The notes under the pieces are model-generated. The model saw only the letters and a list, made by a program, of their open reading frames with translations, had not been told where the DNA came from and ran no database searches. The translations under genes were made by a program, and so were the position numbers. A stretch of 64,000 nt of DNA from Perkinsela sp. CCAP 1560/9 (Eukaryota; Protista; Euglenozoa: Kinetoplastea). The DNA lies in the NCBI GenBank assembly GCA_965644495.1, contig CBFFSA010000001.1, forward strand, positions 2,232,001 to 2,296,000. Direction: 5' to 3'. This document shows positions 1-64,000 of the stretch, in pieces (the first letter of the stretch is position 1; each line of letters starts with the position of its first letter).

Positions 1-822
1 AAGACTCTCTAACATGTCAGTGAGTTCTACTTTAGATGAGGCAAATAAGACTATATCATCGGCGTAGTCGATATCCGAGATACGCAAATGTTTCTCACCA
101 CGGCTTTTCGATCCTGTAGAATATGTTATTAAACCAGACCCTTTAGTATCGAGCGCTTCTGCCAATATCCGATCGAGTACCATGATAAACAGATAGGGTG
201 CGAGAAAGTCTCCTTGCAGAGTACCATTGGGTCATTATGGTAACACCGTAACTCCGCATGAATGCCACGGCCTGGTGTAGACGATAACTGCGACGTAGAG
301 CAAATGCGTCCGCGGACTTGCATTTCAATGTGTCCACATTTAGGGTGCTCACCACAAACCCCCCTCTCATAGCTTGAATCTTCGGTCTCTGCTCTCGGGC
401 GCCACGCCGAAAACAGGTTTTGCGCTTCCGATTGCGTCCGTGTAATGATTTTGGGAGTATTCCAACCCTGCCGCCCAGCACATGGACACGTTCATCTCTC
501 GGTGGAAACGGGAGGAGCCGTCCATTCATCAAGTCGTACTTAACAAGCCAATTAGACCCGCCAAGCGAAGAATGAACAACCCCTTCCCAAAGTGTAATGC
601 GTTTGCGGTAGGCCATGCGCCAAACAACGGCCACACGTTTTCCAACTCCAAAAACCTTCGACATCTGCAAACGGGCCTGCTGCCGGAGTTTTATTACACC
701 ACCCCTCTGCTTTGGTTGCAAAAAGAGGTTGCCCCGACCACACCTGGCCGTTAGGAGTTTGTCACGAACTTCCAACAAACCATCGAACGGTCCGGAGGCC
801 TCCGCCATTTTGTATCAACGTA
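1..822 (-). mobile_element. Internally deleted copy of the APE-RT-RNase H LINE: 5' end and APE start fused to the RT core; runs off the window start
   Basis: 229-822 is nearly identical to 50362-50955, and 1-229 is nearly identical to about 47496-47724 (LQGDFLAPYLF and YADD RT motifs). Junction ACCATTG/GGTCATTATGG at about 229. Confidence 0.93.
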
Positions 823-3800
823 TTAATACAAAAAGTGATCTCAATACAAAAAGTGATCTTAATACAAAAAGTGATCTTAATACAAAAAGTGATCTTAATA
901 CAAAAAGTGATCTTAATACAAAAAGTGATCTTAATACAAAAAGTGATCTTAATACAAAAAGTGATCTTAATACAAAAAGTGATCTTAATACAAAAAGTCA
1001 TCTTAATACAAAACGTGATCTTAATACCAAAAGTGATCTTAATACAAAAAGTGATCTTAATACAAAAAGTGATCTTAATACAAAAAGTGATCTTAATACA
1101 AAAAGTGATCTTAATACAAAAAGTGGTCTTAATACAAAAAGTGATCTTAATACAAAAAGTGATCTTAATACAAAAAGTGATCTTAATACAAAAAGTGATC
1201 TTAATACAAAAAGTGATCTTAATACAAAAAGTGATCTTAATACAAAAAGTGATCTTAATACAAAAAGTGATCTTAATACAAAAAGTGATCTTAATACAAA
1301 AAGTGATCTTAATACAAAAAGTGATCTTAATACAAAAAGTGATCTTAATACAAAAAGTGATCTTAATACAAAAAGTGATCTTAATACCAAAAGTGATCTT
1401 AATACAAAAAGTGATCTTAATACAAAAAGTGATCTTAATACAAAAAGTGATCTTAATACAAAAAGTGATCTTAATACAAAAAGTGATCTTAATACAAAAA
1501 GTGATCTTAATACCAAAAGTGATCTTAATACAAAAAGTGATCTTAATACAAAAAGTGATCTTAATACAAAAAGTGATCTTAATACAAAAAGTGATCTTAA
1601 TACAAAAAGTGATCTTAATACAAAAAGTGATCTTAATACAAAAAGTGATCTTAATACAAAAAGTGATCTTAATACCAAAAGTGATCTTAATACAAAAAGT
1701 GATCTTAATACAAAAAGTGATCTTAATACAAAAAGTGATCTTAATACAAAAAGTGATCTTAATACAAAAAGTGATCTTAATACAAAAAGTGATCTTAATA
1801 CAAAAAGTGATCTTAATACAAAAAGTGATCTTAATACAAAAAGTGATCTTAATACAAAAAGTGATCTTAATACAAAAAGTGATCTTAATACAAAAAGTGA
1901 TCTTAATACAAAAAGTGATCTTAATACAAAAAGTGGTCTTAATACAAAAAGTGATCTTAATACAAAAAGTGATCTTAATACAAAAAGTGATCTTAATACA
2001 AAAAGTGATCTTAATACAAAAAGTGATCTTAATACAAAAAGTGATCTTAATACAAAAAGTGATCTTAATACAAAAAGTGATCTTAATACAAAAAGTGATC
2101 TTAATACAAAAAGTGATCTTAATACAAAAAGTGATCTTAATACAAAAAGTGATCTTAATACAAAAAGTGATCTTAATACAAAAAGTGATCTTAATACCAA
2201 AAGTGATCTTAATACAAAAAGTGATCTTAATACAAAAAGTGATCTTAATACAAAAAGTGTTCTTAATACTAAAAGTGATCTTAATACAAAAAGTGATCTT
2301 AATACAAAAAGTGATCTTAATACAAAAAGTGATCTTAATACAAAAAGTGATCTTAATACAAAAAGTGATCTTAATACAAAAAGTGATCTTAATACAAAAA
2401 GTGATCTTAATACAAAAAGTGATCTTAATACAAAAAGTGATCTTAATACAAAAAGTGATCTTAATACAAAAAGTGATCTTAATACAAAAAGTGATCTTAA
2501 TACAAAAAGTGATCTTAATACAAAAAGTGATCTTAATACAAAAAGTGATCTTAATACAAAAAGTGATCTTAATACAAAAAGTGATCTTAATACCAAAAGT
2601 GATCTTAATGCAAAAAGTGTTCTTAATACAAAAAGTGATCTTAATATAAAAAGTGATCTTAATACAAAAAGTGATCTTAATACAAAAAGTGATCTTAATA
2701 CAAAAAGTGGTCTTAATACAAAAAGTGATCTTAATACAAAAAGTGATCATAATACAAAAAGTGATCTTAATACAAAAAGTGTTCTTAATACTAAAAGTGA
2801 TCTTAATACAAAAAGTGATCTTAATACAAAAAGTGATCTTAATACAAAAAGTGATCTTAAGACAAAAAGTGATCTTAATACAAAAAGTGATCTTAATACA
2901 AAAAGTGATCTTAATACAAAAAGTGATCATAATACAAAAAGTGATCTTAATACAAAAAGTGATCTTAATACAAAAAGTGATCTCAATACAAAAAGTGATC
3001 TTAATACAAAAAGTGATCTTAATACAAAAAGTGATCTTAATACAAAAAGTGATCTTAATACAAAAAGTGATCTTAATACAAAAAGTGATCTTAATACAAA
3101 AAGTGATCTTAATACCAAAAGTGATCTTAATACAAAAAGTGATCTTAATACAAAAAGTGATCTTAATACAAAAAGTGATCTTAATACAAAAAGTGATCTT
3201 AATACAAAAAGTGATCTTAATACAAAAAGTGGTCTTAATACAAAAAGTGATCTTAATACAAAAAGTGATCTTAATACAAAAAGTGATCTTAATACAAAAA
3301 GTGATCTTAATACAAAAAGTGGTCTTAATACAAAAAGTGATCTTAATACAAAAAGTGATCTTAATACAAAAAGTCATCTTAATACAAAAAGTGATCTTAA
3401 TACAAAAAGTGATCTTAATACAAAAAGTGATCTTAATACAAAAAGTGATCTTAATACAAAAAGTGATCTTAATACAAAAAGTGATCTTAATACAAAAAGT
3501 GATCTTAATACAAAAAGTGATCTTAATACAAAAAGTGATCTTAATACAAAAAGTGATCTTAATACAAAAAGTGATCTTAATACAAAAAGTGATCTTAATA
3601 CAAAAAGTGGTCTTAATACAAAAAGTGGTCTTAATACAAAAAGTGATCTTAATACAAAAAGTGATCTTAATACAAAAAGTGATCTTAATACAAAAAGTGA
3701 TCTTAATACAAAAAGTGATCTTAATACAAAAAGTGATCTTAATACAAAAAGTGATCTTAATACAAAAAGTGATCTTAATACAAAAAGTGATCTTAATACA

Positions 3801-6800
3801 AAAAGTGATCTTAATACAAAAAGTGATCTTAATACCAAAAGTGATCTTAATACAAAAAGTGATCTTAATACCAAAAGTGATCTTAATACAAAAAGTGATC
3901 TTAATACAAAAAGTGATCTTAATACAAAAAGTGATCTTAATACAAAAAGTGATCTTAATACAAAAAGTGATCTTAATACCAAAAGTGATCTTAATGCAAA
4001 AAGTGTTCTTAATACAAAAAGTGATCTTAATATAAAAAGTGATCTTAATACAAAAAGTGATCTTAATACAAAAAGTGATCTTAATACAAAAAGTGGTCTT
4101 AATACAAAAAGTGATCTTAATACAAAAAGTGATCTTAATACAAAAAGTGATCTTAATACAAAAAGTGATCTTAATACAAAAAGTGATCTTAATACCAAAA
4201 GTGATCTTAATACAAAAAGTGATCTTAATACCAAAAGTGATCTTAATACAAAAAGTGATCTTAATACAAAAAGTGATCTTAATACAAAAAGTGATCTTAA
4301 TACAAAAAGTGATCCTAATACAAAAAGTGATCTTAATACAAAAAGTGATCTTAATACAAAAAGTGATCTTAATACAAAAAGTGATCTTAATACAAAAAGT
4401 GATCTTAATACAAAAAGTGATCTTAATACAAAAAGTGATCTTAATACAAAAAGTGATCTTAATACAAAAAGTGATCTTAATACAAAAAGTGATCTTAATA
4501 CAAAAAGTGATCTTAATACAAAAAGTGATCTTAATACAAAAAGTGATCTTAATACAAAAAGTGATCTTAGTACAAAAAGTGATCTTAATACAAAAAGTGA
4601 TCTTAATACAAAAAGTGATCTTAATACAAAAAGTGATCTTAATACAAAAAGTGATCTTAATACAAAAAGTTATCTTAATACCAAAAGTGATCTTAATACA
4701 AAAAGTGATCTTAATACAAAAAGTGATCTTAAGACAAAAAGTGATCTTAATACAAAAAGTGATCTTAATACAAAAAGTGATCTTAATACAAAAAGTGATC
4801 ATAATACAAAAAGTGATCTTAATACAAAAAGTGTTCTTAATACTAAAAGTGATCTTAATACAAAAAGTGATCTTAATACAAAAAGTGATCTTAATACAAA
4901 AAGTGATCTTAATACAAAAAGTGATCTTAATACAAAAAGTGATCTTAATACAAAAAGTGATCTTAATACAAAAAGTGATCTTAATACAAAAAGTGATCTT
5001 AATGCAAAAAGTGTTCTTAATACAAAAAGTGATCTTAATACAAAAAGTGATCTTAATACAAAAAGTGATCTTAATACAAAAAGTGATCTTAATACAAAAA
5101 GTGATCTTAATACAAAAAGTGATCTTAATACAAAAAGTGGTCTTAATACAAAAAAGTGATCTTAATACAAAAAGTGATCTTAATACAAAAAGTGATCTTA
5201 ATACAAAAAGTGATCTTAATACAAAAAGTGATCTTAATACAAAAAGTGATCTTAATACAAAAAGTGATCTTAATACAAAAAGTGATCTTAATACAAAAAG
5301 TGATCTTAATACAAAAAGTGATCTTAATACAAAAAGTGATCTTAATACAAAAAGTGATCTTAATACAAAAAGTGATCTTAATACCAAAAGTGATCTTAAT
5401 ACAAAAAGTGATCTTAATACCAAAAGTGATCTTAATACAAAAAGTGATCTTAATACAAAAAGTGATCTTAATACAAAAAGTGATCTTAATACAAAAAGTG
5501 ATCCTAATACAAAAAGTGATCTTAATACAAAAAGTGATCTTAATACAAAAAGTGATCTTAATACAAAAAGTGATCTTAATACAAAAAGTGATCTTAATAC
5601 AAAAAGTGATCTTAATACAAAAAGTGATCTTAATACAAAAAGTGATCTTAATACAAAAAGTGATCTTAATACAAAAAGTGATCTTAATACAAAAAGTGAT
5701 CTTAATACAAAAAGTGATCTTAATACAAAAAGTGATCTTAGTACAAAAAGTGATCTTAATACAAAAAGTGATCTTAATACAAAAAGTGATCTTAATACAA
5801 AAAGTGATCTTAATACCAAAAGTGATCTTAATGCAAAAAGTGATCTTAATACAAAAAGTGATCTTAATACAAAAAGTGATCTTAATACAAAAAGTGATCT
5901 TAATACAAAAAGTGATCTTAATACAAAAAGTGATCTTAATACAAAAAGTGATCTTAATACAAAAAGTGATCTTAATACAAAAAGTGATCTTAATACCAAA
6001 AGTGATCTTAATGCAAAAAGTGTTCTTAATACAAAAAGTGATCTTAATATAAAAAGTGATCTTAATACAAAAAGTGATCTTAATACAAAAAGTGATCTTA
6101 ATACAAAAAGTGGTCTTAATACAAAAAGTGATCTTAATACAAAAAGTGATCATAATACAAAAAGTGATCTTAATACAAAAAGTGTTCTTAATACTAAAAG
6201 TGATCTTAATACAAAAAGTGATCTTAATACAAAAAGTGATCTTAATACAAAAAGTGATCTTAAGACAAAAAGTGATCTTAATACAAAAAGTGATCTTAAT
6301 ACAAAAAGTGATCTTAATACAAAAAGTGATCATAATACAAAAAGTGATCTTAATACAAAAAGTGTTCTTAATACTAAAAGTGATCTTAATACAAAAAGTG
6401 ATCTTAATACAAAAAGTGATCTTAATACAAAAAGTGATCTTAATACAAAAAGTGATCTTAATACAAAAAGTGATCTTAATACAAAAAGTGATCTTAATAC
6501 AAAAAGTGATCTTAATACAAAAAGTGATCTTAATGCAAAAAGTGTTCTTAATACAAAAAGTGATCTTAATACAAAAAGTGATCTTAATACAAAAAGTGAT
6601 CTTAATACAAAAAGTGATCTTAATACAAAAAGTGATCTTAATACAAAAAGTGATCTTAATACAAAAAGTGGTCTTAATACAAAAAAGTGATCTTAATACA
6701 AAAAGTGATCTTAATACAAAAAGTGATCTTAATACAAAAAGTGATCTTAATACAAAAAGTGATCTTAATACAAAAAGTGATCTTAATACAAAAAGTGATC

Positions 6801-9800
6801 TTAATACAAAAAGTGATCTTAATACAAAAAGTGATCTTAATACCAAAAGTGATCTTAATGCAAAAAGTGTTCTTAATACAAAAAGTGATCTTAATATAAA
6901 AAGTGATCTTAATACAAAAAGTGATCTTAATACAAAAAGTGATCTTAATACAAAAAGTTATCTTAATACCAAAAGTGATCTTAATACAAAAAGTGATCTT
7001 AATACAAAAAGTGATCTTAAGACAAAAAGTGATCTTAATACAAAAAGTGATCTTAATACAAAAAGTGATCTTAATACAAAAAGTGATCATAATACAAAAA
7101 GTGATCTTAATACAAAAAGTGTTCTTAATACTAAAAGTGATCTTAATACAAAAAGTGATCTTAATACAAAAAGTGATCTTAATACAAAAAGTGATCTTAA
7201 TACAAAAAGTGATCTTAATACAAAAAGTGATCTTAATACAAAAAGTGATCTTAATACAAAAAGTGATCTTAATACAAAAAGTGATCTTAATGCAAAAAGT
7301 GTTCTTAATACAAAAAGTGATCTTAATACAAAAAGTGATCTTAATACAAAAAGTGATCTTAATACAAAAAGTGATCTTAATACAAAAAGTGATCTTAATA
7401 CAAAAAGTGATCTTAATACAAAAAGTGGTCTTAATACAAAAAAGTGATCTTAATACAAAAAGTGATCTTAATACAAAAAGTGATCTTAATACAAAAAGTG
7501 ATCTTAATACAAAAAGTGATCTTAATACAAAAAGTGATCTTAATACAAAAAGTGATCTTAATACAAAAAGTGATCTTAATACAAAAAGTGATCTTAATAC
7601 AAAAAGTGATCTTAATACAAAAAGTGATCTTAATACAAAAAGTGATCTTAATACAAAAAGTGATCTTAATACCAAAAGTGATCTTAATACAAAAAGTGAT
7701 CTTAATACCAAAAGTGATCTTAATACAAAAAGTGATCTTAATACAAAAAGTGATCTTAATACAAAAAGTGATCTTAATACAAAAAGTGATCCTAATACAA
7801 AAAGTGATCTTAATACAAAAAGTGATCTTAATACAAAAAGTGATCTTAATACAAAAAGTGATCTTAATACAAAAAGTGATCTTAATACAAAAAGTGATCT
7901 TAATACAAAAAGTGATCTTAATACAAAAAGTGATCTTAATACAAAAAGTGATCTTAATACAAAAAGTGATCTTAATACAAAAAGTGATCTTAATACAAAA
8001 AGTGATCTTAATACAAAAAGTGATCTTAGTACAAAAAGTGATCTTAATACAAAAAGTGATCTTAATACAAAAAGTGATCTTAATACAAAAAGTGATCTTA
8101 ATACCAAAAGTGATCTTAATGCAAAAAGTGATCTTAATACAAAAAGTGATCTTAATACAAAAAGTGATCTTAATACAAAAAGTGATCTTAATACAAAAAG
8201 TGATCTTAATACAAAAAGTGATCTTAATACAAAAAGTGATCTTAATACAAAAAGTGATCTTAATACAAAAAGTGATCTTAATACAAAAAGTGATCTTAAT
8301 ACCAAAAGTGATCTTAATGCAAAAAGTGTTCTTAATACAAAAAGTGATCTTAATATAAAAAGTGATCTTAATACAAAAAGTGATCTTAATACAAAAAGTG
8401 ATCTTAATACAAAAAGTGGTCTTAATACAAAAAGTGATCTTAATACAAAAAGTGATCATAATACAAAAAGTGATCTTAATACAAAAAGTGTTCTTAATAC
8501 TAAAAGTGATCTTAATACAAAAAGTGATCTTAATACAAAAAGTGATCTTAATACAAAAAGTGATCTTAAGACAAAAAGTGATCTTAATACAAAAAGTGAT
8601 CTTAATACAAAAAGTGATCTTAATACAAAAAGTGATCATAATACAAAAAGTGATCTTAATACAAAAAGTGTTCTTAATACTAAAAGTGATCTTAATACAA
8701 AAAGTGATCTTAATACAAAAAGTGATCTTAATACAAAAAGTGATCTTAATACAAAAAGTGATCTTAATACAAAAAGTGATCTTAATACAAAAAGTGATCT
8801 TAATACAAAAAGTGATCTTAATACAAAAAGTGATCTTAATGCAAAAAGTGTTCTTAATACAAAAAGTGATCTTAATACAAAAAGTGATCTTAATACAAAA
8901 AGTGATCTTAATACAAAAAGTGATCTTAATACAAAAAGTGATCTTAATACAAAAAGTGATCTTAATACAAAAAGTGGTCTTAATACAAAAAAGTGATCTT
9001 AATACAAAAAGTGATCTTAATACAAAAAGTGATCTTAATACAAAAAGTGATCTTAATACAAAAAGTGATCTTAATACAAAAAGTGATCTTAATACAAAAA
9101 GTGATCTTAATACAAAAAGTGATCTTAATACAAAAAGTGATCTTAATACCAAAAGTGATCTTAATGCAAAAAGTGTTCTTAATACAAAAAGTGATCTTAA
9201 TATAAAAAGTGATCTTAATACAAAAAGTGATCTTAATACAAAAAGTGATCTTAATACAAAAAGTGGTCTTAATACAAAAAGTGATCTTAATACAAAAAGT
9301 GATCTTAATACAAAAAGTGATCTTAATACAAAAAGTGATCTTAATACAAAAAGTGATCTTAATACAAAAAGTGATCTTAATACAAAAAGTGACCTTAATA
9401 CAAAAGGTGATCTTAATACAAAAAGTGATATTAATACAAAAAGTGATCTTAATACCAAAAGTGATCTTAATACAAAAAGTGATCTTAATACCAAAAGTGA
9501 TCTTAATGCAAAAAGTGATCTTAATACAAAAAGTGATCTTAATACAAAAAGTGATCTTAATACAAAAAGTGATCTTAATACAAAAAGTGATCTTAATACA
9601 AAAAGTGATCTTAATACAAAAAGTGATCTTAATACAAAAAGTGATCTTAATACAAAAAGTGATCTTAATACAAAAAGTGATCTTAATGCAAAAAGTGTTC
9701 TTAATACAAAAAGTGATCTTAATACAAAAAGTGATCTTAATACAAAAAGTGATCTTAATACAAAAAGTGATCTTAATACAAAAAGTGGTCTTAATACAAA

Positions 9801-12800
9801 AAGTGATCTTAATACAAAAAGTGATCTTAATACAAAAAGTGATCTTAATACAAAAAGTGATCTTAATACAAAAAGTGATCTTAATACAAAAAGTGATCTT
9901 AATACAAAAAGTGATCTTAATACAAAAAGTGATCTTAATACAAAAAGTGATCTTAATACAAAAAGTGATCTTAATACAAAAAGTGATCTTAATACAAAAA
10001 GTGATCTTAATACAAAAAGTGATCTTAATACAAAAAGTGATCTTAATACAAAAAGTGATCTTAGTACAAAAAGTGATCTTAATACAAAAAGTGATCTTAA
10101 TACAAAAAGTGATCTTAATACAAAAAGTGATCTTAATACCAAAAGTGATCTTAATGCAAAAAGTGATCTTAATACAAAAAGTGATCTTAATACAAAAAGT
10201 GATCTTAATACAAAAAGTGATCTTAATACAAAAAGTGATCTTAATACAAAAAGTGATCTTAATACAAAAAGTGATCTTAATACAAAAAGTGATCTTAATA
10301 CAAAAAGTGATCTTAATACAAAAAGTGATCTTAATACCAAAAGTGATCTTAATGCAAAAAGTGTTCTTAATACAAAAAGTGATCTTAATATAAAAAGTGA
10401 TCTTAATACAAAAAGTGATCTTAATACAAAAAGTGATCTTAATACAAAAAGTGGTCTTAATACAAAAAGTGATCTTAATACAAAAAGTGATCTTAATACA
10501 AAAAGTGATCTTAATACAAAAAGTGATCTTAATACAAAAAGTGATCTTAATACAAAAAGTGATCTTAATACAAAAAGTGACCTTAATACAAAAGGTGATC
10601 TTAATACAAAAAGTGATATTAATACAAAAAGTGATCTTAATACCAAAAGTGATCTTAATACAAAAAGTGATCTTAATACCAAAAGTGATCTTAATGCAAA
10701 AAGTGATCTTAATACAAAAAGTGATCTTAATACAAAAAGTGATCTTAATACAAAAAGTGATCTTAATACAAAAAGTGATCTTAATACAAAAAGTGATCTT
10801 AATACAAAAAGTGATCTTAATACAAAAAGTGATCTTAATACAAAAAGTGATCTTAATACAAAAAGTGATCTTAATGCAAAAAGTGTTCTTAATACAAAAA
10901 GTGATCTTAATACAAAAAGTGATCTTAATACAAAAAGTGATCTTAATACAAAAAGTGATCTTAATACAAAAAGTGGTCTTAATACAAAAAGTGATCTTAA
11001 TACAAAAAGTGATCTTAATACAAAAAGTGATCTTAATACAAAAAGTGATCTTAATACAAAAAGTGATCTTAATACAAAAAGTGATCTTAATACAAAAAGT
11101 GATCTTAATACAAAAAGTGATCTTAATACAAAAAGTGATCTTAATACAAAAAGTGATCTTAATACAAAAAGTGATCTTAATACAAAAAGTGATCTTAGTA
11201 CAAAAAGTGATCTTAATACAAAAAGTGATCTTAATACAAAAAGTGATCTTAATACAAAAAGTGATCTTAATACCAAAAGTGATCTTAATGCAAAAAGTGA
11301 TCTTAATACAAAAAGTGATCTTAATACAAAAAGTGATCTTAATACAAAAAGTGATCTTAATACAAAAAGTGATCTTAATACAAAAAGTGATCTTAATACA
11401 AAAAGTGATCTTAATACAAAAAGTGATCTTAATACAAAAAGTGATCTTAATACAAAAAGTGATCTTAATACCAAAAGTGATCTTAATGCAAAAAGTGTTC
11501 TTAATACAAAAAGTGATCTTAATATAAAAAGTGATCTTAATACAAAAAGTGATCTTAATACAAAAAGTGATCTTAATACAAAAAGTGGTCTTAATACAAA
11601 AAGTGATCTTAATACAAAAAGTGATCATAATACAAAAAGTGATCTTAATACAAAAAGTGTTCTTAATACTAAAAGTGATCTTAATACAAAAAGTGATCTT
11701 AATACAAAAAGTGATCTTAATACAAAAAGTGATCTTAAGACAAAAAGTGATCTTAATACAAAAAGTGATCTTAATACAAAAAGTGATCTTAATACAAAAA
11801 GTGATCTTAATACCAAAAGTGATCTTAATGCAAAAAGTGATCTTAATACAAAAAGTGATCTTAATACAAAAAGTGATCTTAATACAAAAAGTGATCTTAA
11901 TACAAAAAGTGATCTTAATACAAAAAGTGATCTTAATACAAAAAGTGATCTTAATACAAAAAGTGATCTTAATACAAAAAGTGTTCTTAATACAAAAAGT
12001 GATCTTAATACAAAAAGTGATCTTAATACAAAAAGTGATCTTAATACAAAAAGTGATCTTAATACAAAAAGTGATCTTAATACAAAAAGTGATCTTAATA
12101 CAAAAAGTGATCTTAATACAAAAAGTGATCTTAATACAAAAAGTGATCTTAATACAAAAAGTGATCTTAATACAAAAAGTGATCTTAATACAAAAAGTGA
12201 TCTTAGTACAAAAAGTGATCTTAATACAAAAAGTGATCTTAATACAAAAAGTGATCTTAATACAAAAAGTGATCTTAATACCAAAAGTTATCTTAATGCA
12301 AAAAGTGATCTTAATACAAAAAGTGATCTTAATACAAAAAGTGATCTTAATACAAAAAGTGATCTTAATACAAAAAGTGATCTTAATACAAAAAGTGATC
12401 TTAATACAAAAAGTGATCTTAATACAAAAAGTGATCTTAATACAAAAAGTGATCTTAATACAAAAAGTGATCTTAATACCAAAAGTGATCTTAATGCAAA
12501 AAGTGTTCTTAATACAAAAAGTGATCTTAATATAAAAAGTGATCTTAATACAAAAAGTGATCTTAATACAAAAAGTGATCTTAATACAAAAAGTGGTCTT
12601 AATACAAAAAGTGATCTTAATACAAAAAGTGATCATAATACAAAAAGTGATCTTAATACAAAAAGTGTTCTTAATACTAAAAGTGATCTTAATACAAAAA
12701 GTGATCTTAATACAAAAAGTGATCTTAATACAAAAAGTGATCTTAAGACAAAAAGTGATCTTAATACAAAAAGTGATCTTAATACAAAAAGTGATCTTAA

Positions 12801-15800
12801 TACAAAAAGTGATCATAATACAAAAAGTGATCTTAATACAAAAAGTGTTCTTAATACTAAAAGTGATCTTAATACAAAAAGTGATCTTAATACAAAAAGT
12901 GATCTTAATACAAAAAGTGATCTTAATACAAAAAGTGATCTTAATACAAAAAGTGATCTTAATACAAAAAGTGATCTTAATACAAAAAGTGATCTTAATA
13001 CAAAAAGTGATCTTAATGCAAAAAGTGTTCTTAATACAAAAAGTGATCTTAATACAAAAAGTGATCTTAATACAAAAAGTGATCTTAATACAAAAAGTGA
13101 TCTTAATACAAAAAGTGATCTTAATACAAAAAGTGGTCTTAATACAAAAAAGTGATCTTAATACAAAAAGTGATCTTAATACAAAAAGTGATCTTAATAT
13201 AAAAAGTGATCTTAATACAAAAAGTGATCTTAATACAAAAAGTGATCTTAATACAAAAAGTGGTCTTAATACAAAAAGTGATCTTAATACAAAAAGTGAT
13301 CATAATACAAAAAGTGATCTTAATACAAAAAGTGTTCTTAATACTAAAAGTGATCTTAATACAAAAAGTGATCTTAATACAAAAAGTGATCTTAATACAA
13401 AAAGTGATCTTAAGACAAAAAGTGATCTTAAGACAAAAAGTGATCTTAATACAAAAAGTGATCTTAATACAAAAAGTGATCTTAATACCAAAAGTGATCT
13501 TAATGCAAAAAGTGATCTTAATACAAAAAGTGATCTTAATACAAAAAGTGATCTTAATACAAAAAGTGATCTTAATACAAAAAGTGATCTTAATACAAAA
13601 AGTGATCTTAATACAAAAAGTGATCTTAATACAAAAAGTGATCTTAATACAAAAAGTGTTCTTAATACAAAAAGTGATCTTAATACAAAAAGTGATCTTA
13701 ATACAAAAAGTGATCTTAATACAAAAAGTGATCTTAATACAAAAAGTGATCTTAATACAAAAAGTGATCTTAATACAAAAAGTGATCTTAATACAAAAAG
13801 TGATCTTAATACAAAAAGTGATCTTAATACAAAAAGTGATCTTAATACAAAAAGTGATCTTAATACAAAAAGTGATCTTAGTACAAAAAGTGATCTTAAT
13901 ACAAAAAGTGATCTTAATACAAAAAGTGATCTTAATACAAAAAGTGATCTTAATACCAAAAGTGATCTTAATGCAAAAAGTGATCTTAATACAAAAAGTG
14001 ATCTTAATACAAAAAGTGATCTTAATACAAAAAGTGATCTTAATACAAAAAGTGATCTTAATACAAAAAGTGATCTTAATACAAAAAGTGATCTTAATAC
14101 AAAAAGTGATCTTAATACAAAAAGTGATCTTAATACAAAAAGTGATCTTAATACCAAAAGTGATCTTAATGCAAAAAGTGTTCTTAATACAAAAAGTGAT
14201 CTTAATATAAAAAGTGATCTTAATACAAAAAGTGATCTTAATACAAAAAGTGATCTTAATACAAAAAGTGGTCTTAATACAAAAAGTGATCTTAATACAA
14301 AAAGTGATCATAATACAAAAAGTGATCTTAATACAAAAAGTGTTCTTAATACTAAAAGTGATCTTAATACAAAAAGTGATCTTAATACAAAAAGTGATCT
14401 TAATACAAAAAGTGATCTTAAGACAAAAAGTGATCTTAATACAAAAAGTGATCTTAATACAAAAAGTGATCTTAATACAAAAAGTGATCATAATACAAAA
14501 AGTGATCTTAATACAAAAAGTGTTCTTAATACTAAAAGTGATCTTAATACAAAAAGTGATCTTAATACAAAAAGTGATCTTAATACAAAAAGTGATCTTA
14601 ATACAAAAAGTGATCTTAATACAAAAAGTGATCTTAATACAAAAAGTGATCTTAATACAAAAAGTGATCTTAATACAAAAAGTGATCTTAATGCAAAAAG
14701 TGTTCTTAATACAAAAAGTGATCTTAATACAAAAAGTGATCTTAATACAAAAAGTGATCTTAATACAAAAAGTGATCTTAATACAAAAAGTGATCTTAAT
14801 ACAAAAAGTGATCTTAATACAAAAAGTGGTCTTAATACAAAAAAGTGATCTTAATACAAAAAGTGATCTTAATACAAAAAGTGATCTTAATACAAAAAGT
14901 GATCTTAATACAAAAAGTGATCTTAATACAAAAAGTGATCTTAATACAAAAAGTGATCTTAATACAAAAAGTGATCTTAATACCAAAAGTGATCTTAATG
15001 CAAAAAGTGTTCTTAATACAAAAAGTGATCTTAATATAAAAAGTGATCTTAATACAAAAAGTGATCTTAATACAAAAAGTGATCTTAATACAAAAAGTGG
15101 TCTTAATACAAAAAGTGATCTTAATACAAAAAGTGATCTTAATACAAAAAGTGATCTTAATACAAAAAGTGATCTTAATACAAAAAGTGATCTTAATACA
15201 AAAAGTGATCTTAATACAAAAAGTGACCTTAATACAAAAGGTGATCTTAATACAAAAAGTGATATTAATACAAAAAGTGATCTTAATACCAAAAGTGATC
15301 TTAATACAAAAAGTGATCTTAATACCAAAAGTGATCTTAATGCAAAAAGTGATCTTAATACAAAAAGTGATCTTAATACAAAAAGTGATCTTAATACAAA
15401 AAGTGATCTTAATACAAAAAGTGATCTTAATACAAAAAGTGATCTTAATACAAAAAGTGATCTTAATACAAAAAGTGATCTTAATACAAAAAGTGATCTT
15501 AATACAAAAAGTGATCTTAATGCAAAAAGTGTTCTTAATACAAAAAGTGATCTTAATACAAAAAGTGATCTTAATACAAAAAGTGATCTTAATACAAAAA
15601 GTGATCTTAATACAAAAAGTGGTCTTAATACAAAAAGTGATCTTAATACAAAAAGTGATCTTAATACAAAAAGTGATCTTAATACAAAAAGTGATCTTAA
15701 TACAAAAAGTGATCTTAATACAAAAAGTGATCTTAATACAAAAAGTGATCTTAATACAAAAAGTGATCTTAATACAAAAAGTGATCTTAATACAAAAAGT

Positions 15801-18800
15801 GATCTTAATACAAAAAGTGATCTTAATACAAAAAGTGATCTTAATACAAAAAGTGATCTTAATACAAAAAGTGATCTTAGTACAAAAAGTGATCTTAATA
15901 CAAAAAGTGATCTTAATACAAAAAGTGATCTTAATACAAAAAGTGATCTTAATACCAAAAGTGATCTTAATGCAAAAAGTGATCTTAATACAAAAAGTGA
16001 TCTTAATACAAAAAGTGATCTTAATACAAAAAGTGATCTTAATACAAAAAGTGATCTTAATACAAAAAGTGATCTTAATACAAAAAGTGATCTTAATACA
16101 AAAAGTGATCTTAATACAAAAAGTGATCTTAATACAAAAAGTGATCTTAATACCAAAAGTGATCTTAATGCAAAAAGTGTTCTTAATACAAAAAGTGATC
16201 TTAATATAAAAAGTGATCTTAATACAAAAAGTGATCTTAATACAAAAAGTGATCTTAATACAAAAAGTGGTCTTAATACAAAAAGTGATCTTAATACAAA
16301 AAGTGATCTTAATACAAAAAGTGATCTTAATACAAAAAGTGATCTTAATACAAAAAGTGATCTTAATACAAAAAGTGATCTTAATACAAAAAGTGACCTT
16401 AATACAAAAGGTGATCTTAATACAAAAAGTGATATTAATACAAAAAGTGATCTTAATACCAAAAGTGATCTTAATACAAAAAGTGATCTTAATACCAAAA
16501 GTGATCTTAATGCAAAAAGTGATCTTAATACAAAAAGTGATCTTAATACAAAAAGTGATCTTAATACAAAAAGTGATCTTAATACAAAAAGTGATCTTAA
16601 TACAAAAAGTGATCTTAATACAAAAAGTGATCTTAATACAAAAAGTGATCTTAATACAAAAAGTGATCTTAATACAAAAAGTGATCTTAATGCAAAAAGT
16701 GTTCTTAATACAAAAAGTGATCTTAATACAAAAAGTGATCTTAATACAAAAAGTGATCTTAATACAAAAAGTGATCTTAATACAAAAAGTGGTCTTAATA
16801 CAAAAAGTGATCTTAATACAAAAAGTGATCTTAATACAAAAAGTGATCTTAATACAAAAAGTGATCTTAATACAAAAAGTGATCTTAATACAAAAAGTGA
16901 TCTTAATACAAAAAGTGATCTTAATACAAAAAGTGATCTTAATACCAAAAGTGATCTTAATACAAAAAGTGATCTTAATACAAAAAGTGATCTTAATACA
17001 AAAAGTGATCTGAATACAAAAAGTGATCTTAATACAAAAAGTGATCTTAATACAAAAAGTGATCTTAATACAAAAAGTGATCTTAATGCAAAAAGTGATC
17101 TTAATACAAAAAGTGATCTTAATACAAAAAGTGATCTTAATACAAAAAGTGATCTTAATACAAAAAGTGATCTTAATACAAAAAGTGATGTTAATACAAA
17201 AAGTGATCTTAATACAAAAAGTGATCTTAATACAAAAAGTGATCTTAATACAGAAAGTGATCTTAATACAAAAATTGATCTTAATACAAAAAGTGATCTT
17301 AATACCAAAAGTGATCTTAATACAAAAAGTGATATTAATACAAAAAGTGATCTTAATACAAAAAGTGATCTTAATACAAAAAGTGATCTTAATACAAAAA
17401 GTGATCTTAATACAAAAAGTGATCTTAATACAAAAAGTGATCTTAATACCAAAAGTGATCTTAATACAAAAAGTGATCTTAATACAAAAAGTGATCTTAA
17501 TACAAAAAGTGATCTGAATACAAAAAGTGATCTTAATACAAAAAGTGATCTTAATACAAAAAGTGATCTTAATACAAAAAGTGATCTTAATGCAAAAAGT
17601 GATCTTAATACAAAAAGTGATCTTAATACAAAAAGTGATCTTAATACAAAAAGTGATCTTAATACAAAAAGTGATCTTAATACAAAAAGTGATCTTAATA
17701 CAAAAAGTGATCTTAATACAAAAAGTGATCTTAATACAAAAAGTGATCTTAATACAAAAAGTGATCTTAATACAAAAAGTGATCTTAATACAAAAAGTGA
17801 TCTTAATACAAAAAGTGATCTCAATACAAAAAGTGATCTTAATGCAAAAAGTGATCTTAATACAAAAAGTGATCTTAATACAAAAAGTGATCTTAATACA
17901 AAAAGTGATCTTAATACAAAAAGTGATCTTAATACCAAAAGTGATCTTAATGCAAAAAGTGTTCTTAATACAAAAAGTGATCTTAATACAAAAAGTGATC
18001 CTAATACAAAAAGTGATCTTAATACAAAAAGTGATCTTAATACAAAAAGTGGTCTTAATACAAAAAGTGATCTTAATACAAAAAGTGATCTTAATACAAA
18101 AAGTGATCTTAATACAAAAAGTGATCTTAATACAAAAAGTGATCTGAATACAAAAAGTGATCTTAATACAAAAAGTGATCTTAATACCAAAAGTGATCTT
18201 AATACAAAAAGTGATATTAATACAAAAAGTGATCTTAATACAAAAAGTGATCTGAATACAAAAAGTGATCTTAATACAAAAAGTGATCTTAATACAAAAA
18301 GTGATCTTAATACAAAAAGTGATCTTAATGCAAAAAGTGATCTTAATACAAAAAGTGATCTTAATACAAAAAGTGATCTTAATACAAAAAGTGATCTTAA
18401 TACAAAAAGTGATCTTAATACAAAAAGTGATCTTAATACAAAAAGTGATCTTAATACAAAAAGTGATCTTAATACAAAAAGTGATCTTAATACAAAAAGT
18501 GATCTTAATACAAAAAGTGATCTCAATACAAAAAGTGATCTTAATGCAAAAAGTGATCTTAATACCAACAGTGATCTTAATGCAAAAAGTGTTCTTAATA
18601 CAAAAAGTGATCTTAATACAAAAAGTGATCCTAATACAAAAAGTGATCTTAATACAAAAAGTGATCTTAATACAAAAAGTGGTCTTAATACAAAAAGTGA
18701 TCTTAATACAAAAAGTGATCTTAATACAAAAAGTGATCTTAATACAAATAGTGATCTTAATACCAAAAGTGATCTTAATACAAAAAGTGATCTTAATACA

Positions 18801-21800
18801 AAAAGTGATCTTAATACAAAAAGTGATCTTAATACAAAAAGTGATCTGAATACAAAAAGTGATCTTAATACAAAAAGTGATCTTAATACAAAAAGTGATC
18901 TTAATGCAAAAAGTGATCTTAATACAAAAAGTGATCTTAATACAAAAAGTGATCTTAATACAAAAAGTGATCTTAATACAAAAAGTGATCTTAATACAAA
19001 AAGTTATCTTAATACCAAAAGTGATCTTAATACAAAAAGTGATCTTAATACAAAAAGTGATCTTAAGACAAAAAGTGATCTTAATACAAAAAGTGATCTT
19101 AATACAAAAAGTGATCTTAATACAAAAAGTGATCATAATACAAAAAGTGATCTTAATACAAAAAGTGTTCTTAATACTAAAAGTGATCTTAATACAAAAA
19201 GTGATCTTAATACAAAAAGTGATCTTAATGCAAAAAGTGATCTTAATACCAACAGTGATCTTAATGCAAAAAGTGTTCTTAATACAAAAAGTGATCTTAA
19301 TACAAAAAGTGATCCTAATACAAAAAGTGATCTTAATACAAAAAGTGATCTTAATACAAAAAGTGTTCTTAATACAAAAAGTGATCTTAATACAAAAAGT
19401 GATCCTAATACAAAAAGTGATCTTAATACAAAAAGTGATCTTAATACAAAAAGTGGTCTTAATACAAAAAGTGATCTTAATACAAAAAGTGATCTTAATA
19501 CAAAAAGTGATCTTAATACAAAAAGTGATCTTAATACAAAAAGTGATCTGAATACAAAAAGTGATCTTAATACAAAAAGTGATCTTAATACCAAAAGTGA
19601 TCTTAATACAAAAAGTGATCTTAATACAAAAAGTGATCTTAATACAAAAAGTGATCTGAATACAAAAAGTGATCTTAATACAAAAAGTGATCTTAATACA
19701 AAAAGTGATCTTAATACAAAAAGTGATCTTAATGCAAAAAGTGATCTTAATACAAAAAGTGATCTTAATACAAAAAGTGATCTTAATACAAAAAGTGATC
19801 TTAATACAAAAAGTGATCTTAATACAAAAAGTGATCTTAATACAAAAAGTGATCTTAATACAAAAAGTGATCTTAATACAAAAAGTGATCTTAATACAAA
19901 AAGTGATCTTAATACAAAAAGTGATCTTAATACAAAAAGTGGTCTTAATACAAAAAGTGATCTTAATACAAAAAGTGATCTTAATACAAAAAGTGATCTT
20001 AATACAAATAGTGATCTTAATACCAAAAGTGATCTTAATACAAAAAGTGATCTTAATACAAAAAGTGATCTTAATACAAAAAGTGATCTTAATACAAAAA
20101 GTGATCTGAATACAAAAAGTGATCTTAATACAAAAAGTGATCTTAATACAAAAAGTGATCTTAATGCAAAAAGTGATCTTAATACAAAAAGTGATCTTAA
20201 TACAAAAAGTGATCTTAATACAAAAAGTGATCTTAATACAAAAAGTGATCTTAATACAAAAAGTGATCTGAATACAAAAAGTGATCTTAATACAAAAAGT
20301 GATCTTAATACCAAAAGTGATCTTAATACAAAAAGTGATCTTAATACAAAAAGTGATCTTAATACAAAAAGTGATCTGAATACAAAAAGTGATCTTAATA
20401 CAAAAAGTGATCTTAATACAAAAAGTGATCTTAATACAAAAAGTGATCTTAATGCAAAAAGTGATCTTAATACAAAAAGTGATCTTAATACAAAAAGTGA
20501 TCTTAATACAAAAAGTGATCTTAATACAAAAAGTGATCTTAATACAAAAAGTGATCTTAATACAAAAAGTGATCTTAATACAAAAAGTGATCTTAATACA
20601 AAAAGTGATCTTAATACAAAAAGTGATCTTAATACAAAAAGTGATCTCAATACAAAAAGTGATCTTAATGCAAAAAGTGATCTTAATACCAACAGTGATC
20701 TTAATGCAAAAAGTGTTCTTAATACAAAAAGTGATCTTAATACAAAAAGTGATCCTAATACAAAAAGTGATCTTAATACAAAAAGTGATCTTAATACAAA
20801 AAGTGGTCTTAATACAAAAAGTGATCTTAATACAAAAAGTGATCTTAATACAAAAAGTGATCTTAATACAAATAGTGATCTTAATACCAAAAGTGATCTT
20901 AATACAAAAAGTGATCTTAATACAAAAAGTGATCTTAATACAAAAAGTGATCTTAATACAAAAAGTGATCTGAATACAAAAAGTGATCTTAATACAAAAA
21001 GTGATCTTAATACAAAAAGTGATCTTAATGCAAAAAGTGATCTTAATACAAAAAGTGATCTTAATACAAAAAGTGATCTTAATACAAAAAGTGATCTTAA
21101 TACAAAAAGTGATCTTAATACAAAAAGTTATCTTAATACCAAAAGTGATCTTAATACAAAAAGTGATCTTAATACAAAAAGTGATCTTAAGACAAAAAGT
21201 GATCTTAATACAAAAAGTGATCTTAATACAAAAAGTGATCTTAATACAAAAAGTGATCATAATACAAAAAGTGATCTTAATACAAAAAGTGTTCTTAATA
21301 CTAAAAGTGATCTTAATACAAAAAGTGATCTTAATACAAAAAGTGATCTTAATACAAAAAGTGATCTTAATACAAAAAGTGATCTTAATACAAAAAGTGA
21401 TCTTAATACAAAAAGTGATCTTAATACAAAAAGTGATCTTAATACAAAAAGTGATCTTAATACAAAAAGTGATCTTAATACAAAAAGTGATCTTAATACA
21501 AAAAGTGATCTGAATACAAAAAGTGATCTTAATACAAAAAGTGATCTTAATACAAAAAGTGATCTTAATGCAAAAAGTGATCTTAATACAAAAAGTGATC
21601 TTAATACAAAAAGTGATCTTAATACAAAAAGTGATCTTAATACAAAAAGTGATCTTAATACAAAAAGTTATCTTAATACCAAAAGTGATCTTAATACAAA
21701 AAGTGATCTTAATACAAAAAGTGATCTTAAGACAAAAAGTGATCTTAATACAAAAAGTGATCTTAATACAAAAAGTGATCTTAATACAAAAAGTGATCAT

Positions 21801-24800
21801 AATACAAAAAGTGATCTTAATACAAAAAGTGTTCTTAATACTAAAAGTGATCTTAATACAAAAAGTGATCTTAATACAAAAAGTGATCTTAATACAAAAA
21901 GTGATCTTAATACAAAAAGTGATCTTAATACAAAAAGTGATCTTAATACAAAAAGTGATCTTAATACAAAAAGTGATCTTAATACAAAAAGTGATCTTAA
22001 TACAAAAAGTGATCTTAATACAAAAAGTGATCTTAATACAAAAAGTGATCTGAATACAAAAAGTGATCTTAATACAAAAAGTGATCTTAATACAAAAAGT
22101 GATCTTAATACAAAAAGTGATCTTAAGACAAAAAGTGATCTTAATACAAAAAGTGATCTTAATACAAAAAGTGATCATAATACAAAAAGTGATCTTAATA
22201 CAAAAAGTGTTCTTAATACTAAAAGTGATCTTAATACAAAAAGTGATCTTAATACAAAAAGTGATCTTAATACAAAAAGTGATCTTAATACAAAAAGTGA
22301 TCTTAATACAAAAAGTGATCTTAATACAAAAAGTGATCCTAATACAAAAAGTGATCTTAATACAAAAAGTGATCTTAATACAAAAAGTGATCTTAATACA
22401 AAAAGTGTTCTTAATACTAAAAGTGATCTTAATACAAAAAGTGATCTTAATACAAAAAGTGATCTTAATACAAAAAGTGATCTTAATACAAAAAGTGATC
22501 TTAATACAAAAAGTGATCTTAATACAAAAAGTGATCCTAATACAAAAAGTGATCTTAATACAAAAAGTGATCTTAATACAAAAAGTGATCTTAATACAAA
22601 AAGTGATCTTAATACAAAAAGTGATCTTAATACAAAAAGTGATCTTAATAAAAAAAGTGATCTTAATACAAAAAGTGATCTTAATACAAAAAGTGATCTT
22701 AATACAAAAAGTGATCTTAATAAAAAAAGTGATCTTAATACAAAAAGTTATCTTAATACCAAAAGTGATCTTAATACAAAAAGTGATCTTAATACAAAAA
22801 GTGATCTTAAGACAAAAAGGGATCTTAATACAAAAAGTGATCTTAATACAAAAAGTGATCATAATACAAAAAGTGATCTTAATACAAAAAGTGTTCTTAA
22901 TACAAAAAGTGATCTTAATACAAAAAGTGATCTTAATACAAAAAGTGATCTTAATACAAAAAGTGATCTTAATACAAAAAGTGATCCTAATACAAAAAGT
23001 GATCTTAATACAAAAAGTGATCTTAATACAAAAAGTGATCTTAATACAAAAAGTGATCTTAATACAAAAAGTGATCTTAATACAAAAAGTGATCTTAATA
23101 CAAAAAGTGATCTTAATACAAAAAGTGATCTTAATACAAAAAGTGATCTTAATACAAAAAGTGATCTTAATACAAAAAGTGATCTTAATACAAAAAGTGT
23201 TCTTAATACCAAAAGTGATCTTAATGCAAAAAGTGTTCTTAATACAAAAAGTGATCTTAATACAAAAAGTGATCCTAATACAAAAAGTGATCTTAATACA
23301 AAAAGTGATCTTAATACAAAAAGTGGTCTTAATACAAAAAGTGATCTTAATACAAAAAGTGATCTTAATACAAAAAGTGATCTTAATACAAATAGTGATC
23401 TTAATACCAAAAGTGATCTTAATACAAAAAGTGATCTTAATACAAAAAGTGATCTTAATACAAAAAGTGATCTTAATACAAAAAGTGATCTGAATACAAA
23501 AAGTGATCTTAATACAAAAAGTGATCTTAATACAAAAAGTGATCTTAATGCAAAAAGTGATCTTAATACAAAAAGTGATCTTAATACAAAAAGTGATCTT
23601 AATACAAAAAGTGATCTTAATACAAAAAGTGATCTTAATACAAAAAGTGATCTTAATACCAAAAGTGATCTTAATACAAAAAGTGATCTTAATACAAAAA
23701 GTGATCTTAAGACAAAAAGTGATCTTAATACAAAAAGTGATCTTAATACAAAAAGTGATCTTAATACAAAAAGTGATCATAATACAAAAAGTGATCTTAA
23801 TACAAAAAGTGTTCTTAATACTAAAAGTGATCTTAATACAAAAAGCGATCTTAATACAAAAAGTGATCTTAATACAAAAAGTGATCTTAATACAAAAAGT
23901 GATCTTAATACAAAAAGTGATCTTAATACAAAAAGTGATCTTAATACAAAAAGTGATCTTAATACAAAAAGTGATCTTAATACAAAAAGTGATCTTAATA
24001 CAAAAAGTGATCTTAATACAAAAAGTGATCTTAATACAAAAAGTGATCTTAATACAAAAAGTGTTCTTAATACTAAAAGTGATCTTAATACAAAAAGTGA
24101 TCTTAATACAAAAAGTGATCTTAATACAAAAAGTGATCTTAATACAAAAAGTGATCTTAATACAAAAAGTGATCTTAATACAAAAAGTGATCCTAATACA
24201 AAAAGTGATCTTAATACAAAAAGTGATCTTAATACAAAAAGTGATCTTAATACAAAAAGTGATCTTAATACAAAAAGTGATCTTAATACAAAAAGTGATC
24301 TTAATAAAAAAAGTGATCTTAATACAAAAAGTGATCTTAATACAAAAAGTGATCTTAATACAAAAAGTGATCTTAATAAAAAAAGTGATCTTAATACAAA
24401 AAGTTATCTTAATACCAAAAGTGATCTTAATACAAAAAGTGATCTTAATACAAAAAGTGATCTTAAGACAAAAAGTGATCTTAATACAAAAAGTGATCTT
24501 AATACAAAAAGTGATCATAATACAAAAAGTGATCTTAATACAAAAAGTGTTCTTAATACAAAAAGTGATCTTAATACAAAAAGTGATCTTAATACAAAAA
24601 GTGATCTTAATACAAAAAGTGATCTTAATACAAAAAGTGATCCTAATACAAAAAGTGATCTTAATACAAAAAGTGATCTTAATACAAAAAGTGATCTTAA
24701 TACAAAAAGTGATCTTAATACAAAAAGTGATCTTAATACAAAAAGTGATCTTAATACAAAAAGTGATCTTAATACAAAAAGTGATCTTAATACAAAAAGT

Positions 24801-27800
24801 GATCTTAATACAAAAAGTGATCTTAATACAAAAAGTGATCTTAATACAAAAAGTGATCTTAATACAAAAAGTGATCTTAATACAAAAAGTGATCTTAATA
24901 CAAAAAGTGATCTTAATACAAAAAGTGATCTTAATACAAAAAGTGTTCTTAATACTAAAAGTGATCTTAATACAAAAAGTGATCTTAATACAAAAAGTGA
25001 TCTTAATACAAAAAGTGATCTTAATACAAAAAGTGATCTTAATACAAAAAGTGATCTTAATACAAAAAGTGATCCTAATACAAAAAGTGATCTTAATACA
25101 AAAAGTGATCTTAATACAAAAAGTGATCTTAATACAAAAAGTGATCTTAATACAAAAAGTGATCTTAATACAAAAAGTGATCTTAATAAAAAAAGTGATC
25201 TTAATACAAAAAGTGATCTTAATACAAAAAGTGATCTTAATACAAAAAGTGATCTTAATACAAAAAGTGATCTTAATACAAAAAGTGATCTTAATACAAA
25301 AAGTGATCTTAATACAAAAAGTGATCTTAATACAAAAAGTGATCTTAATACAAAAAGTGATCTTAATACAAAAAGTGATCTGAATACAAAAAGTGATCTT
25401 AATACAAAAAGTGATCTTAATACAAAAAGTGATCTTAATACAAAAAGTGATCTTAAGACAAAAAGTGATCTTAATACAAAAAGTGATCTTAATACAAAAA
25501 GTGATCATAATACAAAAAGTGATCTTAATACAAAAAGTGTTCTTAATACTAAAAGTGATCTTAATACAAAAAGTGATCTTAATACAAAAAGTGATCTTAA
25601 TACAAAAAGTGATCTTAATACAAAAAGTGATCTTAATACAAAAAGTGATCTTAATACAAAAAGTGATCCTAATACAAAAAGTGATCTTAATACAAAAAGT
25701 GATCTTAATACAAAAAGTGATCTTAATACAAAAAGTGTTCTTAATACTAAAAGTGATCTTAATACAAAAAGTGATCTTAATACAAAAAGTGATCTTAATA
25801 CAAAAAGTGATCTTAATACAAAAAGTGATCTTAATACAAAAAGTGATCTTAATACAAAAAGTGATCCTAATACAAAAAGTGATCTTAATACAAAAAGTGA
25901 TCTTAATACAAAAAGTGATCTTAATACAAAAAGTGATCTTAATACAAAAAGTGATCTTAATACAAAAAGTGATCTTAATAAAAAAAGTGATCTTAATACA
26001 AAAAGTGATCTTAATACAAAAAGTGATCTTAATACAAAAAGTGATCTTAATAAAAAAAGTGATCTTAATACAAAAAGTTATCTTAATACCAAAAGTGATC
26101 TTAATACAAAAAGTGATCTTAATACAAAAAGTGATCTTAAGACAAAAAGGGATCTTAATACAAAAAGTGATCTTAATACAAAAAGTGATCATAATACAAA
26201 AAGTGATCTTAATACAAAAAGTGTTCTTAATACAAAAAGTGATCTTAATACAAAAAGTGATCTTAATACAAAAAGTGATCTTAATACAAAAAGTGATCTT
26301 AATACAAAAAGTGATCCTAATACAAAAAGTGATCTTAATACAAAAAGTGATCTTAATACAAAAAGTGATCTTAATACAAAAAGTGATCTTAATACAAAAA
26401 GTGATCTTAATACAAAAAGTGATCTTAATACAAAAAGTGATCTTAATACAAAAAGTGATCTTAATACAAAAAGTGATCTTAATACAAAAAGTGATCTTAA
26501 TACAAAAAGTGATCTTAATACAAAAAGTGTTCTTAATACCAAAAGTGATCTTAATGCAAAAAGTGTTCTTAATACAAAAAGTGATCTTAATACAAAAAGT
26601 GATCCTAATACAAAAAGTGATCTTAATACAAAAAGTGATCTTAATACAAAAAGTGGTCTTAATACAAAAAGTGATCTTAATACAAAAAGTGATCTTAATA
26701 CAAAAAGTGATCTTAATACAAATAGTGATCTTAATACCAAAAGTGATCTTAATACAAAAAGTGATCTTAATACAAAAAGTGATCTTAATACAAAAAGTGA
26801 TCTTAATACAAAAAGTGATCTGAATACAAAAAGTGATCTTAATACAAAAAGTGATCTTAATACAAAAAGTGATCTTAATGCAAAAAGTGATCTTAATACA
26901 AAAAGTGATCTTAATACAAAAAGTGATCTTAATACAAAAAGTGATCTTAATACAAAAAGTGATCTTAATACAAAAAGTGATCTTAATACCAAAAGTGATC
27001 TTAATACAAAAAGTGATCTTAATACAAAAAGTGATCTTAAGACAAAAAGTGATCTTAATACAAAAAGTGATCTTAATACAAAAAGTGATCTTAATACAAA
27101 AAGTGATCATAATACAAAAAGTGATCTTAATACAAAAAGTGTTCTTAATACTAAAAGTGATCTTAATACAAAAAGCGATCTTAATACAAAAAGTGATCTT
27201 AATACAAAAAGTGATCTTAATACAAAAAGTGATCTTAATACAAAAAGTGATCTTAATACAAAAAGTGATCTTAATACAAAAAGTGATCTTAATACAAAAA
27301 GTGATCTTAATACAAAAAGTGATCTTAATACAAAAAGTGATCTTAATACAAAAAGTGATCTTAATACAAAAAGTGATCTTAATACAAAAAGTGTTCTTAA
27401 TACTAAAAGTGATCTTAATACAAAAAGTGATCTTAATACAAAAAGTGATCTTAATACAAAAAGTGATCTTAATACAAAAAGTGATCTTAATACAAAAAGT
27501 GATCTTAATACAAAAAGTGATCCTAATACAAAAAGTGATCTTAATACAAAAAGTGATCTTAATACAAAAAGTGATCTTAATACAAAAAGTGATCTTAATA
27601 CAAAAAGTGATCTTAATACAAAAAGTGATCTTAATAAAAAAAGTGATCTTAATACAAAAAGTGATCTTAATACAAAAAGTGATCTTAATACAAAAAGTGA
27701 TCTTAATAAAAAAAGTGATCTTAATACAAAAAGTTATCTTAATACCAAAAGTGATCTTAATACAAAAAGTGATCTTAATACAAAAAGTGATCTTAAGACA

Positions 27801-30800
27801 AAAAGTGATCTTAATACAAAAAGTGATCTTAATACAAAAAGTGATCATAATACAAAAAGTGATCTTAATACAAAAAGTGTTCTTAATACAAAAAGTGATC
27901 TTAATACAAAAAGTGATCTTAATACAAAAAGTGATCTTAATACAAAAAGTGATCTTAATACAAAAAGTGATCCTAATACAAAAAGTGATCTTAATACAAA
28001 AAGTGATCTTAATACAAAAAGTGATCTTAATACAAAAAGTGATCTTAATACAAAAAGTGATCTTAATACAAAAAGTGATCTTAATACAAAAAGTGATCTT
28101 AATACAAAAAGTGATCTTAATACAAAAAGTGATCTTAATACAAAAAGTGATCTTAATACAAAAAGTGATCTTAATACCAAAAGTGATCTTAATGCAAAAA
28201 GTGTTCTTAATACAAAAAGTGATCTTAATACAAAAAGTGATCCTAATACAAAAAGTGATCTTAATACAAAAAGTGATCTTAATACAAAAAGTGGTCTTAA
28301 TACAAAAAGTGATCTTAATACAAAAAGTGATCTTAATACAAAAAGTGATCTTAATACAAATAGTGATCTTAATACCAAAAGTGATCTTAATACAAAAAGT
28401 GATCTTAATACAAAAAGTGATCTTAATACAAAAAGTGATCTGAATACAAAAAGTGATCTTAATACAAAAAGTGATCTTAATACAAAAAGTGATCTTAATG
28501 CAAAAAGTGATCTTAATACAAAAAGTGATCTTAATACAAAAAGTGATCTTAATACAAAAAGTGATCTTAATACAAAAAGTGATCTTAATACAAAAAGTTA
28601 TCTTAATACCAAAAGTGATCTTAATACAAAAAGTGATCTTAATACAAAAAGTGATCTTAAGACAAAAAGTGATCTTAATACAAAAAGTGATCTTAATACA
28701 AAAAGTGATCTTAATACAAAAAGTGATCATAATACAAAAAGTGATCTTAATACAAAAAGTGTTCTTAATACTAAAAGTGATCTTAATACAAAAAGCGATC
28801 TTAATACAAAAAGTGATCTTAATACAAAAAGTGATCTTAATACAAAAAGTGATCTTAATACAAAAAGTGATCTTAATACAAAAAGTGATCTTAATACAAA
28901 AAGTGATCTTAATACAAAAAGTGATCTTAATACAAAAAGTGATCTTAATACAAAAAGTGATCTTAATACAAAAAGTGATCTTAATACAAAAAGTGATCTG
29001 AATACAAAAAGTGATCTTAATACAAAAAGTGATCTTAATACAAAAAGTGATCTTAATGCAAAAAGTGATCTTAATACAAAAAGTGATCTTAATACAAAAA
29101 GTGATCTTAATACAAAAAGTGATCTTAATACAAAAAGTGATCTTAATACAAAAAGTTATCTTAATACCAAAAGTGATCTTAAGACAAAAAGTGATCTTAA
29201 TACAAAAAGTGATCTTAAGACAAAAAGTGATCTTAATACAAAAAGTGATCTTAATACAAAAAGTGATCATAATACAAAAAGTGATCTTAATACAAAAAGT
29301 GTTCTTAATACTAAAAGTGATCTTAATACAAAAAGTGATCTTAATACAAAAAGTGATCTTAATACAAAAAGTGATCTTAATACAAAAAGTGATCTTAATA
29401 CAAAAAGTGATCTTAATACAAAAAGTGATCTTAATACAAAAAGTGATCTTAATACAAAAAGTGATCTTAATACAAAAAGTGATCTGAATACAAAAAGTGA
29501 TCTTAATACAAAAAGTGATCTTAATACAAAAAGTGATCTTAATGCAAAAAGTGATCTTAATACAAAAAGTGATCTTAATACAAAAAGTGATCTTAATACA
29601 AAAAGTGATCTTAATACAAAAAGTGATCTTAATACAAAAAGTTATCTTAATACCAAAAGTGATCTTAATACAAAAAGTGATCTTAATACAAAAAGTGATC
29701 TTAAGACAAAAAGTGATCTTAATACAAAAAGTGATCTTAATACAAAAAGTGATCATAATACAAAAAGTGATCTTAATACAAAAAGTGTTCTTAATACTAA
29801 AAGTGATCTTAATACAAAAAGTGATCTTAATACAAAAAGTGATCTTAATACAAAAAGTGATCTTAATACAAAAAGTGATCTTAATACAAAAAGTGATCTT
29901 AATACAAAAAGTGATCCTAATACAAAAAGTGATCTTAATACAAAAAGTGATCTTAATACAAAAAGTGATCTTAATACAAAAAGTGTTCTTAATACTAAAA
30001 GTGATCTTAATACAAAAAGTGATCTTAATACAAAAAGTGATCTTAATACAAAAAGTGATCTTAATACAAAAAGTGATCTTAATACAAAAAGTGATCTTAA
30101 TACAAAAAGTGATCCTAATACAAAAATTGATCTTAATACAAAAAGTGATCTTAATACAAAAAGTGATCTTAATACAAAAAGTGATCTTAATACAAAAAGT
30201 GATCTTAAGACAAAAAGTGATCTTAATACAAAAAGTGATCTTAATACAAAAAGTGATCATAATACAAAAAGTGATCTTAATACAAAAAGTGTTCTTAATA
30301 CAAAAAGTAATCTTAATACAAAAAGTGATCTTAATACAAAAAGTGATCTTAATACAAAAAGTGATCTTAATACAAAAAGTGATCCTAATACAAAAAGTGA
30401 TCTTAATACAAAAAGTGATCTTAATACAAAAAGTGATCTTAATACAAAAAGTGATCTTAATACAAAAAGTGATCTTAATACAAAAAGTGATCTTAATACA
30501 AAAAGTGATCTTAATACAAAAAGTGATCTTAATACAAAAAGTGATCTTAATACAAAAAGTGATCTTAATACAAAAAGTGATCTTAATACAAAAAGTGATC
30601 TTAATACAAAAAGTGATCTTAATACAAAAAGTGATCTTAATACAAAAAGTTATCTTAATACCAAAAGTGATCTTAATACAAAAAGTGATCTTAATACAAA
30701 AAGTGATCTTAAGACAAAAAGTGATCTTAATACAAAAAGTGATCTTAATACAAAAAGTGATCTTAATACAAAAAGTGATCATAATACAAAAAGTGATCTT

Positions 30801-33800
30801 AATACAAAAAGTGTTCTTAATACTAAAAGTGATCTTAATACAAAAAGTGATCTTAATACAAAAAGTGATCTTAATACAAAAAGTGATCTTAATACAAAAA
30901 GTGATCTTAATACAAAAAGTGATCTTAATACAAAAAGTGATCTTAATACAAAAAGTGATCTTAATACAAAAAGTGATCTTAATACAAAAAGTGATCTTAA
31001 TACAAAAAGTGATCTTAATACAAAAAGTGATCTTAATACAAAAAGTGATCTGAATACAAAAAGTGATCTTAATACAAAAAGTGATCTTAATACAAAAAGT
31101 GATCTTAATGCAAAAAGTGATCTTAATACAAAAAGTGATCTTAATACAAAAAGTGATCTTAATACAAAAAGTTATCTTAATACCAAAAGTGATCTTAAGA
31201 CAAAAAGTGATCTTAATACAAAAAGTGATCTTAAGACAAAAAGTGATCTTAATACAAAAAGTGATCTTAATACAAAAAGTGATCATAATACAAAAAGTGA
31301 TCTTAATACAAAAAGTGTTCTTAATACTAAAAGTGATCTTAATACAAAAAGTGATCTTAATACAAAAAGTGATCTTAATACAAAAAGTGATCTTAATACA
31401 AAAAGTGATCTTAATACAAAAAGTGATCTTAATACAAAAAGTGATCCTAATACAAAAAGTGATCTTAATACAAAAAGTGATCTTAATACAAAAAGTGATC
31501 TTAATACAAAAAGTGATCTTAATACAAAAAGTGATCTTAATACAAAAAGTGATCTTAATACAAAAAGTGATCTTAATAAAAAAAGTGATCTTAATACAAA
31601 AAGTGATCTTAATACAAAAAGTGATCTTAATACAAAAAGTGATCTTAATACAAAAAGTGATCTTAATACCAAAAGTGATCTTAATGCAAAAAGTGTTCTT
31701 AATACAAAAAGTGATCTTAATACAAAAAGTGATCCTAATACAAAAAGTGATCTTAATACAAAAAGTGATCTTAATACAAAAAGTGGTCTTAATACAAAAA
31801 GTGATCTTAATACAAAAAGTGATCTTAATACAAAAAGTGATCTTAATACAAAAAGTGATCTTAATACAAAAAGTGATCTTAATACAAAAAGTGATCTTAA
31901 TACAAAAAGTGATCTTAATACAAAAAGTGATCTTAATACAAAAAGTGATCTTAATACAAAAGGTGATCTTAATACAAAAAGTGATCTTAATGCAAAAAGT
32001 GATCTTAATACAAAAAGTGATTTTAATACCAAAAGTGATCTTAATGCAAAAAGTGATCTTAATACAAAAAGTGATCTTAATACAAAAAGTGATCTTAATA
32101 CAAAAAGTGATCTTAATACAAAAAGTGATCTTAATACAAAAAGTGATCTTAATACAAAAAGTGATCTTAATACAAAAAGTGATCTTAATACAAAAAGTGA
32201 TCTTAATACAAAAAGTGATCTTAATACAAAAAGTGATCTTAATGCAAAAAGTGATCTTAATACAAAAAGTGATCTTAATACAAAAAGTGATCTTAATACA
32301 AAAAGTGATCTTAATACAAAAAGTGATCTTAATACAAAAAGTGATCTTAATACAAAAAGTGATCTTAATACAAAAAGTGATCTTAATACAAAAAGTGATC
32401 TTAGTACCAAAAGTGATCTTAATCGAAAAAGTGATCTGAATACAAAAAGTGATCTTAATACAAAAAGGTGATCTTAATACAAAAAGTGATCTTAATACAA
32501 AAAGTGATCTTAATACAAAAACTGGTCTTAATACAAAAAGTGATCTTAATACAAAAAGTGATCTTAATACAAAAAGTGATCTTAATACAAAAGGTGATCT
32601 TAATACAAAAAGTGATCTTAATACAAAAAGTGAGCTTAATACAAAAGGTGATCTTAATACAAAAAGTGATCTTAATACAAAAAGTGATCTTAATACAAAA
32701 CGTGATCTTAATACAAAAGTGATCTTAATACAAAAAGTGATCTTAATACAAAAAGTGATCCTAATACAAAAAGTGATCTGAACACAAAAAGTGATCTTAA
32801 TACAAAAAGTGATCTTAATACAAAAAGTGATCTTAACAAAAAAACTGGTCTTAATACAAAAAGTGATCTTAATACAAAAAGTGATCTTAATACAAAAAGT
32901 GATCTTAATACAAAAGGTGATCTTAATACAAAAAGTGATCTTAATACAAAAAGTGAGCTTAATACAAAAGGTGATCTTAATACAAAAAGTGATCTTAATA
33001 CAAAAAGTGATCTTAATACAAAATGTGATCTTAATACAAAAGTGATCTTAATACAAAAAGTGATCTTAATACAAAAGTGATCTTAATACAAAAAGTGATC
33101 TTAATACAAAAAGTGATCTTAATACAAAAAGTGATCCTAATACAAAAAGTGATCTGAACACAAAAAGTGATCTTAATACAAAAAGTGATCTTAATACAAA
33201 AAGTGATCTTAATACAAAAAGTGATCTTAATACAAAAAGTGATCTTAATACAAAAAGTGTTCTTATTCCAAAAGGTGATCTTAATACAAAAAGTGATCTT
33301 AATACAAAAAGTGATCTTAATACAAAAAGTGATCTTAATACAAAAAGTGATCTTAATACAAAAAGTGATCTTAATACAAAAAGTGATCTTAATACAAAAA
33401 GTGATCTTATTCCAAAAGGTGATCTTAATACAAAAAGTGATCTTAATACAAAAAGTGATCTTAATACAAAAAGTGATCTTAATACAAAAAGTGATCTTAA
33501 TACAAAAAGTGATCTTAATACAAAAAGTGATCTTAATACAAAAAGTGATCTTAATACAAAAAGTGATCTTAATACAAAACGTGATCTTAATACAAAAAGT
33601 GATCTTAATACAAAAAGTGATCTTAATACAAAAAGTGATCTTAATACAAAAGGTGATCTTAATACAAAAAGTGATCTTAATACAAAAAGTGATCTTAATA
33701 CAAAAAGTGATCTTAATACAAAAAGTGATCTTAATACAAAAAGTGATCTTAATACAAAAGGTGATCTTAATACAAAAGGTGATCTTAATACAAAAAGTGA

Positions 33801-36800
33801 TCTTAATACAAAAAGTGATCTTAATACAAAAAGTGATCTTAATACAAAAAGTGATCTTAATACAAAAAGTGATCTTAATACAAAAAGTGATCTCAATACA
33901 AAAAGTGTTCTTAATACAAAAAGTGATCTTAATACAAAAAGTGATCTTAATACAAAAAGTGATCTTAATACAAAAAGTGATCTTAATACAAAAAGTGATC
34001 TTAATACAAAAAGTGATCTTAATACAAAAAGTGATCTTAATACAAAAAGGGTCTTAATACAAAACGTGATCTTAATACAAAAAGTGATCTTAATACAAAA
34101 AGTGATCTTAATACAAAAAGTGATCTTAATACCAAAAGGGATCTTAATACAAAAAGTGATCTTAATACAAAAAGTGATCTTAATACAAAAAGTGATCTTA
34201 ATACAAAAAGTGATCTTAATACAAAAAGTGATCTTAATACAAAAGGTGATCTTAATACAAAAGGTGATCTTAATACAAAAAGTGATCTTAATACAAAAAG
34301 TGATCTTAATACAAAAAGTGATCTTAATACAAAAAGTGATCTTAATACAAAAAGTGATCTTAATACAAAAAGTGATCTTAATACAAAAAGTGATCTTAAT
34401 ACAAAAAGTGTTCTTAATACAAAAAGTGATCTTAATACAAAAAGTGATCTTAATACAAAAAGTGATCTTAATACAAAAAGTGATCTTAATACAAAAAGTG
34501 GTCTTAATACAAAAAGTGATCTTAATACAAAAAGTGATCTTAATACAAAAAGTGATCTTAATACAAAAAGTGGTCTTAATACAAAACGTGATCCTAATAC
34601 AAAAAGTGTTCTTAATGCAAAAAGTGATCTTAATACAAAAAGTGATCTTAATACAAAAAGTGTTCTTAATACAAAAAGTGATCTTAATACAAAAAGTGAT
34701 CTTAATACAAAAAGTGATCTTAATACAAAAAGTGATCTTAATACAAAAAGTGATCTTGTTCCAAAAGGTGATCTTAATACAAAAAGTGATCTTAATACAA
34801 AAAGTGATCTTAATACAAAAAGTGATCTTAATACAAAAGGTGATCTTAATACAAAAAGTGATCTTAATACAAAAAGTGATCTTAATACAAAAAGTGATCT
34901 TAATACAAAAAGTGATCTTAATACAAAAAGTTATCTTAATACCAAAAGTGATCTTAAGACAAAAAGTGATCTTAATACAAAAAGTGATCTTAAGACAAAA
35001 AGTGATCTTAATACAAAAAGTGATCTTAATACAAAAAGTGATCATAATACAAAAAGTGATCTTAATACAAAAAGTGTTCTTAATACTAAAAGTGATCTTA
35101 ATACAAAAAGTGATCTTAATACAAAAAGTGATCTTAATACAAAAAGTGATCTTAATACAAAAAGTGATCTTAATACAAAAAGTGATCTTAATACAAAAAG
35201 TGATCCTAATACAAAAAGTGATCTTAATACAAAAAGTGATCTTAATACAAAAAGTGATCTTAATACAAAAAGTGATCTTAATACAAAAAGTGATCTTAAT
35301 ACAAAAAGTGATCTTAATACAAAAAGTGATCTTAATAAAAAAAGTGATCTTAATACAAAAAGTGATCTTAATACAAAAAGTGATCTTAATACAAAAAGTG
35401 ATCTTAATACAAAAAGTGATCTTAATACCAAAAGTGATCTTAATGCAAAAAGTGTTCTTAATACAAAAAGTGATCTTAATACAAAAAGTGATCCTAATAC
35501 AAAAAGTGATCTTAATACAAAAAGTGATCTTAATACAAAAAGTGGTCTTAATACAAAAAGTGATCTTAATACAAAAAGTGATCTTAATACAAAAAGTGAT
35601 CTTAATACAAAAAGTGATCTTAATACAAAAAGTGATCTTAATACAAAAAGTGATCTTAATACAAAAAGTGATCTTAATACAAAAAGTGATCTTAATACAA
35701 AAAGTGATCTTAATACAAAAGGTGATCTTAATACAAAAAGTGATCTTAATGCAAAAAGTGATCTTAATACAAAAAGTGATTTTAATACCAAAAGTGATCT
35801 TAATGCAAAAAGTGATCTTAATACAAAAAGTGATCTTAATACAAAAAGTGATCTTAATACAAAAAGTGATCTTAATACAAAAAGTGATCTTAATACAAAA
35901 AGTGATCTTAATACAAAAAGTGATCTTAATACAAAAAGTGATCTTAATACAAAAAGTGATCTTAATACAAAAAGTGATCTTAATGCAAAAAGTGATCTTA
36001 ATACAAAAAGTGATCTTAATACAAAAAGTGATCTTAATACAAAAAGTGATCTTAATACAAAAAGTGATCTTAATACAAAAAGTGATCTTAATACAAAAAG
36101 TGATCTTAATACAAAAAGTGATCTTAATACAAAAAGTGATCTTAGTACCAAAAGTGATCTTAATCGAAAAAGTGATCTGAATACAAAAAGTGATCTTAAT
36201 ACAAAAAGGTGATCTTAATACAAAAAGTGATCTTAATACAAAAAGTGATCTTAATACAAAAACTGGTCTTAATACAAAAAGTGATCTTAATACAAAAAGT
36301 GATCTTAATACAAAAAGTGATCTTAATACAAAAGGTGATCTTAATACAAAAAGTGATCTTAATACAAAAAGTGAGCTTAATACAAAAGGTGATCTTAATA
36401 CAAAAAGTGATCTTAATACAAAAAGTGATCTTAATACAAAACGTGATCTTAATACAAAAGTGATCTTAATACAAAAAGTGATCTTAATACAAAAAGTGAT
36501 CCTAATACAAAAAGTGATCTGAACACAAAAAGTGATCTTAATACAAAAAGTGATCTTAATACAAAAAGTGATCTTAACAAAAAAACTGGTCTTAATACAA
36601 AAAGTGATCTTAATACAAAAAGTGATCTTAATACAAAAAGTGATCTTAATACAAAAGGTGATCTTAATACAAAAAGTGATCTTAATACAAAAAGTGAGCT
36701 TAATACAAAAGGTGATCTTAATACAAAAAGTGATCTTAATACAAAAAGTGATCTTAATACAAAATGTGATCTTAATACAAAAGTGATCTTAATACAAAAA

Positions 36801-39800
36801 GTGATCTTAATACAAAAGTGATCTTAATACAAAAAGTGATCTTAATACAAAAAGTGATCTTAATACAAAAAGTGATCCTAATACAAAAAGTGATCTGAAC
36901 ACAAAAAGTGATCTTAATACAAAAAGTGATCTTAATACAAAAAGTGATCTTAATACAAAAAGTGATCTTAATACAAAAAGTGATCTTAATACAAAAAGTG
37001 TTCTTATTCCAAAAGGTGATCTTAATACAAAAAGTGATCTTAATACAAAAAGTGATCTTAATACAAAAAGTGATCTTAATACAAAAAGTGATCTTAATAC
37101 AAAAAGTGATCTTAATACAAAAAGTGATCTTAATACAAAAAGTGATCTTATTCCAAAAGGTGATCTTAATACAAAAAGTGATCTTAATACAAAAAGTGAT
37201 CTTAATACAAAAAGTGATCTTAATACAAAAAGTGATCTTAATACAAAAAGTGATCTTAATACAAAAAGTGATCTTAATACAAAAAGTGATCTTAATACAA
37301 AAAGTGATCTTAATACAAAACGTGATCTTAATACAAAAAGTGATCTTAATACAAAAAGTGATCTTAATACAAAAAGTGATCTTAATACAAAAGGTGATCT
37401 TAATACAAAAAGTGATCTTAATACAAAAAGTGATCTTAATACAAAAAGTGATCTTAATACAAAAAGTGATCTTAATACAAAAAGTGATCTTAATACAAAA
37501 GGTGATCTTAATACAAAAGGTGATCTTAATACAAAAAGTGATCTTAATACAAAAAGTGATCTTAATACAAAAAGTGATCTTAATACAAAAAGTGATCTTA
37601 ATACAAAAAGTGATCTTAATACAAAAAGTGATCTCAATACAAAAAGTGTTCTTAATACAAAAAGTGATCTTAATACAAAAAGTGATCTTAATACAAAAAG
37701 TGATCTTAATACAAAAAGTGATCTTAATACAAAAAGTGATCTTAATACAAAAAGTGATCTTAATACAAAAAGTGATCTTAATACAAAAAGGGTCTTAATA
37801 CAAAACGTGATCTTAATACAAAAAGTGATCTTAATACAAAAAGTGATCTTAATACAAAAAGTGATCTTAATACCAAAAGGGATCTTAATACAAAAAGTGA
37901 TCTTAATACAAAAAGTGATCTTAATACAAAAAGTGATCTTAATACAAAAAGTGATCTTAATACAAAAAGTGATCTTAATACAAAAGGTGATCTTAATACA
38001 AAAGGTGATCTTAATACAAAAAGTGATCTTAATACAAAAAGTGATCTTAATACAAAAAGTGATCTTAATACAAAAAGTGATCTTAATACAAAAAGTGATC
38101 TTAATACAAAAAGTGATCTTAATACAAAAAGTGATCTTAATACAAAAAGTGATCTTAATACAAAAAGTGATCTTAATACAAAAAGTGTTCTTAATACAAA
38201 AAGTGATCTTAATACAAAAAGTGATCTTAATACAAAAAGTGATCTTAATACAAAAAGTGATCTTAATACAAAAAGTGGTCTTAATACAAAAAGTGATCTT
38301 AATACAAAAAGTGATCTTAATACAAAAAGTGATCTTAATACAAAAAGTGGTCTTAATACAAAACGTGATCCTAATACAAAAAGTGTTCTTAATGCAAAAA
38401 GTGATCTTAATACAAAAAGTGATCTTAATACAAAAAGTGTTCTTAATACAAAAAGTGATCTTAATACAAAAAGTGATCTTAATACAAAAAGTGATCTTAA
38501 TACAAAAAGTGATCTTAATACAAAAAGTGATCTTGTTCCAAAAGGTGATCTTAATACAAAAAGTGATCTTAATACAAAAAGTGATCTTAATACAAAAAGT
38601 GATCTTAATACAAAAGGTGATCTTAATACAAAAAGTGATCTTAATACAAAAAGTGATCTTAATACGAAAAGTGATCTTAATACAAAAAGTGATCTTAATA
38701 CAAAAAGTGATCTTAATACAAAACGTGATCTTATTACAAAAGGTGATCTTAATGCAAAAAGTGATCTTAATACAAAAAGTGATCTTAATACAAAAAGTGA
38801 TCTTAATACAAAAAGTGATCTTAATACAAAAAGTGATCTTAATACAAAAAGTGATCTTAATACAAAAAGTCATCTTAATACAAAAAGTGATCTTAATACA
38901 AAAAGTGATCTTAATACAAAAAGTGATCTTAATACAAAAAGTGATCTTAATACAAAAAGTGATCTTAATACAAAAAGTGATCTTAATACAAAAAGTGATC
39001 TTAATACAAAACGTGATCTTAATACAAAAAGTGATCTTAATACAAAAAGTGATCTTAATACAAAAAGTGATCTTAATACAAAAGGTGATCTTAATACAAA
39101 AGGTGATCTTAATACAAAAAGTGATCTTAATACAAAAAGTGATCTTAATACAAAAAGTGATCTTAATAGAAAAGTGATCTTAATACAAAAAGTGATCTTA
39201 ATACAAAAGTGATCTTAATACAAAAAGTGATCTGAATACAAAAAGTGATCTTAATACAAAACGTGATCTTAATACAAAAAGTGATCTTAATACAAAAAGT
39301 GATCTTAATACAAAAAGTGATCTTAATACAAAAAGTGATCTTAATACAAAAAGTGATCTTAATACAAAAAGTGATCTTAATACAAAATGTGATCTTAATA
39401 CAAAAAGTGATCTTAATACAAAAAGTGATCTTAATACAAAAAGTGATCTTAATACAAAACGTGATCTTAATACAAAAAGTGATCTTAATACAAAAGGTGA
39501 TCTTAATACAAAAAGTGATCTTAATACAAAAGGTGATCTTAATACAAAAGGTGATCTTAATACAAAAAGTGATCTTAATACAAAAAGTGATCTTAATACA
39601 AAAAGTGGTCTTAATACAAAAAGTGATCTTAATACAAAAAGTGATCTTAATACAAAAAGTGTTCTTAATACAAAAAGTGATCTTAATACAAAAAGTGATC
39701 TTAATACAAAAAGTGATCTTAATACAAAATGTGATCTTAATACAAAAAGTGATCTTAATACAAAAAGTGATCTTAATACAAAAAGTGATCTTAATACAAA

Positions 39801-40670
39801 AAGTGATCTTAATACAAAAAGTGATCTTAATACAAAAAGTGATCTTAATACAAAAAGTGATCTTAATACAAAAAGTGATCTTAATACAAAAAGTGATCTT
39901 AATACAAAAAGTGATCTTAATACAAAAAGTGATCTTAATACAAAACGTGATCTTAATACAAAAAGTGATCTTAATACAAAAAGTGATCTTAATACAAAAA
40001 GTGATCTTAATACAAAAGGTGATCTTAATACAAAAAGTGATCTTAATACAAAAAGTGATCTTAATACAAAACGTGATCTTAATACAAAAGGTGATCTTAA
40101 TACAAAAAGTGATCTTAATACAAAAAGTGATCTTAATACAAAAAGTGATCTTAATACAAAAAGTGATCTTAATACAAAAAGTGATCTTAATGCAAAAAGT
40201 GATCTTAATACAAAAAGTGATCTTAATACAAAAAGTGATCTTAATACAAAAAGTGATCTTAATACAAAAAGTGATCGTAATACAAAAAGTGATCTTAATA
40301 CAAAAAGTGATCTTAATACAAAAAGTGGTCTTAATACAAAAAGTGATCTTAATACAAAAAGTGATCTTAATACAAAAAGTGATCTTAATACAAAAAGTGA
40401 TCTTAATACAAAAAGTGATCTTAATACAAAACGTGATCTTAATACAAAAAGTGATCTTAATACAAAAAGTGATCTTAATACAAAAAGTGATCTTAATACA
40501 AAAGGTGATCTTAATACAAAAAGTGATCTTAATACAAAAAGTGATCTTAATACAAAAAGTGATCTTAATACCAAAAGTGATCTTAATGCAAAAAGTGATC
40601 TTAATACAAAAAGTGATCTTAATACAAAAAGTGATCTTAATACAAAAAGTGATCTTAATACAAAAAGTGA
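823..40670. repeat. 18-bp tandem satellite (TTAATACAAAAAGTGATC)n, about 2,200 units, with kb-scale higher-order duplications
   Basis: Read directly. 39,848 bp / 18 is about 2,213 units. Single-base variants recur in the same order in duplicated blocks; occasional 17- and 19-bp units occur. Confidence 0.99.
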
Positions 40671-40702
40671 AAATCCAAAATCCGAATCATTCCGGATCGC
40701 TC
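40671..40702 (-). mobile_element. 3'-terminal fragment of SINE family A, terminating the satellite
   Basis: AAATCCAAAATCCGAATCATTCCGGATCGCTC matches the reverse complement of the SINE-A end GAGCAATCCGGAATGA plus its (TnGGA) tail. Confidence 0.85.
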
Positions 40703-41048
40703 AATGTTTCAAATAATTTGCAGAATTTTGACCCTTCTTTTCCTTAAAAATCTTTCCTATAGCCATCTGGTGTTTTATGAAGCTTTTTATGCAGCAAATC
40801 AGCTTAGAATTTCGAGATCTGTTGAATGCCGAAGGAATGAGATCACAAGCTCTCACGACACAAATTTTATACTCCAGGTTATGCAAGACCTGGGTGCTAT
40901 AATCCGAAATGCTCTGATCATGTTCTTAAACCCTTGGTAGGATGCACCTTGACAGGTTTTGTTTGTTTTTTTGGTAACGAACTTTATCGCAGGGCATCTT
41001 CAGATGCCGTGATTCAGGACTGGCATTCTTTCCTTCCTTTCTGAAAAC

Positions 41049-41427
41049 ATCCAATCCAAATCATTCCGGATTGCTCCGGATGGTCACTGGCAAGCCAGAC
41101 CCTTCACAGACAGATTTGGAAGTTCCGAGGCCGACGTCCTCTACCAGTTTCCGCTTGCCCAAGGCGGCACCAACGTGATGTTGCCAACACGCTGCGTCGA
41201 CGAACTGTACGTCAACACGGCTTACCCAAGAGGTGTAAGCCGGGTAAGGGAGCTGGTTCCCTGAGGGGAGGGTCCGGGACGGTCCTCCGAGTACTGGACC
41301 TATTCGGTTATCAGCCAGCCTCTTAGAGTGAGGCCGCCGGGAATATTGCGATGAGCGGGTTTGAACTCGCCGTCTGAGCACCATGTGCTTCAAACTTTGA
41401 ATTCTTGCCACTCCGCCACCTCCGCCC
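41049..41427 (-). mobile_element. Full-length tRNA-derived SINE family A (about 380 bp)
   Basis: A-box-like TGGCGGAGTGG, B-box-like GTTTGAACTC on + (GAGTTCAAAC in sense), TTTGGA tail; near-identical to the copies at 48447, 49818 and 63335. Confidence 0.9.
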
Positions 41428-41430
41428 TAA

Positions 41431-41545
41431 AGAGTACAACGCTCAGGGTTCCCGAGCGATCGCTCACCTCAGTACTAACTGAGCCTGGCGGTGCTTAACC
41501 TCACAAAGAACAGGATGTGGTGTTTTCACCGTAGTATGGCCGTAC
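41431..41545 (-). rRNA. 5S rRNA gene copy or pseudogene (first few nucleotides missing)
   Basis: The minus strand reads GTACGGCCATACTAC...GAAAACACC...GTTAAGC...AGGCTCAGTTAGTACTGAG...GGGAACCCTGAGCGTTGTACTCTTT. It has the conserved eukaryotic 5S blocks, paired ends and about 115 nt length. Confidence 0.88.
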
Positions 41546-41986
41546 AACCTGCAGGTTGGTGGTTAGATTCCCGCTATCGACAAAACTCGCAACCTGGCGG
41601 CCTCACTCAAGGGGAAGCGATCAGGAGTTCCTCCAAGGCCCATACTCAACCCCGCTCCCCTGGAGGACCGATCTGGAACCGCCGAGCTGAACCAGGCTCC
41701 GGCGCAACCGCTAAATTGCGATCTGCCTACGCAAAGGAGGCTTGAGACACAGCCTAAACGATTCGAGGCGGTTGGACGCCCGTCCTGGTAGCTACGGTTG
41801 CGTAGCCGTTCTCGGGCTGCAAGGCGTCGAGTGCCGTCTTGGAAGGGGGTAGCAAGACAATGAAGGTCAGTGACCTGAAACTCTACCCTAACGGTTGGCG
41901 CTGCAGAGCCCTCCGTGTCTTCTTCTTTTTCTTCTTCTTCATCTTCTTCTTTTTCTTCTTCTTCATCTTCTTCTTCTTCTTCTTCT
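41543..41986 (+). mobile_element. tRNA-derived SINE family B, 5'-truncated, with a (TTC)n tail
   Basis: Homologous to 57429-57961 in reverse; B-box-like GGTTAGATTCC; long TTC microsatellite tail at about 41918-41986. Confidence 0.85.
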
Positions 41987-42129
41987 GCAAGGAATACATA
42001 GATGCATTCCTTGGCAATGTTGTGCCACATGTTTGGTCATAGCCTCTTTTTCAAGAGGTGTTTCGGAACACCTGGTATGTGTTTTCCGTTTCAAGGACGT
42101 TTTCTGTCCAAAGAAAAGCTGTCCAAAAA

Positions 42130-42245
42130 AAGCTTCTGCGGGTTTTGTTCGAAAAAAAATTCGTGCGGTATCCCCCCCCCCACTAGAGCCCCCCCATGGA
42201 CGCCCCCCATGGACCCACCATTTTTTTCATTTTTTTTTTTTTTGG
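42130..42245 (+). repeat. C-run/TGGA repeat module related to 60630-60780 (inverted) and 58934-58990
   Basis: TTCTGCGG..TTCGAAAA..(CCCCCCATGGA)n..CCATTTTTTT is shared with the reverse complement of 60630-60780. Confidence 0.65.
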
Positions 42246-42483
42246 CCCTTTTTGATCTTTTGCACAAAGTTGAGCTTCGGGATTCGGAAGGTCACTTTCG
42301 AGAAGAATAACTTTACAAGAATCACCAATTGTAATAAGTTGATCGTCATTCGTTCGCTTTTTGTACCTTTTCATGCACTCTTCTTGAGCTTCCGTACTGA
42401 CTGAAAAATCTTAAAAAGGAAGACGATCAATGTAGGAAGACTCATAGAAGTATTTTAGTGTGTCTTCTGGATTGCGCTCAGAT

Positions 42484-42538
42484 GAAGAGAAGAAGAAGAA
42501 GACACTGAGGGCTCTGCAGCGCCAACCGTTAGGGTAGA
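42484..42538 (-). mobile_element. SINE-B 3' fragment
   Basis: (GAA)n followed by GACACTGAGGGCTCTGCAGCGCCAACCGTTAGGGTAGA, the reverse complement of the SINE-B end. Confidence 0.85.
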
Positions 42539-43004
42539 TCCATACTGATTTTAGTGGATGATCTATCCTTGTGAAGGCGTCTTTGGTACGCTTTTCTGGT
42601 GGATACAAAGTGAAGGGTATATCCACCAATTCGCCATTTTCCAGTGATTTTCGTTGATGCGCTCGGGAACTGGATGCAAGCCTTCCCGATACATATGAAA
42701 ATATCTAGGGGATAGTCCTTGGTAAAGATCAAGTGCCCAGTTAGGAAGCTTGGCATGAATCGTGCTTTCCAATGCTCTGGTTAACTCTTCCCGTTGTTGC
42801 GTGATATGTGTAACCCTAGAAACTGAGTGAGGGCTCAGTTCCGTCCACAGAAGACAATGATAGTGCAGTGCGCCTCCTTTTTGACATTCTACTACACCGA
42901 AAAAGGCACGAGGAGCGCCGAAGATACCAATACGAACTTCCTGTTCCTTCTGTAAGACTAGTCGACAGCAGCGTGTTGTCAGGACTAGTCGACAGCAGCT
43001 TCTA

Positions 43005-43146
43005 GTCGACGCATCGTGTTGGTAACAGCACGTGGTGCCGCCTTGGACAAGCGGAAACTGGTAGAGGACGTCGGCCTCGGAACTTCCAAATCTGTCTGTG
43101 AAGGGTCTGGCTTGCGAGCGACCATCCGGAGCAACCCGGAATGATT
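43005..43146 (+). mobile_element. 5'-truncated SINE-A inserted in the Rep coding region
   Basis: Matches the SINE-A 3' 140 bp and lies between Rep motif 1 and the HUH motif. Confidence 0.85.
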
Positions 43147-44220
43147 ATCATCCTCAGTAATAATGCGAAGCCCGAGAATATTGTCATTCATGTTTGGACT
43201 TATGGTAATCCAAAACGATGGCAATCCCAATCTTCTTTAAAGTGCCCATATAAGAGCTTGCGAAGCTTTTCGTTTCCCAGGGGAGAAAGGAAGAGACTGG
43301 CTTCACACTTAAACGTAAGGTAAAAAAGCGTCTTCGAGTATTTTGGATTCCCTTCCGTTTGGATTACGTGCTGCATTTTCCACAAGATCTTGAAAATCAG
43401 CCCGGGAACAAAAGTGCATCAGACTTTGCTGCATATCGCGGTGCATAAGCTTGTGCAGTCGCACTTGATACCGCGGGGCGGAGGAGTACGTAAAACGTAA
43501 AAAAGGAATGCAGGACAAAAGAAGGGTTCATTTCGTAGTCTTGGAAAGTGTTTCCCTTGAAACAAAATTTTTGCATGAGATCAGGAAAACTTCCCAACAA
43601 GATCTCTCTCATATCTGCATTGAGAAGACCCGGGCGCATGGTCATGAGCGGTGCACGTGAAAGATAAGTCTTTGCACTAGTGGCTAGCGAGGGACTATGG
43701 TCACCCACAAACGTGTGAGTTACTCTTCCTCGAGGGTCGCTATGGAGTGTGCTCTATAGCGCCACGTACAACCATGCTGCGCGTCGCATCTTCCCTACCT
43801 TCATACAAGGCGCGATCCCAAATTGACTCCGCAATTCTTTCGCATTGCACATCAGTGGCAACGTTGATCTTTCCTCGCTCCTTGAGACTTCGTTGTGCTC
43901 GGCAAGCCAATTGACCCAGGTGTTAATAGTCGTGGCGTTGACTGAAAAATATCGGCTCAATTGTGCGGCGCACAATCTTTGAGAGCGTTTGGTTCTCTTA
44001 CCGTTCGATACCCATACAATCTGAACATACGTACTTGCTCTCTCAAGATCCGGAACGCGGTCGAGACTCAGAAGCTCAACCGTGTCGCGTGCAGCTGCTG
44101 TGTCGTGACCCATAAATTTTGCATCACCTCCTAACGAAGCAGCGTAAGCCCCACCAAACTTGTTTACTTCGACATACGTACAATGTACTAATATCTTGCA
44201 AAGCAAGATTCTTTCTATAA

Positions 44221-44410
44221 TCCAGGCTAAAGTGGACGAGGGAGATACTAAAGGCACCTTTGGAAAACCACCACAAAACTGGAACGGTATCACCCGTTAA
44301 ATACCCTTTTGCCACATCAGAATGCTCTACAAACCGGGAGATACCGTTCCAGTTTCGAGGTCGTTTCCCAAAGGTGCCATTAGTATCTCCCTCGTCCACT
44401 TTAGCCTGGA
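44221..44410. repeat. About 190-bp palindrome (arms about 78 bp, spacer about 33 nt); partial second copy at 44515-44642
   Basis: TCCAGGCTAAAGTGGACGAGGGAGATACTAA ... TTAGTATCTCCCTCGTCCACTTTAGCCTGGA. Confidence 0.93.
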
Positions 44411-45966
44411 TTACATAGCCATCCGAACATGTTCCCTATGGCGCTTTACTGTTTCCCACGCGAGGGAGTCGTCGTCGCCGCCGGAAAAAGAAAATATAAA
44501 GGGGAGTCTAAAGCAACAGTATCTCCCGTTAAAGATTCTTTTGTCCCATTAGAAACCTTTACAAATCGGGAGATACCGTTCCAGTTTCGAGGTGGTTTTC
44601 CAAAGGTGCCTTTAGTATCTCCCTCGTCCACTTTAGCCTGGATTACATAGCCATCCGAACATGCTCCCTATGGCGCTTTACAGCTTCCCATGCGAGGAAG
44701 TCGTCGTCGCCGCGGCAAAAAGACAGAAGGCACCGCCTTCTGCCTTTTTGCCTTGCGCCTCCTCCTTCCTCTACGGCCTTGCGTGTCACACACTTCCAGG
44801 TAAATTTTGGATTTTGTAGGTGTATTATCGGAACAGGGTGGAGAAATATCGAATGAAGCCAAAGCGTATACACGTATATAAGGCCCGAAACTCTCAAAAA
44901 ACGGTCTAGGAGTTGATTTGGGAAAAATATATTTTTTGACTTTCACCCATAATTTTTCAGTTTTTTTTTTCAAAATTTCAAAAATTGCTATGATCACGCT
45001 GGTGGGGAGGGGGGCAGGGGTACCCATCGGAATTGTTGACTCGGAATTTTTAGTGATCTCGTCACTCAATTCGATTCATACGTCTTCCTTTTTTCCTTGC
45101 GCCTCCTCCTTCCTCATCGGCCTTGCGTGTCACACACTTCCGGGCAAATTTTGGATTATGTAGGTGTATTATCGGCACCGGGTGGAGAAATATCGAATGA
45201 AATCAAAGGGTATGCAGGTATAGAAGGCTCCAAACTCTCAAAAAACGCTCTAGGAGTTGATTTGGGAAAAATATATTTTTTCACTTTCACCCATAAATTC
45301 TTATTTTTTTTGCAAAATTTCAAAAATAGATATGATCACCCTGGTGGGGATGGGTGGGGTGGCAAGGGGTACCCATCGGAGTTGTTGAAAAACTAGTCAT
45401 CTTGTCATTAAATACGATTCATACGTCTTTGTAAACTTTTTTTTCGAAAACTCACCTGAAACGATATCGGGCACGAAATCGGGCCACAAATCGGGCACGA
45501 AATCGGGCACGGCGAATTAACCTATGGTAGCGAGGGGGTTTTATCTCCCTCAATAAACTAATAATAAACTCGAGGTAGGCTGTCAACTGGAGGCTGCGAA
45601 GGGATTGGTTCCGGTAGCCTCTCGTTTTTACATTCAGAGCGTTCACACCGACCGCAGAGAACCTGTATACGATCAGCTATTTCAGATACAAGGAGAAGGG
45701 TAACACACCCATTACAATGCGCGAGACGCTGGAAATTGTCAACGGCTTTTTTGAAGTTTTCCATGCACTTCTCCTTAGATTCTTCACTGACTGAATGGTT
45801 TCAAAGTATTGAAGCCCCTGAGGTGCGTGAGTGGAAACACTCATTCATCTCGCCACTGGAAGGTGGCCAGCTCACTCGACCAAGAAAAGCCTGCCGGTTG
45901 GACACCGGGTGGTGGTCGAGGCGGCTGTGGCAAAGATTTCTCCATAAAATAAAAAATAAAATAAAA

Positions 45967-46004
45967 ATCTTTAACGATAAAGATACAGTTTCTGTACCTT
46001 GTTG
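45967..46004 (+). ncRNA. Spliced-leader-exon-like sequence (orphan copy)
   Basis: ATCTTTAACGATAAAGATACAGTTTCTGTACCTTGTTG contains the ACAGTTTCTGTAC..TTG core of kinetoplastid/diplonemid SL exons. No GT intron follows. Identical to 56109-56146 in reverse. Confidence 0.75.
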
Positions 46005-46020
46005 AATTATTTTCCTTATC

Positions 46021-46668
46021 TCATACCTTTCCATATGATACCATATATGGTGTTTCCTCTTCAGCCCTCACCTGTGTAAATGCAAAAACTGGCAACGTCC
46101 GTTTTTGTAACGATTTGAACTTTTTGTCTGTGTTCAGTGGGGTCATGTTTCGTCTTTTGGAGCAGGATTTTTCTTCCAAACCACGGAAAAAAAAGGAGGC
46201 GTTTCCGTCAGACTGTTGAGAAGCTTTTTTCGCAAGCCAGTCCGATGTGTCATTATGTGGGTTCCCTTCATGCCCCCTAACCTTGATGATGAACACGCGT
46301 CGGTCAGCTTCTAATTGAAAGCAGACACGATGTATCTTTGATAAGAGGTCCGAATTTTCAAATTGGTGAAACCCGAATAGAGAAAACCTGTTCCGAATCA
46401 CATGGAAAAATTCCCATACATACGCAGAGCCTGTGTGAATGATAATATCCTTCTCATGCTTCATTGCCATCTGCAGAGCCTCATAGACAGCATAAAGTTC
46501 CGCAGCTGTTATTGTGAGTGATATTTCTGACGGAGGTTTTAGTCCTACAAGTGTCTTTTCTACCCGATTGCCCAATAACACAATACCGCAACCTGATGAA
46601 ATTCCTGTTTTCGTTGTTCTTAATGCGCCGTCTGTGTATAAATGCAAGGAAGTGAAAAGGCACCGCAC
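46021..46668 (-). pseudogene. RNase H domain of the LINE ORF
   Basis: YTDG, AEL, IHTGS (expected TDS; catalytic Asp lost), GH-G---N---D-LAK. Confidence 0.88.
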
Positions 46669-48410
46669 CTTCTTCTACGAATTGTAATGACGAGTAGACT
46701 TTTTGCTTCATTGAATCCTGTTTGGTTTTTTCCCATCTTGGAGATTCTATAGGAAGATAATTCGGACGTGGCTCAAGGCGCGCCTTTAAACGATCAACAT
46801 TAGAGCGCCAGCGTGTTCTGTCTTTAGAAATTTGAATAACATCGGGAACAGACAAGCCTAGATCATCGGAACAAGATTCAGACAGACAGGTTTGCGTCTT
46901 TCGTTTACGTTCTCGCCAGAGAATCGCCACACTGAAAGGAGAATCGTGTCGAAGAAGATGGCCTATAAGCTGCGCTCTCTGCATTTTCGCCACCGTGCTA
47001 AGCTTTGAATCATTTTGGTACAGAGCTTCTGTTCGAATACCCCTTTTCCCATCCCAAGTACGGCCTACACCACACACCATTCTGCGCATTTTGTTTACCT
47101 CAATATCTAATTCCCGGAGCCTATTGGTTGATATATCCCATGTTCCTAAATTATATTGCACTACTGGCATCACAAGTGTACGGAATACTGTCATACGGCT
47201 CGAGATTGGCAAAGGTGATTTCCAGATCGGCCTAAGTTTATGCATCAATGCCCACCCAAGTCTCATTCGTTCATTGGGTGCAACATTTCGATCTTCGCTT
47301 TCTTGCTTGTTTCCTAGGTAGCGGTATTTGTAAACTCTGGGGATATGCCCTATACTCGGTATTATGAGTTCGCCCCCGCTATCAGAAACCTTTCCAACAG
47401 TCATCCAAGCAGTTTTATTGACCCCCAAGTTAATACTGAGGTTTGCGTTCCGAGCAGTTTTTGGATTTGGATTTTTGGTTCCGAGCAGCTCGGTAAAGAC
47501 TCTCTAACATGTCAGCGAGTTCTACTTTAGATGAGGCAAATAAGACTATATCATCGGCGTAGTCGATATCCGAGATACGCAAATGTTTCTCACCACGGCT
47601 TTTCGATCCTGTAGAATATGTTATTAAACCAGACCCTTTAGCATCGAGCGCTTCTGCCAATATCCGATCGAGTACCATGATAAACAGATAGGGTGCGAGA
47701 AAGTCTCCTTGCAGAGTACCATTGCTAATTGAAAAAGATTCCGTGTTTCCGTACGGTGTCCTTACGAATGATTTTAGACCGTCATACATACTCATAATCA
47801 CTTTCGAAACGTTTTCCGGTATATGGAAAGAATGAAGTGCTTCGCGTATGGCAGAAAAAGAAACTGATGGGAAAGCTTGTTTAAAATCCACAAATGACCG
47901 CAACTCCTTCACCCCTCAAGGCCTTGGCGGTGATTTCCACGAAAGTAGCTTGAGCACCAGCAGTCGACCTATGTGGACGAAAACCGAACTGATTCGGCCT
48001 AAGCATGTTTTCTACCGCTGGTTGGATTCGTTCGAGTACCATCCGATTCATTATCTTTACCACGTGATTAACAATGCACACCGGCCGCCAGTTAGATAGA
48101 ATACCCAAATTTCCCTTTTTTGGAAGCGGAACTTGAAGTATCGTTTTCCACTTATCTGAAACAGCCCCCGTTTCTCGGACATCATTTATTATTTGAAGTA
48201 ACGTCCCCATCAATCCGTCATGCGAGTTCAAAGATCGTAAAGCTTCGACTGGGATGTCGTCGGAAACAGCCGCCTTTCCGCCCTTTACCTTCTGCAGAGC
48301 TTTGCGCAGCTCATGGAGGTTGAACTCTTTATCATTTATCACAATCATGCTCTTTGTCGATAGGGGAAAATTCAAATTTTCTACCTTTGTCAGCTCTTGC
48401 TTTCCAATTG
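46481..48410 (-). pseudogene. Reverse transcriptase region of the LINE (frameshifted)
   Basis: ORF pieces 47881-48468, 47430-47912 and 46481-47428 carry consecutive RT motifs. Confidence 0.92.
47458..47477 (+). mobile_element. Tail-only insertion TTTTTGGATTTGGATTTTTG with an 11-bp TSD
   Basis: GTTCCGAGCAG is duplicated at 47447-47457 and 47478-47488. Confidence 0.85.
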
Positions 48411-48831
48411 GGGGAGGTGGCGGAGTGGCACCCCCCATTGTCCAATGGGGGAGGTGGCGGAGTGGCAAGAACTCAAAGTTTGAAGCACATGGTGCTTAGA
48501 CGGCGAGTTCAAACCCGCTCATCGCAATATTCCCGGCGGCCTCACTCTAAAAGGCTGGGCTGATAACCGACTAGGCCCAGTACTCGGAGGACCGTTCCGG
48601 ACCCTCCCCTCAGGGAACCAGCTCCCTTACCCGGCTTACACCTCTTGGGTAAGCCGTGTTGGCGTACAGTTCGTCGACGCAGCGTGTTGGTAACCGCACG
48701 TTTGTGCCGCCTTGGACAAGCGGAAACTGGTAGAGGACGTCGGCCTCGGAACTTCCAAATCTGTCTGTGAAGGGTCTGGCTTGCCAGTGACCATCCGGAG
48801 CAATCCGGAATGATTTGGATTTTTGGATTTG
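48411..48831 (+). mobile_element. Full-length SINE-A with a duplicated 5' head
   Basis: TSD TCCAATTG at 48403-48410 and 48832-48839. Removing the insert restores HFQAIG-KQELTK in the LINE ORF. Confidence 0.92.
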
Positions 48832-50941
48832 TCCAATTGCCTGAAAATGATTCTTTACAGTAGAAAGGCTATCCTGAGCAGTATCCCCAAACAAAGAAAA
48901 TTCCTTACGATTGTCTCCTACAATGTTACGTATGGTGCGATATGCGCTCTTTGGGCGTTTGCATAAATCTTCTTCTAGGACTTTACATTCCTCCGTTATG
49001 CTTTTATAGATCTGTTCTGCATGTGCTTTCGCAAAATTATCAAATTTGCGCTGATTCCTAGACACCCTTAATATAGTTTTCATGACAAAACTCCAGGGAT
49101 CAGACGTATCATTCGCAGCTCTATTTATATTGTTATCAGTAACGCGTAGAGGTAGTTTTCCGGAAGCTTCCTTCACAGCCGTAGATAATTTATCCCACAG
49201 TAATGGCCCAATCTCATCATCTCTCGATCTCTTGTTTCCCCCATCCATTGCCACCTCCACATTTTTGATGAAGGCATCTTTCATGCCCTCATTTCGAAGA
49301 GATCCCCAAAACGGTTTTCGGTTTCCCGCATTACTTTTGGCTTTCCATCGTATTTTTAGATCCGCAATCACAACACAATGTCGCGTGGTGCCAGTAGCAC
49401 CTTCTGAGAACGAATGGGAGAACAAAAGCGATTGTTTGTAATAATATGATCCATCTGCTTCGTGAGTCCAAGTGGATGCTTCGAAGTAGGGGGAAACCGA
49501 TACGTCCATTTTCTCTCCGCACTGCAACATTCATGTGCGGATTTCGCTCCAATTCATAGTAGAAACTTCTTAAATTCTCGTGTTCGTTTAGAAGAACGCT
49601 TTTTCCCCATAGATGTTTGCAGGGGAGAGTTCATATCCCCACAGATGATTTTCAGCGAGCTTTCGGAGTCATGCCATGCGTCAAAGAGTTCTTCATCAAA
49701 CTCAGATTGCGTAGTTTTCTTTGCTCCTGCTGTAGGGGAATAAACGTTGAATACGCTTGCATTAATATCTCGAACTTTCATTGTACCCCGCATTATTCGA
49801 TCATTGATTTTGTCAACGGGGAGGTGGCGGAGTGGCAAGAACTCAAAGTTTGTAGCACATGGTGCTCAGACGGCGAGTTCAAACCCGCTCATCGCAATAT
49901 TCCCGGCGGCCTCACTCTAAGAGGCTGGGCTGATAACCGACTAGGCCCAGTACTCGGAGGACCGTCCCGGACCCTCCCCTCAGGGAACCAGCTCCCTTAC
50001 CCGGCTTACACCTCTTGGGTAAGCCGTGTTGACGTACAGTTTGTCGACGCAGCATGTTGGTAACAGCACGTTGTTGCCGCCTTGGACAAGCGGAAACTGG
50101 TAGAGGACGTCGGCCTCGGAACTTCCAAATCTTTCTGTGAAGGATCTGGCTTGCCAGTGACCATCCGGAGCAATCCGGAATGATTTGGATTTTTTTTGGA
50201 TTTGGATTTTGTCAACATTCATTGGTAAAAGACTTAAAATCGCCATCCCGTTATACCCCTTAACGGCACTCATAAAATATAGATGAATATTCATGTCACC
50301 CAGATAGAGCCGACAGTGGATAACGGCTCTTCGCTTTCAAACGACAAACGCGTTTCCTGCAGGGTCATTATGGTAACACCGTAACTCCGCATGAATGCCA
50401 CGGCCTGGTGTAGACGATAACTGCGACGTAGAGCAAATGCGTCCGCGGACTTGCATTTCAATGTGTCCACATTTAGGGTGCTTACCACAAACCCCACTCT
50501 CATAGCTTGAATCTTGGGTCTCTGCTCTCGGGCGCCACGCCGAAAACAGGTTTTGAGCTTCCGATTGCGTCCGTGCAATGATTTTGGGAGTATTCCAACC
50601 CTGCCGCCCAGCACATGGACACGTTCATCTCTCGGTGGAAACGGGAGGAGCCGTCCATTCATCAAGTCGTACTTAACAAGCCAATTAGACCCGCCAAGCG
50701 AAGAATGAACAACCCCTTCCCAAAGTGCAATGCGTTCGCGGTAGGCCATGCGCCAAACAACAGCCACACGTTTTCCAACTCCAAAAACCATCGACATCTG
50801 CAAAAGGGCCTGCTGCCGGAGTTTTATTACACCACCCCTCTGCTTTGGTTGCAAAAAGAGGTTGCCCCGACCACACCTGGCCGTTAGGAGTTTGTCACGA
50901 ACTTCCAACAAACCATCGAACGGTCCGGAGGCCTCCGCCAT
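48832..50941 (-). pseudogene. N-terminal region, APE endonuclease and linker of the LINE ORF (interrupted)
   Basis: ORF pieces 50291-50941, 49554-49838 and 48610-49530 carry APE motifs. Confidence 0.85.
49818..50204 (+). mobile_element. Full-length SINE-A
   Basis: TSD GATTTTGTCAAC at 49806-49817 and 50205-50216. Confidence 0.93.
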
Positions 50942-50955
50942 TTTGTATCAACGTA

Positions 50956-50990
50956 TTAATACAAAAAGTGATCTTAATACAAAAAGTGAT
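50956..50990. repeat. Two units of the satellite 18-mer at the LINE 5' end
   Basis: TTAATACAAAAAGTGATC TTAATACAAAAAGTGAT. Confidence 0.97.
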
Positions 50991-51101
50991 GAACAACCTA
51001 GGGAGTGATAACCTCGCGTTCTGTAAGATGGACCCGCGAAACGCATTTAACAACGTAAATAAAAGACTTTCCAGAGTTATCGCCATGGGTAGAATGGTGC
51101 T

Positions 51102-51361
51102 CCAAATCCAATCCAAATCATTCCGGATTGCTCCGGATGTTCACTGGCAAGCCAGACCCTTCACAGACAGATTTGGAAGTTCCGAGGCCGACGTCCTCTA
51201 CCAGTTTCCGCTTTTCCAAGGCGGCACCAACGTGCTGTTGCCAACACGCTGCGTCGGTGGAAGTATAGGAATATTGCATAAGTATACGAATATTGCATAA
51301 GTATAGGAAAATTGTATAAGATACCTTCTTATATATAATCCTTCTTAAGGAAGAAGGAGGT
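51102..51361 (-). mobile_element. Chimeric insertion: SINE-A 3' part plus about 105 bp of unrelated AT-rich sequence
   Basis: TSD TAGAATGGTGCT at 51090-51101 and 51362-51373. Confidence 0.85.
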
Positions 51362-52333
51362 TAGAATGGTGCTACTCACACCCGAGCGTTCTCACCTACG
51401 GAAATCACTTCATATCATCTGCGGAAGGTGTGCAACAGGGCTACCCCCTAGGTCCACTCTTATTCTCCCTAGTCCTCTCGAACGCCACCGAACAAATAGC
51501 ATCACGGGCTAACCTAGACTCGCAGCTCTTTAGTATTTGTATGACGGGATCCTTATGGGGTAGGCGGGTGAAGTCAGAAAGGCATTGGACGTGTTTTCTG
51601 AGTTCGGCCCTAAATGCGGTTTGTTCTAAAATCCAAAAAAGCCCATGTCACTGAACAATTCCCTGAAATCCCAGCGGAGAAAATCCATGTTGACGGAAAC
51701 TTTGATATCCTCGGAAGTCCGATTGGATCTGCAGAGCATTGCGCGGAATTCCTTCTCTTAAACGCAATAGAACCAGCATTTTATTATTTTTTGTGTGATT
51801 ATTTTTTTTTTTGTTTTTTTTTAAGGGGGGAGAAGTATGAATCGCGGCATTGCCTCTATATTTTGACCCAGTAGACGAACCAAGTAGGTCCATTGGGGGG
51901 GTATACGAGTTGAAAACAAGCAATCAAATTAGCAATTCTTTTTGTTTCCACAGATGTACCTTTTGTTTTTTCTCAGCCCAAAACTAGCAATTTAATCTCC
52001 CCTAAGTATATACTACAAACAAGAAACAGTAAAAACTAAAACAAGCAATACAGACCCAATCCATTCGCGCGTTCCGGACCGGGTCTTTCGACCACTCCAC
52101 GGCCTGACTTGTGAACCCTTCCCTTGCTATATGGGAGGGCGCAGGCGCGGGCCTGTGTCGACAGCGACACGGTCGCGAAACAGGATGCTGGCCGACGGGG
52201 AGGAGATTCACTACCCGTGTACTACCTCACTTGGGGTACCTAGCCCTCGCGGGCTAGGCGTGAGCATAGACTCTGTCGACCCGACCAGCACCCGTGGCCT
52301 ATGTCACCACCATAGGATCCGTTGGGTCCGACA

Positions 52334-55300
52334 CTATCCTTCCGTGATGGGCTCGTTCGGGTCGGGCACAGCCATGCGTGTAACCATCATACGAGCCTGT
52401 GCTCGCATGAGGGTCACATTCAATTCGGCATACAATTTATTTGTAGCCTGCTCTTCCGTAAGGGTCCCATTTGAGGCCTGTGCCCGCCTCTTTCCGACTC
52501 CCTTTAGAACGGACGTTGCGCTCACGCTCCAGGAGCCATAGCTCTCTACCACCATGGCTGTGAATTCATGGCCTGCTTCCTCAGCCTCCAACCGTTGGTG
52601 CACCTTTTTTTCCGCGGCGTAGTGCTCGGCGAATGATCCTGCAGCTACCCAGCTAGCGTTACGAACTTTGTCCGTGTATTTAGTTTGCTGAGCGTGGGTA
52701 ACTGCAAAATCAAGGACCATGCCTTTAGCCTTGGAATACGTGGGGAGAAACACATCGCCTGGCCTGGTGAGCCCCCCTCCGGGACCTCGATTGCCAAGAC
52801 TGTGCTCTCGTTGGGGTGCCAAAGAGGCATGCCCGCAGAAGGAGGAAAAATGTTCAACCAGGGAATTGTGCCGGTTTATTATACCTTGTCCATGTTTGCA
52901 CACGAGTGCGTGATCCCCTTCAGGACCCAGAGGGAGTTTGCATTCATCCGAGGGACATGGACGAGTTTCTCCGTATACATCCACCCCCAACCACCATCGA
53001 CACAAGGTTCGAAACTCCGCGGGTTTGAATGCATAGCCCAGGTCCTTCGATGGGGTGACGAATTCCCAGCTGCTAGCCCCTTTCCTTGATTGTGATACCC
53101 ATCTGGTTCGCGTTCGCGTATCAGCGGAACAGTATGCTATATTAAACTCCCTTTCCCCTATAGCGCGGATGATATCTTTCTGACGTGGGATGATACTTTC
53201 GTCCCATTCTGGCGGGTCAATATCTATGTCAAGGTCAGCGCTCAACGGCGGGTCAGCATCTAAAAAAGGTCCGGTGTCTGATGGCTCGCGGGCTGTATCG
53301 ACCTGTGTGGAAGAGTGAATGGGTGGCTTTGGGGGAAAAGAGGGATGTGATCGGTCGCGCTGTTGGGTGGTGGGGCAAAGGAAACGACCCGTTTCGGGAT
53401 CTACGAGAGTGCCTCCGGCTTTTGCGTTCACGTCGTTGACGGCTGGTGAAAAGCCTTCCGCGTCCAGTGGATTCCATCCGTTCTTGCTTGCTGCGAACAC
53501 CACAGATGCTACGTAAGCTGAAGACGAGTACATTTCCGATGAACGCAGACCGAAACCTCCGTGTCTCTTCAGGCGTTGGATCTGAGCGCGGGAAGGGGCG
53601 TTCAGTGGGCAAAGTATTTCTTCTGCTGTGCTCAACAGTGAATTGTCTAGATGTTCGCAAACGCGTTGTATGCATTGTGGGGGTGTTGTACGTAGGGCGT
53701 AGACCAGTTGACAAAAGCCAGCACATTGTCGTATCAGTGCCATGGCGACCTGCGGGTCCTCAATTAAACTGGAAGCAACTAAAGTTTCTTCTGCTGGTTC
53801 GATCGCATTGGTCATGAGGTATTCGGCGCAGTGTTTGTTGGATCCGATAGGGCTTCCTAGGATGTCGAAATTTCCTTCTGTGTTTTGCTTGTCTTTTGGT
53901 ATATCTGGGAAAAGAGATGTTTGGTGTGCAGATGAGGGTAGTGTGATGATCTCGCATTTCTTGCTATTGAGGTGTAGTCCCTGACCTGGTCCGAGGTGAT
54001 CAAGTATGTCGAGGGCTTTTCTTACTTCTTCTGCTTTCCCTATAAAAACTCCATCGTCTAAGTACCACAGGTTTAGAAGAAGTTCCGTGTACGACTGAAT
54101 TTGTTTGGTAACCTCCAACATGACTAAGGAAAAGAGAAGAGGACCGAGGGGATCGCCCTGTTGTACCCCTTCCGAGGACGGTACGAAACGGTGCCCGTAA
54201 GTTAAGCTACTGGTTTCGACGTAGCACCATTCTACCTATCTGGACAATTCCGGGAAGTGCTCTCTGGTGAGACTGATGAATGCGTCACGGCTAACGTTGT
54301 TAAATGCGTTGGACAAATCAACTTTGCATAAAACTATATCGGAATTTGTTGTGTCAGTGTCCATTGCAAGCCTACAAAGGTGAATGATACGTTCTGCCCC
54401 TGCTCGGGTGGCCACTCCATATTGTTGTGCTTCAAAGTATTTCCCCGCTTTCATTCGGACACTACTGCATGCGGCCTTGCTCACTAACCGACGAATAGTC
54501 TCCCCCGCTGCGATAGGGCGAACGTCGTTTTCCCCCTTCTTGAGCGCACATAGTCGCGCACCTGCGAAATATGCTTGTACTTCGATGGGTGCTTTGCCAG
54601 AAAGAAGATGATTAGCTAGGTTTGTGAGTTCCTGAAGCGGGTGAACATTCTTGTCTTCGTAGGAAAGAAGCGCGGATTGTAAGTGTTCCGGGCGGAGACC
54701 CATCGTACCTGCTGAAGATCCTCGACGAAAACTGTTTATGGCTACTTTAATATCGGATTCTTCGAGGTTCAAATGTTTGACATGTGGTGGAGGGTCGGCG
54801 AGGGCTTCCGTAGTAGTTTGACGTGCCGGATGCTTCTCCAACAGCTTCGCATATGTTTCTTCGTTTTCATCTGCCATCGGCGCTGCGGTTAAGGCAGCCA
54901 TACCTCTAGAGAATTCACCTTGTCTGACTAGAAGTTCTGCGCGGATGACGGCTTTCTGGGCCTCATGTTGTTCCGAAATGGGGTCAGGGTTTCGTTGTCG
55001 TCTATTAGCGGCTGCCTCTTTCCACAACTGAGTGTATTCCTTTGCCATCCATCGCTCCATGCACTTTCGAACGTGGGATGAGTATGCCATGTAGCCTTTA
55101 CGCCCTCCGCGTCGAGGGGCCGGTAACACACACTTTGGGAGCATGGCAAGGAGTGTCCATGTCGCTACTGAGTTTTCTTGTACTGCTGCCTTCAAAGCGC
55201 TAGTTAAGATCTCCGCCCACAGCTGACGGCATCGGTGGGGCACGTCTTTACATGTGCTCTTCGCGAGTGTGCAGACACTTGCCAAAGTAGGTAATTCGGC

Positions 55301-55822
55301 GGTTTCTGTTACGATGGAGTGCTGCGAAAAAATATCTACTGACATTTGTGCTGCTTGACTTGATTGACCGATGCAGGTCTTCGGGTGCGTAGTTTTACGG
55401 TTGAGCGTGTAGTGTTTGCCGCACGTTTCACAAAGGAACTTGCCTTCCGCTGCCCACCATGCAGCCGGGACGCCGGTACTGTGGTGGTACGCTACGTGGT
55501 TATAATATGCTTGCCAAGACCCTCCATGTGCAATCGTGCGCCAAGCGCATCCTTCAGCAGGACAGATGCGGTGTTTGGGAGCGCTCTGCGGAAGTGGCGG
55601 GGGCTTGTCGCTTCCGTTTCGTGGGGCATATCTGTTGCCAAAGTCTTCGCGCCTACCGTCCGATTGTGCTTCGGAACAACCAGTTTCGCTAGTCATGGGT
55701 TTTGTGCCGGAGGAATGCTTTGGAGGTGATTGGATCTGGTGGGCTGGCTGAGAGCGTGTCGGCGTTTGTTCGCCGAGGGTGCCGTCCTTAATAGTCTGTT
55801 GGTGTTGCCTTCGTGTTTCCAA
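52334..55822 (-). CDS. CRE-type polyprotein with one in-frame nonsense codon at 54236-54238; true start uncertain
   Basis: CPAEGC..H...HH and CETC..H...C fingers; RT motifs RPIAAGE, QYGV, KVDLSNAFNNVSR, GVQQGDPLGP, WYLDDG; RLE motifs CPSDEC..DHALVC, RHN, RPGD, LDFAV. The two ORFs are in frame, and the TAG replaces the TGG seen in the older copy (WVEWCY). Confidence 0.9.
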
Positions 55823-56108
55823 GGGTCGCCTAGGTGATCGGTTATCCGTCTTTGAAACTCCTTTGATCCCATCCGCATTGCGCTGTTGACGTGATATTGC
55901 ATCCTTCAGTGCAGCGTTGATTGCTGGCCCTGATTTCAGAGTAGAAATACTAGCTGCAAGGTTGGCTGTCGTACCCTTTCGTTGTACTGCGCAGTGTTGT
56001 ATTTCCTCATTCTCGGCTAGGTGGTGTCCCGTGTCCGGTGTTTCGCGGTCGTCTGATTTTTTTTCAGCGAGGCGTAGCCTAAAGGGGAAAGGAAAAAAGA
56101 AAATAATT

Positions 56109-56146
56109 CAACAAGGTACAGAAACTGTATCTTTATCGTTAAAGAT
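56109..56146 (-). ncRNA. Spliced-leader-exon-like sequence at the CRE 5' terminus
   Basis: Same 38-mer as 45967-46004, followed on the minus strand by a polypyrimidine tract ending in TTTAG (56079-56108). Confidence 0.78.
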
Positions 56147-57425
56147 CCTTATTTTTTGTGTGATTATTTTTTATTTTTTATTTTTTAGAACCAGCACGTG
56201 AGACCCTTTCCGCTGTTGGAATAACCCCTCAAGTCGCTATGGCCTTAATTCGCCAGTGCACGGTCTTTTGCCAAATGGTCTATGCCCTTCGAACTACGTC
56301 TCCGCAAGCCCTACCCCATCTGTGCAGTCTTCTAGACGATAGCGCCCTCACTGCTGTAGAGCTCGCACTCTTTCCTTTGGACCCGCAAGCACGTGACCAA
56401 ATTCAAAGTCGGAAACGCCAGGGGGGCTTTGGTCTCAGATCTGCCTCTCTCCAAGCAACATCGGCTTATGTTGCTTCTGTAGCACACGCTGCCGAGGAGG
56501 ACAACTGGGACCCTACAGACGCCGAAGGTTTCGCCGCCTCGGCGCAGGACTTCAACAACAAAATAGGAGTGACCCTTGTGTACCCCAGCACAGGTCGCAT
56601 ACCCAAACAAAACCCGCGACCGGACTCCGGCTCACAACGCATCTCACCCCCGAACAGGAGACGTCGAAGAAAATGCTACGCAGCATGGCGGTAGACGGCT
56701 CCACGGAACCGGAACTGGTGATTCCCAAGCAACAGCAATTGAGTCAGGCAATTGCCGAACGTTATCACGCTGGTGGTTGGGAGTGGATATTTGCCCAGAG
56801 GATAGTCCTTGTCCGGCAAAAGGATGCACGCTACCCCTTCAGAGAAACGGAGAACACGCGCTTTGTTGTAAAAACGGTCATGGCCTGATCACCAGACGTA
56901 ACGCCATTTGCGATCAATTTTCTTCTTTCTGCAGCAAGGCAGACATTGCGCCCCAGAGGGAAAAAAGCTTGGGAAACCGAGGCCCAGGCGGTGCCCTCAC
57001 CAGACCCCCGCGACCTCTTTATTCCCAACGACGCTCTCGGAAATGGTATGGTGTTGGACTTTGCAGTCACCCATGCCCAGCAAATAAAGTATCTGGACTC
57101 CGTCCGTATTGCTAGCTTGGTGGCTGCAGGATCCTTCGCTGACCATTTTTCCGAATCTAAGAAGAAACAACGCCAGGAAGCGGAGGAGGCCCGGTTACTT
57201 TTCACTTCCATGATCGTTGAGTCCTTTGGCTCGTGGAGCAGTAGCGCCATGTCGGTCCTGTGGAAGGTCGGAGCGCAGCGCGCAAATCGCCGAAAGGTCT
57301 GCTCACTGAAACAAAAGCTCGGAATGACTTGCTCAACGAGCTCAATATCACACTCATGCGATCCCAGGCGAGGATGATGGTCTCTCGAATGACTGTAATC
57401 GATCCCAACACGCCCTCAGAAGGGC

Positions 57426-57428
<3 letters not shown>

Positions 57429-57458
<30 letters not shown>

Positions 57459-57961
57459 ACACGGAGGGCTCTGCAGCGCCAACCGTTAGGGTAGAGTCTC
57501 ATGTCACCGACCTTCATTGTCTTGCCACCCCCTTCCCAGACGGCACTCGACGCCTTGCGGCCCGAGCGCGGCTACCCAACCGTAGCTACCAGGACGGGCG
57601 CCCACCTCGTCGGCCTCGGAACTTCCAAATCTGTCTGTGAAGGGTCTCGCTTGCCAGTGACCATCCGGAGCAATCCGGAATGATTTGGATTTTTTTTGGA
57701 TTTTTGGCGCCCACCCCTTTGCATCGTGTAGGCTGTGTCTCAAGCCTTCTTTGCGTAAGCAGCTCGCAATTTAGCGGCTGCGCTGGAGCCTGGTTCAGCT
57801 CTGCGGTTCCGGGTCGGTCCTCCAGGGGAGCGGGGTTGGGTGTGGGCCTTGAAGGCACTCCTGATCGCTTTCCCTTTGTAGTGAGGCCGCCAGATTGCGA
57901 GTTTTGTCGATAGCGGGAATCGAACCAACAACCTGCAGGTTGTAAGGCTCACCGTCTACCA
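57429..57961 (-). mobile_element. SINE-B containing a nested SINE-A fragment (57607-57705)
   Basis: (GAA)n tail and B box GGTTCGATTCC. The nested fragment is flanked by TSD GGCGCCCACC (57597-57606 and 57706-57715). Confidence 0.9.
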
Positions 57962-58830
57962 ACAACCACCGCTTTTTGACGAAGCAGCTACATATATGCA
58001 AATGCGGAGCCACTTTATCATTAGTTCGGCCGCTTTCTTACCACCTATTTTTCTGTTTCCCGCCATCACCCACGGATCATAGCAGTTCGTTGCATAGTTA
58101 AGTCGCAAGCGGGCTACATATGGTACGTCTACTGCTTGAACAAATTGAGTCATACCTTGAGGCGCAACTGCGAGAGCGCTAAATGTCGATAAGGCGTGCT
58201 TGGAGATGGTCGTTGTGTGCCCGTTGGCTCTTCCCAGGATAGTTAGGCAGGTGTCCGTTTCAGGGGGTAAGGCAGTTACTTGACTCCGAATGAAAGGAAT
58301 TATGCGGCTAGCCATGAGTTTTCCTGTGATTACACCGCTTGCATTCTCAATAATTTGCCACCCAAACGGATTGGATAGTGTCCACGTCGAAGCAAAACTA
58401 CGCATCGAAGAAAGAGAGGCTCAAAACATGAAGCTCGCTTAATTACCACAAGGATGGCAATATATGAAGCACATCTTTTGGTCCATGCAGGGTCCTCCGT
58501 AACAATAATGTCTCTGCACCCTCGAGCTGAAAGAGCAAAGAAGGACGTGGAATTCATGGAGCCGCTGAAAGGAAACGGGATCATGTCAAGGTTGATTATG
58601 ATTGAAACAATTCTTGAAAGACGAATATTGTACAGGAATTCGTGGAAAGATTGCAGAGACTTAGAAATATCTTCAGAGGTACGCGTAGTCGTGCGTTGGG
58701 TGGAACGAAGAACTATTCCGTATCTTTTTTTCCATCGATAAAACCATATGCGAGGTACTGGGGAACCTTTGCGACACGAGGCCTTCCGCTTTGCTGAGGC
58801 AACGGAAACCCGCATGTTGCGTGAACGCAA
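57962..58830 (-). pseudogene. pogo/Tigger-like (Tc1-mariner superfamily) transposase remnant
   Basis: WFYRWKKRYGIVLR resembles the end of a CENP-B-type HTH, and IINLDMIP resembles the N-DET-P first catalytic Asp motif. Frameshifted. Confidence 0.6.
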
Positions 58831-59023
58831 TTCAACAAGCCATATAATTCTCCGAGATTGTTAGTCTCAGAGCTCTGCTTCCGCATGCGTTTTCTTTTCC
58901 CATCTCCACGAACACTGGTTTCGACCAACGCTTTCCCCCCCCCCTCCCCCCCCCTCCCCCCCCCTGGACCCCCCCCTAGACCCTCAATTTTTTTTATTTT
59001 TTTTCAGGGGTCTGAAAATATAT

Positions 59024-59196
59024 TACTGTCCCCCCCCCCCGTTTAAGAGCGAAAAGTGCGCTTAAACGGGGGGGTCTGAATCACTACATAAAAAAAAAAT
59101 TGGCGCCGCTTCGCGGCGCCGGGCTCTTTCCTTCAACTCTATGTGCGCTTAAACGTGGGGGTCTGACCGGGTGCGCTTCAAGTGGGGGGGGCAGTA
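59024..59196. mobile_element. Small MITE-like unit or transposon end with TACTG(T/C)CCCCCC terminal inverted repeats
   Basis: TACTGTCCCCCCCCC ... GGGGGGGGCAGTA; internal repeated GTGCGCTTAAACG motif and a GGCGCCGC-TTC-GCGGCGCC hairpin. Confidence 0.55.
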
Positions 59197-59202
59197 TATC
59201 TA

Positions 59203-60326
59203 TATTGAGGGAGATGCTACTCCCTCGCTACCGTAGGTTAATTCGACGTGCCCGATTTCATGCCCGATTTCGAGCCCGATTTGTGGCCCGATATCGTGCC
59301 CGATATCGTTTCAGGTGAGTTTTCGAAAAAAATGTATACAAAGACGTATGAATCGAATTTAGTGACAAGATTACTAGTTTTTCAACAATTCCGATGGGTA
59401 CCCCCTGCCCCCCCCACGTCCCCACCAGGGTGATCATAGCAATTTTTGAAATTTTGCAAAAAAAAACTAAAAATTTGTGGGTGAAAGTGAAAAAACATAT
59501 TTTTCCAAAATCAACTCCTAGATCGTTTTTTGAGAGTTTGGAGCCTTCTATACCTGTATACCCTTTGATTTCATTCGATATTTCTCCACCCTGTTCCGAT
59601 AATACACCTACATAGTACACAATTTACCCGGAAGTGTGTGACACGCAAGGCCGATGAGGAAGGAGGAGGCGCAAGGAAAAAAGGAAGACGTATGAATCGA
59701 ATTGAGTGACGAGATCACTAGTTTTCCAACAATTCCGACGGGTATCCCCTGCTCCCCCCCCTCCCCACCAGGGTAATCATAGCAATTTTTGAAATTTTTG
59801 AAAAACAAAACTGAAAAATTATGGGTGAAAGTAAAAAAATATATTTATCCGAAATCAACTCCTAGACCGTTTTTTGAGAGTTCGGGACCTGATGTACCTG
59901 ATATACGCTTTGGTTTCATTCGATAGTTCTCCACCCTGTTCCGGTAATACACCTATAAAGGCCAAAATTTACCTGGAAGCGTGTGACACGCAAGGCCGTA
60001 GAGGAAGGAGGAGGCGCAAGACAAAAAGGCAGAAGGCGGAGCTTTTTGTCTTTTTGCCGCGGCGACGACGACTCCCTCGCGTGGGAAGCTGTAAGGGGTC
60101 CCAGGTAGCATGTTTCGATGGCTATGTAACCCAGGCTAAAGTGGACGAGGGAGATACTAAAGGCACCTTTGGAAGACGCCCACAAAACTGGAACGGTATC
60201 TCCCGTTAAAGACCCTTTTGTCACATCAGAATGCTCTACAAACCGGGAGATACCGTTCCAGTTTTGTGGCGGTCTTCCAAAGGTGCCTTTAGTATCTCCC
60301 TCGTCCACTTTAGCCTGGGTTTATAG
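59203..60326 (+). mobile_element. Second, non-coding copy of the Helitron-like 5' region
   Basis: Reverse-complement homology to about 44215-45555: terminal hairpin GAGGGAG-ATGCTA-CTCCCTC, 11-bp GCCCGATTTCG-type repeats, an internal tandem duplication of about 340 bp, and the palindrome at 60129-60320. Confidence 0.85.
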
Positions 60327-60344
60327 TATTTGAAAAAAAACTAT

Positions 60345-60395
60345 TGTACTATATAGTATAGTATTAGTATAGTATAGTAGTAGTATAGTATTATA
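60345..60395. repeat. (TAGTA)n-like microsatellite
   Basis: TATAGTATAGTATTAGTATAGTATAGTAGTAGTATAG. Confidence 0.8.
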
Positions 60396-60599
60396 ACACT
60401 ATAAAAATCTATAACAAGAAAAATTGATCAAAAACGTTTTGACGCTCTCTTTTAGCACGAATGGCATCAGGTACATAGTCAATTTATTGCGGTGGTTGTA
60501 AAACTACCGCTCTACACTCGATTATTGAAAAAAAAGTGAACAAAAACAGTGAAAATATAAAGAGGAACACAGTAATATAATAGAAGAAAAAAATATAAA

Positions 60600-61853
60600 A
60601 GGGGGCTCCGGTGGTCCAAAACTGAAAATTTTTTTTGAAAAAAATGGGGGGTCCATGGGGGGGGTCCATGGGGGGGGTCCAGGGGGGGGGTCCAGGGGGG
60701 GGGTCCAGGGGGGGGGGGCATGGTCGATCAAATTTTTTCGAAAAAATTAGTTTTCGAAAAAAAACCGCAGAAAGGGTAGCCGGGGTCTTGGCGCGCATTT
60801 TCCACCCCCCTACCCTGGGGTGACCCCCCCGCGTATCCGCAGGACGGGTCCGCCAAGTTCGGATTTTTTCGGAAAAATTTTTTCGAAAAAAAATTCAACT
60901 TGGCGAAAAAAATGACAAAAAAAATATTTTTCCAAAATCGTTTCCCCTATTGTATTTTGATAGTTTGGGACCTACACTAGCTTTCTCCGCAGTTGTTTTC
61001 GCAAGGTATCACTTCTTCGAACTGTGGTGCGCCCCTCAAAATGACCCACTTTTGACTAAAAAAGGTGAAAAAGTATTTTTCGGACCTAAAGGGGCATTTT
61101 TGTGTCGAAAGAATGGTATGGTTGGAGTCGTATTCTCTACCCAATACGTTCGGTAGGCTTTCATTCATGCCTGCGAGTGATTTCCCACGCGCAAATGTCG
61201 GATTTAGTGCTCTGAGAGCAAAAATATGCGAAAATGACCCCATTTGTACCCGAAATTCGGCTATTTTTGGCTATAATCTTTCCGTTTTCCAGGCTAAATT
61301 TTCTTTTTTAGGCTCTTCGTTAAACGCGGCGGTAGTTTTCAACGCGAAGTGCGCAGCATGAGTGACTTCTAAGTTGAAAGCAACCACCGCGTTTAACGAA
61401 GAGCCTAAAAAAGAAAATGACAGGCTTAATCAAGTTTCTTATGTTTCGCGGAAGAAAACGTAGTTTTCAGTTTTGTGCTTTTGCATGTTCCGCCAAAGGA
61501 GAAAAAAGAAGCTACAAGGACTATCTTTTGAGGGAAAAAATCATCCAAACCCGCTAAAAATCCTTCAAAAAAATTATAGAATGACCCCCCCGCGTATCCG
61601 CAGGACGGGTCCGCCAAGTTCGGATTGTTTCGGAAAAAAAATTTTCAAAAAAAATTCAACTTGGCGAAAAAAATGACAAAAACAATATTTTTCCAAAATC
61701 GTTTCCCCTATTGTATTTTGATAGTTTGGGACCTACACTAGCTTTCTACGCAGTTGTTTTCGCAAGGTATCACTTCTTCGAACCGTGGTGCGCCACTCAA
61801 AATGACCCAGTTTTGACTAAAAAAGGTGAAAAAGTATTTTTCGGACCTAAAGG
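60600..61853. repeat. Unclassified repeat element: G-run array (60646-60722), 270-bp direct repeats (60821-61092 and 61582-61853), 45-bp inverted repeat (61299-61343 and 61373-61417)
   Basis: Read directly from the sequence; no convincing ORF. Confidence 0.75.
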
Positions 61854-62406
61854 TCGGTCCTCCAGGGGAGCGGGGTTGGGTGTGGGCCTTGAAGGCACTC
61901 CTGATCGCTTTCCCTTTGTAGTGAGGCCGCCAGATTGCGAGTTTTGTCGATAGCGGGAATCGAACCAACAACCTGCAGGTTGTAAGGCTCACCGTCTACC
62001 AACAACCACCGCTTTTTGACGAAGCAGCTACATATATGCAAATGCGGAGCCACTTTATCATTAGTTCGGCCGCTTTCTTACCACCTATTTTTCTGTTTCC
62101 CGCCATCACCCACGGATCATAGCAGTTCGTTGCATAGTTAAGTCGCAAGCGGGCTGTATATGATACGTCTACTGCTTGAACAAATTGAGTCATACCTTGA
62201 GGCGCAACTGCGAGAGCGCTAAATGTCGATAAGGCGTGCTTGGAGATGGTCGTTGTGTGCCCGTTGGCTCTTCCCAGGATAGTTAGGCAGGTGTCCGTTT
62301 CAGGGGGTAAGGCAGTTACTTGGCTCCGAATGAAAGGAATTGTGCGGCTAGCCATGAGTTTTCCTGTGATTACACCGCTTGCATTCTCAATAATTTGCCA
62401 CCCAAA
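61852..62406 (-). repeat. Duplicate of 57812-58366 (SINE-B head plus pogo-like remnant)
   Basis: Near-identical sequence spanning the same SINE/transposase junction. Confidence 0.93.
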
Positions 62407-62417
62407 GGGATTTTTTT

Positions 62418-62483
62418 GGGAATCGAACCAACAACCTGCAGGTTGTAAGGCCCGCCGTCTACCACCTACGCCCGCACCGACCC
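62418..62483 (-). mobile_element. tRNA-like head of SINE-B (anticodon-loop-like CT-TAC-AA)
   Basis: GGGTCGGTGCGGGCGTAGGTGGTAGACGGCGGGCCTTACAACCTGCAGGTTGTTGGTTCGATTCCC. GTCGGTG can pair with the TATCGAC seen in longer copies (acceptor stem). Confidence 0.7.
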
Positions 62484-62492
62484 GAAATTTGT

Positions 62493-62675
62493 CTTCCAAA
62501 TCTGTCTGTGAAGGGTCTGGCTTGCCAGTGACCATCCGGAGCAATCCGGAATGATTTCGATTTTTTTTTTTGGATTTTTGGAAAAGGAAGCACATGTGAA
62601 ATCCGTTGTGGATTCGACGAGAAAGAAGTATACAATAGCGTAGGGACGGTGACTAAGAGAACTGTACGTCGAGGT
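62493..62675 (+). repeat. SINE-A 3' end plus about 95 bp of flank; duplicate of about 63640-63824
   Basis: The same tail is followed by GAAAAGGAAGCACATGTGAAATCCG...CTGTACGTCGAGG in both places. Confidence 0.9.
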
Positions 62676-62683
62676 TTTTTTGG

Positions 62684-63333
62684 ATTGGGTATCTCAATCT
62701 GGAAAAGGGGCAGGTGACTCGCTGTTTGTCACGCCCTCCAGGGAAAAGGTGCACGCCTTTACTAAAACGGAGTTCCGCACCCTGTGCACCTGGTTGATAG
62801 GACAAAAAGTATATCCAGAAACACACCCCTGTCCCGTCTCAGGCTGCACGCTTCCGATGGGACCACGAGGAGACCACGCATTGGTCTGTAAACACGACTA
62901 CGGGATCTCGGCAAGGCATAATGCCTTGACCCTCCAGTTCTTTGATGTTTGCCAAAAGCCCAATTTGTCTCCGAAAAGGGAGCACAGCTTCGGCAACAGA
63001 GGTCCAGGGAGGGCACTCACAAGACCAGGGGATGTGTTCCTTCCGAGCTACACGCTCGGTAAAGGCCTTGTCTTTGATTTTGCGGTGACCCACGTCCAGC
63101 AACAGAAATATACGGACCTGGTCCGTTCTGCTGGCATGGTAGCTGCAGGGGCCTTCGCAGAGAAATATGCGACGAACTACAAGCGTGGACAAAGGCAAGA
63201 GGCTTTAGAGGCCGGACATGATTTCACCGCCATGGTAGTGGAATCGTACGGATCATGGAGTCCGACGTCCCTCCATATACTGAAGAAGATAGCGGGAAAA
63301 AGAGCCGCAGCATGTAAGGGTGATATGTCCGTG
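62684..63333 (+). pseudogene. Third CRE-like fragment (RLE domain)
   Basis: WVSQSGKGA, CPVSGC..DHALVC, RHN, TRPGDVFLP, FDFAVTH, VVESYGSW. Confidence 0.9.
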
Positions 63334-63334
63334 C

Positions 63335-63730
63335 GGCGGAGGTGGCGGAGTGGCAAGAATTCAAAGTTTGAAGCACATGGTGCTCAGACGGCGAGTTCAA
63401 ACCCGCTCATCGCAATATTCCCGGCGGCCTCACTCTAAGAGGCTGGGCTGATAACCGACTAGGCCCAGTACTCGGAGGACCGTCCCGGACCCTCCCCTCA
63501 GGGAACCAGCTCCCTTACCCGGATTACACCTCTTGGGTAAGCCGTGTTGACGTACAGTTCGTCGACGCAGCGTGTTGGCAACATCACGTTGGTGCCGCCT
63601 TGGAAAAGCGGAAACTGGTAGAGGACGTCGGCCTCGGAATTTCCAAATCTGTCTGTGAAGGGTCTGGATTGCCAGTGACCATCCGGAGCAATCCGGAATG
63701 ATTCGGATTTTTTTTTTTTTGGATTTTTGG
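63335..63730 (+). mobile_element. Full-length SINE-A
   Basis: Near-identical to the other copies; (TnGGA) tail. Confidence 0.92.
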
Positions 63731-63876
63731 AAAAGGAAGCACATGTGAAATCCGTTGGGGATTCGACGAGAAACAAGTATACAATAGCGTAGGGACGGTG
63801 ACTAAGAGAACTGTACGTCGAGGAGCGGTAAAGCTCAGAATATCATACAAACCAAAAGATGCTAGTGAAGGTCCTA

Positions 63877-64000
63877 CCCCCTTCCCAGACGGCATTCGAC
63901 GCCTTGCAGCCCGAGAACGGCTACGCAACCGTAGCTACCAGGACGGGCGTCCAACCCCGTTGCATCGTGTAGGCTGTGTTTCAAGCCTCCTTTGCGTAAG
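63877..64000 (-). mobile_element. SINE-B internal fragment running off the window end
   Basis: Matches 57527-57600 joined to 57711-57760, without the nested SINE-A. Confidence 0.85.

Follow-up and report, generated by a model that had tools for sequence, protein, structure and literature searches.

A 40-kb satellite in the genome of Perkinsela sp. CCAP 1560/9 consists of repeats of the first 18 letters of a LINE, and its internal pattern of nested duplicated blocks indicates that most of its length arose stepwise by DNA-level amplification after insertion, rather than in one burst of reverse transcription. The satellite lies in the 64,000-nt stretch analysed here (the window), where 2,214 units (823–40670) abut the 5′ end of a minus-strand LINE. 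A second copy of the LINE in the window has the same junction with only 1.94 units.

The two LINE copies and their junctions

The earlier note described an identical junction at both LINE copies, with about 2 units in one and about 2,200 in the other, and this observation was confirmed. On the plus strand, CCGCCATTTTGTATCAACGTA is followed by TTAATACAAAAAGTGATC at 802–840 and at 50935–50973. TRF gave a period of 18 with 2213.9 copies, 96% matches and no indels for 823–40670, and 1.9 copies for 50956–50990. The LINE ORF is on the minus strand, with its ATG at 808–806 in copy A and 50941–50939 in copy B, so that 14 nt (809–822) separate it from the first unit. The plus strand is therefore the first-strand cDNA sense, as the note had stated.

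Copy A (1–822, minus strand, subfamily 1) is the 5′ part of a LINE whose ORF starts at 808. It has an internal deletion of about 2.6 kb at window position 229 relative to copy B and is a dead copy; its 3′ end, a (TTG)n tail, lies about 2.08 kb before the first base of the window. Copy B (46049–50955, minus strand, subfamily 1) carries APE, RT and RNase H pieces with frameshifts and two SINE insertions (48448–48824 and 49818–50194), and lacks its last 677 bp. Its 1.94 units (50956–50990, plus strand) are followed by unrelated flank. The distal flank of the large array (40671–41052, minus strand) starts with a diverged copy of the local SINE's 3′ tail motif.

Looking at a possible tandem duplication of copies A and B, we found that the 3′ flank of copy A matches window 41053–42429 from the exact 3′ junction onward. 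However, this sequence belongs to a repeat with 12 or more copies whose other members run across this point, and the 5′ flanks of A and B also differ; a tandem duplication is neither established nor excluded by these observations.

RNA folding predicted a hairpin at 808–833 (minus strand), in which the last 11 nt of the LINE-proximal unit (823–833) pair with the 11 nt that end at the A of the AUG (808–818), closing a UACG loop (819–822). The predicted hairpin is kept in subfamily 2 and, with one compensatory A-U to U-A change, in the family of L044. An Rfam scan of window 500–900 gave no ribozyme match at E-values up to 10, although divergent HDV-like folds can escape such a scan.

The repeat belongs to the element

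The element is an APE-type non-LTR retrotransposon with RNase H. The intact 1,433-aa ORF on C34 (C numbers denote contigs of the assembly) contains Exo_endo_phos at 171–373, RVT_1 at 665–926 and RNase_H at 1150–1293, and a hairpin plus a (TTG)n tail is present in all intact 3′ ends. In a homology search, the nearest proteins were metagenomic ones at 39–50% identity.

To ask whether the 18-mer is part of the LINE or of its target, we collected the LINE junctions and the arrays in the 21-Mb assembly. Eleven 5′ junctions, in two subfamilies that are 81–84% identical, carry from under 1 to 2,214 units. The unit variant follows the subfamily: subfamily 1 always carries GTGATC units and subfamily 2 GTGGTC units. 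A target-site duplication (TSD) of 13–14 bp encloses 235 units plus LINE on C34, and one of 10–12 bp encloses 1 unit plus LINE on C29. No TSD was found for copies A, C3 or C26, where only 6–7-nt matches lie away from the junctions. The 3′ flanks of A, C3, C34, C22, C26 and C29 carry no units. Counts account for essentially all arrays in the assembly; each array of 35 or more units has the LINE at the same end or is cut there by a contig end, and only a 7.3-unit orphan on C2 lacks a LINE. Relatives at 39–45% protein identity in four metagenome contigs also start with 18–19-nt repeats, although their unit sequences differ.

Two apparent cases were rejected. C22 is not an independent locus, because it equals C34 through the flank, the array and the first 671 nt of the LINE. 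C86 does not have a 5-nt end, because its array is split by a roughly 1-kb element with terminal inverted repeats.

Site-specific LINEs that target simple repeats exist, and this LINE always sits at an array edge. Nevertheless, insertion into a pre-existing satellite, with the units as target sequence or 5′ carry-over, is rejected: no units were found at the 3′ flanks, the TSDs are made of unique sequence and lie outside the array, the unit variant follows the LINE subfamily, and copies with 1 unit or less sit in unrelated flanks.

Block structure of the 40-kb array

The array has the consensus TTAATACAAAAAGTGATC (RNA sense GAUCACUUUUUGUAUUAA). Of its 2,214 units, 1,625 are perfect. We found 46 block pairs that share 8 or more ordered variant units, the best sharing 43 variants over 169 units at a lag of 3,330 bp, whereas shuffled unit order gave at most 3–6 shared variants. 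These nested blocks of 0.4–3 kb cover 1,947 of 2,214 units (88%). Block pairs differ by 0 to about 10 units per 100, so duplication happened at different times. The 650 substitutions in the array reduce to 54 unit types, 12 of them seen once, while about 180 independent changes would be expected if 40 kb had aged like the body of copy A (0.45% private).

The earlier note inferred that an RT reaching an RNA end with about 2 units could realign and recopy it, as telomerase does, and gave DNA-level expansion as one alternative. This interpretation is only partly supported. The satellite is an expansion of the LINE's own 5′ terminus, and the note's alternative explains most of the 40 kb. The identical junction with 1.94 and 2,214 units and the cDNA polarity would suit telomerase-like recopying, but it has not been shown, and the writing of the whole array in one retrotransposition event is very unlikely, since recopying a template of 2 units or fewer gives identical units with no higher-order order.

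We also considered whether the length or structure of the array is an assembly artefact. Two other arrays end contigs (C45, C79), and the identity of C22 and C34 up to 671 nt into the LINE, followed by divergence, suggests an assembly chimera or ectopic exchange. Against this, the window array has clean, unique junctions on both sides within one 4.1-Mb contig, its variant-unit patterns are coherent, and 18-mer words are extremely deep in four public runs. A 69-nt de Bruijn contig from public run X1 bridges a junction of this type with 3 differing letters, one of them the subfamily-2 base at 815, so it may come from another copy; such short-read contigs bear on the junction but not on the 40-kb continuity or on RNA ends. 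We regard an artefact as unlikely.

Arrays at other loci

Smaller arrays also show block duplication, with 10- and 14-unit lags on C103, a 71-unit lag on C26 and a run of 24 identical 19-mers on C3. The C34 array has no substitution in 4.2 kb, against about 9–12 expected, although its LINE has about 0.2–0.3% private substitutions in a star-like family. The array is purer than its LINE, so it is not a frozen product of the insertion event, although array purity could be inflated by assembly polishing. Unit counts are spread log-uniformly: 0.7, 0.9, 1, 1, 1.9, about 4–5, 7, 34, 42, 87, 181, 235, at least 379, about 955, and 2,214. The arrays on C26 and C45 share four variant units in the same order but have different distal junctions, so arrays can be inherited between loci.

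Other observations sit less easily with growth in DNA alone. Young copies about 99% identical to each other already carry 181 to about 955 nearly pure units, whereas the old copy B stayed at 1.94, so DNA-only growth would have to be fast and would need a multi-unit seed. Outer ends of arrays fall within 2 nt of the unit boundary (phase 16–18) in 8 of 14 independent cases (binomial p about 0.004 for 7 of 14), the rest lying at phases 4, 10 and 13; the clustering would also fit recopying up to a fixed RNA end. Distal runs of a variant unit on C3 and C79, and a long pure distal part on C45, fit recopying of a terminal unit.

Origin and growth of the arrays

We favour, with moderate confidence, an explanation in which the 18-mer is the 5′ leader of a single-ORF LINE that carries it in variable copy number. 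In this view, the RNA would start at or near the unit boundary (GAYCAC...), and the last unit would pair with the 11 nt that end at the A of the AUG. New copies would receive from a fraction of one leader to many leaders from their template RNA, because array-bearing source copies would be transcribed through their arrays. Once two or more units are in the DNA, the array would behave as an unstable minisatellite, in which unequal exchange or replication slippage duplicates blocks of units, so that growth is multiplicative. In the window, this process would have turned the leader array of a now dead, internally deleted copy into a 40-kb satellite. Our data establish that the repeat belongs to the element, the block-duplication architecture and turnover after insertion, whereas multi-unit template RNAs and the DNA mechanism itself are inferred; no RNA data show multi-leader transcripts.

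A more tentative possibility is that reverse transcription seeds the arrays. When the RT reaches the 5′ end of an RNA with one leader plus an overlap, the freed cDNA end would re-anneal to an inner leader, on the same or another RNA, and copy the terminal leader again, resembling a repeated strong-stop transfer. This would write tens to hundreds of units at insertion, with later enlargement by DNA-level duplication. In addition to the outer ends described above, large, almost pure arrays lie inside TSDs of young copies, and the extra T of the 19-mer variants sits exactly at the unit boundary, these variants lying distally on C3 and C79. The 18–19-nt period is kept in the distant relatives, and (TTG)n tail length varies among copies that are 99% identical, so this RT probably slips at the 3′ end. 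A template jump between terminal repeats, proposed for TART, offers a precedent idea (PMC1636488). On the other hand, the purity of the C34 array relative to its LINE speaks against this reading, and the ordered variants shared by C26 and C45 lie 51–72 units in, which de novo recopying of a terminal unit cannot give. Sub-block duplications inside small arrays need multi-unit realignment, the size spread is log-uniform rather than geometric, and there is no direct RNA or enzymatic evidence. In its strongest form, which is equally tentative, this LINE clade would write satellites: its RNase H-bearing RT, on reaching the 18-nt leader, would repeatedly transfer the freed cDNA end to another leader and recopy it, creating arrays of tens to hundreds of units at each insertion, DNA-level duplication would only finish the job, and the conserved period would reflect the enzyme (speculatively, the polymerase-to-RNase H distance) rather than descent.

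Comparison with known systems

Satellites derived from tandem repeats in transposable-element UTRs have been reviewed (PMC9659126), for example PisTR-A from the Ogre 3′ UTR and ENSAT1 from the En/Spm 5′ UTR. As here, a short tandem repeat of a mobile element is amplified in place into a long array by DNA-level processes. Here, however, the source is the extreme 5′ leader of a LINE, the unit is only 18 nt, arrays stay attached to the element inside its TSD, and expansion recurs at most loci. The table in the review lists LINE-derived satellites from ORF2 or the 3′ UTR, not from a 5′ leader, and a full-text literature search for the unit sequence found nothing.

Mouse L1 5′ UTR monomers are also tandem units at the 5′ end of a LINE, with variable number between copies and partial outermost units, but they are promoter modules of about 200 bp numbering a few to about a dozen, against 18-nt units numbering up to thousands. 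Drosophila TART likewise has a repeated sequence at the 5′ end of a non-LTR element, with the idea that the RT jumps between repeats to add 5′ sequence (PMC1636488); it has one 5′ and one 3′ direct repeat of hundreds of bp, and no tandem array or satellite. Telomerase, and RT slippage at microsatellite 3′ tails of LINEs, copy a short RNA template reiteratively, and the (TTG)n tail of this element varies between near-identical copies. Reiteration at the RNA 5′ end is not shown here, and the 40-kb array bears the marks of DNA-level duplication. LINEs whose 5′ end is set by a self-cleaving ribozyme (R2, L1Tc) share a defined RNA 5′ end, which is inferred here, and a structured leader next to the start codon, which is predicted here, but no Rfam ribozyme was matched in the region scanned.

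Satellite birth is usually reconstructed long after the event. Here, one low-copy LINE family shows the whole series in one genome, from a single 18-nt leader to a 40-kb satellite, with arrays still attached to dated, TSD-bounded insertions. This makes the rate and mode of satellite growth measurable, and makes it directly testable whether a retrotransposon's own RT can seed tandem DNA. The 18–19-nt leader repeat and, in the closer families, a predicted hairpin next to the start codon are conserved across a clade, which points to an undescribed 5′-end function in these elements.

Identity of the satellite and of the adjacent element

The window holds an 18-bp tandem array from 823 to 40670, for which Tandem Repeats Finder (TRF) reported a period of 18, 2213.9 copies, 96% matches and no indels. 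The same 18-mer occurs 1.9 times at 50956-50990. Both arrays start right after the same sequence, ...CCGCCATTTTGTATCAACGTA, which is the reverse complement of the start of a LINE ORF. The ATG lies at 808-806 in copy A and at 50941-50939 in copy B, 14 nt from the first unit. The observation made in the earlier note, that two LINE copies share one junction and continue into about 2 and about 2,200 units, respectively, was confirmed; its coordinates, counts and strand logic are all correct.

Copy B (46049-50955, minus strand) carries APE, RT and RNase H pieces, but is broken by frameshifts and by two SINE insertions (48448-48824 and 49818-50194) and lacks its last 677 bp. Copy A (1-822, continuing about 2.08 kb before the first base of the window) has a 2.6-kb internal deletion that removes most of the endonuclease and part of the RT, and is a dead copy. 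An intact relative on contig C34 of the same assembly encodes a single 1,433-aa protein with Exo_endo_phos, RVT_1 and RNase_H domains. All intact 3' ends finish with a short hairpin and a (TTG)n tail, the length of which differs between copies that are 99% identical.

No recognisable target-site duplication (TSD) was found for copy A. Its 3' flank (C1:2229570-2229926, 5' of the window) starts, at the exact junction with the LINE tail, a 1.37-kb sequence that is 96% identical to the window from 42429 down to 41053, a region 3.6 kb beyond the truncated 3' end of copy B. In at least 12 other genomic copies this sequence runs on across the same point, and one contig (C18) holds it as a 512-bp tandem array, so that the 3' junction of copy A lies inside a multi-copy repeat; the relation between copies A and B remains unexplained.

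The neighbourhood contains further repeats. A 5S rRNA match (73 bits; 41431-41547, minus strand) lies directly upstream, in RNA sense, of a copy (41053-41426) of the roughly 375-bp SINE body that is scattered through the window. In addition to the two SINEs in copy B, a copy was found at 63335-63709, and partial copies at 43005-43146 and 51106-51256. The match may represent a 5S-headed SINE or a 5S gene with a SINE inserted beside it. Other tandem repeats at 44283-44723, 59341-60033 and 60646-60716 (232 bp, 344 bp, and GGGGGGTCCAGGG times 5) belong to repeats shared between 44.2-45.6 kb and 59.2-60.3 kb in inverted orientation. The G-rich 13-mer motif also occurs in a metagenome contig (L044).

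The 18-mer belongs to the LINE and not to its target

To ask whether the repeat is part of the element or of its insertion site, we compared the eleven 5' junctions of this LINE in the available assembly (21 Mb, 110 contigs). They fall into two subfamilies that are 81-84% identical. In subfamily 1, with GTGATC units, window copy A carries 2,214 units, window copy B 1.94 and the copy on contig C3 about 34. In subfamily 2, with GTGGTC units, the 5' ends carry 0.7 units on C39, 0.9 on C17, 1.0 on C29, about 4-5 on C86, 42 on C103, 181 on C26 and 235 on C34. The short array on C86 is split by a roughly 1-kb element with terminal inverted repeats (GCGGTGGTTGT...), which lies on the reverse strand about 5-1040 nt from the LINE junction (in extracted sequence L030), apparently at a TTAA in the unit.

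The eleventh junction, on C22, is not an independent locus. C22 and C34 are identical over 5.8 kb of flank, the 235-unit array and the first 671 nt of the LINE (sequences L020-L023), after which they differ at 35 positions and in their 3' flanks. This is an assembly chimera or an ectopic exchange between LINE copies. A contig from a public run (X2), matched at window position 840, continues after exactly one unit into unrelated sequence, and is either a further single-leader copy absent from the 21-Mb assembly or a polymorphic insertion.

The unit variant follows the LINE subfamily, so the units are copied with the element. On C34, a 13-14-bp duplication of unique sequence flanks the 235 units plus the LINE, and on C29 a 10-12-bp duplication flanks exactly one unit plus the LINE. 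None of the six readable 3' flanks contains the repeat. Word counts showed that the known loci, together with two arrays cut by contig ends (C45 at about 955 units and C79 at 379 or more), account for essentially all 18-mer repeats in the assembly. Every array of 35 or more units has the LINE at the same end, or is cut there. The only orphan is an array of 7.3 units of the subfamily-1 variant on C2 (C2:1483201-1483345; positions 1-145 of extracted sequence L038), which has no LINE and is followed on the LINE side by a T-run (read in RNA sense); it may be a deletion product or a non-autonomous element that shares the leader. Insertion into a pre-existing satellite, which the earlier note had listed as an alternative, is therefore rejected, and the central idea of that note, that the satellite is an expanded LINE 5' terminus, holds.

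Leader repeats in related elements

Proteins 39-45% identical to the RT region of this LINE come from metagenome contigs. Four of the six contigs examined begin with, or contain, tandem repeats of 18-19 nt next to the start codon: L040 has at least 6 units of AAAAGATTGTTTTAAAGG, L043 at least 3 units of GTTCATTGTTTTTAAGAT, L041 about 1.5 units of a 19-mer, and L044, which may come from the same or a very near organism, 87 units of ACCACTTTTTGTTTTAAG. L042 shows no 5' repeat. The closest hit (P0001, 50% identity; L039, 3500-6015) is a 5'-truncated copy inside a 177-bp satellite that is present in both orientations, and is uninformative on this point.

In the predicted RNA fold of the window element, the last 11 nt of the proximal unit pair with the 11 nt that end at the A of the AUG. 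This hairpin is kept in subfamily 2, and in the L044 family it is kept with one compensatory A-U to U-A change. An Rfam scan of window 500-900 at E values up to 10, which divergent HDV-like folds can escape, matched no known ribozyme.

The 40-kb array consists of nested duplicated blocks

To investigate how 40 kb of repeat arose, we parsed the array as assembled into 2,214 units, of which 1,625 are perfect and 589 are variants. The variants are not scattered at random. There are 46 pairs of blocks that share eight or more variant units in the same order; the best pair covers 169 units and shares 43 variants with 2 mismatching units, 3,330 bp apart, and others have lags of 208, 93, 118 and 325 units. 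These blocks cover 1,947 of the 2,214 units, whereas twenty shuffles of unit order never gave more than 6 shared variants. Block pairs differ by 0 to about 10 units per 100, and blocks are nested, which signifies that duplication happened many times over a long period. The 650 substitutions in the array reduce to 54 unit types, only 12 of them seen once, while about 180 independent changes would be expected if 40 kb had aged like the body of copy A (0.45% private changes).

An RT recopying one or two terminal units gives identical units with no higher-order order, and one insertion is one event. Most of this array was therefore made after insertion by DNA-level block duplication (unequal exchange or replication slippage), next to a dead LINE copy. 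The interpretation of the earlier note is only partly supported: its proposal that an RT realigning on an RNA 5' end of about two units could recopy it as telomerase does is not supported as the origin of the about 2,200 units. That the repeat belongs to the element, that the array is built of duplicated blocks and that it has turned over since insertion is shown by the sequence data; the DNA-level process that duplicated the blocks, and template RNAs with several leaders, are inferred, and a contribution of reverse transcription is only possible.

Younger arrays and a possible contribution of reverse transcription

The younger arrays also show block duplication where they have variants, with lags of 10 and 14 units on C103, a lag of 71 units on C26, and a run of 24 identical 19-mers on C3. 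Subfamily 2 has a star-like tree with 0.2-0.5% private changes per copy, but the 4.2-kb array on C34 has no substitution where 9-12 are expected; this array has been homogenised or enlarged since insertion. The arrays on C26 and C45 share four variant units with the same spacing (15, 1, 5), but only C26 has its distal junction. Arrays can therefore pass between loci, through RNA or through DNA, which does not fit de novo recopying of a terminal unit. Unit counts are spread evenly on a log scale from 1 to 2,214, as multiplicative growth predicts.

However, several facts still favour a contribution of the RT. Copies only 0.2-0.5% diverged already carry 181 to about 955 units, while the old copy B stayed at 1.94, so that a multi-unit seed would be needed. 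Outer ends of arrays and of short copies lie within 2 nt of the unit boundary in 8 of 14 independent cases (for 7 of 14, the binomial p is 0.004). The extra T of the 19-mer variants sits at that boundary, and these variants are distal on C3 and C79. The period of 18-19 nt is conserved although the unit sequences differ, and 5' truncation inside the body is rare, at about 2 of 10 copies. These facts fit reiterated strand transfer on the leader, but fit equally well with RNAs that carry several leaders and are processed at unit boundaries. Seeding of the arrays by the RT remains a tentative possibility, which we consider less likely than not.

Comparison with known satellites

Satellites born from tandem repeats in the untranslated regions of transposable elements are well documented (PMC9659126). 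The table of that review lists LINE-derived satellites from ORF2 or the 3' UTR, not from a 5' leader, and a full-text literature search for the unit sequence found nothing. The monomers of mouse L1 are a looser analogue, with roughly 200-bp units and few copies. A template jump between the terminal repeats of TART has been proposed as a way to add 5' sequence (PMC1636488). The satellite described here thus differs from the listed LINE-derived cases in its origin from a 5' leader, and would be categorically new only if writing of the arrays by the RT were shown. The structure of the arrays argues that DNA-level amplification is at least a major part of their growth.
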